64,000 nucleotides of DNA from an uncultured Gemmatimonadales bacterium (GTDB lineage: Bacteria; Gemmatimonadota; Gemmatimonadetes; Gemmatimonadales; Gemmatimonadaceae): assembly GCA_963851265.1 (NCBI GenBank), contig CAWKNZ010000005.1, positions 160,001 to 224,000 of the forward strand, read 5' to 3'. A program made the translations under genes and the position numbers. This document shows positions 1-64,000 of this stretch, piece by piece. Below the pieces are notes generated by a model. It was not told the DNA's origin, ran no database searches, and was given only the letters and a program-made list of their open reading frames with translations. Each line of letters begins with the position of its first letter. Position 1 is the first letter of the stretch.

Positions 1-638
1 TCTCGCTCCGCGTCGCGTCCACGGCGACGCTGATCGCGGCGGCGTTCGGCGTGCCGCTCGCGTGGCTGCTCGCGCGCCGCCGCTTCCCCGGGCGTGGGGC
101 ACTCGAGCTGCTCGTCCTCCTCCCGATGGTGCTGCCCCCCACGGTGCTCGGCTACTACCTGCTGGTGGTCGTCGGTCGGCCGGCGCCGTTAGGCCGCCTC
201 GTGGAGGCGGTCTTCGGGCGGCCCGTGGTGTTCACGCCGGCCGCGGCGGTGCTCGCGACCACGGTGGCCGCGTCGCCCTTCCTCGTTCGCGCGGCGCAGG
301 CCGGGTTCGAGCAGGTGGACGCCGTGTTCGAGGACGCGGCGCGCACGCTCGGGCGGTCGGAGCTGTCGGTGTTCCTGACGGTGACCGTGCCGCTCGCCGC
401 GCGCGGGATACTCGCCGGCGCGGCGCTCTGCTTCGCGCGCGCGATGGGCGAGTTCGGCGCCACGCTGATGCTCGCCGGCAACATCCCCGGGCGCACGCAG
501 ACGGCGAGTCTCGCGGTGTACGACGCCTTCGAATCGGGCGACGCGTCGCGGGCGGCGTGGCTCGCCGGGCTGCTCTCCGTCACCGCGCTCTGCGCGCTCG
601 CGCTCCTCGCGTACGGCGGCCGCCGCGCGGCGTCGTGA
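1..638 (+). CDS. modB: Molybdate ABC transporter permease (probably 5'-truncated by the window edge)
   Basis: LPMVLPPTVLGYYLL and FARAMGEFGATLMLAGNIPGRTQT motifs, EAA-like loop; the frame appears open back to the window start. Confidence 0.92.
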   Translation, partial: SLRVASTATLIAAAFGVPLAWLLARRRFPGRGALELLVLLPMVLPPTVLGYYLLVVVGRPAPLGRLVEAVFGRPVVFTPAAAVLATTVAASPFLVRAAQAGFEQVDAVFEDAARTLGRSELSVFLTVTVPLAARGILAGAALCFARAMGEFGATLMLAGNIPGRTQTASLAVYDAFESGDASRAAWLAGLLSVTALCALALLAYGGRRAAS

Positions 639-1282
639 GCGGGCTAGAAGTGCGCGTCCGACGCCAGCTGCCCGGCTTCGCGCTCGACGTCGCGTTCGCG
701 GTGCCGGGCGGGGTGGCCGCGATCGTCGGACCGTCGGGGGCGGGGAAGACGCTCACGCTGCGCGCCGTGGCCGGACTGCTGCGTCCCGATGCCGGGCGTA
801 TCGCCTGCGGCGGACGCGCGCTCTACGACCGAGACGCCAGCGTGGACCTCCCCGCGCGCGCGCGGCGCGTGGGGTACGTGTTTCAGCAGTACGCCCTGTT
901 TCCGCATCTCACGGTGGGCGCGAACGTGGCGTACGGACTCGGCGGCCCGCGCGCGGCACGTGCCGCGCGCGCGGCCGAGTTGCTCGCGCTGGTGGGGCTG
1001 CCCGACATGGAGCGGCGGCGCCCGCGCGAGCTGTCGGGTGGCCAGCAGCAGCGTGTCGCGCTCGCCCGCGCGCTCGCACCCGACCCCACACTCCTGCTCC
1101 TCGACGAGCCCCTCTCCGCCGTCGACGCGCCGCTCCGCGCTCGCCTCGGCGACGAACTGCTCGCGCTCCACGCCCGCACCGGTGTACCCATGTTGTTCGT
1201 GACCCACGACCCCGCCGAGGCGCGGCGCGTCGCCGACGTCGTCGTCCGGCTCGAGGCCGGCCGCGTGGTGTGCGTCGCGTGA
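635..1282 (+). CDS. modC: Molybdate ABC transporter ATP-binding protein
   Basis: Walker A GPSGAGKT, LSGGQQQR signature, Walker B LLLLDEP; GTG at 635 overlaps the modB stop. Confidence 0.88.
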   Translation: MSGLEVRVRRQLPGFALDVAFAVPGGVAAIVGPSGAGKTLTLRAVAGLLRPDAGRIACGGRALYDRDASVDLPARARRVGYVFQQYALFPHLTVGANVAYGLGGPRAARAARAAELLALVGLPDMERRRPRELSGGQQQRVALARALAPDPTLLLLDEPLSAVDAPLRARLGDELLALHARTGVPMLFVTHDPAEARRVADVVVRLEAGRVVCVA

Positions 1283-2448
1283 GCGGGACGGTCGGGGTCG
1301 ACGCCGCGCGCCACGCGCGACAGATCGCGCTCCCGCACGTTGGGGCCGCGGGACAGGCGCGCCTGCGCCGTGCCCGCGTGCTGCTCGTCGGCGCGGGGGG
1401 GCTCGGCTCGCCCGCCGCACTCTACCTCGCCGCGGCCGGCGTGGGGCACCTCGGGATCGTCGACCCCGACCGGGTCGCGCTGCACAACCTGCAGCGGCAG
1501 CTCCTGCACGGCACGGCGGACGTGGGGCGCCTGAAGGTGGAGAGTGCGCGCGACCGGCTGCGCGCGCTCGACCCCGGGGTCGAGGTCGCGGCCCATGCGT
1601 TGCGCCTGACCGCGGCCAACGCACTCGACCTCGTGCGCGGGTACGACGTCGTGGTCGACGGCTCGGACAACCTGCGCACCCGCTACCTCACGAGCGACGC
1701 GTGCGTGCGGCTCGGGGTGCCTAACGTGTACGGCGCCGTGTTCCGGTTCGAGGGGCAGGCCACCGTGCTGGCCGCGTCCGGCGGCACCGACGGGCCGGGG
1801 CCGTGTTACCGGTGCCTCTTCCCCGTCCCACCGCCGCCCGGCACCACGCCTTCGTGCGAGGCGAGCGGGGTGCTCGGCGTGCTTCCGGGGCTCGTCGGGA
1901 CGATCCAGGCGGCCGAAACGCTGAAGCTGCTGCTCGGCGTCGGGGAGCCGCTCGTTGGGCGGCTGCTCATGGTCGACGGGCTGCGCATGGACTTCCGCAC
2001 GATGCGCGTGCGGCGCGACCCGGCGTGCCCGGCGTGCGGGGCGGGCGCGCGCCGCGATGGCCCGCTCGCCGACGAGTCGGTCGAGGACCCGTGCGGCGAC
2101 CCGCAGGGCGAGACGGCGGACGCCGACGAGGTGACGCCCCGGGAGCTCGCGGCGCGGCTGGCGGCCGGCGAGGACATCCAACTCGTCGACGTGCGCGAAC
2201 CGTGGGAGTACGCGCTCGCGCGGCTGCCGGGGGCACGGCTCACTCCGTTACGCACGCTCGGTGCGGCGGCGGCCGACCCGGCGGCGTTCGACCGCGGGCG
2301 CGCGGCCGTGGTCTACTGTCACCACGGCGCGCGCGGGCGCCGCGCGCTCGACGCGCTCCGGGCCGCGGGCGTGGGGCGCGTCGCCAACCTCGCCGGCGGC
2401 ATCGACCGGTGGAGTGCGGAGGTCGACCCGGCGCTGCCGCGCTACTGA
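1279..2448 (+). CDS. moeB: Molybdopterin-synthase adenylyltransferase with C-terminal rhodanese domain (MoeB/MoeZ type)
   Basis: GAGGLGS, NLQRQ, CYRC...CPAC Zn motifs, rhodanese VYCHHGARG and NLAGGIDRW. Confidence 0.9.
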   Translation: MSGTVGVDAARHARQIALPHVGAAGQARLRRARVLLVGAGGLGSPAALYLAAAGVGHLGIVDPDRVALHNLQRQLLHGTADVGRLKVESARDRLRALDPGVEVAAHALRLTAANALDLVRGYDVVVDGSDNLRTRYLTSDACVRLGVPNVYGAVFRFEGQATVLAASGGTDGPGPCYRCLFPVPPPPGTTPSCEASGVLGVLPGLVGTIQAAETLKLLLGVGEPLVGRLLMVDGLRMDFRTMRVRRDPACPACGAGARRDGPLADESVEDPCGDPQGETADADEVTPRELAARLAAGEDIQLVDVREPWEYALARLPGARLTPLRTLGAAAADPAAFDRGRAAVVYCHHGARGRRALDALRAAGVGRVANLAGGIDRWSAEVDPALPRY

Positions 2449-2538
2449 GCCCGCAGACGACGGCCTCGACCTGGGGCGCCGCCGACGCGGCCCGACCCGC
2501 GCGCCGCCCGCGACGGGCGGGCGACGGGCAGGCGGAGG

Positions 2539-3063
2539 TCAGCCGCCGTCCGCCGCGCCCTCCCGGCGCCAGTGCCCGCTCCGCCCGCCCGACTTCTCGA
2601 GCAGGCGCACATCGGTGATCGTCATCGCGCGGTCGGCCGCCTTGACCATGTCGTACACGGTGACGAGCGCGACCGTCGCGGCGACGATCGCCTCCATCTC
2701 GACGCCGGTGCCGGCGACCGTGCGGGCCGTCGTCTCGACGCGGACGCCCGGAAGCGCGTCGTCGAGCGCGAGGTCCACCTGCAGGTCGCTGAGTGGTACG
2801 GGGTGGCAGAGTGGGACGAGGTCCGCGGTGCGCTTGGCCGCCATCACCCCCGCCACGCGCGCCACGCCGAGCACGTCGCCCTTCGCGATCGCGTTGTCGC
2901 GGACGAGGGCGAACGCCGCGTGGCTCATCACGATCGCGCCCGCGGCGCGCGCGACGCGCGTGGTCGCCGGCTTGGCCGACACGTCGACCATCCGCGCCGC
3001 GCCGTCCTCGCCGACGTGCGAGAGGGTGGGCGCCGTCGCGTCTGGCCCGTCGCCCGCGCTCAC
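2539..3063 (-). CDS. moaC: Cyclic pyranopterin monophosphate synthase
   Basis: LSHV...MVDVSAK, KGDVL, LVPLCHP, TGVEMEA, YDMVKA, KSGG; GTG start chosen at 3063. Confidence 0.93.
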   Translation of the reverse strand: MSAGDGPDATAPTLSHVGEDGAARMVDVSAKPATTRVARAAGAIVMSHAAFALVRDNAIAKGDVLGVARVAGVMAAKRTADLVPLCHPVPLSDLQVDLALDDALPGVRVETTARTVAGTGVEMEAIVAATVALVTVYDMVKAADRAMTITDVRLLEKSGGRSGHWRREGAADGG

Positions 3064-3510
3064 GTGCCGCCGCGGCACGCGTGGCGCTGGTCCGACCGGC
3101 GGTCGCCGGTGCGGGCGGGGGGCGGGACGACGCCGGCGAGACGTGTGGTGTTCGTGTAGCCGAGTTTCATGGGCGAGCCGTGGCGGAGTCGACGAGCGTC
3201 TACGGGAGCGTCGCGCTCTCGACGTCCCGACCAACACTCGTTGTACTCGCGCCCCGCGCGCAAGTCGGCGGGGGCGGGTGGGCGCACTGGCGGCCACGAC
3301 CCCGGTGACGTACGCTGGCACCGGGTCGGTGCCGCACGTGCCCGGAATCCACCCGCGCCGCCTCACGCTCGCTCCCATGCGCCTCCATCCTGCCTCCGTG
3401 CGCCCGGTCGCGCTCGCCACCGCCGCGCGCGACCGCGTGCGCCTGCGATTCGTCGCCCCGCGCGACACGACGCGGGTGCACCGCGCGGCCTTCGCTCACG
3501 TCTGACGCGG

Positions 3511-3978
3511 ATGCGCGTGCTCGTGCAGCGGGTGTCGCGCGCGGCCGTGCGCGTGCGCGACACGAGCGGAGCGGCGCGAACCACGGGCGAGATCGGCCCC
3601 GGGCTCGTGCTTCTCGTCGGCGTCACGCACGCGGACGGCGAGGCCGAGGTGGAGTGGGTGGCCGACAAGGTGCTCGGCCTGCGCGTGTTCCCGGACGACG
3701 AGGGCAAGATGAACCGCGCGCTCGGCGACGTCGCCGGCGGTGCGCTGCTCGTCGTCTCGCAGTTCACGCTCTACGGCGACGCGGCGCGTGGGCGGCGGCC
3801 GAGCTACGTCGCGGCCGCGCGGCCCGAGGTGGCCGAGCCGCTGTACGACGCATTCGTCGCGCATCTGCGCGCGCGCGGTGCCACGGTACACACGGGAGAA
3901 TTCGGGGCGATGATGGACGTGGAGTTGGTGAACGACGGGCCGGTCACCCTCTGGCTCGAGCGCGAGGCGCAGGCGTGA
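3511..3978 (+). CDS. dtd: D-aminoacyl-tRNA deacylase
   Basis: MRVLVQRV start, SQFTL, GRRPSY, NDGPVT. Confidence 0.95.
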
Positions 3979-4643
3979 GCGGCCGACATGAGAGGGCAGT
4001 GCGCGAGGGCGTGGCCGGGGGCGTCCCGGAAGCCGTCCCCGTGGTGCTCGCGTCGCAGTCTCCGCGTCGGCGCGACCTCTTGACGCTGGTCGGCATCGCG
4101 CACGTCGTGCGCCCGGCCGACGTCGACGAGTCGGTGCGCCCGGGCGAGGCGCCCGACGCGTACGTGGAGCGCCTCGCGCGTGAGAAGGCGCAGGCCGTGG
4201 CGGCGGTGGTCGGTCCGGAGTCGGTCGTGGTCGCCGCCGACACGACGGTGGTGGTCGACGGCCAGATCCTCGGCAAGCCCGGGGACGCGGCCGAGGCGCG
4301 GGCGATGGTCGCGCGGCTGGCGGGTCGCACGCACGAGGTGTTCACCGGGATGGCGGTGCGCCGCGGCTCGCCGGCCCGGGAGGCCGCCGGAGTCGAGCGC
4401 GTGCGCGTCACCTTCCGCGCGTTAGGCGATGGCGAGGTCGCCGCGTACGTGGCGACCGGCGAGCCGATGGACAAGGCCGGCGCGTACGGCATCCAGGGGT
4501 ACGGCGCGACGATCGTCGAGCGAATCGAGGGCGACTACTTCGCGGTGATGGGGCTGTCGCTCGTGCGCCTCGTCGCGCTGCTCGCCGAGGTGGGGGTCGC
4601 GTACGCGTTCGGCGGCGCGCTGCGCCCGTCAGACGCCGGCTGA
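3975..4643 (+). CDS. maf: Maf family nucleoside triphosphate pyrophosphatase
   Basis: [33 protein letters not shown]. Confidence 0.93.
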
Positions 4644-4865
4644 GGGGCGGGGCCCGCATCGTGCAGCGGCGGCGCGCACCGCGTTCCCCATCAAGTGCTC
4701 CGCCATGAGCGACCCGCTCCGCCTCCCGCACGCCGCCAAGCACGCGGCGAAGACCGCGGCCAAGCGCGTCGCGGGCGGGCGCGAGCCGCGCCGCCTCGCG
4801 GAACCGGAGGGCCGGCGCGGGCTGTCCGCGGGGCCGGGCGGGCCCCGCGCGCTGCCGCCGGGGCG

Positions 4866-5963
4866 TTAGGCGTCGCCGGCGGGCGCCCTACGCCCCGCGT
4901 AGCGCGCCCGCCAGCGCTCCACGCGCGTCAGCACGTCCGCGACGGTGATCCGCCCCATCCGCCCCGGCCGGTTCTCCATCGTCGGCGCGTAGTCCTCGCC
5001 GGGGTCGCCGTACGCGTCGACCATGAGGTCGTGGAAGCGCCGGTACGGCCCCACCCGTTTGGGGTTGGAGTAGGCGATGAGCGACACCACCGGCCGGTCG
5101 AGGGCGACCGACACGTGCAACGGCCCGGTGTCGGGCGAGAGCACGAGCGCGGACCCGTCGAAGATCCCGACGAGCCCGCGCAGTCCGCTGCCTAACGCGG
5201 AGACGACGGGGGCGCGCGCCGCGCCGAGGATCACCCGCTCGGCGGCGAGTTCGCGCGGCGTGCGGCCGCCGACGAGCACCGGCTGCAGCCCGTAGTCGTG
5301 CCAGAGCGCGTCGCACACCGCGGCCCAGCGGTCGGGCGGCCAGTCCTTCTCCGGCTTGCTCGTCGCGACGACCACGGCTGCGACCGGACGCTCGACGCGC
5401 GCGAAGAACTCGGCCTGCGCGGCGCGCTCGTCGGCGCGCGGACCGAGGTCCCACACCGGCGGCTCGGCGTGAGGCACGCCGAGCGCGTCGAGGAACTCGA
5501 AGTACTGGTCCTGCACGTGCTGGACGGGGTGCGCCGGGACGCGTGCGTTGGTGAACGCCCAGTTGAAGTCGCGCGCCCGCGCGCGGTCGAAGCCGAGCCG
5601 CACGCGCGCCGGCGTGAGCGCGGTGATCACGCCCGCCTTGAGGTACACCTGCAGGTCGAGGCAGCAGTCGAACGGGCCGCGCGCCGCGAGTGCGCGACGC
5701 ACGCTGCGGTAGGCGCCGAGCCCGGCCCCGCGCTCGAACAGGACGATGTCGTCCACCGCCGGGTGCCCCCGCACGAGCGACGCGGGCCCGGGCTGCAGCA
5801 CCCACGTCACGCGCGGCGGCTCCGGCAGCCGTCGGAGCGCCGTGAGCAGCGGAAGCACGTGCACCGCGTCGCCCACGGCGCTCATCATCACCACGCACAC
5901 CGAGCGGAGCGGCACGCCCGCGTACGGCGCGCGCGGGTCGCGCGCGGACGGCTCCCTCCTCAC
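4866..5963 (-). CDS. Glycosyltransferase family 9 (LPS heptosyltransferase-like)
   Basis: SAVGDAVH, KDWP, DTGPLH motifs. Confidence 0.88.
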   Translation of the reverse strand: MRREPSARDPRAPYAGVPLRSVCVVMMSAVGDAVHVLPLLTALRRLPEPPRVTWVLQPGPASLVRGHPAVDDIVLFERGAGLGAYRSVRRALAARGPFDCCLDLQVYLKAGVITALTPARVRLGFDRARARDFNWAFTNARVPAHPVQHVQDQYFEFLDALGVPHAEPPVWDLGPRADERAAQAEFFARVERPVAAVVVATSKPEKDWPPDRWAAVCDALWHDYGLQPVLVGGRTPRELAAERVILGAARAPVVSALGSGLRGLVGIFDGSALVLSPDTGPLHVSVALDRPVVSLIAYSNPKRVGPYRRFHDLMVDAYGDPGEDYAPTMENRPGRMGRITVADVLTRVERWRARYAGRRAPAGDA

Positions 5964-5964
5964 G

Positions 5965-6885
5965 TCACGCGCGCACCGGGGCGACGCCAGGGAGCCGCGC
6001 CGCGCCGAGGTCGGCGCGGGCGATCTCCGCGCGCGCGCGCTCGCCGAGGGCGTCGAGCGCGGCCTCGACGCGCGCGCGGGCGACCGCGCCCGGCACGTCG
6101 CCCCGGGTGTTGGCGGCAGCCCACTTCCGCGCCGACCGCGCGAGGCGCGCGAGGTTGGCCGCGAGCGTCGCGGCCGCGGCTGCGGGAGCCACGTCCGCCG
6201 CGAGCACGCGCGCCACGTCGACGTCGAGCACCCATGCGCGCGCGGCGTCGTCCACGTGCGACTCGTCCGCGGGGGCGAGGAGCACGTTCTTCACGTTCAG
6301 GTCCGGGTGCCGCGCGCCTGCCCGCGCCAGCGCGGCGAGCAGCGCCGCCGTCGGCCCGACCCACGCCGCGTGCGCGCCGGCGCCGGCCGCGTCGGGCGTG
6401 GCGTCCGCCTCGGCGCGCGCGAGCACCGCCGCGAGGTCGACGCCGTCGGGCACGAGGGCGGTCGCGACGTCGACGCGCCGCAGCCCCGCCCGAGCCGGGT
6501 AGACCGCGTACGCGACCACCGCCGGCGTCAGGACGCCCGCGGCGCGCAGCCGCTCGCTCGTCGCAAGCTCGACCGGTGCGCGAGTCGGGGGAAAGAAGAG
6601 GTCGCGTCGCACGCGCCGCAGCGCGCCTCCGCGCCAGCCGTGGCGCACGACGACGCGCCGCTCGCCGCCGAGCGCGTCCGCGCCGAACGGCACCGCGTAC
6701 GCGGCGCCGCGCCCGCGCAGCTCGCGGCGGTCGGGGTGCGACGCCGCGTACGCGTAGAGCGTCCCACATCGCGCGAGTAGCGCGCGCACGACGTCGGCCA
6801 CGTCGCCCCGGCACACGACCGTCGTGGTCCCCGCCGGCGCCGGATCGAGCGCGAGGTACCCCGCCGGGACGACCGTGGCGGTCAC
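5965..6885 (-). CDS. Kdo kinase / LPS kinase family protein
   Basis: VVRHGWRGG, HPDLNVKNVLL catalytic loop, VLDVD, NLARLARS; adjacent to the GT9 gene. Confidence 0.75.
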   Translation of the reverse strand: MTATVVPAGYLALDPAPAGTTTVVCRGDVADVVRALLARCGTLYAYAASHPDRRELRGRGAAYAVPFGADALGGERRVVVRHGWRGGALRRVRRDLFFPPTRAPVELATSERLRAAGVLTPAVVAYAVYPARAGLRRVDVATALVPDGVDLAAVLARAEADATPDAAGAGAHAAWVGPTAALLAALARAGARHPDLNVKNVLLAPADESHVDDAARAWVLDVDVARVLAADVAPAAAAATLAANLARLARSARKWAAANTRGDVPGAVARARVEAALDALGERARAEIARADLGAARLPGVAPVRA

Positions 6886-6940
6886 GCGCGGATCACGCGC
6901 TGGTCGCGCGCATCACGCCCGCGCGAGGTCGCACGCGAGA

Positions 6941-8722
6941 TCACGCGCCAGCCGCGCCCGTGGCGTGCTCGCCGGTGACGCCGAGCGCGGCGCGCTCGAC
7001 GTCTGCCGCGGTGGCGCGCGCGGCGAGCGCGTCGAGGTCCAGGCGATAGGCGGGTGCGGCGTTGCCGTCGCCCTGGTCGGCCCCGTCCAGTACCGAGCAC
7101 AGGGGCACCGGCTCGCCAGCGAGATTGCCGCGGAGCGCGCGGCGGAGGGCGTCGCTGAGGAGGATCTCGTCCGGGCCCGCCGTGTCGCACAGTCGACTGG
7201 CCTGGTTTACCGCGGCGCCGATGACGGTGAACTCGAGGCGGCGCTCCGAGCCGATGTTCCCGGCGAACACCTCGCCGTAGGCGAGGCCGATTCCCATGCG
7301 AAGCGGCGGGCGCCCGCGCAGGATGACCCGGTCGCGGTTGAGCGCGCCGAGCGCCTCGTGCATCGCGACGGCGGCGCGCAGCGCGCGGTCGGCGTCGTCG
7401 GGGCTGGATTCCGGGGCGCCCCACTGCGCCATCACGCAGTCGCCGATGAACTTGTCGAGCGTGCCGCCGTGCCGGAACACGCATTCGACCATCGCCGAGA
7501 GGAACTCCGAAAGCGTGGCCGCCACGTCGTCGGGCGTCATCGTCGCGGCGAGGCGCGTGAAGCCGCGGAGGTCGGCGAACAGCACGGCCACGGTTCGCCG
7601 CTCGCCGCCGGGGAGCGCGGGGGCGTCGCTCGCCGCGATCCGCGCGGCCACGGGGGGCGCGAAGTAGCGGGCGAAGTTCTCGCGCGACACGGCCTCGCGC
7701 CGCACGCGCTCGGCGAGGCGCGCGTTCTCGAGCGCGGCCGCGGCCACCCCAGCGAACGCGGTGAGGAAGTCGAGGTCCGCCTCCGCGAACGCGCGCACCG
7801 GGTCGGCGCTGTCGACGTAGAGGGCGCCTAACGGCACGCCGTCCGCGGCGAGCAGCGGCGCGCACATCGCCGACCGCACCCGCTGCCGCAGCACGCTCTG
7901 GCCGCCGAAGCGCGGGTCGGCCGCCGCGTCCACCGAGAGCAGCGCGGCGCGTCTGCCGAGCGCGGCGCGCGCGATCGAGCGGGGCAGGGGGACCGCGCCC
8001 GAGGCCGTGAGGTCCGCGCCCCACCGGTCGCGCGCGACGGCGGGCACGAGGGCGACGTCCGCGGCGCCGTAGTCCGGGTCCGGACCGCGCGGCCCGGTCG
8101 CGTTCGGCTCGTCGGCGTAGCTCACGGCGCGGAACACCGCGGCGCGGTCGGCGTCGAGCGTGCGGAGCGCGGCCGTCACGACGCGCTCGTGCACCGCCGC
8201 GGGGTCGATCGCACCGCCGAGCGCCTTCGCGGCCTCCAGCAGGAGCGCGAGCCGGCGGGCCGTGAGCTCGTGGGGCGCTTCGGCCCCGCGTTCCGCGACG
8301 ATCGGCGGCTCCACGCCCGCCTCGGGCGCCGCCGCCGACGGGAGCGGCGCGGCCACCGTCCCGGCCGCTCCCGCGCCGCCCACCCCCGCGGCGCCCACCC
8401 CGGCGCCGCCCGTGCCGCCGTAGACCGCGAACTCCGACGTCTCACGCTCCACGCGGAGCGCGACCACGCCGAACGTCACCGTGTCGCCCGCGCGCAGCCG
8501 CGCCGTCTGCACGCGGATGCCGTTGCGGTACGTCCCGTTGCGCGAGCCGAGGTCGTGCACGACGAGGTGGTCGCGCGCGCCGATCAACTCCGCGTGGCGG
8601 CGCGACACCGTGGGGTCGTCGAGCGGCAACGCGCACTCCGCCGCGCGCCCGACGACGAGCGCGCCGCCTTCGGCGAGCGCGGTGATCCGCACGCCCGCGG
8701 TGTCGGCGAGGAAGAACGGCAT
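6941..8722 (-). CDS. Class III adenylate cyclase with N-terminal FHA and GAF domains
   Basis: FHA (VGR...VSRRHA...DLGSRNGT), GAF (SAMCAPL...GALYVD), cyclase (FADLRGFT, DKFIGD, FTVIG..VNQASRL). Confidence 0.88.
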   Translation of the reverse strand: MPFFLADTAGVRITALAEGGALVVGRAAECALPLDDPTVSRRHAELIGARDHLVVHDLGSRNGTYRNGIRVQTARLRAGDTVTFGVVALRVERETSEFAVYGGTGGAGVGAAGVGGAGAAGTVAAPLPSAAAPEAGVEPPIVAERGAEAPHELTARRLALLLEAAKALGGAIDPAAVHERVVTAALRTLDADRAAVFRAVSYADEPNATGPRGPDPDYGAADVALVPAVARDRWGADLTASGAVPLPRSIARAALGRRAALLSVDAAADPRFGGQSVLRQRVRSAMCAPLLAADGVPLGALYVDSADPVRAFAEADLDFLTAFAGVAAAALENARLAERVRREAVSRENFARYFAPPVAARIAASDAPALPGGERRTVAVLFADLRGFTRLAATMTPDDVAATLSEFLSAMVECVFRHGGTLDKFIGDCVMAQWGAPESSPDDADRALRAAVAMHEALGALNRDRVILRGRPPLRMGIGLAYGEVFAGNIGSERRLEFTVIGAAVNQASRLCDTAGPDEILLSDALRRALRGNLAGEPVPLCSVLDGADQGDGNAAPAYRLDLDALAARATAADVERAALGVTGEHATGAAGA

Positions 8723-8731
8723 CGTGAGAAG

Positions 8732-10276
8732 TTACCCCGGACCGCCGGCCGGGGGGACGACCGCGCGGCGCACCCGCCCGATCGCCGTCAACATCGCGCG
8801 CGCCTTGTTCTCGGTCTCGTCCCACTCCCGCGCGGGGTCGGAGTCGTAGACGATCCCCGCACCGGTCTGCACGCTCGCCTCGCCCCCCGCGATCACGCAG
8901 GTGCGGATGGTGATCGCGAGGTCCATCCGCCGGTCGCCCGCGGCCACGTACCCCACGGCGCCCGCGTACGGCCCGCGCCGTTCCGGCTCCAGCTCGTCGA
9001 TGATCTGCATCGCGCGCACCTTCGGCGCCCCGGTCATCGTCCCCGCCGGGAACGTCGCGCGGAACACCCCGAGCGCCGACGCGTCGTCCGGCAGCCGCCC
9101 CTCGATCTGCGACACGATGTGCAGCACGTGCGAATACTTCTCGACCTGCATCAAACTCGTCACCGCCACGCTCCCGTACTCCGACACGCGCCCCACGTCG
9201 TTGCGCCCGAGGTCGACCAGCATCACGTGCTCCGCGCGCTCCTTCTCGTCGGCGAGCAGGTCGGCCGTGAGGTGCGCGTCCTCCTCGGGCGTGCGCCCGC
9301 GCGGCCGCGTGCCGGCGATCGGCCGCACCGTCACGCGCGGCCCGTCGGCGGCGGGCCCCACGCGCACGAGCAGCTCGGGCGAGCACCCGACGAGTTCCAC
9401 CCCGTCGAGCGTGAGGTGCAGCATGTACGGCGACGGGTTGAGCACGCGCAGAGCGCGGTAGAGGGCCGCGCCGTCGAAGTCGTGCGGCACGCGGATGCGC
9501 CGCGCGAGCAGCGCCTGAAAGCAGTCGCCCGCGCGCACGTATTCCTTGATGCGGTCGACGTTGGCCTCGAACCGCTCGCGCGTGATCGTCGACGTCCCGG
9601 CCGCGGGCGGCGCGTCGGGATCGAAGTCGAGCGGCGGCAGCGCGGCCGGCGCGCGCAGCCGCGCGACGGCCGCGTCCAGCCGGCCCACCGCGTCGGCGTG
9701 CAGCGCGCGCAGCGCCTCGTCGTCGGCCGCGTCCCGGGCCGCGACCGGCACGCCCGTCACCACCCGCGCCTGCGCGCGCAGGTTATCGATGACCACGAGC
9801 ACGTCGGTGAAGATCCAGAGCGCGTCGGGCGCCCGCACGCCGCGCGGGGGCGCGTGGGGCAGCCGCTCGATGTGGCGCACGACGTCGTACGCGAAATAGC
9901 CCACCCCGCCGCTCCAGAACGGCCCGAGTTCGGGCAGGTCCACCGGACGGAATGCCGTCAGCCGCGCCTGCAGGTCTGCGAGCGGGTCGTCCGGCGTGTG
10001 CCCGTCGGTCCACCCGCCGTCCGGCGTCCACGTCTCGACGACGCCGTCGCTGAGCCGCCACGCGCCCCGCGGCTCGGAGCCCATGTACGTGTACCGCGCC
10101 CACGTCTCGCCCCCGGCCGGCGCGCTCTCGAGCAGGAAGGCGAACGGGCCGCGGCGCAGCTTGGCGAAGGCGCTCACGGGCGTGTCGCCGTCGAGCAGGA
10201 TGTCGCGCCACACCGGGACGAGCGCGTCGGGGGCGGCGAGGGAGCGAAAGTTCTCGAAGGACACGGGCGCGTGCAC
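8732..10276 (-). CDS. trpE: Anthranilate synthase component I
   Basis: FLLES, NPSPYM, PIAGTRPRG, EHVMLVDLGRND, GAPKVRAM, EWDETENK. Confidence 0.88.
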   Translation of the reverse strand: MHAPVSFENFRSLAAPDALVPVWRDILLDGDTPVSAFAKLRRGPFAFLLESAPAGGETWARYTYMGSEPRGAWRLSDGVVETWTPDGGWTDGHTPDDPLADLQARLTAFRPVDLPELGPFWSGGVGYFAYDVVRHIERLPHAPPRGVRAPDALWIFTDVLVVIDNLRAQARVVTGVPVAARDAADDEALRALHADAVGRLDAAVARLRAPAALPPLDFDPDAPPAAGTSTITRERFEANVDRIKEYVRAGDCFQALLARRIRVPHDFDGAALYRALRVLNPSPYMLHLTLDGVELVGCSPELLVRVGPAADGPRVTVRPIAGTRPRGRTPEEDAHLTADLLADEKERAEHVMLVDLGRNDVGRVSEYGSVAVTSLMQVEKYSHVLHIVSQIEGRLPDDASALGVFRATFPAGTMTGAPKVRAMQIIDELEPERRGPYAGAVGYVAAGDRRMDLAITIRTCVIAGGEASVQTGAGIVYDSDPAREWDETENKARAMLTAIGRVRRAVVPPAGGPG

Positions 10277-10425
10277 GGACGTGACCGGCCGGGATGAGAG
10301 GGGACCGGGATCAAACCGGAGATGAAGCGGCCGGAATGCGATTGCCGCGGATACTACCTCAGCGGCGCGGCGCCTGCGGCGCGGCGCCTGCGGCGCTCGC
10401 CCGGGGACCCCCGCTAAACTGCGGG

Positions 10426-12531
10426 ATGCTCGCGCCGTTCCGCCGTCCGCTCGCCGCCCTCGTCGCTACCGCGGCCACCGCCGCCGTCGCCCACGCCCAG
10501 CCCGCCCCGGCCTGGAACGACACCGCCGCGCTCTCGCTCATCGGCCGCGCCCAACAGGTCCGCGCCCGCCAGCTCGCCGACACCGGCCTCCGCGACTACC
10601 GCGCCCTCGCCCGCGGCACCCTGACCTTCCTCGGCCAGCTCGGCGACTTCCTCCCGCCGCGCGTCGTCCAGGCCACCCAGATCGCCACCCAGGTCTACTG
10701 GCGCGCGCCCAACACCAGCGCGCAGATCGTCGTCGGCGAACGCGACACCACGGTCCTGCCCACCGACAACCAGTTCTACCGCGATCGATTCGGCATCGTC
10801 CAGAACGAGTTCCCCGACTCGATCCGACTCGGCGAGGGCCGCGACGTCGCCGACGTGCCGCACCCGCTCGCCCCCGGAGGCCCCTCCGTCTACGACTACG
10901 CGATCGCCGACTCGAGCGCGCTCCGCATCGGGCCCCGGACGGTGTGGATCGTCGAAGTCCGCACCCGCCCGAAGGACGCCACCAAGCCCCGCCTCGTCGG
11001 CTCGCTGTTCATCGACCGCGACGCCGCGCGCCTCGTTCGGCTCGCGTTCACCTTCACCCGCCCCGCCTACCTCGACCCCCGCAACGAGGACGTCTCGATC
11101 GTCCTCGAGAACGCGCTCGTCGAGGGGCGCTACTGGCTGCCTCGCCGCCAGGAGGTCGAGGTGCGGCGCGCGGGCACCTTCCTCGACTTCCCGGCGCGCG
11201 GCATCATCCGCGGCCGGTGGGACGTGAGCGACTACGCCGTGAACACGGAGATCCCGCCGCAGACGTTCACCGGCGCCCCGCTCCAGTTCCTCCCGCCAGA
11301 GCAGCGCCGCCGCTACGCGTTCCGCGAGCCCCGCGTGCTCGACGCCCTCCCGCCCGACGTCACCGTCGCGAGCGACGAGGACGTGCGCCGCGTGCGCGCC
11401 CTCGCGCAGACGCTGGTCCAGCGACGCGCGATCGAGGCCGCGCGGCGCGGCGCGCTCTCGGCCCGGTCGATCTCCGACTTCGCGCGCGTGGACCGCGCCG
11501 AAGGGCTGGCGCTCGGGGCCGGCGCGGTGGTGCGGCCCGCGCCCGGCGCGTCGCTCGCGCTGTTGGGCCGCTACGGCTTCGACGACCACCAGGCGAAAGG
11601 GCGCGCCACGCTCGGCACCACGGCCGCATCGGGCGCCGGCCTCCGACTCGAAGCCTTCCGCGACTTCCGCGAGGCCGGCGACGCGCAGGAGGTCTCGCGC
11701 GCGCGCAACTCGCTCGCCGCCCAGGAATTCGGCAGCGACTGGACCGACCCATACGACGCGCGCGGGTTCGCCGCCGCGGCTACCCTCCCGTTAGGCACCG
11801 GCGGCCTCCGCGCCACGGCGACGGCGGGCTACGAGTGGCAGCACGCGCTCTCCGTGCGCGCCCGCCCCGCGACGGGGCGTTACGAGCCCACCCTTCCCGC
11901 CGCCGCGCTGCACGAGGCGCGGTTCGGCGTCACGCTCGAGCGACCGGCCGACGACGGCCCGTTCGGCACCACGGTCCGCGGCGACGTGCGCGCCCTCGCC
12001 GCGCGCACGTCGCTCGACTGCGACGGGGGGCTCTGCACCACCTTCGGCCGCCTCGGCCTCAACCTCGGTGTCGAGCGGCCGTTCGGACGCTCCGCCCTCG
12101 GCGAGCGCCGGCTCGTGCTCGAGACCGTGGCCGCGGGCGCGGTCGGCCGCGTCCCGCCGCAGGAGTTCGCCTACTTCGGCGGACCCGTGACCGGCCCGGG
12201 CTACGACTTCCACGCCCTCGCGGGCCGCGCGGGCGCGAGCCAGCACGTCGAATGGCGCGTCCCGGTCCCGTTCCCTTCCGTCTCGTTAGGCAAGTACGGC
12301 CGCTCGCCCGCGACGCTGACGCTGGCCCCGTACGCCCACGCCGTCTACATCGCCCGCACCGGCGACGCGCCGCGACCGGCGCCGGGCGGGGCGGGGTGGT
12401 ACCCCGCGCTCGGTGCTGGCGCGATCGGCTTCTTCGACCTCGTCCGCCTCGACGTCGCGCGCGGCACGGCGCGCGGCGGGCGCTGGCTGTTCTCGGCCGA
12501 CGTCACGCGCGAGTTCTGGCGAATCCTGTAA
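10426..12531 (+). CDS. Secreted/outer-membrane protein of unknown function (probable C-terminal beta-barrel)
   Basis: Long ORF with strong GC3 bias, signal peptide ending AHA-Q, alternating beta-strand pattern toward the C-terminus. Confidence 0.6.
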   Translation: MLAPFRRPLAALVATAATAAVAHAQPAPAWNDTAALSLIGRAQQVRARQLADTGLRDYRALARGTLTFLGQLGDFLPPRVVQATQIATQVYWRAPNTSAQIVVGERDTTVLPTDNQFYRDRFGIVQNEFPDSIRLGEGRDVADVPHPLAPGGPSVYDYAIADSSALRIGPRTVWIVEVRTRPKDATKPRLVGSLFIDRDAARLVRLAFTFTRPAYLDPRNEDVSIVLENALVEGRYWLPRRQEVEVRRAGTFLDFPARGIIRGRWDVSDYAVNTEIPPQTFTGAPLQFLPPEQRRRYAFREPRVLDALPPDVTVASDEDVRRVRALAQTLVQRRAIEAARRGALSARSISDFARVDRAEGLALGAGAVVRPAPGASLALLGRYGFDDHQAKGRATLGTTAASGAGLRLEAFRDFREAGDAQEVSRARNSLAAQEFGSDWTDPYDARGFAAAATLPLGTGGLRATATAGYEWQHALSVRARPATGRYEPTLPAAALHEARFGVTLERPADDGPFGTTVRGDVRALAARTSLDCDGGLCTTFGRLGLNLGVERPFGRSALGERRLVLETVAAGAVGRVPPQEFAYFGGPVTGPGYDFHALAGRAGASQHVEWRVPVPFPSVSLGKYGRSPATLTLAPYAHAVYIARTGDAPRPAPGGAGWYPALGAGAIGFFDLVRLDVARGTARGGRWLFSADVTREFWRIL

Positions 12532-12610
12532 GCCCGGCCGCCGCAACGAAACGCCCCACCCCGCAACACGGCGATGCACCGCGCCGCGCGCGCGGCCGTC
12601 ACACTCCGGC

Positions 12611-13936
12611 GTGCCCGATCCGCGCCCCGCTACCATCGTCCGTGACGCCGTCCTCACGCCGCCCCCGAGTGTCACGGCGGGCCGCCCCGCGTGGAGCGGC
12701 TCGCCCGCGGCGGCGCCGGCCGACACGCCCGATGCGGTCCGTCTCCTTGACGAGCTCCTCGCCACCGCCGTCCGGCACCGCGCGAGCGACCTCCACGTCG
12801 AAGCCGGCGAGCAGGGCGCGACCGTCCGCCTCCGCGTCGACGGCGTGCTGCGCGACGGCCCCGCCGTCCCGCGCGCCCTCGCTCCGCCGCTCGCGTCCCG
12901 CCTCAAGATCCTCGCCGGCCTCGACATCGCCGACCGCCTCCGTCCGCAGGACGGCCGCGCTCGCGTCACCGTCGGCGCCCGCCCGGTGGAACTCCGCGTC
13001 TCGTCGCTCCCCAGCGTCCGCGGCGAGAACCTCGTCGTCCGCCTCAGCGACCCGTCCGCGGGCCTCGACTCCATCGAGTCGCTAGGCGTCCTCCCGAGCG
13101 ACGCCGCCCGGCTCGGCAAGCTGCTCGAGGCCCGGGAAGGGCTCATTCTCGTCACCGGGCCCACCGGCTCGGGCAAGACCACGACGCTCTACGCCGCCCT
13201 CCGCCGCATCCTCGCCCGCGGCGGTGTCAACGTCATCACCGTCGAGGACCCCGTCGAGCGCCGCCTTCCCGGCGTCGTCCAGGTCCAGATCCACGAAAAG
13301 GCCGGACTGTCGTTCGCCGCCGCCCTGCGCGCCATCCTCCGCCAGGACCCCGACGTGATTCTCGTCGGCGAGGTGCGCGACCGCGAAACCGCCGCGATCG
13401 CCGCTCAGGCCGCGATGACGGGCCACCTCGTCCTCGCCACCCTCCACACCACCGACGCCGCGAGCGCCGTCACCCGCCTCGCCGACGTCGGCGTCGAACC
13501 CTTCAAGCTCGCCGCCGCGCTGCGCGGCGTCGTCGCGCAACGCCTCGTCCGCCGCCTCTGCGCCGCCTGCCGCCGCGCGGTCCCGCCGCGCTGGCGCGAC
13601 GCGCGCCTCGCCGGCCGCGCCCCGGAAGGCGAACTCTGCTGGGACGCGGCACCCCCCGCCGCGGACCGAGCCGACCGCTGCCCGGCCTGCGACGGCGCCG
13701 GATACCGCGGCCGCGTGCCGGCGCTCGAAGTCCTGCTCGCCGACGACGCTCTCGCCCGCCTCGTCGCGGCCGGCGCCACCCACGACGCGCTCGCCACGGC
13801 CGCACGACGCGCCGGCACCCCGTCGATGTGGGACAGCGCCGTCGGCCACGTCCGTATGGGCACCACGAGTGTGGGCGAACTCCTGCGCGCAGTTGACGTC
13901 CCGTCCGACGCCCCGCCGGCCCGGAGCGTGCCCTGA
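12611..13936 (+). CDS. GspE/PilB family secretion or pilus ATPase (start uncertain)
   Basis: ASDLHVE, RLRVDG, PQDGR, GPTGSGKTTTLY, EDPVE, LRQDPDVILVGEVRD, TGHLVLATLHT, two CxxC. Confidence 0.88.
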   Translation: MPDPRPATIVRDAVLTPPPSVTAGRPAWSGSPAAAPADTPDAVRLLDELLATAVRHRASDLHVEAGEQGATVRLRVDGVLRDGPAVPRALAPPLASRLKILAGLDIADRLRPQDGRARVTVGARPVELRVSSLPSVRGENLVVRLSDPSAGLDSIESLGVLPSDAARLGKLLEAREGLILVTGPTGSGKTTTLYAALRRILARGGVNVITVEDPVERRLPGVVQVQIHEKAGLSFAAALRAILRQDPDVILVGEVRDRETAAIAAQAAMTGHLVLATLHTTDAASAVTRLADVGVEPFKLAAALRGVVAQRLVRRLCAACRRAVPPRWRDARLAGRAPEGELCWDAAPPAADRADRCPACDGAGYRGRVPALEVLLADDALARLVAAGATHDALATAARRAGTPSMWDSAVGHVRMGTTSVGELLRAVDVPSDAPPARSVP

Positions 13937-13945
13937 CGGCGGACC

Positions 13946-14437
13946 GTGAATCCTCCACCCCCCGCCGCCACCCTCCGCGTCGGCGTCGTAGACGTGTACG
14001 TCGTCTGTCCCAACCGCGCTGGATGGGATCACTGGAACGTGCTCGCCTTGCAGCGCGCCGTGGACACCCGCTGCCCACGCTCCTGGGAAACGGTCCACGG
14101 CCGCATCGAACCGGGCGAACGTCCCGAGGACGCCGCGCGCCGCGAATTGCTCGAAGAGACCGGCCTCGTCGCCACCCGCCTCTACAACGTCACCACGCAG
14201 GCCTTCTACCTCCACACGTCCGCGACGGTCGAGGTCGCGGTCGTCTTCTGCGCCTTCGTCGCCGACGCCGCGCCGCCCGCCCTCGACGCCGAACACACCA
14301 CGGCCGACTGGCTCGCGCCCGCCGACGCGCGCAACCGCTTCGCCTGGCCCCGCGAACGCGAGGCGCTCGACCACATCCGCCAACTGCTCGGCGCGGGCGA
14401 TGCGGGCCCGCTCGAAGACGTGCTCCGCGTGCAATGA
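13946..14437 (+). CDS. NUDIX hydrolase
   Basis: Nudix box GRIEPGERPEDAARRELLEETGL. Confidence 0.88.
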   Translation: MNPPPPAATLRVGVVDVYVVCPNRAGWDHWNVLALQRAVDTRCPRSWETVHGRIEPGERPEDAARRELLEETGLVATRLYNVTTQAFYLHTSATVEVAVVFCAFVADAAPPALDAEHTTADWLAPADARNRFAWPREREALDHIRQLLGAGDAGPLEDVLRVQ

Positions 14438-16302
14438 CCGACGTCGCCGCCAAACTCCGCCGCATCCTCGCCGCCCGCGCCCCCAGCGAATACTCGATCC
14501 TGATCGGCTTCGCCGTGGTCATCGGCACGCTCACGGCCGTGGGCGTGGCCGCCTTCTACGGCGCGATCGACCTCGCCTACGCGGCGTTCTTCCGCTGGTC
14601 GGCCCGCGCCATGCCGCGGCTCGGCTTGCTCGCTTACCGCCCGCTCGTCACGGGCGCCGGCATCGCCCTGGCCTGGTGGATCATGCGCACCATCGGCCGC
14701 GGCCACGACGGAATGAACGTCCCCGACGTCCAGCTCGCCGTCGTCCGCCGCGGCGCCGACGTCCCGACCCGCCCGGCCCTCGCGCGCACCCTCGCCTCCG
14801 CCATCACTATCGGCGCGGGCGGCTCCGCGGGGTCCGAAGGTCCCGTGGTCGTCCTCGGCGCCGCCCTCGGCTCGGCGTTGGGGCGGACGTTCCGCGCGGC
14901 ATCGTCGCGCACCACCGTCCTCGTCGCCTGCGGCGCCGGTGCGGCCATCTCGGCGGCCTTCAACGCCCCCCTCGCCGGGGCCTTCTTCGCCCTCGAGGAG
15001 ATCGTCGGCACCTTCTCGGGCACCTCGTTCGCACCGGTCGTCGTCGCGAGCGTGATCGCCGCCGTCGTCTCGCGCGCGGCGTTCGGCAACCACCCCGCAT
15101 TCCCCATCCCCGCCCAGTACACCTACGCGGGCACGGGCGACGCCCTCCTCGGCTTCCCCCTCCTCGGCCTCGCGTGCGGGTTGATGGCCGCGCTCTTCGT
15201 CCGCACCTACTTCGCCGCGGACGACGTCGCCCGCGCCCTCCGCGTCCCGCGCGCGGCCAAACCGTGGATCGGCGGCGCGCTCGTCGGCGCCCTCGTCGCC
15301 CTCTCCGGCGGCACCCTGGTCGGCTTCGGCCACCTCGCCATTCATCTCGACATGTTCGGGCGCATGACTTGGTGGGCCCTCGCCGCACTCGCGCTCGGAA
15401 AGGTCCTCGCGACCAGCGTCACCCTCAACTTCGGCGGCTCGGGCGGCGTGTTCACGCCGTCGCTCTACATCGGCGCGGCGACCGGCGGTGCGCTCGGCGT
15501 CGCCCTCACCCACCTGTTCCCGCACGCCGGCCTCCACCCCGAGACCTACGCCCTCGTCGGCATGGGCGCGATGATCGCCGGCGCCACCGACGCGCCGATC
15601 ACCGGCATCCTGCTCGTCTTCGAGATGACCAACGACTACGCGATGGTCCTGCCGCTGATGCTCGCCGTCGTCGTCTGCAGCCGCGTCTCGCGCCGCCTCG
15701 TCCCCGATTCCCTCTACAGCGGCTGGCTGCGCCGCCGCGGCGAGACGCTGGATCACGGGCAGGACCCCGACGCCCTCGGCGGCGTTCGCGTCGGCGACGT
15801 CTACGACGTCGCCCCCATCGCCGTCACCGAAGACACGCCCGTCGCCTCGCTCGTCGAACAGCTCGGACACACCGACCAGCCCGCCCTCCCCGTCGTCGAC
15901 GCAGACGGCCGCGTCACCGGCGTGATTACCCAGGGTGAACTCGCCCGCGCCGCGCGCGACTCGGCCGCATTGGGCGGCCTCGTCATCGCCGCCGACCTCG
16001 CCCGCCCGAGCGAGACCGTCGCGGCCGACGATTCCCTGCTCCTCGCCGTGCGACGGCTCGGCGTGCGTGGGGCTGCGGCCCTCCCGGTCGTGGACCCCGC
16101 GTCAGGCCGACTCGCCGGACTCCTCACCCGCGCCCACGTCCTGGCCGCCTACGAACGCGCGGTCACCGCCGGCACCCCCGATTCCCACGGCGCCGCCCCC
16201 CGCCGCCCCGAGGCCGACGACGACACCGACGGGGACGAGCCGCCGCTCACGGCAGCCCCGTCGTCAGCGTCAGCCGAACGAACCGCGGCGCCCCGGACAT
16301 GA
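14434..16302 (+). CDS. ClC chloride channel/transporter with CBS domains
   Basis: GSEGP, FNAPLAG, GGVFTP, FEMT motifs, then a CBS pair (LPVVD twice); ATG overlaps the NUDIX stop. Confidence 0.9.
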   Translation: MTDVAAKLRRILAARAPSEYSILIGFAVVIGTLTAVGVAAFYGAIDLAYAAFFRWSARAMPRLGLLAYRPLVTGAGIALAWWIMRTIGRGHDGMNVPDVQLAVVRRGADVPTRPALARTLASAITIGAGGSAGSEGPVVVLGAALGSALGRTFRAASSRTTVLVACGAGAAISAAFNAPLAGAFFALEEIVGTFSGTSFAPVVVASVIAAVVSRAAFGNHPAFPIPAQYTYAGTGDALLGFPLLGLACGLMAALFVRTYFAADDVARALRVPRAAKPWIGGALVGALVALSGGTLVGFGHLAIHLDMFGRMTWWALAALALGKVLATSVTLNFGGSGGVFTPSLYIGAATGGALGVALTHLFPHAGLHPETYALVGMGAMIAGATDAPITGILLVFEMTNDYAMVLPLMLAVVVCSRVSRRLVPDSLYSGWLRRRGETLDHGQDPDALGGVRVGDVYDVAPIAVTEDTPVASLVEQLGHTDQPALPVVDADGRVTGVITQGELARAARDSAALGGLVIAADLARPSETVAADDSLLLAVRRLGVRGAAALPVVDPASGRLAGLLTRAHVLAAYERAVTAGTPDSHGAAPRRPEADDDTDGDEPPLTAAPSSASAERTAAPRT

Positions 16303-16627
16303 TGTTGTCGTTCCCCTGCGACGTGGCGTAGTACCGCGTGTCGGTCTTGGTCGCCGAGCCCGTGCGGAGCACGGCGTATCCGCGGGCCCGTGTTCGCGTG
16401 CCCGTGACCGTCACGCCCTCGAGTCGGCATGGATTCGGGGGGCGTTGGCGTCCCGCACTGTCGGACCGGGTGCCCGGCGCAGCGGGCGGCTGTTGGCAGC
16501 ATACCGCCGGGGCCGTCGACGCCTGGCCAGCGGCGGCCGCCGGATGGAGCGCGTGGATCGCGGCCGCGACGACCACGGCGGCGAGAGGCGAGGGAGGAGC
16601 AGGGTGCGCGCGAGGTGCGTTCGGCAT
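16247..16627 (-). pseudogene. Internally deleted TonB-dependent siderophore-type receptor
   Basis: Signal peptide plus VTVTG...GY...SATKTDT (receptor N-terminus) joined directly to RYY...NIMSGAPRFVRLTL (receptor C-terminal strand), in only 126 aa. Confidence 0.75.
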
Positions 16628-16715
16628 GGCTCGGAGCGCCCGGGTACACGCGCGGTACGCCGGGCCGATTGACAGATCGCGCGCGGAACTCGCTCCCGCG
16701 CGCGAAGCCGGACGT

Positions 16716-16741
16716 ACTAGTCGGGATTGATCCCGACGAGT
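16716..16741. promoter_or_regulatory. Palindromic operator candidate upstream of the TonB receptor remnant
   Basis: ACTAGTCGGGAT-TG-ATCCCGACGAGT: 12-bp arms, 1 mismatch. Confidence 0.45.
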
Positions 16742-16752
16742 CTATACGGGAT

Positions 16753-17462
16753 TCAGAGTGCCTCGTCGGGGCCGTCCCGATCGCCGGTCTGCTCCGGCGC
16801 TGCGCCGTCGCCGCCGAGTTCGCGCCAGGGCGGCGCGGCGATCAACTGCACCACGGCTTCGGCCAACTCGTCGCGCCCGAGCCCGGTTTCGGCCGAGAAG
16901 GGTAGGCACTGCTCGGTGTCCAGCCCCACCTGCGAGGCGATCGCCGCGATGCGTCCGGCGATCTGCGAGCGCGGCAGCTTGTCCGTCTTCGTCAGCACGA
17001 TCAGCGTCGGCACGCCCACGTCGGCCAGAAAGTCGAGCACCTGGTGATCGTCGGGCGTCGGGTCGTGGCGCGAATCGAGGAGTTGCACCACGCCGGCGAG
17101 CGGCGCGCTCGTCCGCAGGTAGCCCTCGATCAGCGGGCGCCACTCGGCCTGCCGCGTCTTCGAAATCTTCGCGTAGCCATACCCCGGCAGGTCGACGAGG
17201 GTGAACTGGTCGTTGACCTGGAAGAAGTGGATCTCGCGCGTGCGCCCCGGCGTGTGGCTGACGCGTGCGAGCTTCTTCCGACGCGTAAGGCGGTTGATCA
17301 GCGACGACTTGCCCACGTTCGACCGGCCACTGAACGCGACTTCCGGCAGGCGCGCTTCGGGCCGCCATCCGCCCGCGCTCGCCATCGGGCCGAGGTAGTC
17401 GATGCGTTTGATGACGAGCGGGTCGACCCGGCGCGCCGGCGGATCCGTGTCCTGTGGCTCCG

Positions 17463-17466
<4 letters not shown>
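16753..17466 (-). CDS. engB: Ribosome biogenesis GTPase YihA/EngB
   Basis: [25 protein letters not shown]; directly downstream of lon. Confidence 0.93.
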
Positions 17467-20180
<2,714 letters not shown>

Positions 20181-20381
20181 CGCCGCAACCTAATCAGACC
20201 CGGACCCGGACTCGGACCAGAGCCGGCCGTGATCGGCCAGGCGGGGGATTGCCGGGGTGATCGCTTGCTGCTCGCCCGGCGATGGGGCAACGAACGTGCG
20301 ACGGGCGGCTTGCCGTGAACACTCCATCCCCCGACCGGCGGCGACCGGTCGGACGTGGCCGCCGGTCGCCGCCCCGTTCCG

Positions 20382-21662
<1,281 letters not shown>

Positions 21663-21848
21663 ACCGAAGGGGGCGTCGGAGGCGGGCCCGGGCGCGACTC
21701 TAGAGAGAGCCGCTGGTGACAAGCAACAGTCTCGTCCAGAGGGACGCAAGCAGCATGCGGACATCGCCCGCGGCCGCGACGGCCGGGGTCAAATGCAAGC
21801 GCGGCCGACTCTTGCGAGCCGGCCGCGCCACGGTGCCGGTCGGGCCTG

Positions 21849-22478
21849 TCAGGCCGTGACCGACTCCTGCTTCGTCTCGGCCACGAGCTCGCCGCGGTGC
21901 TCCACCACGAGGTCGATCAGGCCGTAGGCCTTGGCCTCCTCGGCGCTCATGTACCGGTCGCGGTCGAAGTCGCGCTCGATCCGCTCCAGCGGCTGGCCCG
22001 TGTGCTTGGCCATCAATTCGTTCATCTTGCTGCGCAGGTACAGGATCTCGCGCGCCTGGATCTCGATGTCGGCCGCGGTGCCCTGCGAGCCGCCCGACGG
22101 CTGGTGCATCATGATCCGCGCGTGCGGCAGCGCCGAGCGCTTGCCCTTACGGCCGCCGGCCAGCAGGAAACAGCCCATCGAGGCCGCGAACCCCATGCAC
22201 AGCGTGTTCACCGGCGACGACATCGACTGCATCGTGTCGTAGATGGCGAGCCCCGCGCTCACCGACCCGCCCGGCGAGTTGATGTACAGGTTGACGTCCT
22301 TGCCCGGGTTGTCGCTCTCGAGGAAGAGCAACTGCGAGATCACCACGTTCGCCACGTCGTCGTTGATCGGCGTGCCGAGGAAGATGATGCGGTCCATGAG
22401 GAGCCGCGAGAAGATGTCGTACGTCCGCTCGCCGCGGCTCGAACGCTCGATGATGTACGGCGTGTAGATCGTGGGCAT
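21849..22478 (-). CDS. clpP: ClpP protease subunit (an alternative ATG lies about 70 nt further upstream)
   Basis: [24 protein letters not shown]. Confidence 0.96.
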
Positions 22479-22626
22479 GGGCTCGTCGTCCTGGTCCGCC
22501 GCGGACTGCGGCGCGTGGTGCGGGAAGGAATACGGGTGAACGATCGACATCGGGGCCTCCCGGGCGCAATCGGCCGAACGGGCGAGGTGCGGTGCGACGC
22601 CGAAAGCTACGTCGCGTCCAGAAAGC

Positions 22627-22663
22627 ATGGACCCCGCGGTTGACGGCCAACCGCGGGGTCCAT
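22627..22663 (-). terminator. Strong hairpin between tig and clpP
   Basis: ATGGACCCCGCGGTTG-acggc-CAACCGCGGGGTCCAT, perfect 16-bp stem, no clear U-tract. Confidence 0.55.
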
Positions 22664-22685
22664 CCGACCCTACGTCCGAAGAGTG

Positions 22686-24113
22686 TTACTCCGCGACCCC
22701 GCCCTCGGGTCCGGCCGTCTCCGCGGCGGCGTCCTCGACGGTCACCGCCGCACCCGGGGGCGCACCGGCCGTCGCCTCGTCCGCGCCCGGCGTCGACCCG
22801 GCCGCGGTCGACGCGCCCGCGTCCGCGGACTCGCCCGACCCCTGCCGCACGGTGTTGCGCGCCATGAGCCACTCGAACACGCGCCGCTCGGTGATCGCGT
22901 GCTCGATCTCGTTCAGCCGGTTGGCCTTCTGCATCGACGCGTACAGCTGACCGGGTTCCTGCCCGCGCGACCGCGCGAGCGTCTCGATCTCGCCGTCGAC
23001 GTCGGCGGCGCTCGCCGTGAGGTTGTGCGTCTTGGCCAGCATGTCGACCACGAAGTCGCGCCGCACCTGACGCTCCGCGAGGGGCCGGAACTGCTGCGCG
23101 AACTGCGCGCGGTCCGCCTCGGGAATCTGATACGCGTTGGCGTACCCGTCGGCGAGGTTCGCCACCCACGACGGCGGCACGTCGAACGGGTTCGCCTCGA
23201 TGATCTGGTCGAGCAGCTTGGTGCGCACCTCGGCGTCGGTCTCGCGTGCCAGCTGCGTGGCGAGGTCGCCCCGCACCGCGGTCGTGAGCGCCTCGAGCGA
23301 GTCGAAATCGCCGACCTCGCGCGCGAACGCGTCGTCGAGCGCGGGGGGCTGCTTGCGCTTGACCTCCTTCACGTGCACGCGGACGAGCTTCGACTTGCCC
23401 CGCTCCGACTCGACCGGGAAGTCCTCCGGCCACGTGACCATGTCCTCGGTCGTCTGCCCGGGCGCCGTGCGCAGGATGAGCGCCTCGACCGCGGGGATCG
23501 CCTGCCCCTGCCCGACGACCACGTCGAACTGCTGCGGCGTGCTCATCTCGGGCGCCTCGGTCTCGCCCTCCGCGTTCGGCGCCGGATCGTTCTCCTGCAC
23601 CGAGAGGTCGAGCGTCACGCGGTCACCGGCGGTCGGCGACTCTTCCACGGGCACCCAGGCCGCGCGCTGGTCGCGCATCTGATCGAGCTGCTGCGTGACC
23701 GCCTCGTCCGTCACCGTCGTCGACCCGCGTTCGACCTCGAAGCCCTCCACGCGGTCGAGCGTCACCTCGGGACGCACCTCCACGTGGAACGTGAAGGTGA
23801 GCGGCGTGCCCGGCTCGAACTTCAGGTCGTGGATGTGCGGCTGCGTGACGAAGTCGAGCTTCTCCTGCTCGACGAGCTGCTGATACGCGTCCTGCACGAG
23901 CCCCTGCAGCGTCTCCTGGCGGATCTCGTTCGCGAAGCGCTTGCGCACGAGCCCCGCGGGCGCCTTCCCGGGACGGAAGCCGGGCAGCCGCGCCTGCGAG
24001 GTATAGCGGCGCGCGGTCTTGTCCTCGGCCGCGGCGACGGCCTCGGGCGGGATCGACACGTCGAGGTGGCGCTCGACGCCGGTCGACTCCTTGGCGGTGA
24101 TCTGAATATCCAT
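22686..24113 (-). CDS. tig: Trigger factor
   Basis: PGFRPGKAP ribosome-binding motif; tig-clpP-clpX-lon order. Confidence 0.95.
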   Translation of the reverse strand: MDIQITAKESTGVERHLDVSIPPEAVAAAEDKTARRYTSQARLPGFRPGKAPAGLVRKRFANEIRQETLQGLVQDAYQQLVEQEKLDFVTQPHIHDLKFEPGTPLTFTFHVEVRPEVTLDRVEGFEVERGSTTVTDEAVTQQLDQMRDQRAAWVPVEESPTAGDRVTLDLSVQENDPAPNAEGETEAPEMSTPQQFDVVVGQGQAIPAVEALILRTAPGQTTEDMVTWPEDFPVESERGKSKLVRVHVKEVKRKQPPALDDAFAREVGDFDSLEALTTAVRGDLATQLARETDAEVRTKLLDQIIEANPFDVPPSWVANLADGYANAYQIPEADRAQFAQQFRPLAERQVRRDFVVDMLAKTHNLTASAADVDGEIETLARSRGQEPGQLYASMQKANRLNEIEHAITERRVFEWLMARNTVRQGSGESADAGASTAAGSTPGADEATAGAPPGAAVTVEDAAAETAGPEGGVAE

Positions 24114-24298
24114 GCTGACGGGAGAGCTCGAAGGTGCAGGAGGGCGCGACCGTGGCCGCGCCCTGCGAAGGTTCCGGAAGCCGGGCCTGGGAAACTCGCC
24201 AAGCTAACCCCCCCGCGTCGGGGGGTGAAGCGAAACGGCCCGGGATTTGACGGGCGCCCGCGTGGGTCGCGGCGTCGAGGTCTGCCGCGGCCGGCTCT

Positions 24299-24919
24299 GT
24301 GACGCCCGTGCCTATACCCGTGACCTCACTTCCGCGTTCACCGGCGCATCCCACGCGCTCCTCGCGCCTCGCGTCCGCGGCCTGCTGCGCCGCGACACTC
24401 GCCGTGCTGCCCGCCATGGCCGCGCGCGTCGCGCGCGCCCAGGCCGCCCCCCCGCGCAGCCCGCCCGTCGACCAGACGCTCTCCGCGACGCCGCTCTTCA
24501 TCCCGCTCGGCAGCTTTTCGGCCGACTACGAACGCGCGGCGGGCGTGCGTGGGCTCACGGTCGGGGTCGCGGGCACGTACAACGCCACGACCCAGCTCTA
24601 CCCGCGTCGCGACCGCTGGCTCACGGGTCGCGTGATGTACTACCCCGCCGGCGTCGCGCTCGACGGATTCGGCGTGGGGGTCACCGCCGGCGCGCACCGC
24701 GCCGAACGGAAGTACCGCGAGGACCCGGCGGTCCTCGCCCACGACGGCGGCGCGACGCTCGGCGCGATCGCCACGTACAACTACTTCTTCGGTCCGCGTC
24801 GACGCCTGTTCTTCGGTCCGGGCGTCGGCGTGGAGCGCGTAGTGAAGAGCGTCGCGGCCAACTCGCCGCTCAGTCCGACCTACTACGAGGTGCGCGCGGC
24901 GATCGGCATCGCCTTCTGA
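24299..24919 (+). CDS. Secreted hypothetical protein (small beta-barrel-like; start uncertain)
   Basis: Signal peptide ending ARA-Q, beta-strand pattern, C-terminal IGIAF. Confidence 0.6.
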   Translation: MTPVPIPVTSLPRSPAHPTRSSRLASAACCAATLAVLPAMAARVARAQAAPPRSPPVDQTLSATPLFIPLGSFSADYERAAGVRGLTVGVAGTYNATTQLYPRRDRWLTGRVMYYPAGVALDGFGVGVTAGAHRAERKYREDPAVLAHDGGATLGAIATYNYFFGPRRRLFFGPGVGVERVVKSVAANSPLSPTYYEVRAAIGIAF

Positions 24920-24935
24920 GCCGCGCCGCTGCGTG

Positions 24936-25493
24936 CTACATGCCGGCGCGCTGACTCGACGGCGGCACGCGGCCGCGCAGGCGCAGATACGTCACGAGGT
25001 TGCCGTAGTGCTCGTCGTCGTGCGCGGCGTTCTGGATGAGCGACGGAACGCCGGCGCCCTGCGCGCCGCCGGCCGCCAGCGCCTGCGCGTCCGTGAGCGC
25101 GTAGGCGCGATCGCAGTACGCGAACGATTGCTGGAGCGCGTCGGAGATGGCGGCCTTCGTCGTCCGCGTCTTCTCGACGTCGGCCTGCATCGGGCTCGCC
25201 TCGCCGAGTGCCTTCGAGCAGTAGTAGAACTGTCCCGCGGCGACGTGGGCCAGCACCTGGCCGAGCGTGCGGACGCCGGGCGTCGGGCGGAACGCGTAGT
25301 CGCTGTCGGTGGCCTGCGCGGCAGTCTTGAGCAGGTTGTCCTTGACGCCGGCGTAGACGCCGCGCGTCGCGGTCATGACGGGGTTCGCGTCGCGCGTGGC
25401 GCCGGCGGGCGTGGACGCCGCGTTCTGCGCGGCGGCGACGCAGGGTGCGGCCGCGAGCACGAAGGCCGCGAGGGAGAGGACGGGCGATCGCAT
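24936..25493 (-). CDS. Secreted DinB family protein
   Basis: Signal peptide, FRPTPGVRTLGQVLAHVA, HDDEHYGNLVTYLR. Confidence 0.8.
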   Translation of the reverse strand: MRSPVLSLAAFVLAAAPCVAAAQNAASTPAGATRDANPVMTATRGVYAGVKDNLLKTAAQATDSDYAFRPTPGVRTLGQVLAHVAAGQFYYCSKALGEASPMQADVEKTRTTKAAISDALQQSFAYCDRAYALTDAQALAAGGAQGAGVPSLIQNAAHDDEHYGNLVTYLRLRGRVPPSSQRAGM

Positions 25494-25602
25494 GGTCGGG
25501 TCGGAATGGGAGAGGCGGCGTGCGCGTGTTCTGACGGCCGCCGTCGGCATGGCCGAACGCGTGGAGTATGGTGCGCCGCACGCCGTTCCGTCACCCGCGC
25601 TC

Positions 25603-26247
25603 TCACACGCCGCCTCGAGCACCGCCCCCGCGCACGGCGTCGGCCATCGCACGTTTCGAGTCCCGCGCGAACCGCCGCTGCAGCATCCGGCCGAGCGGAT
25701 GGCCCATCCTCGCCAGCACGTGCCCGGGTCGCGAGAACGCCGAGAGGTCGTACCACACGCGATCGTTCACCCGGCTCCACTCGACCGAGAACCGCTCCTC
25801 GCCCACCTCCGCGTGATCGGTGAGCGTGCCGTAGGCGAAGCCGAACCGCCGCACGTCGCCGGCCTGCTCGTCCAGCACGTACACGATGCGGCTCGGGTTC
25901 ACCGACCAGAAGCCGAAATGGCGGATCACCGCCGCGACGACCACACCCTCGCGGATCGGTGCGTCGCCGGGGTAGATGGTGCACCACCCGAGGGTGAACA
26001 TCGTCCACGCCCGGAGCGCGTCCGTGGCGCGGCGGAACACCTCGCCCCCCGACAGCTCTCCGACGTCGAGCCCGCCCGCGCTCAGCCCCGTGCCGCCGCC
26101 GAGCAGGACGCGGTTGCGATCGATCGTGTAGTCGTCGGGCATACGGCCGCGGGTCGCACCCACCTCAGCGTACGAGTGCGGCGTCTCGCGTTGGGCGTCG
26201 AGGTACCGGTCGAGCCAGCGCGCCGTCGGCTCGGTGGCGAGGAACAC
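25603..26247 (-). CDS. DUF1990 family protein
   Basis: SYAEVGAT, RFGFAYGTL..H.E.GEERF, AFSRP. Confidence 0.8.
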   Translation of the reverse strand: MFLATEPTARWLDRYLDAQRETPHSYAEVGATRGRMPDDYTIDRNRVLLGGGTGLSAGGLDVGELSGGEVFRRATDALRAWTMFTLGWCTIYPGDAPIREGVVVAAVIRHFGFWSVNPSRIVYVLDEQAGDVRRFGFAYGTLTDHAEVGEERFSVEWSRVNDRVWYDLSAFSRPGHVLARMGHPLGRMLQRRFARDSKRAMADAVRGGGARGGV

Positions 26248-26277
26248 CCGGCCGTCCAGGCGCGCCGCGCGGCGCGC

Positions 26278-27822
26278 CTAACGGTGGCCGGCCAGCGCCG
26301 GCTCGCCCGGCTCGACCGCGGCGGCCGTGTCGCGCCGGCCGCCGTCGGCGTCGCCGATCAGGTCGGCGACGATCTTGCCGCTGCTCATCACGCCCGGCAG
26401 CCCGGCGCCCGGGTGCGTGCCCGCGCCGGCGAAGTACAGGTTCGCGATGTCCTCGCTCCGGTTCTGCGGCCGCATCCACGCGCTCTGCAGCAGCGTCGGC
26501 TCGATCGAGAAGGCCGAGCCGAGGTACGAGTTGAGCGTGCCCTCGAAGTGCAGCGGGTCGATGCGGTGCTCCGAGACCACGTGCTTGGTGAGGTCGGGGA
26601 GGTACGTGCGCTCGAGGTACTGCATGATCGCGTCGCGGTAGCGCGGCGCCGCCTCGCGCCAGTCGGTCTTGCCCCCCAAATGCGGCACCGGCGAGAGCAC
26701 GTACCACGAGTCGCACCCCGGCGGCGCGAGCGACGGGTCGGTCGCGGTCGGGCGGTGCAGGTACAGCGAGAAGTCTTCGGCCAGCGTCTTCGTCCCGAAG
26801 ATTTCGTCCAGCAGCGGACGATACCGCGGGCCCATGAGGATCTCGTGGTGGGCGATGTCCTCGTAGCGGCGGTCCGTCCCGAAGTAGATCACGAACAGCG
26901 ACATCGAATACCGCTTGCGCCGGAGCTTCGCATCGGTCATCCGGCGGCGCACCGCTGGCGCGACCATCTTCATGTACGTGGTGGCCACGTCGGCGTTGCT
27001 CACGACCGCGTCGGCCCGCAGCCGCTCGCCGTCGACGAGGCGCACGCCGGTCGCGCGCGGCCCGCCGCGGCGCGACGCGTCGATCTCGATCTCGGCCACG
27101 TCGGCGTTCAGCCGCAGCTCGCCGCCCAGCTCCTCGAACAGCCGTGCGTACGCCTTCACCAGCGCGCCCGTGCCGCCCATCGCGAACCACACCCCCCACC
27201 GCTGCTCCAGCGTGTGGATGAGCGTGTAGATGCTCGTCGTCTGAAACGGGTTGCCGCCGACGAGCAGCGGGTGAAACGAGAACACCTGCCGCAGCCGCTC
27301 GTCCTTGATGTGCCGGTGCACGTACGACGCGACCGAGCGGTCGGCGCGCAGCCGCACGAGGTCGGGCAGCACGCGCGCCATGTCGGTCAGCTTCAGGAAC
27401 GGCTTGTCGATGAGGTCGAAGCCGGTCTTGAAGATCGCGTCGCCGCCGGCGAAGAACTTCTCGTAGCCGGCGACGTCGTCGGGGTTGAACTGCCGGATCT
27501 GCTCGATGACGTGGTCGCGGTTCCCGTCGTAGCGGAAGACCGAGCCGTCGGTGAAGCGGATGTTGTAGAACGGGTCGACGGGCACGAGGCGCACGTAGTC
27601 CTCGCTCTTCCGCCCGGCCAGCGCGAACAGGTCGTGGATGAGCCACGGCGCCGTGATGATGGTCGGGCCGCCGTCGAAGGTGAAGCCGTCCTGCTCGTAG
27701 ACGTACGCGCGTCCGCCGGGCTTGTCGCGCCGCTCGACGATCGTGACCTCGTGCCCCTGTGCCTGCAGCCGGATCGCGGCGGTGAGGCCGCCGAACCCCG
27801 ATCCGACGACGACGATCCTCAT
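26278..27822 (-). CDS. crtI: Phytoene desaturase
   Basis: GSGFGG FAD motif, FDGGPT, NLYFAGAGTHPGAGLPGV. Confidence 0.93.
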   Translation of the reverse strand: MRIVVVGSGFGGLTAAIRLQAQGHEVTIVERRDKPGGRAYVYEQDGFTFDGGPTIITAPWLIHDLFALAGRKSEDYVRLVPVDPFYNIRFTDGSVFRYDGNRDHVIEQIRQFNPDDVAGYEKFFAGGDAIFKTGFDLIDKPFLKLTDMARVLPDLVRLRADRSVASYVHRHIKDERLRQVFSFHPLLVGGNPFQTTSIYTLIHTLEQRWGVWFAMGGTGALVKAYARLFEELGGELRLNADVAEIEIDASRRGGPRATGVRLVDGERLRADAVVSNADVATTYMKMVAPAVRRRMTDAKLRRKRYSMSLFVIYFGTDRRYEDIAHHEILMGPRYRPLLDEIFGTKTLAEDFSLYLHRPTATDPSLAPPGCDSWYVLSPVPHLGGKTDWREAAPRYRDAIMQYLERTYLPDLTKHVVSEHRIDPLHFEGTLNSYLGSAFSIEPTLLQSAWMRPQNRSEDIANLYFAGAGTHPGAGLPGVMSSGKIVADLIGDADGGRRDTAAAVEPGEPALAGHR

Positions 27823-28784
27823 GCGGCCGGGGCGCGCCGCGCCGCGAGCGCGAGCGGGAGACCCATCGCGAGCGCGCCGAGCACGGCCGCCCAGGTCATC
27901 CCGTACCGCGCGCAGATCGTGATCGGCAGCACGCCGTTCACCGCGTAGAGCACCAGCGGGAATCTGGTTGGCGACACGCGCCGCGCCCACGCCGACGGCG
28001 GCACGATGGCGAGCATCACGCGCGCGACGATCGTTCCGGTCAGCAGCCAGCCGATCCAGTTGGAGAGTGGCATCCCGTAGAACAGGTCGCTCACGAACCA
28101 GCGCTGCAGCAGGGTTTGTTGCCCCGCCGCTGCGAGGTGCCACGTCCAGTGCGCGGTGCGCACCATCGCCGGGTCCATCGAGACGTCCCACGCCGTGAGC
28201 ACGAGGCCCGCGACCGCGGCCCACGCCCACCGGCCGCGCGCGTCATCACGCGCCGAGAGCAGCCGCCCGCAGATCGCGAGCGAGCAGTAGAGCATGAAGA
28301 ACCAGCTCGTGGGGATGTTGAACGGGACGAGGCCGAGGACCTTGTAGCCGAGCAGCCCGCTGTAGCCGTAGGGCCCGAACGGGTACCCGGTGTGCGTGCC
28401 CGACAACTCCGCGGTGAGCGAGATCAGAAATCCGAAGATGAAGATCAGCCCCGCGCGGCGGGCGCCGAGCCGGCCGGCCGCGTGCAGCAGCCCGGCCAGC
28501 GCGCCGAGCACCACCGTCGTCGCCGGCCCGAAGGTCCACCCGATCTGGAGCGCGCGCGCGTTCGCCGGCTCCGCGAGCCACGCGGGCGGCGCGCCGCTCA
28601 GGAACGTCGCGAACGCGACGGCCGAGAAGATCGAGAGCGCGGCGTGGAACGCGAGGCACACCGTGGCGGCGCGCACGAAGCGCGCGCCGACGGTCTGGTC
28701 GAGCGCGTCGGCCGGGGCGCCGTGCGGCGCGGCGGCCGGCCGGTCGAGTCCCGCACTGGCGCGGGGAAGGGCAGCGGACGACAT
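27819..28784 (-). CDS. cruF: Carotenoid biosynthesis membrane protein (CruF-type 1,2-hydratase)
   Basis: TGYPFGPYGY, AWDVSMDP, YGMPLSNWIGW; lies between crtB and crtI. Confidence 0.75.
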   Translation of the reverse strand: MSSAALPRASAGLDRPAAAPHGAPADALDQTVGARFVRAATVCLAFHAALSIFSAVAFATFLSGAPPAWLAEPANARALQIGWTFGPATTVVLGALAGLLHAAGRLGARRAGLIFIFGFLISLTAELSGTHTGYPFGPYGYSGLLGYKVLGLVPFNIPTSWFFMLYCSLAICGRLLSARDDARGRWAWAAVAGLVLTAWDVSMDPAMVRTAHWTWHLAAAGQQTLLQRWFVSDLFYGMPLSNWIGWLLTGTIVARVMLAIVPPSAWARRVSPTRFPLVLYAVNGVLPITICARYGMTWAAVLGALAMGLPLALAARRAPAA

Positions 28785-28832
28785 GGGCGGAGATGATGGG
28801 CGCGGTGAGGCGGGCGCGTTAGGCGGTGTGCG

Positions 28833-29933
28833 TCACGCGAGCGCGACGGGGTCGGGGACGGGCGCGTGCACGTCGTGCGCCTCGACCCGGCCGCCGCGGA
28901 AGCGCCACGCCTGCCAGAGCACCGCCGCGCGGCGCGACGAGTTGAGCGAGGCGCGGCGCGTGATCGTGTCGTACCCCGCGCGCTCGATCGCGCCGAGGAT
29001 GCCCGCGTAGCCGGTCGAGCACGCGGCGGCGCAGCGGCGGGCGTCGGGGGCGAGCAGGGCGATGCCCGGCGCCGCCGCGTCGTAGAGCGCGCGCGCCCGG
29101 GCGACCATCGCCGCAGCGAACGCGATCCACCGCGGGTCGCAGGCGAGCGCCGCGGCCGCCGACGGGCCTGCCCCTCCGCGGTCCGGCGCCCCCGCGCGCT
29201 CGAGGACGTCATCGGGCGTGAGGTCGAACGCGGCGAGGTCGCTCGCGGGCAGGTAGCAGCGGCCGCGCCGCGCGTCCTCGCCCACGTCGCGCAGGATGTT
29301 CGTGAGCTGCATCGCCACGCCGAGGGTGCGCGCGTAAGGCAGCGCGCGGGCGCGCAGGCGTTCGGTGGTGAACGCGGTCCCCAGCGGCGCGACCGCCGCG
29401 TCGCCCACCCCGAAGACGTACGTGCACATCACGCCCACCGAGCTCGCCACCCCCTCGCAGTACTCCACCAGCTCGGCCCACGTCTCATAGCGCGTCGGCG
29501 CGAGGTCCCGCGCCACGCCGGCGAGCAACTCGCGCAGCGTCTCGGCCGGCACGCCGTGGGCATCCACCACGCGCCGCAATTCGCGGAACACCGGGGCGTG
29601 CGCGGCGACGCTCGCCGGAAGCCCAGCCGCGCCCAGCCGCGTCCGCTCGCCGTACAGGGCGACGTCGAGCGCCCGCTCGTAGTCGGCCAACTCGCGCGCG
29701 ACCGCGTCCGGGGTGGCCGCCTCGCCGTAACGGCCCTGCGCGCGGTCGACCAAGTCGTCGGCGATCCGGCAGAACGCGTAGAGCGCGTACGCGTCGCGGC
29801 GCTTGGCCGGCGACAGCAGCCAGCTCGCCAGATAGAACGTCCGCCCGTGCTCCCGAACGACGGCGGCGCACCCGCGCGCGTCGTGATGCGCGGCGACATC
29901 GCGTCGGGTCGAGCGTCGGGCGAGTTCGGTCAT
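28833..29933 (-). CDS. crtB: Phytoene synthase
   Basis: YAFCRIADDLVD, YCEGVA, QLTNILRDVGED, GRCYLP. Confidence 0.92.
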   Translation of the reverse strand: MTELARRSTRRDVAAHHDARGCAAVVREHGRTFYLASWLLSPAKRRDAYALYAFCRIADDLVDRAQGRYGEAATPDAVARELADYERALDVALYGERTRLGAAGLPASVAAHAPVFRELRRVVDAHGVPAETLRELLAGVARDLAPTRYETWAELVEYCEGVASSVGVMCTYVFGVGDAAVAPLGTAFTTERLRARALPYARTLGVAMQLTNILRDVGEDARRGRCYLPASDLAAFDLTPDDVLERAGAPDRGGAGPSAAAALACDPRWIAFAAAMVARARALYDAAAPGIALLAPDARRCAAACSTGYAGILGAIERAGYDTITRRASLNSSRRAAVLWQAWRFRGGRVEAHDVHAPVPDPVALA

Positions 29934-30042
29934 CGCGTGGCGTGGGTCCGGGGAGCGAGGCGATCGGTGTGACCAGAGCGTGGGCACCGCGTCCGCCCGC
30001 AAACGACTGGCCGCGGGCTCACGGTTCCCCGAAAGCCGAGGA

Positions 30043-30123
30043 TGCTCGGGGCGGGACTCGAACCCGCACGCCTTGCGGCACCAGATCCTAAGTCTGGCGC
30101 GTCTGCCATTTCGCCACCCGAGC
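30043..30123 (-). tRNA. tRNA-Leu (anticodon TAG); CCA not encoded
   Basis: Acceptor GCTCGGG/CCCGAGC-A, anticodon arm CCAGA-CTTAGGA-TCTGG, long variable arm, GGTTCGAGTCC T-arm. Confidence 0.95.
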
Positions 30124-30205
30124 CAACCCGCCCCTCGCGGCCAATTATAGCCGCGACGACGCTGCAACGCGTCGGCCGCGGCAGCGCTCGCGCCAGCACC
30201 CGTCG

Positions 30206-31810
<1,605 letters not shown>

Positions 31811-31841
31811 GGCCGGGTCGGTGTGGGGCGTCCTGCAATAT

Positions 31842-31882
31842 GCGAACGGGGGCGGCACCCGTTGGGTGCCGCCCCCGTTCGC
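31842..31882 (-). terminator. Hairpin downstream of dnaK
   Basis: GCGAACGGGGGCGGCACCC-gtt-GGGTGCCGCCCCCGTTCGC, perfect 19-bp stem. Confidence 0.65.
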
Positions 31883-31897
31883 TGACGGCATCGCGAC

Positions 31898-33811
31898 TTA
31901 CTTCTTGTCGTCCACGATCTCGTAGTCGGCCTCGACCACGTCGTCGTTCGCGCGACCGGCGGTCGCGCCGGCCGGCTCGCCCTGGCCGTCGCCGTCCGTC
32001 CCGGCGGCACCCTGCTGGGCGTAGAACGACTGCCCGGCCTCGCTGAACACCTTGGTCAGGTTCTCCTGCGCCGACCGGATCGCGCCCACGTCGTCGCCGC
32101 GGAGCGCGGTACGGGCCTGCTCGACCGCCGCGTCCACGCGGGACTTGGTGTCGGCTGGAACCTTGTCTCCCCACTCCTTGACGTTCTTCTCGACCTCGTA
32201 GGTGAGCGAGTCGAGCCGGTTGCGCGTGTCGATCTCCTCGCGGCGCGTCTTGTCCGCCTGGGCGTTCGCCTCGGCGTCCTTGACCATCTTGGAGATCTCC
32301 GCGTCCGACAGCCCGCTCGAGGCCTCGATGCGGATCTTCTGCTCCTTCCCGGTCTGCTTGTCCTTCGCCGTCACGTGCAGGATGCCGTTCGCGTCGATGT
32401 CGAAGGTGACCTCGACCTGCGGCATGCCGCGCGGTGCGGGCGGGATGCCCGTGAGCTGGAACTTGCCGATCGTCTTGTTGTAGGTCGCCAGCTCGCGCTC
32501 GCCCTGGAGGACGTGGATCTCGACCTGCGTCTGGTTGTCGTCGGCCGTCGAGAAGGTCTCGGTCTTCTTGGTCGGGATCGTCGTGTTGCGCGGGATGAGC
32601 GCGGTCATCACGCCGCCGAGCGTCTCGATGCCGAGCGAGAGCGGGGTCACGTCGAGCAGCAGCACGTCCTTCTGCTCACCCGTGAGCACCGCGCCCTGGA
32701 TCGCGGCGCCGATGGCGACGACCTCGTCCGGGTTCACGCCGCGGTTGGGATCCTTGCCGAAGAACTTCTTGACGATCTCCTGGATTTTCGGGATGCGCGT
32801 CGAGCCGCCGACGAGGATCACCTCGTCGATCTTGTCCGGCGTGAGCCCCGCGTCCTCGAGCGCCTTCTGCATCGGCGGCATCGTGCGCTGCACGAGGTCG
32901 TCGACGAGCTGCTCGAACTTGGCGCGGCTGAGCTGGTAGTTGAGGTGCTTGGGGCCCGACGCGTCGGCCGTGATGAACGGCAGGTTGATGTCGGTCGACT
33001 GCGTGCTCGACAGCTCCATCTTCGCCTTCTCGCCGGCCTCCTTCAGGCGCTGGAGCGCCATCGGGTCCTTCGAGAGGTCGATGCCCTGGTCGCGCTTGAA
33101 CTCCTGGACGAGCCAGTCGATGACGCGCTGGTCGAAGTCGTCGCCGCCGAGGTGCGTGTCGCCGTTGGTCGACTTGACCTCGAAGACGCCCTCGCTCAGC
33201 TCGAGCACCGAGATGTCGTACGTGCCGCCGCCGAGGTCGAACACGGCGATGGTCTCTTCCTTCTTCTTGTCGAGGCCGTAGGCGAGCGCGGCCGCCGTGG
33301 GTTCGTTGACGATGCGGAGCACGTCGAGCCCGGCGATCTTACCGGCGTCCTTGGTGGCCTGGCGCTGCGAGTCGTTGAAGTAGGCCGGCACCGTGACGAC
33401 CGCCTTGGACACCGAGTGCCCGAGGTAGTCCTCCGCCGTCTGCTTCATCTTCTGCAGGATCATCGCCGAGATCTCGGGCGGCGTGTAGCGCTTGCCCTGG
33501 ATCTCGACCGCGGCGAGATCGTTGGTGCCGGGGACGATCTTGTACGGGACGCGCTTCGCCTCTTCCTGCACTTCGCCCACCTTGCGCCCCATGAAGCGCT
33601 TGATGGAGAAGATCGTGTTGGTCGGGTTGGTGACGGCCTGGCGCTTGGCGATCTGCCCGACCAGGCGCTCGCCGTCCTTCGTGAAGGCGACGACCGACGG
33701 CGTGGTGCGGCCGCCTTCCGCGTTCGGGATGACGACCGGGTCGCCCCCCTCGAGGACCGCGACGACCGAGTTGGTCGTGCCGAGGTCGATGCCGATGACC
33801 TTGTCTGCCAT
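31898..33811 (-). CDS. dnaK: Chaperone DnaK
   Basis: [32 protein letters not shown]. Confidence 0.98.
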
Positions 33812-33998
33812 GAGTTCGGTGGATGGGTGGAAGGTGGTGGTGCTCACGTGCTGCGTGCTGGCCTGCTGTATGGCAAGCAGGGGACCGGGGATCGCTGCCG
33901 CCGCGGCAGATTCGATCGGCCCGTCGGGCGGGGCGGGCTGACACGCTGACACGCCCGGCCCCGTTCTGGCAGGGAGCGCCCATTCTCCCACCCGACCC

Positions 33999-34784
33999 AT
34001 GTTCCCGATCAGCGACGACAACCCGACCCTGCGCACGCCCGTCGTCACCTACGCCCTGCTCATCACCCTGCTCGTCGTCTTCGTGTTCGTGCAGGGCGGG
34101 GGCGGCTTCGTGGGGCCCGACGGCGCGTACAAACTCGTCGCGAGCGTCTGCAACTGGGGGATGGTGCCCGGCGAGCTGACCCACCGCGCCCCGTTCGGGC
34201 TGCGCGTGCCGATGGCGCCGGGGGTCGATTGCGTGGTCGATAACGATGCCCGCAACGTGCTCACGCCGCTCACCTCGATGTTCCTGCACGGCGGCTGGAT
34301 GCACCTGCTCGGCAATTCGCTCTACCTCTGGGTGTTCGGCAACAACGTCGAGGACTCGATGGGGCGCCGTCGCTTCCTCGCTTTCTACCTGATTTGCGGG
34401 CTCACCGCGGCGGCCACGCACGTGCTCGTCGAGGGAGCGAGCCCGGTACCCACGGTCGGGGCATCGGGCGCGATCTCGGGAATTCTGGGCGGCTACCTCG
34501 TGCTCTACCCGCGCGTGCGCGTGCGGACGTTCTTCCCGCCCTTCTTCCTGTTTCACGTCCCCGCGTGGGCGTACCTGATTTTCTGGTTCGCGGGGCAGGC
34601 GCTCACCGGGGTCGCGTCGCTCAACGCGATGCGCCCCGACGCGTCGTCGGGCGTGGCCGTCTGGGCCCACATCGGCGGCTTCGTCGCGGGGTTCGTCCTC
34701 GTGCGGCTGTTCGAGGACCGCGGGCGCGTTGCGCGGCGCGTCTCGGCCGGCGACGCGCGGGCAGTCTGGGACCCGACCGCGTGA
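33999..34784 (+). CDS. Rhomboid intramembrane serine protease
   Basis: [21 protein letters not shown]. Confidence 0.92.
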
Positions 34785-34809
34785 CCCGATCCCATCGTAA
34801 CCCCCGCCC

Positions 34810-34938
34810 ACGCGCCTGATTCCGAACGACGAGCAGTTCTACGGCATGTTCGGCGAGCTCGCCCGCCGCATCACGGAGAGCCGCCTGCCCGCGCTCGCGA
34901 AGGCCGGCGCGACGGGCATCACGTTCGGCCGCAAGTGA
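34810..34938 (+). pseudogene. Remnant of a DUF47 (PhoU-like, Pit-accessory) gene
   Basis: ACG-RLIPNDEQFYGMFGELARRITES...FGRK*; resembles DUF47 N-termini, start codon reads ACG, just upstream of ppk1. Confidence 0.5.
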
Positions 34939-35119
34939 ATCGACACGCTGTCGGCCATTGGGCGTGGGTGCTGACAATTCCGGCGGCGGGGCTCGTGGCC
35001 GCGCGCTGTTTCCTGGCGTTGCGCGCGATCGCGCCGGCCGCCAACGGGTGGGCGCGGCAGTTTGTAACGGCGTGCCCGGCCGCGGCCCGCGTCCCGCGGC
35101 GGCCGCATATGATTGACGC

Positions 35120-37306
35120 ATGACCGCTCCGCCGCGGCTCCCCCCCACTGCGCTCTTCATCAACCGCGAGCTCAGTTGGCTCGAGTTCAACGCCCGCGTC
35201 CTGCACGAGGCCGAGGACGACCGCGTGCCGCTGCTCGAGCGGGTGAAGTTTCTCTCGATCTTCAGCACCAACCTGGACGAGTTTTACATGGTCCGGGTGG
35301 CGGGCATCCGCCGCAAGGTCGCGATGGGCGCGCAGCAGTACCCGCCCGACGGACTGGCCCCGCCGGAGCAGCTCGCGGCGATCCGCGCGCGCGTCAAGTC
35401 GCTGGTCGCGGCGCGCGAACGGTGTCTGAACGAGGCGCTGCTCCCCGCGCTCGCCGAGCACGGCGTCGAGCTCGTGCGGATGGCGGATCTCACGCCGTCG
35501 GAGTGGATGCACGTCGACGAGTTCTTCGAGTCGCAGGCGTTCCCGGTACTCACGCCGCTGGCGCTCGACCCGGGGCACCGCTTTCCGTACATCTCCAACC
35601 TGTCGCTCTCGCTCGCCGTCGAGCTGCGCGACCCGGACACCGGGGCCGAACGGTTCGCGCGGGTGAAGGTGCCGCGTTCGCTGCCGCGCTGGGTGCCTAC
35701 GGGCGACGCGGCGCATCCGTACCGGTTCGTGCCCCTGGAAGAAGTGATCGGCGCCAACCTCACGGCGCTCTTCCCGGGTATGGAGGTGCTCCGCTGGTTC
35801 GCGTTCCGCATCACGCGCTACAGCGACCTCGATCTCGGCCAGATCGACCAGGTCGAGGACCTGCTCGACATCGTGGAGCGCCAGGTGGCGCGGCGCCGGT
35901 TCGGCGAGGTGGTGCGCGTCGAGGTGCAGGCCGGAATGCCGGCCGCGCTGCGTACGCTGATCCTCGAAGAGTTGAACGACGTCGAAACGCAGAACGTGAG
36001 CGCGCTCACCGACGCGGACGTCGACGAGAGCGGGCGGCTGCTGGAGTTGGGCGACCTGATGACGCTCCTGGCGCTCGACCTGCCCGACCTCAAGGACGCG
36101 CCGTTCCAGCCGCTCGTGCCGGGAGCGTTGCGCGAGATCGGCCGTCGCGCGCCGCCGGTCGCGCCCGGGATCGCGGCCGGCCCGCCGCGGACCTTCTTCG
36201 ACGTGATCCGCGAACGCGACCTGCTCGTCCACCACCCGTTCCACTCGTTCGACGCGACCGTCGAGCGATTCCTGGAAGACGCGGCGGTCGACCCCAACGT
36301 GCTCGCCATCAAGTGCACGCTGTACCGCACGTCGGGCGACACCGCGATCGTGGAGGCGCTCACCGACGCTGCGGAGGCGGGCAAGCAGGTCGCGGTGCTC
36401 GTCGAGCTGCAGGCGCGCTTCGACGAGACGAACAACATCAACTGGGCGCGCACCCTCGAGCGTGACGGCGTGCACGTCGCGTACGGCACCCCGGGGCTCA
36501 AGACGCACTGCAAGACGGCGTTGGTCATCCGCCGCGATCCCGACGGCGCGATCCGCCGCTACGTGCACATCGGGACGGGCAACTACAACACCAAGACCGC
36601 GCGCCTGTACACCGACCTCGGCCTGTTCACGGCGAGCCCGTCGATCGGGGCCGACGTCTCGGACCTGTTCAACACGCTCACCGGGTACTCGCGGCAGCGC
36701 CTCTACCGCAAGCTGCTCGTCGCGCCGGCCAACCTGCGCGCGCGCGTGGTGGCGCTCATCGAGCGCGAGGCGGCGCACGCGCGCGCCGGGCAGCCGGGGC
36801 GCATCATCGCGAAGATGAACGCCCTCGTCGACCCCGAGACGATCGACGCCCTCTACCGCGCGTCGCAGGCCGGGGTCGAGATCGACCTCATCGTGCGCGG
36901 CACGTGCTGCATCCGCCCGGGTGTGCCGGGGGTGAGCGACCGCATCCGCGTGCTGTCGATCATCGGGCGCTTTCTCGAGCACTCGCGCATCTGGTTCTTC
37001 CAGAACGACGGGCGGCACGAGTACTACCTCGGCTCGGCGGACTGGATGCCGCGCAACTTCGACCGGCGCGTGGAGGTCATCACGCCCGTGGAGGATCCGG
37101 CGCTGCACGCGCCGCTCCGCGCGCTCCTCGAGACCAGCCTCGCCGACAACCGGCAGGCGTGGGAGCTGAGGCCGGACGGGTCGTACGTGCAGCGGCGGCC
37201 GGCGGAGGGCGAGGCGGAGCGGGGCACGCACGCGATCCTGCTGCGCGACCCCTGGGGGCAGGCCCGGGAAGCGACGGAGGCGGGGGGCGGCGCGGGCGAG
37301 CGATGA
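35120..37306 (+). CDS. ppk1: Polyphosphate kinase 1
   Basis: NRELSWLEFN, NLDEFYMVRVAG, HHPF, ARFDE, KTHCK, GTGNYN, GRFLEH, SADWM.RN. Confidence 0.96.
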   Translation: MTAPPRLPPTALFINRELSWLEFNARVLHEAEDDRVPLLERVKFLSIFSTNLDEFYMVRVAGIRRKVAMGAQQYPPDGLAPPEQLAAIRARVKSLVAARERCLNEALLPALAEHGVELVRMADLTPSEWMHVDEFFESQAFPVLTPLALDPGHRFPYISNLSLSLAVELRDPDTGAERFARVKVPRSLPRWVPTGDAAHPYRFVPLEEVIGANLTALFPGMEVLRWFAFRITRYSDLDLGQIDQVEDLLDIVERQVARRRFGEVVRVEVQAGMPAALRTLILEELNDVETQNVSALTDADVDESGRLLELGDLMTLLALDLPDLKDAPFQPLVPGALREIGRRAPPVAPGIAAGPPRTFFDVIRERDLLVHHPFHSFDATVERFLEDAAVDPNVLAIKCTLYRTSGDTAIVEALTDAAEAGKQVAVLVELQARFDETNNINWARTLERDGVHVAYGTPGLKTHCKTALVIRRDPDGAIRRYVHIGTGNYNTKTARLYTDLGLFTASPSIGADVSDLFNTLTGYSRQRLYRKLLVAPANLRARVVALIEREAAHARAGQPGRIIAKMNALVDPETIDALYRASQAGVEIDLIVRGTCCIRPGVPGVSDRIRVLSIIGRFLEHSRIWFFQNDGRHEYYLGSADWMPRNFDRRVEVITPVEDPALHAPLRALLETSLADNRQAWELRPDGSYVQRRPAEGEAERGTHAILLRDPWGQAREATEAGGGAGER

Positions 37307-37541
37307 AACCGGGGGACGTGACGCAGCCGACGTGAGGTCGCGCACGTGACGCGGCGCACGCTCGGGAGGGGGCGTTAACGCACCCAGATGGGGCGCGGGG
37401 TGACGAAGAGCCCGCCGGGCGGGTCCGGCTATCACGGCATATCACGGCGCTGAAATACTTCGGCGCCGGATGGCCCTCCCGTCGACGCCGTGAGTGGCCG
37501 GCGTTCGGCGGTGTCCCCCTCTGCTTTTCGGAGCCTCCTCG

Positions 37542-40500
37542 ATGGGACGTACTCTACGCGGTGCCCGACGGGCAACCGCGGCGTTGGCACTCGCGCCGGG
37601 CGCCGTAGCCGGCGGCCTGCTCGCCACGCTCGTTGCCACCCCCCCTGCCGCTCTTGGGCAGCAGCCTGCGGCGGCGGGCGTCATCGTCGGTCGCGTGACC
37701 GAGCGCGGCACCAACGCGCCGCTCAGCAACGTGCAGGTCTACGTCGTCGGCTCGAACCAGAGTGCCCTCACGGGCGACAACGGCGCGTTCCGCATCACCG
37801 GCGTCCTCACCGGGACGGTCGAGGTTCGTGCGCGGCGGCTCGGGTTACGCGCTCACGGCGCTCCCGGCGACGATCCGGGCGGGCGGCACCGTCACCCTCA
37901 ACTTCGCTCTCGACCGCGCGCAGGCGCAGACGCTGTCGCAGGTCATCGTGACCGCGACCGGGGCCGAGCAGGCCGCCCGCGAGACGGGCAACCAGGTCGC
38001 TCGCATCACCCCCGACCAGCAGCCGCTTCCCGCGATCACCACGGGCTCGCAGCTGCTGGAAGGCAAGGCCGCGGGCGTGGTCATCACGCAGAGCGGCGGC
38101 GCGTCGGGGTCGGGCGCGCGCATCCGGATCCGCGGCGGCAACTCGTTGTCGGGCTCGAACGAGCCGTTGCTGATCATCGACGGCGTGCGCGTGAACAGCG
38201 ACCCGAGTTCCACGGCGATCGGCGTCGGCGGCCAGAGTCCGTCGCGCATCAACGACCTGAAGCCCGAGGACATCGAGAACATCGAGATCCTCAAGGGGCC
38301 GGCGGCGACCGGCCTGTACGGCACGCAGGCGGCGAACGGCGTGATTCAGGTGACGACGAAGCGCGGCGTGCGCGGGCGCACCCAGTACACCGCGTTCGCC
38401 GAGGGGGGCGCGCTCGACAACCCGTACACGTTCCCGCTCAACACGCGGGCGTACGGGAAGCGCGCGAACGGGACCACCACGCGTAACTGTCAGCTCCAGT
38501 CGCTCGCATCGGGCGTGTGCGTCCAGCAGGACTCGCTGCAGGCGTTCCAGCCGCTCGACGACTCGCGCACGACCCCGTTCCGCGTGGGCGACCGCCAGCG
38601 CTACGGGGCCAGCGCGTCCGGCGGCGGCGAACGCGCGACGTACTACCTGTCGGGCGACTATGAGAACGAGAAGGGCGTTTACCAGAACAGCGGCATCCGC
38701 CGCGTCAACCTGCGGTCGAACGCCACTGCGCAGCTCCGGTCGAACCTCGACATCACGGCCAACCTCGGGTACCTGAACCTCAACAACCCGCGGCCGCAGA
38801 ACGACAACAACGACCAGGGATTCATCGGCGGCGGTCTGCTCGGCTCCACGGCGTACGACTCGCTCCGCCAGGGCTACCTGCGCGCCGGCCCGTCGATCCT
38901 GAACGGGATCACGACCATTCAGACGGGCGACCGGCTCACCGGCGGCAGCACGCTCAACTACCGGCCGCTCACGTGGCTCCGGTTCGTCGGCCAGACCGGC
39001 CTCGACATCTTCAACCGGAACGACGAGTATCTCGTCCCGTACGCGCTGCTGACGCTGTTCGACTCCGACCGCGCGCAGGGAGAACGCGACCGGGACCTGT
39101 ACCGGATCGCGGCCTACACCGCCAACGCGAGCGGCATTGCGACGCGCACGTTCGGCGACGTCACCTCGACGACCACGCTCGGCCTGCAGTACCAGCGGGA
39201 TCGTACGGACGGCACGCGCGCAATCGGCTACAACATTCTTCCGGGGACGGGAACGCTCTCGACGACCAACTCGCGCTTTTCGGTCGCCGAAGAACAAATC
39301 GAGACGCGTCTCTTCGGCGCGCTCGCGTCCGAGCAGATCGGGTTCCGCGACCGGCTGTTCGTCACCGCGTCGCTGCGCGGCGATAACAACAGTGCGTTCG
39401 GTCAGAACGTCGGCTTCGTCACGTACCCGTCGGCGAACGCGTCGTGGGTGGTCAGCGACGAGTCGTTCTTCCCGAAGATCGCGGCCGTAAACTCGTTCCG
39501 CCTCCGTGCGGCGATCGGGAAGTCCGGGCAGCGCCCGGAGCAGCTGGCTGCGCTTCGCTACTTCAACCCGGTCGCCGTCACGGCCAACGCCACCGACGTG
39601 CCGGGGTTCACGATCGGCAACCTCGGCAACACGAACCTGCGCCCCGAGATCACGACCGAGGGCGAGGTCGGCTTCGACGCGGGTCTCTTCGACCGCCGGG
39701 TCGACCTGCAGGTGACCTACTTCGGCCGCCGCACGCGCGATCAGCTCGTCGCCGTCCCGATCGCGCCGTCCGTCGGCACGGGCCCGGACGCGCCGACCCG
39801 CACGCAGAACATCGGCACGGTGACCAACAAGGGGCTCGAGGTCGGGCTCACCACGACGTTCGTGCGCCAGCGCAACGTGGGCTTCGACGTCACGTGGAAT
39901 TTCGCGACGCTCGCGAACCACGTGTACGCGCTCCGCGACACGACGCCGATCATCTTCGGCTTCAACTCGGTCCAGCAGCACCGCACCGGGTTCCCCGCCG
40001 GGTCGTACTTCCAGGTGCCGTACACCTTCAACGACGCGAACCACGACGGCATCATCACCGCCAACGAGGTACAGCTCGCGTCCGACGGCAACGTCCAGTT
40101 CCTCGGCAACCCGCTGCCCAAGCGCACGCTGTCGGTGCAGCCGGCGCTGACGCTCGGGCCGAACAACCTCATCCGCCTGCAGGCGCTCGTCGACTACCGC
40201 GGCGGCTGGTACCAGTTCAACGGGACCGAAGTCTACCGCTGCCTGTTCGGGATCTGCCCGGAGCTGAGCGCCAAGGGCTCGTCGCTCTCCGACCAGGCGC
40301 GCGCGATCGCGTCCAACAACTACGGCGACTACGCCGGGTACGTCGAGAAGGCGGACTTCGTGAAGCTCCGCGAACTGTCCGCGACCATCGCGCTCCCGCG
40401 GCCGCTGCTCTTCGGCAAGGCGAGCAACGGCACGCTCACGTTCGCCGGCCGCAACCTGCTCACCTCGAGCAAGTACAGCGGGCTCGACCCCGAGGCCAAC

Positions 40501-40590
40501 GGCGCGGCGCAGGCCAACTGGTCGCAGTTCGACTTCCTGTCGCAGCCGCCGGTCCGACTGTTCTCGGTCCGCCTCTCCTACAACTACTGA
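37542..40590 (+). pseudogene. SusC/RagA-like TonB-linked outer-membrane receptor with a +1 frameshift near 37842-37846 (real mutation or sequencing error)
   Basis: Signal peptide and N-terminal domain ending ...RARRLG in one frame; continuation YAL...IRIRGGNS, PLLIIDG, EDIENIEILKGPAATGLYG..AANGVIQVTTK in the next frame. Confidence 0.8.
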
Positions 40591-40599
40591 GGCGGCGGG

Positions 40600-41985
40600 A
40601 TGCACACGCCTTCACCACTCCAACACCGCGCTTTCATGACTCACGTACGCCGGATGGCCCGGGGGACGACCGCGGCGGCCGTGGCTCTGGCTGCCGTCGG
40701 CCTCCTCGGAGCCTGTAGCACCGACAAACTCCTCACGGTCAGCAATCCCGGAATCGCCGAGCCGGCAACCCTCACCGGGAACTCCGGGCTGGCGGCATAC
40801 TACGCGGCCGCGATCGGTGACTTCATCGCCGGCTATGCGGGCGACCCCAGCTTCCCGTACGAGGGGATGATCAACTGGGGCGGCCTGCTCGCCGACGAGG
40901 TCGCGAGCGTGGACACCTACACGGGGCGCAACCAGACGGACGCCCGTAGCACCCTGCCAGCGGACGGGAGCAACGCAGACATCTTCCGCGCGATCCAGCG
41001 CTCTCGCTCGACGGCCGAACTGGCCGAAGCGCAGTTTGCGCAGAGCGCGCCCACCGACGCGCGTCGGTCCGAGGTGACGAGTTTGGCCGGGTTCAGCTAC
41101 CTCGCCATGGCCGAATCGTACTGTTCGGGCATTCCGTTCAGCTCGCTCTCCTCTGACGGGACGACCCTGACGTACGGTCAGCCGAACACGACCGACCAGG
41201 TCTTGCAGATCGCCGTCGCGAAGTTCGACACGGCGCTGGCGATCGCCAGTGCCGCCAAGGTCGACTCGCTCGCTGACCTCGCGCGCGTGGGGCGTGCGCG
41301 CGCCCTGCTCGACCTCAACCGCGTCGCGGACGCGGCCACGCAGGCGGCCGCGGTGTCGCCGACGTTCACGTACTACCTGTTCACGTCGGCGAACACGCAG
41401 CGCCAGTACAACGGCGTGTACTATCTCGACAACATCAACCAGCGGTTCAGCGCGATCGACAAGGAGGGCGGGAACGGGCTGCCGTACCTGAGCGCGAACG
41501 ACCCGCGCGTCCTGTCTCAGGACACCGGCGGTCCGGGGTTCGACGGCGAGCGCGAACTGATCAACCAGCTCAAGTACCCGACGCGTACGTCACCCATCCC
41601 GCTCGCCACCGGCGCCGAGGCGCTTCTGATCCAGGCCGAGGGGGCGCTCGCGACGGGGTCGACCAGCCAGTTCCTCGCCTTCCTCACGCGATCGCGCGCT
41701 GCGGTCGGAGACGCGGCACCCGTCACCGACCCGGGCACGCTGACTGGGCGGCAGGACCTGCTCTTCCAGGAGCGCGGGTTCACCCTCTGGCTCACCGGCC
41801 ACCGTCTGGGCGACATGCGGCGACTCATCCGGTTCTACAACCGCGGTGCGGAGACCGTGTTCCCCACGGGCCCCTACTCGGGCCAGGGGATCGACAACTA
41901 CGGGACCGACGTCAACCTGCCGATCCCGATTCAGGAGCAGAACAACCCGAACTACACCGGCACCTGCGACAAGACCCGGCCGTGA
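40600..41985 (+). CDS. SusD/RagB-like outer-membrane lipoprotein (start may be 40636 or 40654)
   Basis: Lipobox LLGAC, C-terminal ER...GHRLGDMRR and LPIPIQE..NNPN; follows the SusC-like gene. Confidence 0.85.
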   Translation: MHTPSPLQHRAFMTHVRRMARGTTAAAVALAAVGLLGACSTDKLLTVSNPGIAEPATLTGNSGLAAYYAAAIGDFIAGYAGDPSFPYEGMINWGGLLADEVASVDTYTGRNQTDARSTLPADGSNADIFRAIQRSRSTAELAEAQFAQSAPTDARRSEVTSLAGFSYLAMAESYCSGIPFSSLSSDGTTLTYGQPNTTDQVLQIAVAKFDTALAIASAAKVDSLADLARVGRARALLDLNRVADAATQAAAVSPTFTYYLFTSANTQRQYNGVYYLDNINQRFSAIDKEGGNGLPYLSANDPRVLSQDTGGPGFDGERELINQLKYPTRTSPIPLATGAEALLIQAEGALATGSTSQFLAFLTRSRAAVGDAAPVTDPGTLTGRQDLLFQERGFTLWLTGHRLGDMRRLIRFYNRGAETVFPTGPYSGQGIDNYGTDVNLPIPIQEQNNPNYTGTCDKTRP

Positions 41986-42031
41986 CGACGCGTTCGCACG
42001 CCTAACGGCGCGCGAAGCCTAACGGCGGGCG

Positions 42032-42070
42032 GCGACGGCCCCCCTGCGACCTCCGCAGGGGGGCCGTCGC
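42032..42070. terminator. Hairpin between the convergent susD-like and ppx genes
   Basis: GCGACGGCCCCCCTGCG-acctc-CGCAGGGGGGCCGTCGC, perfect 17-bp stem. Confidence 0.65.
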
Positions 42071-42078
42071 GCGTCGCG

Positions 42079-43674
42079 TCACCCCGCGCCCGGCTCGGCG
42101 CCCGGCGCGACCTCCTCGAACGCGACCGGCTTCCCGAGCAGCTTCGCCAGGAGCCCCGCCTTCCGCTCCGCCCCCCACAGCTCCAGCTGCAGCGAGGCCT
42201 CCGGCACCACCGAGGCGACGCGCATCTGGACCCGTCCGTCCGCCTGGGCCACGGTCACGTCGCCCACCGCGCCGGCGTGCCCGCGGTCCAACCCGTCCGC
42301 GACGCGCAGTAGCGCCGAGAGACGCCTGACGCGGCGCCGCAGCGCGCGGTCCAGCGCGCCGAAGTTGGCGTGCGCGCGCTTCGGCACCGCGCCGCGGTGG
42401 TAGCGCGCCACGTTCGCGATGGCGACTTGTTCCGCGGGCGAGACGCCCTGCAGGTCGGCGTGGCGCACGAGGTGGTACGAGTGCTTGTGGTGCTTCTCGT
42501 AGTTGATCTGGTAGCCGACGTCGTGCAGCAGTGCGGCGTCGGCGAGCACCTCGCGGTCGCCGGGCTCGCAGCCCAGCCGCGCGGCGAGCTGGTCGTAGAG
42601 GCGGAGCGCGAGCCGGCGCACCTGCTCCGCGTGCGGCTGCTCGTAGTGGCAGCGCTCCGCGAACGCGCGCACCGAGCGCTCGCGCGAGACCGCGGGGTCG
42701 GCCGGCGCGCTCGGCGCCACCATCGCGGTCTCGAGCAGGATCCCCTCGCGAATGCCGTAGCCCGAAACCAGCAGCTCGCGCCCTTCGAATACGGCGAGCA
42801 CCTCCGCCGCGACCGCGAGGCCGCCGACGATGATGTCGGCGCGCTCGGGGTTCAGGCCGGCGACCGCGCGCCGCTCGGCCGCGCCGAGCGCGGCGAGCTG
42901 GGCGAGCGTGTGCTCGAGCTCCGCACGCGGCACGACCGTGCCGTGGCGCGACTTGTTCCCGCCGCCCTGCACGCCCGCGCGCGCGTTCACCACGCCCGCG
43001 AGGTTGGTGTACGTCCCGCCCGAGCCGATCACGCGCGCGCCGCGCCACTCCTTCACCGAGAGCTCGTCGCGGATGGCCCAGCGGACCGCGCGCCGCAGCT
43101 CGCGCAGCGCCTGCCGGGCGCGAGACGGCGTTTTCATGTCGTCGGGAGACAAGAACTGGTCGGTCGCGCGGATCGCGCCGAACGGCAGCGAGACGAGCCG
43201 GTCGAGCAATCCCTCCGCCGCGAGGGCCAGCTCCAGCGAGCCGCCGCCGATGTCGGCGACGACCGTGCGCCCGGTGCCGACCTCGAAGTGCGCCATCGCC
43301 GAGCGGAACGACAGGCGCGCCTCCTCGTCGCCCGTGAGCAGGCGGACGCGGAGCCCAGTCGCCTCGTGCACGCGCTCGAGGAATGCCCCGCCGTTGGCGG
43401 CGTCGCGCACGGCGCTCGTCGCCACCGCCTCGATGCGCTCGGCCTTCAGCTGGCCGGCGAGCGCGGCCATGCGCTGCAGGGCGTCGAGCGCGGCGCGCAT
43501 CGGGCCCTCGCCCAACAGGCCCGTCTGGTCCACGCCCGTGCCGAGGCGCGGCATCGCCTTCATCTCGTCGACGACGCGGATTTCGCCGCTGGTCGACACG
43601 TCGGCCACGATGGCGCGGATGGAGTTGGAACCGATGTCGACGGCGGCGATACGCGTGGTGGCGTCGGTGGTCAT
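42079..43674 (-). CDS. ppx: Exopolyphosphatase / pppGpp phosphohydrolase with HD domain
   Basis: DIGSNS, ATSAVRDA, DIGGGSLE, GIREG, LLHDVG...HHKHS. Confidence 0.9.
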   Translation of the reverse strand: MTTDATTRIAAVDIGSNSIRAIVADVSTSGEIRVVDEMKAMPRLGTGVDQTGLLGEGPMRAALDALQRMAALAGQLKAERIEAVATSAVRDAANGGAFLERVHEATGLRVRLLTGDEEARLSFRSAMAHFEVGTGRTVVADIGGGSLELALAAEGLLDRLVSLPFGAIRATDQFLSPDDMKTPSRARQALRELRRAVRWAIRDELSVKEWRGARVIGSGGTYTNLAGVVNARAGVQGGGNKSRHGTVVPRAELEHTLAQLAALGAAERRAVAGLNPERADIIVGGLAVAAEVLAVFEGRELLVSGYGIREGILLETAMVAPSAPADPAVSRERSVRAFAERCHYEQPHAEQVRRLALRLYDQLAARLGCEPGDREVLADAALLHDVGYQINYEKHHKHSYHLVRHADLQGVSPAEQVAIANVARYHRGAVPKRAHANFGALDRALRRRVRRLSALLRVADGLDRGHAGAVGDVTVAQADGRVQMRVASVVPEASLQLELWGAERKAGLLAKLLGKPVAFEEVAPGAEPGAG

Positions 43675-43710
43675 CTGCGGGCGGAGGGGGGCGAGATCAA
43701 GCGTCCCGAA

Positions 43711-45573
43711 TCATACGGCGGCCGGGCCCGGCGTCGTGGGAAATCGCACCTCGATCGTCGTGCCCTCGCCGAGCGTGCTCACCGCGTGCGCCTCGCCACC
43801 GTGCGCTTCGGCGAGGTGTTTGACCACCGACAGCCCGAGCCCCGTCCCGCCCTGCTCGCGCGAGCGCCCCGGGTCGGCGCGATAGAACCGCTCGAAGATG
43901 CGCGGCAGGTGCGCGGCCGAGATGCCGACGCCGGTGTCGCGCACGCCGAGCCATACGTCGCCGGTGGCCGAATCGCGCCGGGTGTAGACCGTGACGCGCC
44001 CCGCCGGCGTGTGGCGCACGGCGTTCTCGACCAGGTTGCTCAGCACCTGGCGTGCGGCGGTCGGGTCGGCGTAGACGCACGGCGCTGCGGGGTCGGGCTC
44101 GATGTCCAGCGCGATCCCGCGGGCCGCGGCCGCGTCGCGCGCGGGACCGAGCGCGTCGGCCGCGGCCGCGAGCACGCTCACCGCCGTCGGCGCGGGGCGC
44201 CAACCTCCGCTCTCGATCCGCGACAGGTCGAGCAGGTCGTCGACGATGCGCTGCATACGGGTCGCGTTGGCGCGGATGGTCTGCGCGAAGCGGCGCGGCG
44301 CGGCGGCGAGGCCGGCGTCGTCGGCGAGCGTCTCGGCGAAGCCGCCGACCACGGTGAGCGGCGTCTTGAGTTCGTGCGAGACGTTGGCCACGAAGTCGCG
44401 CCGCACGGTCTCGAGTCGGCGCACGGCGGTGAGGTCGCGGAAGGCGAGCACCGCGCCGCGCGCGGCCGGGAGCGGGCGCGCGGTCAGGGCGAGCGTGCGC
44501 CCGTGCACGCGCAGCTCGACCGCGGGCTCCGCGCCGTGTTCGCCGGTCGCGGTCATGTTGGTGGTGCCGTTTCCCATCGGCTCGCCGCCGACCAGCTCGC
44601 CGCGCAGCGCGGCCGCGAGCGCCTCGCGGAGTGCGCGGTCGCGCGGCAGATACTCCGCCGGGAACGGGGGCGCATCGGGGAGGCGGAGCAGGCGCCGGGC
44701 CGTGTCGTTCACGCGCACCACCTGCCCGCGGCCGTCGACGGCCACCACGCCCTCACTCAGCGACTCGATGAGCGCGGCGAGCAGCTCCTGCTCGGCGGCG
44801 AGCGCGTCGAGGCGCGCGCCGAGCTGCTCCGCGAGCCGGTGCATCGCGCCGGCGACCTCGCCGATCTCGCCGGGGGCGACGAGGGCCGGGCGATTGGACA
44901 GGTCGCCCGCGGCGAGCGCGCGCGCGACGTCACGCAACTCGGCGAGCGGGCGCGTGATGGAACGCGCGAGGAGCAGCGCGCCCAGCGCCGCCGTGAGCAG
45001 CCCCACGAGCCCGGCCGTGAGTATGCCGTCCCGCAACGCGTCGGTGAGCGGGCGGATGTCGACGCCCGACGACGCGACGCGGACCACGCCGTGCGCCGCG
45101 CGCGCGGCCGCGGCGTACTCGTACGCGCCGGTCGCGCTCGACGCGTCGGCGTGCGCCGCGCCGGTGCTGTCGCGCGCGGCGGCTGCCACCTCGGGCAGTC
45201 GCGCGTAGCCGGCGAGCCAGGAGGCCGTGGTGTCGCGCAGCTCGTCGTCGCGCGCCTCGGAGTCGCCGCGCACGCGCCCGCTCGCGTCGATGAACGTGAC
45301 GTGGCGACCGAGGAGAATGGCGAGCGAGTCGGCGAGCCGCACGTCGGCGGCCGCCGCCGCGGCGGCCGCGCCGGCCGACCTCACAGTGGGCCCGGCGGGA
45401 CCGGCGGCGGCCGTCCAGAGACGCGCGCCCACGGTCGCCTCCACGCGCAACCGATCGAGGGTGGCCGTGCGTTCGGCGGCCCGGGCCCGCGTGCCCACGG
45501 TGGCGGCGACGAGGGCGACGAGGACCGCGACCGTGACGGCGGCCGCGAGCAGCAGGCGGGCCGTCAGGCGCAT
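43711..45573 (-). CDS. phoR: Sensor histidine kinase, PhoR-like
   Basis: HAMP/PAS, DFVANVSHELKTPLT, NLVENA, RIFERFYR, GTGLGL; next to phoB, ppx and ppk1. Confidence 0.8.
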   Translation of the reverse strand: MRLTARLLLAAAVTVAVLVALVAATVGTRARAAERTATLDRLRVEATVGARLWTAAAGPAGPTVRSAGAAAAAAAADVRLADSLAILLGRHVTFIDASGRVRGDSEARDDELRDTTASWLAGYARLPEVAAAARDSTGAAHADASSATGAYEYAAAARAAHGVVRVASSGVDIRPLTDALRDGILTAGLVGLLTAALGALLLARSITRPLAELRDVARALAAGDLSNRPALVAPGEIGEVAGAMHRLAEQLGARLDALAAEQELLAALIESLSEGVVAVDGRGQVVRVNDTARRLLRLPDAPPFPAEYLPRDRALREALAAALRGELVGGEPMGNGTTNMTATGEHGAEPAVELRVHGRTLALTARPLPAARGAVLAFRDLTAVRRLETVRRDFVANVSHELKTPLTVVGGFAETLADDAGLAAAPRRFAQTIRANATRMQRIVDDLLDLSRIESGGWRPAPTAVSVLAAAADALGPARDAAAARGIALDIEPDPAAPCVYADPTAARQVLSNLVENAVRHTPAGRVTVYTRRDSATGDVWLGVRDTGVGISAAHLPRIFERFYRADPGRSREQGGTGLGLSVVKHLAEAHGGEAHAVSTLGEGTTIEVRFPTTPGPAAV

Positions 45574-45575
45574 CG

Positions 45576-46460
45576 CTAGCGGCTGGCGTCTCGAAGGCGG
45601 GACGCGTCGCCGTTGGCCCCGCCGCGCAGCCGGTAGCCGAAGCCGCGCACCGTCTCGATCAGCTCGCCTGCGGCGCCCAACTTGGCGCGCAGTCGTTGGA
45701 CGTGCATGTCGACCGTACGCGTCTGGATGTCGGGCGCCGCCTCCCACACCGTCTCGAGCAGGTGCGTGCGTGCCTGCACCCGCCCGCGCCGCTCGGCGAG
45801 CATGACGAGCAGGCGGTACTCCGTGGGCGTGAGGTCGATGCGGCGTCCGTCGGCGTCGACCGTCATCGCCGCGCGGTCGATGCGGATGGGGCCGACCGAG
45901 AGCACGTCGTCGGCCGCAGGCGCCTCGCGCGCATCGCCGGCGCGCGGTGCGTCTGCGCCGTCGGCCGCCGCGGCGACGCGGCGCAGGATCGCGCCCACGC
46001 GCAGCACCAGTTCCTGCGGGCTGAACGGCTTGGCGAGGTAGTCGTCGGCGCCGAGCGAGAGGCCGCGGATCCGGTCGGCCTCGCCGCCGCGCGCGGTGAG
46101 CATGAGGACGGCGAGGCGGCGCGTGTCCTCGGCCGCGCGCAGCTGCTCGAGCACGTCGAACCCCGAGCGGTCGGGGAGCATGAGGTCGAGCACGACGAGC
46201 GCCGGTCGCTCGCGGCTGGCCTGGGCGAGCGCCTCGGCGCCCGTAGCGGCGGTGGCGACCTGGTAGCCCGAGCGGGCGAGGTGGTAAGCGACGAGCGCGA
46301 CGATGTCCGGCTCGTCGTCGACGACCAGCACGCGCTCGCCGGTGCCGGCGGGACCCGGCACGGCGCTGGCGGGCGCGTCGGGGCTGGGCGTGGCCGTGCT
46401 GGCGGCCGGCGCGGGGGCGCCGGGGTGTTCGGTGCGGTCGGGGGCGTCGGCGGTCGTCAT
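45576..46460 (-). CDS. phoB: OmpR/PhoB family response regulator
   Basis: VVDDE, LDLMLP, GADDYLAKPFS, RTVDMHVQRLR, TVRGFGY. Confidence 0.8.
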   Translation of the reverse strand: MTTADAPDRTEHPGAPAPAASTATPSPDAPASAVPGPAGTGERVLVVDDEPDIVALVAYHLARSGYQVATAATGAEALAQASRERPALVVLDLMLPDRSGFDVLEQLRAAEDTRRLAVLMLTARGGEADRIRGLSLGADDYLAKPFSPQELVLRVGAILRRVAAAADGADAPRAGDAREAPAADDVLSVGPIRIDRAAMTVDADGRRIDLTPTEYRLLVMLAERRGRVQARTHLLETVWEAAPDIQTRTVDMHVQRLRAKLGAAGELIETVRGFGYRLRGGANGDASRLRDASR

Positions 46461-46484
46461 GGGCGGCGGCGTGGGGCTGCGACG

Positions 46485-47183
46485 TTAGGCCGGGGCGGGC
46501 GCGTCGGCCGGCGCCGCGTCGCGGCGGTCGGCGAGGCGGCGCTGGATCTTCGCGACGATCATTTCGATCGCGACGGCGTTGTGCCCGCCGCGTGGCACGA
46601 TCACGTCGGCGTGCCGCTTGCTGGGCTCGACGAACTGCTGGTGCATCGGGCGCACGGTCGTCAGATACTGCTCCAGGATCTCCTCGAACGGCCGCCCTCG
46701 CTGTCCCATGTCGCGGCGCAGGCGCCGGATGACGCGCACGTCGGCGTCGGCGTCCACGTAGACCTTCACGTCGCAGAGCTCGCGCACGCGCGCATCCACG
46801 AACAGCAGGATTCCGTCGACGACGACCACGTCGGCCGGCGCGACGGCGACGGTGTACGGTGCGCGCACGTGCTCGGCGAAATCGTACACCGGCTTGTCGA
46901 CCGGCTCGCCGCGCGCCAGACGCTGCAGGTGACCGATAAAGAGGTCGAAGTCGAAGGCGTCGGGGTGGTCCCAGTTGACGCGCCGCCGCTCCGCCGATGG
47001 CAGGTGCGCGAAGTTCTTGTAGTACGCGTCCATGTCGACGAAGGCCACCGATGCGCGGCGCAGCGTCTCCGCGACCTTGCGCGCGACGGTCGACTTGCCC
47101 GAGCCCGACCCGCCGGCGATCCCGATCACGAGCGGCTTCGGTGACGCGCCGTACGACCGATCCGCCCCGCCGGGCGTGCTCAT
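46485..47183 (-). CDS. udk: Uridine kinase
   Basis: GIAGGSGSGKS, NWDHPDAFD, RRLRRD, FVEPSK.HAD. Confidence 0.93.
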   Translation of the reverse strand: MSTPGGADRSYGASPKPLVIGIAGGSGSGKSTVARKVAETLRRASVAFVDMDAYYKNFAHLPSAERRRVNWDHPDAFDFDLFIGHLQRLARGEPVDKPVYDFAEHVRAPYTVAVAPADVVVVDGILLFVDARVRELCDVKVYVDADADVRVIRRLRRDMGQRGRPFEEILEQYLTTVRPMHQQFVEPSKRHADVIVPRGGHNAVAIEMIVAKIQRRLADRRDAAPADAPAPA

Positions 47184-47396
47184 GCGTCCTTCCCCCCCGC
47201 TGTGACGGAGGATCGCGCCACGGCCTCGTAAAGGGCAGCGGGGCGCGCGTCACGGTCGCGTATCGGGCCGGACGCGTGGCGCGCGTCGGCGGTGGTCGGG
47301 GCGGCGGGCATCCGCGAACGTTGCCGGTCCGGTGCAGGGAGGTCAACGGTGCGCCGCGAGGGATCCTACCGTGGCCAACATAGCTTTGGCACCACG

Positions 47397-48551
47397 ATGA
47401 CCGACCGCATCACCGACCGACTGCCCGCCGCGCGCGCCGTCTCGCCCGCCGAACCCGAGCCGCGCACCGAGCCGCTCACGCAACTTCTCGCCCGGCTGCC
47501 GAAGGCCGAACTGCACTGTCACCTCGACGGCTCCGTGCGCCCCGCGACGCTCCTCGACCTCGGGGCGGAGCAGGGAGTCGCGATGCCCGCGGCCACCCCG
47601 GACGCCCTCGCGGCGTACATGCGCGTCGACGACGCGCGCGACCTCGAAGACTACCTCGCGCGCTTCGACGTGACGCTCTCGGTGTTGCAGACCGAACCGG
47701 CGCTCGAACGCGTCGCGTACGAGCTGGCCGTCGACGCCGCCGCGGAGGGCGTGCGCTACCTGGAAGTCCGCTACGCGCCCGTGCTGAACACCCGAGCACG
47801 CCTCGACCTGCACGGCGCCGTGGAGGCCGCGTTGCGCGGGCTCGCGCGCGCGGAGCGCGACGCGCACGTGACGGCCCGCGTGATCGTCTGCGCCATCCGC
47901 AACCAGCCGGCGGAACTCGCGCTGGACGCGGCGCGCGTGGCCGTCGAGTATCGCCGGCGCGGGGTCGTCGGCTTCGACCTCGCCGGCGGCGAGGCCGGAC
48001 ATCCGGCCACCAGCTTCGTGCGCGCCTTCGAATACGCGCGCGGCCACGACCTCGCGTGCACCTGCCACGCCGGCGAGGGCGCGGGAGCCCAGAGCGTCCG
48101 CGACGCCGTGCAGGGCTGCGGTTGCGACCGCGTCGGCCACGGCACGCGCATCATCGAGGACGCCTCGCTGCTCGACTACCTCGTCGACCGCCGCGTGTGC
48201 GTCGAATGCTGCCTCACGTCCAACGTGCAGACGCGCGCGGCCGCGTCGTACGAGTCGCATCCCTTCCGCGCGTACTTCGACCGCGGCCTCAACGTCGTGC
48301 TCAACACCGACAACCGCCTCATGAGTGGGACCACGCTCGTCGACGAGTACGCGCACGCCGCCCGCCGGCTCGGCTTCACCCTCCCCGAGCTCGCCCGCGT
48401 GGCCCGTCAGGGCTTCGAGAGCGCGTTCCTGCCCTACGCGGAGCGCGAGGCGTTGCTGGCGCGGCTGGCGCCCGCGTTCGACGCGGTGCTGCGCGAGGAC
48501 GCGGCGGCGACCGCGATCGAGACGGGCGCGGGCATGCCGGTGACGGCCTGA
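47397..48551 (+). CDS. add: Adenosine deaminase
   Basis: LPKAELHCHLDGS, GFDLAG, HAGE, RVGHG, SN, NTDN. Confidence 0.92.
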   Translation: MTDRITDRLPAARAVSPAEPEPRTEPLTQLLARLPKAELHCHLDGSVRPATLLDLGAEQGVAMPAATPDALAAYMRVDDARDLEDYLARFDVTLSVLQTEPALERVAYELAVDAAAEGVRYLEVRYAPVLNTRARLDLHGAVEAALRGLARAERDAHVTARVIVCAIRNQPAELALDAARVAVEYRRRGVVGFDLAGGEAGHPATSFVRAFEYARGHDLACTCHAGEGAGAQSVRDAVQGCGCDRVGHGTRIIEDASLLDYLVDRRVCVECCLTSNVQTRAAASYESHPFRAYFDRGLNVVLNTDNRLMSGTTLVDEYAHAARRLGFTLPELARVARQGFESAFLPYAEREALLARLAPAFDAVLREDAAATAIETGAGMPVTA

Positions 48552-49444
48552 TGGGCCTGCCCCCGTCCGGCCTCATGCCGCCCGACGTGTCGGCCGACGT
48601 CGCGGCAGCGGTCCGCTACGGCGCGGCCGCGGCGCGCGCCGCGGCCGCCGCGGTGCGCGACCGCCTCGGCCTCGCGGACGGCGCCGCGCCCGCCTGCGCG
48701 ATCGTGCTCGGCTCGGGGCTCGGCGACCTCGCGGGCGACGTGGCGGACGCGCGACGCGTGCCGTTCGCCGACGTGCCGGGCTTCCCACCGGCGACCGTCG
48801 AGGGACACGCCGGCGCCCTCCTCAGCGGCGCGCTCGGAGGCCGGCCGGTGCTCCTCCTCGCCGGGCGCTTCCACCTGTACGAGGGGCACCCCGCGCCGCT
48901 CGCCGCCTTCGCGGTGCGCGTCGTGCACGCGCTCGGCGCGCGCACGCTCTTCCTCAGCAACGCCGCCGGCGGCGTGCGCCGCACGTTAGGCCCTGGGGAC
49001 CTCATGGTGATCGCCGACCACCTCAACCTGACCGGACGCAACCCGCTCGTCGGGCCGCTCCAGGACGGCGACCTCCGATTCCCCGACATGTCGGAGCCGT
49101 ACGACGGCCGGCTGCGCGCGCGGCTGCGCGACGCCGCGCGCGCCACAGGGGTGCCGGTCGCCGAGGGCGTCTACGCCGGGCTCCTCGGCCCGAGCTTCGA
49201 GACGCCCGCCGAGGTGCGGATGCTCGAGCGGCTCGGCGCCGACGCCGTCGGCATGTCGACCGTGCCCGAGGCGATCGTCGCGCGTGCGTTAGGCATGCGC
49301 GTGGCGGGGGTGAGCCTCGTGACCAACGCGGCGAGCGGGCACACCGGGCAGGCGCTCACGCACGCCGAGGTTCTCGAGGCCGGCCGGGAGGCGTCGGCGC
49401 GGTTCCGGGCGCTGGTGACGGAGTTCGTGCGGCGGTTGGAGTGA
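48551..49444 (+). CDS. punA: Purine nucleoside phosphorylase (trimeric type)
   Basis: VLGSGLG, GRFHLYEG, NAAGG, GPSFETPAE, GMSTVPE. Confidence 0.92.
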   Translation: MGLPPSGLMPPDVSADVAAAVRYGAAAARAAAAAVRDRLGLADGAAPACAIVLGSGLGDLAGDVADARRVPFADVPGFPPATVEGHAGALLSGALGGRPVLLLAGRFHLYEGHPAPLAAFAVRVVHALGARTLFLSNAAGGVRRTLGPGDLMVIADHLNLTGRNPLVGPLQDGDLRFPDMSEPYDGRLRARLRDAARATGVPVAEGVYAGLLGPSFETPAEVRMLERLGADAVGMSTVPEAIVARALGMRVAGVSLVTNAASGHTGQALTHAEVLEAGREASARFRALVTEFVRRLE

Positions 49445-49540
49445 CGGCGGCGCGCGGTCGCGCGCCGCTCGACTAGTCGAGGTCCTTCCGATTTCGGGCC
49501 GTTCGACCCCGCCGCTTCCTCGCCGCGCGCGCGGCCGCCG

Positions 49541-50389
49541 CTACTGCGCCCGCCGCTGCTGCGGCGCGCGCGGCAGGCTGCGCAGCCGGTCCTGGAACGC
49601 GTGGAAGTTACGGGTGTCGCGCGTCAGCGTGGCCAGCTGGGCCGGCGACACCATCTGCTGGATCTCCTCGCGCGTCGCGCGGATGCGGTCCTCCTCCAGC
49701 GGGTGCGACGCGAACCACGAGCTCACCATGTCGGGTCGGCTCTGGCGCTCGTCGAGCAGGATCTGGAACATGTCCGGGATGCCGCGCGGGTCGATGCCGG
49801 CCTTCGTCGTGAAGATCACGCCCTCGTGGTCGGCCTCCGACTCGTCCTGCCGGCTGAACTTGGCGAACGCCACGCCCGCGCCGAGTTGCACGGCCGTCGC
49901 GGCGGCGCCGCTCTCGCACACGCGCGTGAGGCCGCAGAGGAGCGTGACGCCGATGTTCGCGTTCTGCTGCTGCGCCATCTGCTTGATCGAGTGTCGCAGC
50001 ACCACGTGCCCGATCTCGTGCCCCATCGGCCCGGCGAGCTCGCTCATGTTCTGCGCGCGCTCGATCAGCCCGCGGTTCACGTAGATGAACCCACCCGGCA
50101 CGGCGAACGCGTTGATGTCGGGGCTGTCGACGATGTAGAAATGCCACTGCAGGTCGGACCGCGGCGTCACGCGCGCGAGCGAGTCGCCGAGCACGTTGAT
50201 GTACCGGTTCACCTCCGCATCCTGCACGAGTGGCAGTTGCTGGTTGATCTGCCCCGCGTACTGCTGCCCCATCTGCACCTCTTGCTGCTGCGACACGCTG
50301 CCCGCGGTCGCGCAGCCGGTGGCGCACAGCGTAGCACTCGCGACGCACAGCGAGCCGCGGATGGCGAGATTACGGAAGAGACGATTCAT
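49541..50389 (-). CDS. M48 family metalloprotease (probable lipoprotein)
   Basis: NAFAVPGG, HEIGH, FSRQDESEAD, SHP; ATGC lipobox-like. Confidence 0.88.
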   Translation of the reverse strand: MNRLFRNLAIRGSLCVASATLCATGCATAGSVSQQQEVQMGQQYAGQINQQLPLVQDAEVNRYINVLGDSLARVTPRSDLQWHFYIVDSPDINAFAVPGGFIYVNRGLIERAQNMSELAGPMGHEIGHVVLRHSIKQMAQQQNANIGVTLLCGLTRVCESGAAATAVQLGAGVAFAKFSRQDESEADHEGVIFTTKAGIDPRGIPDMFQILLDERQSRPDMVSSWFASHPLEEDRIRATREEIQQMVSPAQLATLTRDTRNFHAFQDRLRSLPRAPQQRRAQ

Positions 50390-50515
50390 GGAAACTCCAC
50401 ACGTGCAGGGTCGGACGGCGCGGCGCGACCGTCGTCGGAACGCCCGCGATGTCGTGCGACCTCGGGCAAGTCACGTTCCCGACCACGGCCCACGTTCGTC
50501 CCCGCTCCATACCCC

Positions 50516-51340
50516 GTGCGGCTGCTAACGCTCGCCCGCGACCTCACGCGTCGCAAATCACGCGAACGCCACGGCCTCTTCGTCGCCGAAGGGGTGCGTG
50601 CGGCCGAGGCGACGCTCGCTGCCGGGGTCACGCTGCGGGGCGCGGTCGTAGCGCCCGCGCTGCACGCGACACCGCGTGGCGTGGCCCTCCGCACCGCGCT
50701 CGAGACGCGCGGCGTTGCGTTGCTGGACGTGGACGACGCCGCGTTCGCAAGCGCGGCCGATACCGACACGCCGCAGGGCGTGCTGCTCGTCGCGGAACGC
50801 CCGGCCGCGTCGCTCGCCGACCTCCAGGCGGCGGCTACCGCGGCCGGCGACGCCCACGAATTCCGCCTGCTCGTGATCGACGCGGTGCAGGACCCCGGGA
50901 ACGTCGGCACGCTGGTGCGCGCCGCCGCCGCCCTCGGCGCGGCCGGCGTCGTCGCACTGCCGGGTACTGGCGACCTGTGGAGCGCGAAGGCGGTGCGCGC
51001 CGGCATGGGAGCACATTTCGCGATCCCGGTGCTGCACGCCCCGCTCGATGCGCTCGCCGAGGTGCTCGACTCCGCGCGCGTGCCGCTCTGGGGCGCGGAC
51101 GGCGTGGGGCAGCCGGTCGACGTTCTCGCCGCCGACGCGCCCGCGCGCCTCGCCGTCGCGGTCGGGAACGAGGGCGCCGGCCTCGGCGACGCGGTACGCG
51201 CACGGGTCACGTCCCTCGTGAGTGTGCCGAGTAGCGGGGTCGTGGAGTCGTTGAACGCGGCCGTCGCGGGTTCGATCCTGCTGTACGCGCTGCGCCCCGC
51301 ATCACTCCGCGGCGATCGGCGATCCGATCCTCGTTCCTGA
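50516..51340 (+). CDS. TrmH/SpoU family RNA methyltransferase
   Basis: FVAEG, QDPGNVGTLVR, GNEGAG, ESLNAA. Confidence 0.88.
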   Translation: MRLLTLARDLTRRKSRERHGLFVAEGVRAAEATLAAGVTLRGAVVAPALHATPRGVALRTALETRGVALLDVDDAAFASAADTDTPQGVLLVAERPAASLADLQAAATAAGDAHEFRLLVIDAVQDPGNVGTLVRAAAALGAAGVVALPGTGDLWSAKAVRAGMGAHFAIPVLHAPLDALAEVLDSARVPLWGADGVGQPVDVLAADAPARLAVAVGNEGAGLGDAVRARVTSLVSVPSSGVVESLNAAVAGSILLYALRPASLRGDRRSDPRS

Positions 51341-51361
51341 CTTCCCCGCGTCCCCCTTCCG

Positions 51362-52309
51362 TTGCCCGTCGGCTACATCCCTCCGCACACCGCCTGGCCG
51401 CTGCTCCTCCTCGCGCTCGTCGCGGGGCTCGCCGTGGGGTCGTTCCTCAACGTGTGTATCGTGCGCTGGCCGGCGGAGGAGTCGGTCGTGCGGCCGCCGT
51501 CGCGATGTCCCCGCTGCGGGCGCGGGGTGCGGTGGTATGAGAACGTCCCCGTGCTGAGCTGGCTCGCCCTGCGCGGCCGGTGTGCCGGCTGCGGGCTGCC
51601 CATCTCGTCCCTGTACCCACTCGTCGAACTCTCGACGGGGCTGATCTGGCTCGGCACGGTCTGGAGCTTCGGCGCCACCTTCGACGCGGTGCGCGTGGCC
51701 GTGCTGCTCACCGTGCTGCTCGGCATCGCCGTCACCGACGCGCGCGCGATGGTCATTCCCGACGGGTTCACCGTGTTCCTGCTCCTGTTCGGGCTCGTCG
51801 GGTCGATCGTGAGTCGGACGGCGGGCGCGGTGTCGCTCTTTGCTCAGCCGTATGAAGCGTTCCTCGGCGCCTGCGCGGGTGCGGGGCTCGTCGCGATCAT
51901 CGGCTGGCTGGGAGAGCTCGCCTTCAAGCGCGAGGCGATGGGGTTCGGCGACGTGACGATGATGGCCGCGGTCGGCGCCTCGCTCGGCCCCGAGCGCGCG
52001 CTCATGACCGTGCTGCTCGGCGCGGTGTTCGGCGCGGTCGCGTCGGTGTTCGTGCTCGTCCCGCTCACGATGCTGCGTGCCAGGACCGCCCCGGCCCACG
52101 CCACCCCGGACGCGTCGGGTGTGGTCGCGTCGGGGGCCGTCGCGTCCGGACCGTCCGGGGCGGAGCCGGTCGAGAGCCTCGGCACGTTGCTCGCCAACCT
52201 GCCTCACGTGCCGTTCGGCGTTTTCCTTGCACCGGGTGCCGCGGTCGCCCTGTTCTACGGCGACCGCATCATCGCGTGGTACTTCACCCACATTCTCGTT
52301 GGCACCTGA
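51362..52309 (+). CDS. pilD: Type IV prepilin peptidase
   Basis: GSFLNV, SRCPRC, RGRCAGC, MGFGD, PFGVFLA. Confidence 0.9.
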   Translation: MPVGYIPPHTAWPLLLLALVAGLAVGSFLNVCIVRWPAEESVVRPPSRCPRCGRGVRWYENVPVLSWLALRGRCAGCGLPISSLYPLVELSTGLIWLGTVWSFGATFDAVRVAVLLTVLLGIAVTDARAMVIPDGFTVFLLLFGLVGSIVSRTAGAVSLFAQPYEAFLGACAGAGLVAIIGWLGELAFKREAMGFGDVTMMAAVGASLGPERALMTVLLGAVFGAVASVFVLVPLTMLRARTAPAHATPDASGVVASGAVASGPSGAEPVESLGTLLANLPHVPFGVFLAPGAAVALFYGDRIIAWYFTHILVGT

Positions 52310-53693
52310 CGCCCTAGCCGCACGCTCCGACGTTCCCGCGACCGCGCGGCCGCTGCCGCACCCGCGTCCCCGCCGGGGCCGCGCCGCCGGCGTCGCGCTC
52401 GGCGCGTGGCTCGCGGTCGCGACGAGCGCGGCGTGCGCCCCTGGTGCACCGCGGCTGACGGCGGTCGAGCAGGCCGCGGCCCTCGCTCCCGAGATCGAAC
52501 AGGCCGTCGGGCTTCGCTTCCGCGCCCCGCCGCGCATCGAGCGCCGATCGCGCGCCGACGTGCACGGGTTCGTCGCGGCTACGCTCGCCCGCCCCGAAGC
52601 GCGCGCCCTGCTCGCCGCGCAGCAGCTCGCCTACCGCCGCCTCGGCCTCATTCCCGACACGCTCGACCTCGTGGCGCTCATGGGCCGCGTGCTCGACGAG
52701 CAGGTGGCGGGGTACTACGACCCGCGCGCCAAGACGCTGTACCTCGTCGAGGGCATCGACTCGGCGACGACCACCGCGACGCTCCGCCACGAAATGGTCC
52801 ACGCGCTCCAGGATCAGCACGTCAACCTCGACTCGGTGCTCACGCACCCGCGCGACGCCGACGCGGACGCGGCGGCGCACGCCGCGCTCGAGGGGCAGGC
52901 GACGTGGGTGCAGCTCGGGGGTGGGCGAGACATCGCGTCGCGGCTGCCGGGCGGGTGGGACCGCGTCCGCGAGGACATCCGCGCCAACGCCGACCGCGAC
53001 CCGCAGCTCGCGGGCGCACCGCTGGTCGTGCGCGAGGGCCTGCTCTTTCCGTACCTCAGCGGTGCGGAGCTGGCCCGTCAGGCCGCGGCCCTCGGCCGGC
53101 TCGATTCGCTCGCGCTCCGGCTTCCGGTGAGCACGCGGCAGGTACTCCACCCGGACGTCTACCTCGGCGCCGGACGCCCGACGGCGACCGCCGGCGGCCC
53201 GGCGGCTGCCGCCGTCCGCCTCGTCACCGTCACACTGCCGCCGCCGCGCACCGGGACCGTGACGGCGAGCAACGTGCTCGGTGAATTCGACACCCGCCTC
53301 TTTCTGTATCAGCAGTCGACCGACCTCGCCGGCGCGGCGCGCGCGGCTGCTGGGCTCGCGGGCGACCACTGGGCCTCGGTGCGCACGGGCGGTGGCGACG
53401 CGTTCGTGTGGCTCACGGTCTGGGACTCGGGCGTCGACGCGGCCGAGTTCTTTCAGGCGGCGGGCGATGCGGTGTCGAAGCGGTACGAGGGCGCGCGCGC
53501 CGACTCGAGTGCGGCGGGCGGGCGCGGGGCCGGAAGCACGAAGACGTTCACGAGCGCGGCGCGCGACGGCGGCCGCACCGTGCGACTCCGCGCGCTCGAC
53601 GTCGGTGGACGCCCCGCCGTCCTCTACGTCGACGCCGCGTCCGCGGCCGACCTCGACGTCGTCGACGCCGCCCGGGCGAGCGTGCGCCCCTGA
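52299..53693 (+). CDS. Putative lipoprotein with HExxH zinc-metallopeptidase motif (TTG start inferred)
   Basis: TSAAC lipobox-like, AGYYDP, HEMVHALQDQH, downstream EGQA. Confidence 0.65.
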   Translation: MAPDALAARSDVPATARPLPHPRPRRGRAAGVALGAWLAVATSAACAPGAPRLTAVEQAAALAPEIEQAVGLRFRAPPRIERRSRADVHGFVAATLARPEARALLAAQQLAYRRLGLIPDTLDLVALMGRVLDEQVAGYYDPRAKTLYLVEGIDSATTTATLRHEMVHALQDQHVNLDSVLTHPRDADADAAAHAALEGQATWVQLGGGRDIASRLPGGWDRVREDIRANADRDPQLAGAPLVVREGLLFPYLSGAELARQAAALGRLDSLALRLPVSTRQVLHPDVYLGAGRPTATAGGPAAAAVRLVTVTLPPPRTGTVTASNVLGEFDTRLFLYQQSTDLAGAARAAAGLAGDHWASVRTGGGDAFVWLTVWDSGVDAAEFFQAAGDAVSKRYEGARADSSAAGGRGAGSTKTFTSAARDGGRTVRLRALDVGGRPAVLYVDAASAADLDVVDAARASVRP

Positions 53694-53717
53694 GATGCGG
53701 CCGCTGAGACTCCGCGC

Positions 53718-55112
53718 GTGACGCTCCTCGCTCCCGGCCCCTCGTCCGGCCCGCCGTCGGACGGTTCCGCCGACGAGCACCGGTCCGTGCAGCCGGCCTC
53801 GCCGGCCGCGGCGGCCGGTGAAGCCGCGGTCGCACACGACCCGCGCGTCCCCCCGCCGGTCCCCGACGAGGAGCAGAAGCTGCAGGCGCTGCGCAGCATG
53901 CAGCGCCGCGCGACCGGCCTGTTGATCGCCGCCGCCGTGCTCTTCGTCGTCGCGCGCGCGCTCGAGGCAGCCCACCCCTGGGTGGCCTACGTGCGCGCGT
54001 TTGCCGAGGCGGCGATGGTCGGCGGGATCGCCGACTGGTTCGCGGTCACGGCGCTCTTCCGCCATCCGTTAGGCATTCCGATCCCGCACACGGCCATCGT
54101 GCCGGCGCGCAAGGACCGGATCGGCCGCTCGCTCGGCAAGTTCGTGCAGCAGAATTTCCTCTCGCGCGAGGTGGTCGGCGCCAAGCTCGCCGCGGCGCGC
54201 CCGGGAGAGCGCGCCGCGCGCTGGCTCGCCGAGCCCGCGCACGCGCGGCTGCTCGCCCGGCAGGTCGCGGTGGCGCTCTCGGGCGCGGCCGAGGTGTTGC
54301 GGGACGACGACGTGAACGCGTTCGTCGAGCGCTCGCTCGTCTCGCGGCTGCGCAAGGTGCAGGCGGGCCCGCTCGTCGGCCGGGCGCTGTCGCTGCTCAC
54401 GGCCGACGGCCGCCATCAGGAGCTCCTCGACGAGGCGCTCCGCATCACGGCACGCGGCGTCGCGACCAACCAGGACGTCATACGCGCGCGCATCGCCGCG
54501 GAGGCGCCCTGGTGGGTGCCGGGCGCGGTCGAGGACAAGCTCCACCAGAAGATCATCGACGGACTCGAGCGCACGCTGCAGCAGGTGAGCGCCGACCCGC
54601 ACCACCCGCTGCGCGCGCGCTTCGACGACGCGGTGCAGCAGTTCGCCGAGCGCCTGCGCACCTCGCCCGAGACGATCGAGCGGGCGGAGGCGGTGAAGGA
54701 GGAGCTGCTCGCGCACCCGGCCGTGCGCGAGTACGCCGGCGGCCTCTGGGGCGACGTGAAGCGCGCCCTCGCGCGCCAGGCCGAGACGTTAGGCCACGCC
54801 GACGAGGGCGACGCGCCCAACGCGATCGAGCGGGGGCTCACGTCGCTCGCCGGCACCGCGCTCGCGGACCGGGCGCTCGCGGCGAAGCTCGACGGCTGGA
54901 TCGTCGAGGCGGTGCTCGCCGTGATCGAGCAGTACCGCGACGAGGTGAGTCAGCTGATCGAGAGCACGGTCGCGGGCTGGGACCCCGCGGCCACGTCGCA
55001 CCGGATCGAGGTGCAGATCGGGCGGGACCTGCAGTTCATCCGGATCAACGGCACGCTGGTGGGCGGGCTCGTCGGGGTGGCACTCTACGCGATCGGGAGG
55101 ATCGTCGGGTAG
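53718..55112 (+). CDS. DUF445 family membrane protein
   Basis: EAAMVGGIADWFAVTALFRHPLG, DLQFIRINGTLVGG. Confidence 0.88.
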   Translation: MTLLAPGPSSGPPSDGSADEHRSVQPASPAAAAGEAAVAHDPRVPPPVPDEEQKLQALRSMQRRATGLLIAAAVLFVVARALEAAHPWVAYVRAFAEAAMVGGIADWFAVTALFRHPLGIPIPHTAIVPARKDRIGRSLGKFVQQNFLSREVVGAKLAAARPGERAARWLAEPAHARLLARQVAVALSGAAEVLRDDDVNAFVERSLVSRLRKVQAGPLVGRALSLLTADGRHQELLDEALRITARGVATNQDVIRARIAAEAPWWVPGAVEDKLHQKIIDGLERTLQQVSADPHHPLRARFDDAVQQFAERLRTSPETIERAEAVKEELLAHPAVREYAGGLWGDVKRALARQAETLGHADEGDAPNAIERGLTSLAGTALADRALAAKLDGWIVEAVLAVIEQYRDEVSQLIESTVAGWDPAATSHRIEVQIGRDLQFIRINGTLVGGLVGVALYAIGRIVG

Positions 55113-55156
55113 GGAGTGTTCGCCGACGGGTCGACGCCGAGGGCCGATCGCCGCGC

Positions 55157-57829
55157 CTAGGCGTCCTCGCTCGCCCTCCGCTCCGTTCCGCCCTCCTCCG
55201 CGTTCCGCGCCCCCGGCGTCCGGTGGTGCTGTCCAACGGCCAGCGTGTCCCCATCGGCGAGCGCCGCGCTTTCGGTCGCGGCCTCCGCGGCGAGGTCTGC
55301 CCGCGGCACCACCGCCGGCAGCAGCGCGATCCGCAGCACCTCGTCCATCGCGGAGACGAACGTGAACGTGGTCCCCTCCCGGACCTCCGTCGGTACGTCG
55401 CGCAGGTCCTTCTCGTTCGCCTTCGGCAGGAGCACCTCGCGCAGCCCGGCGCGGTACGCGGCGAGCACCTTCTCCTTCACGCCGCCGATCTCCAGCACCT
55501 TCCCGCGCAGCGTCACCTCGCCGGTCATCGCGAGGTCGCGCCGCACCGGCCGGCGTGAGAGGACGCTCGCGATCGCCAGCGTGATCGCGATCCCCGCCGA
55601 CGGCCCGTCCTTGGGCACCGCCCCCGCCGGGAAGTGCACGTGGATGTCGTGCTCCTTGAACGCGCGGTCCTCGACTCCCAACGTGGTCGCGCGCGAACGC
55701 ACGTACGAGAGCGCCGCGTCGACGCTCTCGCGCATCACGTCGCCGAGTTGGCCGGTGACCGTGAGCTTGCCCGTGCCCGGCATGCGCAGCGCCTCGATCG
55801 ACATCAGGTCGCCCCCGGTGCTCGTCCAGGCGAGCCCCGTCACGACGCCGACCTCGGCGTCGCGCTCCGCCGCCTCGGCCGCGTAGCGCGGCGGTCCCAG
55901 CACCTCCTCGACCGCGGCATGGTCGAGCACCCACGCCGCCTCGTCCCCCTCGGCCTTGCGCCGCGCGCGCTTGCGCATGAGCGTCGCGAGGTTGCGGCCG
56001 AAGTTGCGAAGCCCCGCCTCGCGCGAGTAGCGGTTGGCGACGAACGAGAGGATCTCGTCGGTGAACACGATGTCGTGCTCGACGAGGCCGTGGTCGTCGA
56101 GCAGCTGCGGGATCGTGTAGCGCCACGCGATCTCGACCTTCTCCTCGACCGTGTAGCCCGCGATGCGGATCACCTCGAGCCGGTCGCGCAGGGGGCCCGG
56201 GATGTCGTACAGGTTGTTGGCCGTGCAGATGAACAGCACCTGCGACAGGTCGAACGGCAGGTTGAGGTAGTGGTCGACGAACGTCGAGTTCTGGTTGGGG
56301 TCGAGCACCTCGAGCATCGCCGCCGTCGGGTCGCCCGCCGGGCCCCCGCCGCTCATCTTGTCGATCTCGTCGATGAGGAACACCGGGTCCTTCACCGCGA
56401 CGCGCCGCATCGCCTGCACCAGCAGCCCCGGCATCGACCCCACGTAGGTACGCCGGTGGCCGCGGATCTCCGCCTCGTCGCGCACGCCGCCCACCGAGAT
56501 GCGGTAGAACTGCCGCCCGATCGCCTTCGCGATCACCTCGCCTAACGACGTCTTTCCCGTGCCCGGCGGGCCCGCGAAGCAGAGGATCGGGCCCGACGAG
56601 CGTCCCCCCTTGAGCTTGCGCACCGCGAGGTACTCGACGATCCGGTCCTTGGCCTCGCTCAGCCCGTAGTGCCGCTCGCCCAACGCGTCCTCGACCTTCC
56701 GCAGGTCGATCTCCGGCGGCTCGTCCGCGGCGTGCCACGGCAGCGCGAGCACCCAGTCGAGGTAGGTGCGCACCACCTGGTACTCGCTCGACGCGGTCGA
56801 GAGCATGCGCAGCCGCTCGACCTCGCGTCGCGCCTCGGCCGCGACGCGCTCGGGGAGGTTCGCGTCCTCGATGCGCTTGAGGATCTCGCTCGATTCCTTC
56901 TCGCCCGGGTCGGTCTCGCCCAACTCGGTCTGGATCGCGCGCAACTGCTGCCGCAGGTAGAACTCGCGGTGGTGCTGCTCGATCTTGATCTCGGTCTGCT
57001 TCTTCACCTGCTCCATCACCTGCGCGCGCCCCACTTCGCGCTCCAGCCGCGAGAGGATGAAGCGCAGCCGGTCGGCGACGTCGAGCTTCTGCAGCACCTC
57101 GTCCTTGTCGGCGATGCGCAGGTTCATGTTGGTCGCGGCGAGGTCGGCGAATCGCCCCGGGTCGCTCACGTTCATCCGGAGGATCGCGGGCACCTCGTCC
57201 GGGATCCGCTCCACGAGCGTCGAGAGCGTCTCGGCCGCCGACACCACACGCGTCACGAGTTCGTCGACCGCCGTACGCGAGGCCTCAGCGCCGATCGCCT
57301 CCGCGCCGGTGGATTCCGCGTCGGTCGAGTCGGCGCCGGTCGCGCCCGCTCCGGTCGCGCCCGCGCCGGTCGCGGCCGCGCCGGTCGCGTCCGCGCCGGT
57401 CCCGTCCGCGCCGGTCCCGTCCGGGTCCTCGTCCGGCGCCAGCAGGTCGTACGCCGGCGACACGCGCGCGATCGGATAGGGCGTCACCTGCTCGACCGCG
57501 TCGATGCGGATGCGGCGCAGCCCCTGCAGCGTGATCTGCACCGTGTCGCCGGGCAGGTTGATGCGTTCGTGCACGCGCGCGGCCACGCCGATCCGACCGA
57601 GGAAGCGCTCGTTGTCGATCGGCTCCTCGTATTCGCCGTGCGCGACGACGAGAGCGACGATCTCGCCCGGCGCGTCGTGCGCGCGCAGTAGTGCGAGGTT
57701 CTCCGGCGCGCCCATCTGCACGGCGATCGTGCCGAGTGGGTAGACGATCGTCGAGCGCAGCGCCATGAGCGGCAGCGTCGGCGGCAGTTCGGAGTGCAGG
57801 ATCTCGTCCTTGCGCTGTGATCGGGCCAT
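55157..57829 (-). CDS. lon: ATP-dependent protease La (copy 2)
   Basis: [34 protein letters not shown]. Confidence 0.94.
57284..57418. repeat. Nine degenerate 15-nt tandem repeats inside lon copy 2
   Basis: Units like GTCCGCGCCGGTCGC encoding [45 protein letters not shown]. Confidence 0.85.
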
Positions 57830-58217
57830 GCGACGGGAACGGTGGTGCGGGACGGGGCAGCGTGCGGCTGCCGCAATTTGGCACCGTTCACCGGCCGTGT
57901 GCGACTTGCCCCGCAGCCGCGGCGCGCCCCGCGGCGGAACGTGCGCTGTGGCGTCGCGCGCGCGTTGGGCCGAGACCCGGTAGCACTGCGTCGCCACGTC
58001 GGGCGTTCGGTGTGGCTTGCTCCTCAAACGACGCGTCGGTACACTCGCCGTCTGCGGCAGGTGACCACGGCGATCGGGGTCGCCGGCGTGATCGGCGCCA
58101 TGTGGGCGCTCGCGCCGTTCGTCCGCCGCGTGAGCGCCTGCGTGGCCCGCGCCGGTCCGGGGCGCCAAACCCGCTCCGTTGTAGAAGTGTAAGCGGCACC
58201 ATAGTTTACACCGCCTT

Positions 58218-59567
58218 ATGTTCGACGAGCTGACCGACAAACTCGAGCAGACCTTCGCCCGCCTACGCGGCAAGGGCACGCTCACCGACGCCGACATCAA
58301 GGAAGGGCTGCGCGAGGTCCGACGCGTCCTCCTCGAGGCCGACGTGAACTTCCAGCTCACGCGCGAGTTTCTCGAGCGCGTCGAGCAGGCGGCCGTCGGC
58401 GTCGCGCAGCTCAAGGGCGTCAACCCCGCCCAGCAGCTCGTCAAGATCGTCTATGACGAGCTGCGCAAGATGCTCGGTGAGCAGCGCGAGGGGCTCAAGC
58501 TGAGCACCATCCCGCCGACCGTCGTGATGATGGTCGGGCTGCAAGGCTCGGGCAAGACGACCACCGCGGGCAAGCTCGCGCGCAAGCTCAAGATGGAGGG
58601 GCGGCAGACCAGCCTCGTCGCCGGCGACGTGTACCGCCCCGCGGCCATCGACCAGCTCGAGACCGTGGGCAAGCAGGTGGGCGCGCAGGTGTACGCCAAC
58701 CGCGGCACGCAGGACGTCGTGCGAATCGCGCGCGAGGGGATCGAGCAGGCCAAGCGCGACCGCGACCGCGTCGTGATCGTCGACACCGCCGGCCGGCTGC
58801 AGATCGACGCCGAGCTGATGGACGAGCTCCGGCGCGTCAAGGCGGCCGTGCAGCCCACCGAGATCCTCTTCGTCGCCGACGGGATGACGGGGCAGGAGGC
58901 GGTGCGCATCGCGCAGGGCTTCGACGAGGCGTTAGGCGTCACCGGCGTGATCCTCACCAAGATGGACGGCGACGCCCGCGGCGGAGCGGCGCTCTCCATC
59001 TACGGCGTCATCAAGAAGCCGATCAAGTACGTCGGCGTCGGCGAGAAGCTCGACGCGCTCGAGGACTTCCACCCGGACCGCATGGCCGGCCGGATCCTCC
59101 AGCAGGGCGACGTGCTCACCCTGGTCGAGAAGGCGCAGGCCGTCTTCGACCAGGACGAAGCGAAGCGGATGGAGAAGAAGGTCCGGAAGGAGGGCATGGA
59201 CCTCGAGGACTTCCTCACCGCGATGAAGCAGATGCAGAAGCTCGGGCCGCTGGAGAACCTGCTCAAGCTGCTGCCGGGGGTGAACTCGGCGATGCTCAAG
59301 CAGATCAAGATCGACCCCAAGCGCATGAAGCACGTCGAGGCGATCATCCTCTCGATGACGCCCAAGGAGCGCAAGAAGCCCGACCTCATCAACGGGTCGC
59401 GGCGGCTGCGCATCGCGAAGGGCTGCGGACGGCCGGTGCAGGAGGTCAACGCCCTGCTCGACCAGTTCCGCCAGATGCAGAAGATGATGAAGAAGATGTC
59501 CGGGGGCCCGGGCGGACGCCCGCCGCAGCTCCCGGGCATGCCGCGGATGCCGTTCGGCCCGCGGTAG
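58218..59567 (+). CDS. ffh: Signal recognition particle protein
   Basis: [19 protein letters not shown], Met-rich M domain. Confidence 0.97.
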
Positions 59568-59668
59568 TTCGCGCCGTTCGGCGCATCGCGCCGGGTGCGC
59601 GCCGGAACCGCCGGCGTCGCGAGGAACCCGCGCGCTCGTTCGACCGCTCTCCTACCAGCACACTACCG

Positions 59669-60055
59669 ATGGTCCGTATCCGCCTCCGCCGCGTCGGCCG
59701 CAAGAAGGCCCCCGCCTACCGCATCGTCATCGCCGACAGCAAGAGCCCGCGTGACGGCAAGTTCATCGAGATCATCGGCCAGTACGCGCCGCGGTCGAGC
59801 GACGAACAGAAGATCAACATCGACGTGGCGCGCGCCACACACTGGCTCTCCGTCGGCGCGCAACCGTCCGACACCGTGCGCTCCATCCTCCGCCGCGCCG
59901 GCGTGCTGAAGGCGATGCACGAGGACCGCCTCGCCCGCGGACGCCAGGCGAGCGCGGTCGCGCTCCCCGACGCGCCGGTGACCGCGCCCGCCGCGGCGCC
60001 GGCCGGCACCGACGCGTCGCCGACGGCGGACGCGTCGGCCTCCGTGGAGGCGTGA
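59669..60055 (+). CDS. rpsP: 30S ribosomal protein S16
   Basis: [10 protein letters not shown]...SPRDGKFIE...GAQPSDTV. Confidence 0.96.
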
Positions 60056-60636
60056 CGGCCACACGGCCGATGGACGACCTCGCGCTCGTGGGAGTCGTGC
60101 GCCGCGCGCACGGCCTCCGCGGCGAGCTCGCGGTCGAACTGTTCACCGACGCGCCGGACGCGGTCTTCGCGTCCGGCCGTCGCGTGTTCGGGGGGACGCC
60201 CGAGGGACGCGTGCTCACCGCCGACCGGCGCCTCGGCGGCCCGCCACTCACCCTGACGGTGCGCCACACCACGCCGTTCAAGGGCGGCCTGATCGTCAGC
60301 TTCGACGAGATCGCCGACCGCACGACCGCCGACGCGTGGCGCGAGCGAGCGCTGCTCGTGCCCTATGCCGAACTCCCGCCGCCGGCCGACGACGAGGTGT
60401 ATCTGCACGAGCTCGTCGGGATGCGCGTCGTGCACCAGCAGGGCGGGGAGGTGGGCGAGGTGATCGACCTCATCGAACTGCCGCAGGGGCTCGCACTCGA
60501 CGTGCGCCTCGCCGGCACACCCGATGGCGCGAAGCCGCGCACGGCATATCTCCCCTACCGCCCCGAGATGATCGTCGAGGTGGACGTCCCCGCGCGCACG
60601 ATCACGATCGACCCGCCGGAGGGGCTGTTCGAGTAA
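60052..60636 (+). CDS. rimM: Ribosome maturation factor RimM
   Basis: [21 protein letters not shown]; operon position. Confidence 0.9.
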
Positions 60637-60654
60637 GTCTGTCGTCACGCGACC

Positions 60655-60720
60655 GTGGACCCCCGCTTCCGCTGGGGTGACACTGATCCTGCCGTCGCCC
60701 TCGCGGAAGCGGGGGTCCAC
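60655..60720. repeat. REP-like inverted repeat pair
   Basis: GTGGACCCCCGCTTCCGCTGGGGTGAC-12 nt-GTCGCCCTCGCGGAAGCGGGGGTCCAC; 27-bp arms, 3 mismatches. Confidence 0.75.
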
Positions 60721-60742
60721 CTTTCATCGGCGATCCGGTTCG

Positions 60743-61603
60743 GTGCTCCGCGTCAACGTCGTCACGATTTTCCCGCAGTTCTTCGAGGGCCCGCTCTCGC
60801 TCAGCATCCCGGCGCGTGCACGCGCGGCGGGGAGCGTCGAGTACCACGTCGTCGACCTGCGCGATTTCACACACGACCGTCACCGGTCGGTGGACGACTA
60901 CCCGTACGGCGGCGGCCCGGGCATGGTGATGCGGCCCGGGCCGTTCTTCGAGGCCGTCGCCCACCTGCGGGGCGCCGGGTCGGTCGCCGACGAACCGGGG
61001 GAACGCGCGCCGGTGGTGCTGCTGTCGCCGCGCGGAAAGCCGTTCGAGCAGGCGGACGCGCTGCGCTACGCCGCGGGCCGCGAGCTGACGCTGCTCTGCG
61101 GCCACTACAAGGATGTCGATCAGCGCGTCGCCGACCACCTCGCGACCGAGGAACTCTCGCTCGGCGACTTCGTGTTGAGCGGCGGCGAACCGGCCGCGCT
61201 CGCCGTGATCGACGCCGTCGTCCGCCTGCTGCCGGGTGCGATGTCGGACCACGACTCGGCATATGGCGACTCGTTCTACGGGCGCGGTCTGTCGGCGCCG
61301 AGCTACACGAGGCCGCCCGAGTACGCGGGGCACGCGGTGCCGCCCGTGCTGCTCTCGGGCGACCATGCGAAGATCGCCCAGTGGCGCGAGTGGGAGGGGC
61401 GCCGCCTGACGGCGCGCCGCGCGGGGCTGCCCGAGCCCGTGCCCGACGCGCCGCGCTCACGCAGGCCGCGCCGTCGCGCCGTCGCGCCGCCCGACACGCG
61501 GCCGCCCGATACTGCGGCGGTCGATGCGGCGCCGCCCGATTCGGCGCCGGTCGATCCGGCGCTGGTGGATCAGTCGTCCGCGGGTGAGCCGCGGTCGGTA
61601 TAG
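60743..61603 (+). CDS. trmD: tRNA (guanine-N1)-methyltransferase with repetitive C-terminal tail
   Basis: VDDYPYGGGPGMV, LSPRG, GDFVLSGGE, YTRP, VLLSGDH. Confidence 0.95.
   Translation: MLRVNVVTIFPQFFEGPLSLSIPARARAAGSVEYHVVDLRDFTHDRHRSVDDYPYGGGPGMVMRPGPFFEAVAHLRGAGSVADEPGERAPVVLLSPRGKPFEQADALRYAAGRELTLLCGHYKDVDQRVADHLATEELSLGDFVLSGGEPAALAVIDAVVRLLPGAMSDHDSAYGDSFYGRGLSAPSYTRPPEYAGHAVPPVLLSGDHAKIAQWREWEGRRLTARRAGLPEPVPDAPRSRRPRRRAVAPPDTRPPDTAAVDAAPPDSAPVDPALVDQSSAGEPRSV
61484..61573 (+). repeat. Six 15-nt tandem repeats in the trmD 3' extension
   Basis: Encodes APPDT RPPDT AAVDA APPDS APVDP ALVDQ. Confidence 0.8.
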
Positions 61604-61674
61604 CTTCTCGCTCTGCCGGCGTTCGCCGCCGGCGCGCGTCTCTCCAGCACGTCCTCCCGCCAACACCTCTTCGT

Positions 61675-63354
61675 ATGCTCCGGCGCCCGCGTACGGCCCT
61701 GGCCCTCACCGCCACGCTCGCGAGCGCTGCGGTGTTCGTCGCCTGCCACGACGACGCGGTGAGCCCGCGTGCCACGCCCAACACCAGCGCGACCGCTTCG
61801 GCCGCCGCCCCCGCCCCGGACGTTGCGACCGGCGAGGTCGTCCCCGGCCAGTACGTCGTGCTCTTCCGGCGCGAGCGGGTGGCGATGAGTCCGTACACGG
61901 CGGAGCAGCTGAGCGCGCGCAAGCTCGGCGGGCGGCCGGCCGCGCTGCGCCGCACCTTCACGCACGTCGTCCAGGGCTTCGCGGCCCGCCTCACCGACTC
62001 GGCCGTCACCGCGCTCCGCGCCGATCCGGACGTCGCGCTGGTCGCGCCCGACCCGGTCGTGCACGCGACCGCGGGGCAGGTCGAGACGGGCAGCCCGTGG
62101 GGCCTCGACCGCATCGACCAGATGTGGCTGACGCTCGACGGGCAGTACCACTACACCGCCACCGGGGCGGGAACGTCGGTCTACATCGTCGACACCGGGA
62201 TCAACCTGTCGCACGTCGAGTTCGGCGGAAGGGCCGTCACGGGGATCGACTACGTGACCGCCGGGGGCACGGCCACCGACTGCAACGGCCACGGCACGCA
62301 CGTGGCGGGCATCGTCGGCGGGGCGACGTACGGCGTGGCCAAGGGTGCGCGGCTCGTCGCCGTGCGCGTGCTGGACTGTTCGGGCAGTGGCGACGGCTCG
62401 ACGGTGATCGCCGGCCTCGACTGGGTGGCGCAGCAGAAGCTGGCGAACCCGGGCACGCCGATGGTCGTCAACATGAGCCTGGGCGGCGGCGCGGCACCGG
62501 TGATCGACTCGGCGGTGGCGCGCACCGTGGCGGCCGGCGTCACCGTCGTCGTCGCGGCCGGGAACTCGGCGGCCGACGCGTGCGCCACGTCGCCCGCTCG
62601 CGCGCCCGACGCGATCACCGTCGCGGCCACCGACGCGTCGGACAACTTCGCGAGCTTCTCGAACTACGGCACGTGCGTCGACCTCGCCGCCCCGGGGGTG
62701 AGCATTCTCAGCGCCTACGCCGGGAGCACGACGGCGAGCGCGTACCTGAGTGGCACGTCGATGGCGTCGCCGCACGTGGCCGGCGCGGCCGCGCTGTACC
62801 TGTCGACGAACCCGGCGGCGACGCCGGCGCAGGTTACCGGCGCGCTCACGAGCAACGCCGTCGGCGGCCCGATCCAGGGACTGCCCGCGAACACCACCTC
62901 GCGCCTGCTCGACGTGGAGTTCCTGGCCGGGAAGACGGCAGTTCCCGGCGTCGCCAGCACGATCCGGAGCGCCGCGTGGCCGCAGTGTGTGGACGTCCCC
63001 TCGGGCGCGCGCACCAACGGAACGACGCTGCAGAGTTGGAGCTGCTACGGCGGGAGCAATCAGCAGTTCGTCGTGCCCGCGCCTGGGACGACGGGCCCAA
63101 TCCACAGCGCGAGCGGGCTCTGCCTGGATGCCCTGAGCGGCGGGTCGCAGAATGGCGAGGTGGTCGGGCTGTGGGCGTGCAACGGGTGGGTGCACCAGCA
63201 GTGGACCGTGACGACGAACGGGCAGATCAGGGACGCGGCGACCGGCCTGTGCCTCGATCTCGACAGTGGCGGCCGGGGCGCCAACGCCTCGCGGATGCAG
63301 CTCTGGACGTGCTACGGCAGCAGCAACCAGACGTGGGTCACGGCGAGTCAATGA
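61675..63354 (+). CDS. Lipoprotein S8 (proteinase K/aqualysin-like) serine protease with propeptide and C-terminal ricin-B lectin domain
   Basis: VFVAC lipobox, WGLDRID, DTG, HGTHVAG, AAGN, GTSMASPHVAG; CVDV/CLDA/CLDL repeats with QQF/QQW/QTW. Confidence 0.9.
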   Translation: MLRRPRTALALTATLASAAVFVACHDDAVSPRATPNTSATASAAAPAPDVATGEVVPGQYVVLFRRERVAMSPYTAEQLSARKLGGRPAALRRTFTHVVQGFAARLTDSAVTALRADPDVALVAPDPVVHATAGQVETGSPWGLDRIDQMWLTLDGQYHYTATGAGTSVYIVDTGINLSHVEFGGRAVTGIDYVTAGGTATDCNGHGTHVAGIVGGATYGVAKGARLVAVRVLDCSGSGDGSTVIAGLDWVAQQKLANPGTPMVVNMSLGGGAAPVIDSAVARTVAAGVTVVVAAGNSAADACATSPARAPDAITVAATDASDNFASFSNYGTCVDLAAPGVSILSAYAGSTTASAYLSGTSMASPHVAGAAALYLSTNPAATPAQVTGALTSNAVGGPIQGLPANTTSRLLDVEFLAGKTAVPGVASTIRSAAWPQCVDVPSGARTNGTTLQSWSCYGGSNQQFVVPAPGTTGPIHSASGLCLDALSGGSQNGEVVGLWACNGWVHQQWTVTTNGQIRDAATGLCLDLDSGGRGANASRMQLWTCYGSSNQTWVTASQ

Positions 63355-63537
63355 GCGGCGCGTCGCGCGCGGCCGGTCACCAGCTAGCGTGCGATGTCAC
63401 AAGCAGTTACGTTGCCGAGTTCCACGCGCTTGCACACACGACCCGTCGGGCGCGACGATCCTTGAGGCAGGCAGGCGCCGGTTGCGTGTGACCGGCCGGC
63501 CGGCCCCGCGCACCCCTCTCCGCCCGGAGATCGCCAT

Positions 63538-63954
63538 ATGCATCCGTTCATCGAAACTCAGAAGGAGTGGCTCCGCACCGTCCCCCCGTTCCGCGCCGGC
63601 GACACGCTGCGCGTGAACGTTCGCGTGAAGGAGGGCGAGAAGGAGCGCCTGCAGGCGTTCGAGGGGGTCTGCATCGCGCGTCGGGGCAGCGGCGTGAGCG
63701 CGACGTTCACGGTCCGTAAGATCTCGAACGGCGTGGGCGTCGAGCGCATCTTCCCGCTCCACAGCCCGATGCTCGGCGACATCACGGTGGTCCGCCGCGG
63801 CCTCGTGCGCCGCGCGAAGCTGTACTACCTGCGCAACGTGACGGGCAAGGCGGCGCGCATCCGCGAGCGCAAGGTCGTCAAGGGTGCCCGCTCGGGTTCG
63901 GCGGCGAGCGCCGCAGCGGCCGCGCCGACGCAGCCGCAGACGTCGCAGTCGTAA
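63538..63954 (+). CDS. rplS: 50S ribosomal protein L19
   Basis: [34 protein letters not shown]. Confidence 0.97.
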
Positions 63955-64000
63955 TGGCCGCGCGCGGCGTCCGGGCCGAGCGCCCGGGCGGCCTGCGCTG

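What the first reader, a model, noticed from the sequence alone, without database searches (positions are those of the whole stretch)
187..58937. Highly iterated non-palindromic octamer CGTTAGGC: candidate DNA-uptake or HIP1-like signature
Seen: 24 exact copies counted by eye. Thirteen read CGTTAGGC (187, 4420, 4864, 11789, 12284, 20380, 28817, 46483, 48984, 49287, 54067, 54787, 58930) and eleven read GCCTAACG (1719, 5190, 7826, 17964, 18858, 21185, 26276, 31223, 42000, 42017, 56540). A simple base-composition estimate at about 75% GC gives about 2. Fifteen sit in CDS as NCG-TTA-GGC (Pro/Ala/Ser/Thr-Leu-Gly), using a TTA codon that is otherwise very rare here. Four supply stop codons, two lie in other frames and three are intergenic. 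Known: non-palindromic DUS/USS of Neisseria and Pasteurellaceae and palindromic HIP1 of cyanobacteria are embedded in coding DNA like this, while Chi and KOPS are strand-polarised. Inference: the 13:11 strand split argues against Chi/KOPS. It fits an uptake sequence, a protein-binding site, or a motif fixed by methylation/repair. I know of no description of this motif. A prepilin peptidase and a GspE/PilB ATPase are also in the window, which is compatible with competence but does not show it.
Basis: partly seen in the sequence, partly recalled or inferred. Interest (0 to 1): 0.85.

Follow-up and report, generated by a model that had tools for sequence, protein, structure and literature searches.

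The report
Genome-wide DNA word CGTTAGGC, uptake-tag-like
This soil bacterium and some of its relatives have written one short DNA word, (C)GTTAGGC, into ordinary genes, stop codons and spacers far more often than chance, much like the "self tags" of Neisseria and Haemophilus; the word is spelled like the recombination core of integron gene cassettes, and what reads it is unknown.

Summary
All 24 copies lie at the stated coordinates, 13 on + and 11 on -, against 1.04 expected. The genome holds 1396 copies against 50-145 expected.

- **Acts on DNA, not on translation.** With protein sequence and codon usage held fixed, the word is 11-47x enriched in all four open frames on both gene strands. 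It also supplies stop codons and lies in spacers.
- **No strand polarity**.
- **No sign of conversion repair or methylation.** No neighbouring word is depleted. Vsr and a C5 methylase were not found. N6 methylases do not track the word.
- **Patchy spread.** 63 of 201 sampled family genomes are rich, at 0.1-1.3 copies per kb. No rich genome was found outside the order.
- **Turnover is by synonymous codon changes.** Sister species are gaining copies, while this genome lost 32 and gained at most 12 on one contig.
- **Integron link.** The word equals the R box of the order's integron attC sites. Integrase presence does not track richness.

My best reading, at about 0.45, is an uptake- or recombination-biased self tag like DUS/USS; uptake was not tested. 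Earlier follow-ups of this scan reported the same word on other windows of this genome.

The parts
187..194 (+). word copy, sense frame CCG-TTA-GGC (Pro-Leu-Gly) in an ABC-transporter permease gene
1719..1726 (-). word copy, antisense to a ThiF-family gene (1270-2448 +), read there as nnG-CCT-AAC-G (Pro-Asn)
   Evidence: frame worked out from coordinates
4420..4427 (+). word copy, sense frame nCG-TTA-GGC in a Maf-like gene
4864..4871 (+). word copy supplying the TAA stop (GCC-TAA-C on the - strand) of a heptosyltransferase-family gene 4866-5963
5190..5197 (-). word copy, sense frame GCG-TTA-GGC (Ala-Leu-Gly) in the same glycosyltransferase gene
7826..7833 (-). word copy, sense frame CCG-TTA-GGC in an FHA-GAF-cyclase gene
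11789..11796 (+). word copy, sense frame CCG-TTA-GGC in gene 10294-12531
12284..12291 (+). word copy, sense frame TCG-TTA-GGC in gene 10294-12531
17964..17971 (-). word copy, sense frame GCG-TTA-GGC in lon (17463-20180)
18858..18865 (-). word copy, sense frame TCG-TTA-GGC in lon
20380..20387 (+). word copy supplying the TAA stop codon of clpX (GCC-TAA-C on the - strand)
21185..21192 (-). word copy in clpX, sense frame CTC-GTT-AGG-CTG (Leu-Val-Arg-Leu). The protein is unchanged in all 28 aligned orthologues. The word stands at this site in G000, G003, G004 and G012.
26276..26283 (-). word copy supplying the TAG stop (CGT-TAG-GC) of an amine-oxidase-family gene 26278-28230
28817..28824 (+). word copy just upstream of the start of a carotenoid-synthesis gene (27819-28784 -); treated as intergenic
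31223..31230 (-). word copy, sense frame CCG-TTA-GGC in an HtrA-type protease gene
42000..42007 (-). intergenic word copy, first of two direct copies 17 bp apart. It lies between convergent genes, at the right edge of a 4.8-kb stretch missing from both sister genomes.
42017..42024 (-). intergenic word copy, second of the pair; a G+C-rich hairpin follows (42038-42067)
46483..46490 (+). word copy supplying the TAA stop of a uridine-kinase-family gene 46485-47183 (-)
48984..48991 (+). word copy, sense frame nCG-TTA-GGC in a PNP_UDP_1 phosphorylase gene
49287..49294 (+). word copy, sense frame nCG-TTA-GGC in the same phosphorylase gene
54067..54074 (+). word copy, sense frame CCG-TTA-GGC in a DUF445 gene
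54787..54794 (+). word copy, sense frame ACG-TTA-GGC in the DUF445 gene
56540..56547 (-). word copy, sense frame TCG-TTA-GGC in a second lon paralogue (55157-58444)
58930..58937 (+). word copy, sense frame GCG-TTA-GGC in ffh (SRP54)

Best explanation
(C/T)GTTAGGC is a signal in double-stranded DNA that does not depend on strand. It is kept at high density across the chromosome by a directional force acting on the whole 7-8 bp word. The most likely force is the one described for DUS of Neisseriaceae and USS of Pasteurellaceae: a component of DNA uptake or processing prefers fragments that carry the word. Homologous recombination of such fragments then spreads word-bearing alleles wherever the protein code tolerates them, mostly at Leu-Gly, Pro-Asn, Ala-stop and spacer positions.

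Shown here:
- the word is real and hyper-abundant;
- it acts at the DNA level;
- it is unpolarised;
- copies avoid each other at short range;
- it arises and is lost by synonymous point changes;
- it is being gained in sister species;
- it is confined to some genera of one order.

Inferred, not shown: that uptake or recombination bias is the force, and which protein reads the word.

In this particular genome the force looks weak or gone. On contig C5 it lost 32 ancestral copies and gained at most 12.
For: **Abundance.**
- The window has 24 copies against 1.04 expected.
- The genome has 1396 against 50-145 under Markov orders 0-3, and the word is the top 8-mer at order 3.
- The core GTTAGGC has 1762 copies against 96 expected. 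Position -1 is C in 79% and T in 14%. The flanks show only codon periodicity, so this is not a repeat element.

**DNA level.** The control holds protein sequence and codon usage fixed.

| Frame | Observed | Expected | Share of capable sites |
|---|---|---|---|
| nCG-TTA-GGC (sense) | 603 | 12.9 | 16.6% of 3628 |
| C-GTT-AGG-C (sense) | 52 | 1.4 | |
| G-CCT-AAC-G (antisense) | 170 | 13.5 | 23.9% of 712 |
| GC-CTA-ACG (antisense) | 58 | 5.2 | |

- 149 of 460 TAA stops and 79 of 922 TAG stops lie in the core.

**No polarity.** The genome has 708 forward and 688 reverse copies. Local ratios follow gene orientation. Three blocks of 313-340 kb from three species give 73:61, 105:143 and 94:117.

**Spacing.**
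- Gaps under 400 bp are at 0.2-0.7 of expectation.
- Gaps of 0.4-3.2 kb are at 1.13-1.23.
- A relatively even distribution of USS is described as an expected result of molecular drive (PMC7811141, passages read).

**Frame bias as in known uptake sequences.** One dominant frame, all frames used, and orientation to transcription unimportant (PMC2817400, passages read).

**Turnover.**
- In clpX the protein reads LVRLL in 28 of 28 orthologues. G000, G003, G004 and the distant rich genus g9 read GTT-AGG there; the others read GTC/GTG-CGN.
- Three-way site patterns over contig C5, in the order G000, G004, G001, are 111:41, 110:18, 101:13, 011:32, 100:12, 010:58 and 001:36.
- The alternative states at those sites are mostly GCTCGGC (51) and GTTGGGC (38).

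**Taxonomic pattern.**
- 63 of 201 sampled family genomes hold at least 0.1 copies per kb, up to 1.3.
- Richness is mostly consistent within a genus.
- Outside the family, only one genus of a sister family (g110) and G030 are rich.
- In the phylum sample of 301 genomes, no genome of families f4-f12 is enriched.

**Machinery.** ComEC is present in G000. ComEA-like proteins, DprA, secretins and pilins are present in 5 of 5 genomes tested.
Against: - No uptake experiment exists, and I found no report of natural transformation in this phylum.
- The competence-type genes are equally present in the two word-poor genomes tested, so they do not discriminate.
- No member of the ComP_DUS family is over its cut-off in 0 of 5 genomes.
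- Two word-poor relatives, sampled at 200 kb each, carry no alternative hyper-abundant dispersed word. The 'dialects' known from Neisseriaceae (recalled) were therefore not seen.
- The proteome effect is small. The ratio of [APST]-Leu-Gly to its reverse is 1.27-1.44 in rich genomes against 1.19-1.22 in poor ones. Known uptake sequences give about 2-fold.
- Retention of ancestral copies is only modestly above background. It is 0.57, 0.76 and 0.70 for G000, G004 and G001, against 0.64, 0.70 and 0.64 for all 7-mers.
- The exact identity with the integron R box is not explained by this reading.
- A selected in-vivo binding site would predict most of the same statistics.
Confidence: 0.45

Rival explanations
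1. The word is the in-vivo binding site of an abundant chromosomal or recombination protein, and each copy is kept by weak selection. The only protein family known to read this exact word is the integron integrase, which binds GTTRRRY R boxes. Under this reading the copies could serve as decoys that soak up integrase, or as half-sites for integrase-type recombination.
For: - The word equals the R' box, and its complement the R'' box, of the attC sites in a cassette array of a relative (G021:C95). That array holds 29 GTTAGGC and 24 GCCTAAC in 27 kb, with R''...R' pairs about 95 nt apart.
- The Y at -1 fits too. R' there reads C-GTTAGGC, and the complement of R'' mostly reads T-GTTAGGC.
- By my own arithmetic, the chance that a random 7-mer is exactly this one on either strand is about 1 in 8000.
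- Integron integrase is very common in the family, found in 128 of 201 genomes at E<=1e-40.
- Copies avoid each other most strongly at 50-200 bp, which is the length range of attC sites (recalled).
- The three sister species rank the same way by gain/loss of copies and by state of the integrase gene. G004 has intact genes and gained 58 while losing 13. G001 has a broken gene, 36 against 18. G000 has a gene split by an insertion, 12 against 32. That is only three genomes.
Against: - Integrase presence does not track richness. A near-full-length hit (E<=1e-100) is found in 35 of 63 rich and 63 of 124 poor genomes, Fisher p=0.64. Relatives are not independent and the assemblies are incomplete.
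- Of the 19 richest genomes, 5 have no hit and 6 only partial ones. The hit in G012 is broken by two frameshifts.
- The chromosomal copies have no attC-like partner or hairpin.
- Published genome insertion sites of integrases need only GWT plus other motifs, not the R box (bioRxiv 10.1101/2022.09.11.507474, passages read).
- Enrichments of 11-47x are far above the 3- to 5-fold I recall for selected dispersed sites such as Chi.
Confidence: 0.22
2. The word is a by-product of DNA methylation coupled to mismatch repair, as proposed for HIP1 of cyanobacteria or the very-short-patch repair of Dcm sites in E. coli.
For: It is a short, exact word found in all frames. The analogy with HIP1 is recalled; no call tested it.
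Against: - G000 has no Vsr (PF03852) and no C5 methylase (PF00145), at 94% completeness.
- G000 has only fragmented PF02384 genes and no PF01555. The rich sister G001 (97% complete) has neither, while many poor genomes have both.
- No one-letter neighbour of the word is depleted. Converting neighbours at one position could not raise a 7-8 bp word 24-fold.
- The word is not a palindrome.
Confidence: 0.06
3. The word is a strand-polarised chromosome signal such as Chi (recombination hotspot) or KOPS (FtsK guide).
For: It is an over-represented 8-mer at about one copy per 3 kb, the same scale as Chi in E. coli (recalled).
Against: - No polarity beyond gene orientation in G000 or in blocks of 313-340 kb of three species.
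- RecC was found in only 1 of 31 relatives and not in G000.
- The genome's GC skew is weak, so replichores could not be drawn independently.
Confidence: 0.03
4. The word is a translational signal: a rare TTA codon in a fixed context used for regulation, as with bldA in Streptomyces.
For: 70% of TTA codons lie in the word, and most genic copies are in the sense frame.
Against: - The word is also 11-13x enriched in the two antisense frames.
- It supplies stop codons on both strands.
- It lies in spacers at a density similar to that in genes.
- It sits in housekeeping genes such as lon, clpX and ffh.
Confidence: 0.01

Closest known systems
DNA uptake sequences: USS of Pasteurellaceae (9-bp core) and DUS of Neisseriaceae (10-12 bp, read by the minor pilin ComP)
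   Same: - A short, non-palindromic, exact word at 0.3-1.3 copies per kb.
- Equal numbers on both strands.
- Written into genes in all frames, with one dominant frame.
- Also found in spacers.
- Fewer close pairs than chance.
- Restricted to related genera, with differing densities.
- Turnover by point changes.
   Different: - Uptake bias is untested and transformation is unknown in this phylum.
- No ComP-family hit.
- No alternative word in the two poor relatives sampled.
- The word is shorter (7-8 bp) and is the AT-rich exception in a 73% G+C genome.
- The effect on the proteome is much weaker.
- Copies are not paired as terminators; only 6 of 16 close pairs are inverted.
- The word coincides with the integron R box.
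Integron attC / attI core sites (R box GTTRRRY, inverse core RYYYAAC)
   Same: Identical spelling, including the preferred base before the word. The same order carries long cassette arrays bounded by it, and most family genomes encode an integron integrase.
   Different: The chromosomal copies are single and lie in conserved housekeeping codons. They have no partner box, hairpin or cassette. They arise by synonymous substitution, not by insertion. Integrase presence does not track them.
HIP1 (GCGATCGC) of cyanobacteria
   Same: A hyper-abundant octamer embedded in coding DNA in all frames, of unexplained origin (recalled).
   Different: HIP1 is a palindrome and has been linked to methyltransferases (recalled). 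Here the word is not a palindrome, and no methylase tracks it.
Chi and KOPS
   Same: Over-represented octamers read on DNA.
   Different: Those are strand-polarised and only a few-fold enriched (recalled). This word is unpolarised and 24-fold enriched.

Membership tests
DUS/USS-type uptake sequence | Hyper-abundant exact short word, about equal on both strands, dispersed genome-wide | tested here: met
   1396 copies against 50-145 expected; 708 forward and 688 reverse; flanks unrelated
DUS/USS-type uptake sequence | Present in all usable reading frames with a strong frame bias; orientation to transcription not decisive | tested here: met
   Enriched 11-47x in all four open frames; frame nCG-TTA-GGC dominates. 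Compared with PMC2817400, passages read.
DUS/USS-type uptake sequence | Relatively even spacing | tested here: met
   Gaps under 400 bp at 0.2-0.7 of expectation and 0.4-3.2 kb at 1.13-1.23. One outlier gap of 45 kb.
DUS/USS-type uptake sequence | About two-fold enrichment of the tripeptides that the word encodes | tested here: inconclusive
   Ratio of [APST]LG to its reverse is 1.27-1.44 in three rich genomes against 1.19-1.22 in two poor ones
DUS/USS-type uptake sequence | Under-represented in recently acquired DNA | tested here: inconclusive
   The 4.8-kb stretch 37282-42086, missing from both sister genomes, has no copy inside, but that is too short to count. The only significant word-free stretch is ordinary origin-region DNA.
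DUS/USS-type uptake sequence | Related lineages carry variant words (dialects) | tested here: not met
   No dispersed hyper-abundant word in 200 kb each of G066 and G057. This method finds the word easily in 200 kb of G000. Only 2 poor genomes were sampled.
DUS/USS-type uptake sequence | Competence machinery (type IV pilus, secretin, ComEA, ComEC, DprA) | tested here: met
   ComEC is in G000. HHH_3, DprA, secretin and N_methyl pilins are in 5 of 5 genomes, including two poor ones, so this does not discriminate.
DUS/USS-type uptake sequence | Known receptor family (ComP_DUS, PF16732) | tested here: not met
   0 of 5 genomes over the cut-off. The USS receptor of Pasteurellaceae is itself unknown (recalled).
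DUS/USS-type uptake sequence | Preferential uptake or transformation by word-bearing DNA | not testable with these tools
   Needs an uptake or transformation assay in a cultivated word-rich strain
Integron attC/attI site | R-box spelling GTTRRRY / RYYYAAC | tested here: met
   GTTAGGC / GCCTAAC, the same as in the cassette array of G021:C95
Integron attC/attI site | Paired R''-L''...L'-R' imperfect inverted repeat of about 60-140 nt, in a cassette array or next to intI | tested here: not met
   No conserved flanks. Close pairs are depleted; only 16 pairs of the 8-mer lie within 60 bp, of which 3 are in the R''...R' order. No array lies next to the G000 intI.
Integron attC/attI site | Depends on an integron integrase | tested here: not met
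   35 of 63 rich against 63 of 124 poor genomes have a near-full-length hit, p=0.64. The G000 intI is split by an insertion.
HIP1-type / methylation-linked word | Palindromic word that overlaps a methylase site, with a methylase that tracks it | tested here: not met
   The word is not a palindrome. PF00145 is absent from G000. PF02384 and PF01555 do not track richness.
VSP-repair-driven word | Vsr endonuclease plus depletion of the T-for-C neighbour | tested here: not met
   No Vsr; no depleted neighbour
Chi / KOPS | Co-orientation with replication | tested here: not met
   RecC was found in 1 of 31 relatives.

The most novel reading that the evidence does not exclude
Under this reading these bacteria would have an uptake or recombination preference tuned to the 7-mer that bounds every gene cassette of their order. 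Cassette arrays carry two copies per roughly 600 bp, so they would be the best-tagged DNA in the environment. The chromosome would then have become tagged as a side effect of the same bias. That would link natural transformation and integron cassette traffic through one DNA word. It would also supply a pool of R-box half-sites inside and at the ends of ordinary genes: 32% of TAA stops read GCC-TAA-C, the spelling of the box that opens an attC site. Such half-sites bear on the open question of how new cassettes arise.
Probability: 0.15. Interest if true: 0.9.

Novelty: new variant of a known kind. Interest (0 to 1): 0.75.

Why it matters
Sequence-specific self tags for DNA uptake are known from only two families of Proteobacteria, and how they arise is still debated. 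A third, independent case would offer a natural experiment. It lies in a soil phylum with no known transformation, its density ranges from near zero to 1.3 copies per kb among sister genera, and it is visibly being gained in some species and lost in others.

The pattern of rich and poor genera gives a direct route to the unknown reader by phylogenetic profiling. Useful contrasts are one poor species inside a rich genus (G122 in g56) and one rich genus inside a poor family (g110 in f2).

The exact match to the integron R box is either a 1-in-8000 coincidence or a link between chromosome-wide sequence evolution and the cassette system.

In practice, the word distorts codon usage, stop-codon choice and k-mer statistics in these genomes. 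That matters for binning and for gene calling.

Tried and rejected
1. **A conserved word-free zone at the origin.** The only significant word-free stretch in G000 is 45,086 bp at C1:182876-227962. The mean gap is 2.6 kb and the next largest gap is 22 kb. It holds gidA, parA, parB and mnmE. I tested whether the word is kept out of the ParB/origin zone. In 5 of 5 other rich genomes (G004, G001, G055, G175, G163) copies lie within 1.3-6 kb of parB, and the largest gaps are 7-12.5 kb elsewhere. The idea is rejected. The stretch is genus-typical DNA, 80% identical to the sisters inside and 86% outside, and remains unexplained.
2. **Dialects.** None in G066. In G057 the top words (AGACCTAGAC and its like) come from tandem 13-mers in inverted pairs at three loci, so they are a local regulatory-type repeat and not a dispersed word.
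No association with richness.
4. **Methylases, Vsr and RecC.** No association, or not found.
5. **Polarity read from the place lists of the genome search.** Those lists are capped per genome and appear to scan the + strand first, so I did not use them.
6. **Public sequencing runs.** No run held more than 0.23 of the sampled words of the 10-kb stretch searched. Only short contigs of relatives could be laid, so no statement about variation at word sites is possible.
7. **My attC detector.** It failed on the positive control (0 hits in the G021 array), so its zeros mean nothing. For G055 I report only that 12 same-strand copies lie between 860,129 and 872,856 beside intI. That fits an array, but I did not verify it.
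8. **Literature.** A search for the bare word returned primers only. No paper joined Gemmatimonadetes or Gemmatimonas with uptake sequences or natural transformation in the relevant sense.
9. **My composition-only ORF caller.** It misses genes whose stop-to-stop frame overlaps a neighbour; it missed 3 of the window's 15 in-frame copies. The genome-wide frame counts therefore cover only the 2589 ORFs it accepts.

Full report
**Observation.** Dinucleotide-preserving shuffles give 1.04 expected, with a largest value of 5 and 0 of 100 reaching 24. The window is 68-77% G+C. It is C5:160001-224000 of a 4.60-Mb assembly in 12 contigs. Its genes are ordinary housekeeping genes: two lon paralogues, clpX, clpP, trigger factor, dnaK, ppk, ppx, ffh, anthranilate synthase and a prepilin peptidase.

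This needed two genes that my composition-only caller had missed, recognised through Pfam: a Maf-like gene and a PNP_UDP_1 gene.

**Genome-wide.** The genome holds 708 forward and 688 reverse copies, one per 3.3 kb. Markov models of order 0-3 expect 50-145. At order 3 it is the most over-represented 8-mer (z 175). Models of order 4 and above absorb the signal because the sub-words themselves are rare outside it.

The core is GTTAGGC, with 1762 copies against 96 expected, and 1925 TTAGG exist in all. The base before the core is C in 79% and T in 14%. The base after it is G in 54%. Beyond that the flanks show only codon periodicity, so this is not a repeat element. Positions 2-8 tolerate no change. 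One-letter neighbours are at 0.4-3.7 of expectation and none is depleted enough to feed the word.

**DNA or translation?** In 2589 confidently called ORFs (3.52 Mb), 771 of 1109 TTA codons stand in G-TTA-GGC. I then held the protein sequence fixed and drew synonymous codons from the genome's own usage. This is conservative, because that usage already includes the word. Results:

| Frame | Observed | Expected | Share of capable sites |
|---|---|---|---|
| nCG-TTA-GGC (sense) | 603 | 12.9 | 16.6% of 3628 |
| C-GTT-AGG-C (sense) | 52 | 1.4 | |
| G-CCT-AAC-G (antisense) | 170 | 13.5 | 23.9% of 712 |
| GC-CTA-ACG (antisense) | 58 | 5.2 | |

Control words with one change are at 0.1-3.4 of expectation. 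With a looser gene call of 3586 ORFs, 149 of 460 TAA stops and 79 of 922 TAG stops lie in the core. Once the stop-codon copies are set aside, density outside called genes is about the same as inside. The signal therefore acts on DNA, on both strands. The apparent preference for the sense strand reflects which peptides and codons are cheap.

**Polarity.** Contig totals are balanced. In 100-kb bins the forward/reverse ratio follows the share of + genes. Three syntenic blocks of 313-340 kb from G000, G004 and G001 give 73:61, 105:143 and 94:117. In G004 both sense and antisense copies are denser in genes on the - strand, which is not what a replication-polar signal would give. RecC was found in 1 of 31 relatives. 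Chi- or KOPS-type readings are rejected.

**Spacing.** Gaps between core copies under 400 bp are depleted: 0.60, 0.54, 0.21, 0.31 and 0.72 of expectation across five bins. Gaps of 0.4-3.2 kb are slightly over-represented at 1.13-1.23. Only 16 pairs of the 8-mer lie within 60 bp, and 6 of those are inverted, so the copies are not terminator pairs as many DUS are. The pair at 42000/42017 in the window is one of the rare direct pairs. It sits between convergent genes, ahead of a G+C-rich hairpin.

**Relatives.** All five species of the genus are rich, at 0.30-0.47 copies per kb. In an even sample of 201 genomes of the family, 63 hold at least 0.1 per kb, 14 are intermediate and 124 hold under 0.02 per kb. 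The maximum is 1.3 per kb, in genera g9 and g69. In poor genomes the word is rarer than its reversed control, 5-40 copies against 100-400.

Richness is mostly a property of a genus, with exceptions. G122 has 66 copies, while three congeners have about 3500-4100. In a sample of 301 genomes of the phylum, the only rich genomes outside the family belong to genus g110 of family f2. No genome of families f4-f12 is enriched. G030 of family f3 is mildly rich. These tallies include seven genomes flagged as unpublished, only as rows; no named example rests on them.

**How copies arise.** In clpX the site at 21185 encodes Leu-Val-Arg-Leu-Leu in all 28 aligned orthologues. G000, G003 and G004 read CTC-GTT-AGG-CTG there, and so does G012 of the distant rich genus g9. 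G008 is one letter off. All the others use GTC/GTG/GTA/GTT with CGN.

I aligned the whole contig C5 with the syntenic DNA of G004 and G001. The three are about equally distant, at 83-84% identity. Site patterns in the order G000, G004, G001 are 111:41, 110:18, 101:13, 011:32, 100:12, 010:58 and 001:36. The letters at non-word orthologous sites are mostly GCTCGGC (51) and GTTGGGC (38), which are synonymous Leu codons.

By parsimony on a star tree:

| Genome | Ancestral copies lost | Copies gained (at most) |
|---|---|---|
| G000 | 32 | 12 |
| G004 | 13 | 58 |
| G001 | 18 | 36 |

Retention of copies shared by the other two genomes is 42/74, 41/54 and 41/59. For all 7-mers it is 0.64, 0.70 and 0.64, and for the preferred synonymous word GCTCGGC it is 0.52, 0.68 and 0.54. 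So the word is kept about as well as preferred-codon sequence although it is built from the rarest codons. It is clearly still accumulating in two sister species and is shrinking in this genome. The tree is unrooted and the region is 7% of the genome, so this needs a whole-genome repeat.

**The integron link.** Earlier follow-ups of this scan noted that the word is spelled like the integron core. I checked this. In word-poor relatives the few copies cluster in arrays. G021:C95:1-27000 holds 29 GTTAGGC and 24 GCCTAAC on one strand, as R''...R' pairs about 95 nt apart with the usual imperfect inverted repeat, every 0.5-1 kb. This is a classical cassette array. R' there reads C-GTTAGGC, and the complement of R'' mostly reads T-GTTAGGC, which mirrors the C/T preference genome-wide.

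Integron integrase (TIGR02249) is found at E<=1e-40 in 128 of 201 family genomes. It does not track the word. A near-full-length hit is present in 35 of 63 rich and 63 of 124 poor genomes (p=0.64). Of the 19 richest genomes, 5 have no hit and 6 only partial ones. The gene in G012 is broken by two frameshifts. That of G001 is partial with a stop. G004, G055 and G203 have intact genes.

In G000 the gene is split after model position 265 by about 2 kb that carries a large serine recombinase gene on the other strand. No array lies beside it. Published genome insertion sites of integrases need only GWT plus other motifs (passages of bioRxiv 10.1101/2022.09.11.507474).

**Other candidate readers or causes.**
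- Vsr and C5 methylase: not found in G000.
- N6 methylases: PF02384 occurs only as fragments in G000, is absent from G001, and is present in many poor genomes. PF01555 is absent from G000 and G001 and present in many poor genomes.
- ComP_DUS: none over the cut-off in 5 genomes.
- ComEC in G000, and ComEA-like proteins, DprA, secretins and pilins in 5 of 5 genomes including two poor ones. This is compatible with competence but does not discriminate.
- Alternative words in poor genomes: none in 200 kb each of G066 and G057, although the method recovers the word at z 34 from 200 kb of G000.
- Proteome effect: the ratio of [APST]-Leu-Gly to its reverse is 1.27, 1.44 and 1.42 in rich genomes and 1.22 and 1.19 in poor ones. 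This is weaker than the roughly two-fold effect reported for USS and DUS (PMC2817400, passages read).

**An anomaly that led nowhere.** The only gap beyond chance is 45 kb, at C1:182876-227962. It covers gidA, parAB and mnmE. It is not conserved in five other rich genomes, and it is genus-typical DNA.

**Verdict.** The finding is real, strong and acts on DNA. Its statistics match those of DNA uptake sequences better than those of any other known class, in a phylum where none is known. I found no description in the paper library. The scan itself has reported the same word at least seven times on other windows of this genome.

Noticed in passing
G000:C6:3005-6044 (outside the window; loci L001, L002): The genome's only integron integrase hit over the cut-off is split. 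Model positions 2-265 lie at 5244-6044 (-) and positions 260-313 at 3005-3166 (-). Between them, about 2 kb carries a large serine recombinase gene (Resolvase + Recombinase + Zn ribbon) on the + strand. No cassette array lies beside it.
   Followed up: partly
window 37282-42086: This stretch holds a TonB-dependent receptor (37762-40590) and an unassigned 461-aa gene (40600-41985). It lies between ppk and ppx and has no counterpart in the syntenic DNA of G004 or G001. At the same place G004 carries an integron integrase gene (G004:C1:366680-367612). The two tandem word copies at 42000 and 42017 lie at the right edge of the stretch.
   Followed up: partly
G000:C1:182876-227962: This 45-kb stretch has no copy of the word (mean gap 2.6 kb; about 5e-5 after correction). 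It has normal G+C and holds gidA, parA, parB and mnmE. The gap is not conserved in five other rich genomes. The stretch is a little more diverged from the sister species (80%) than its flanks (86%). It remains unexplained.
   Followed up: yes
L021:~8500-8600, L026:~8210-8300, L027:~9200-9280 (G057:C1): A word-poor relative carries, at three loci in 200 kb, inverted pairs of tandem 13-mers (AGCGTCTAGGTCT twice), about 40 bp apart. They look like binding sites of a regulator or the ends of a small element.
   Followed up: no
L005-L006 (G021:C95:1-27000): A long integron cassette array with about 95-nt attC sites of two sequence sub-types. It lies at the end of a 203-kb contig of a word-poor relative. 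Similar arrays show up in G019:C3 and G021:C43/C80 through the spacing of the hits.
   Followed up: partly
G000 genome-wide: Stop-codon choice is distorted by the word. 149 of 460 TAA stops read GCC-TAA-C, and 79 of 922 TAG stops read GT-TAG-GC. So 6% of called genes end in the word.
   Followed up: partly
G000:C7:771474-772281 and G000:C9:1095-1858: The only N6_Mtase (PF02384) matches in this genome are broken into two and four pieces in different frames. They look like decayed restriction-modification genes.
   Followed up: no
G122 against G064, G164, G196 (genus g56); genus g110 in family f2: Two sharp natural contrasts in word density. One species has 66 copies inside a genus whose other sampled species have about 3500-4100. 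One rich genus sits in a family in which every other sampled genus is poor.
   Followed up: no
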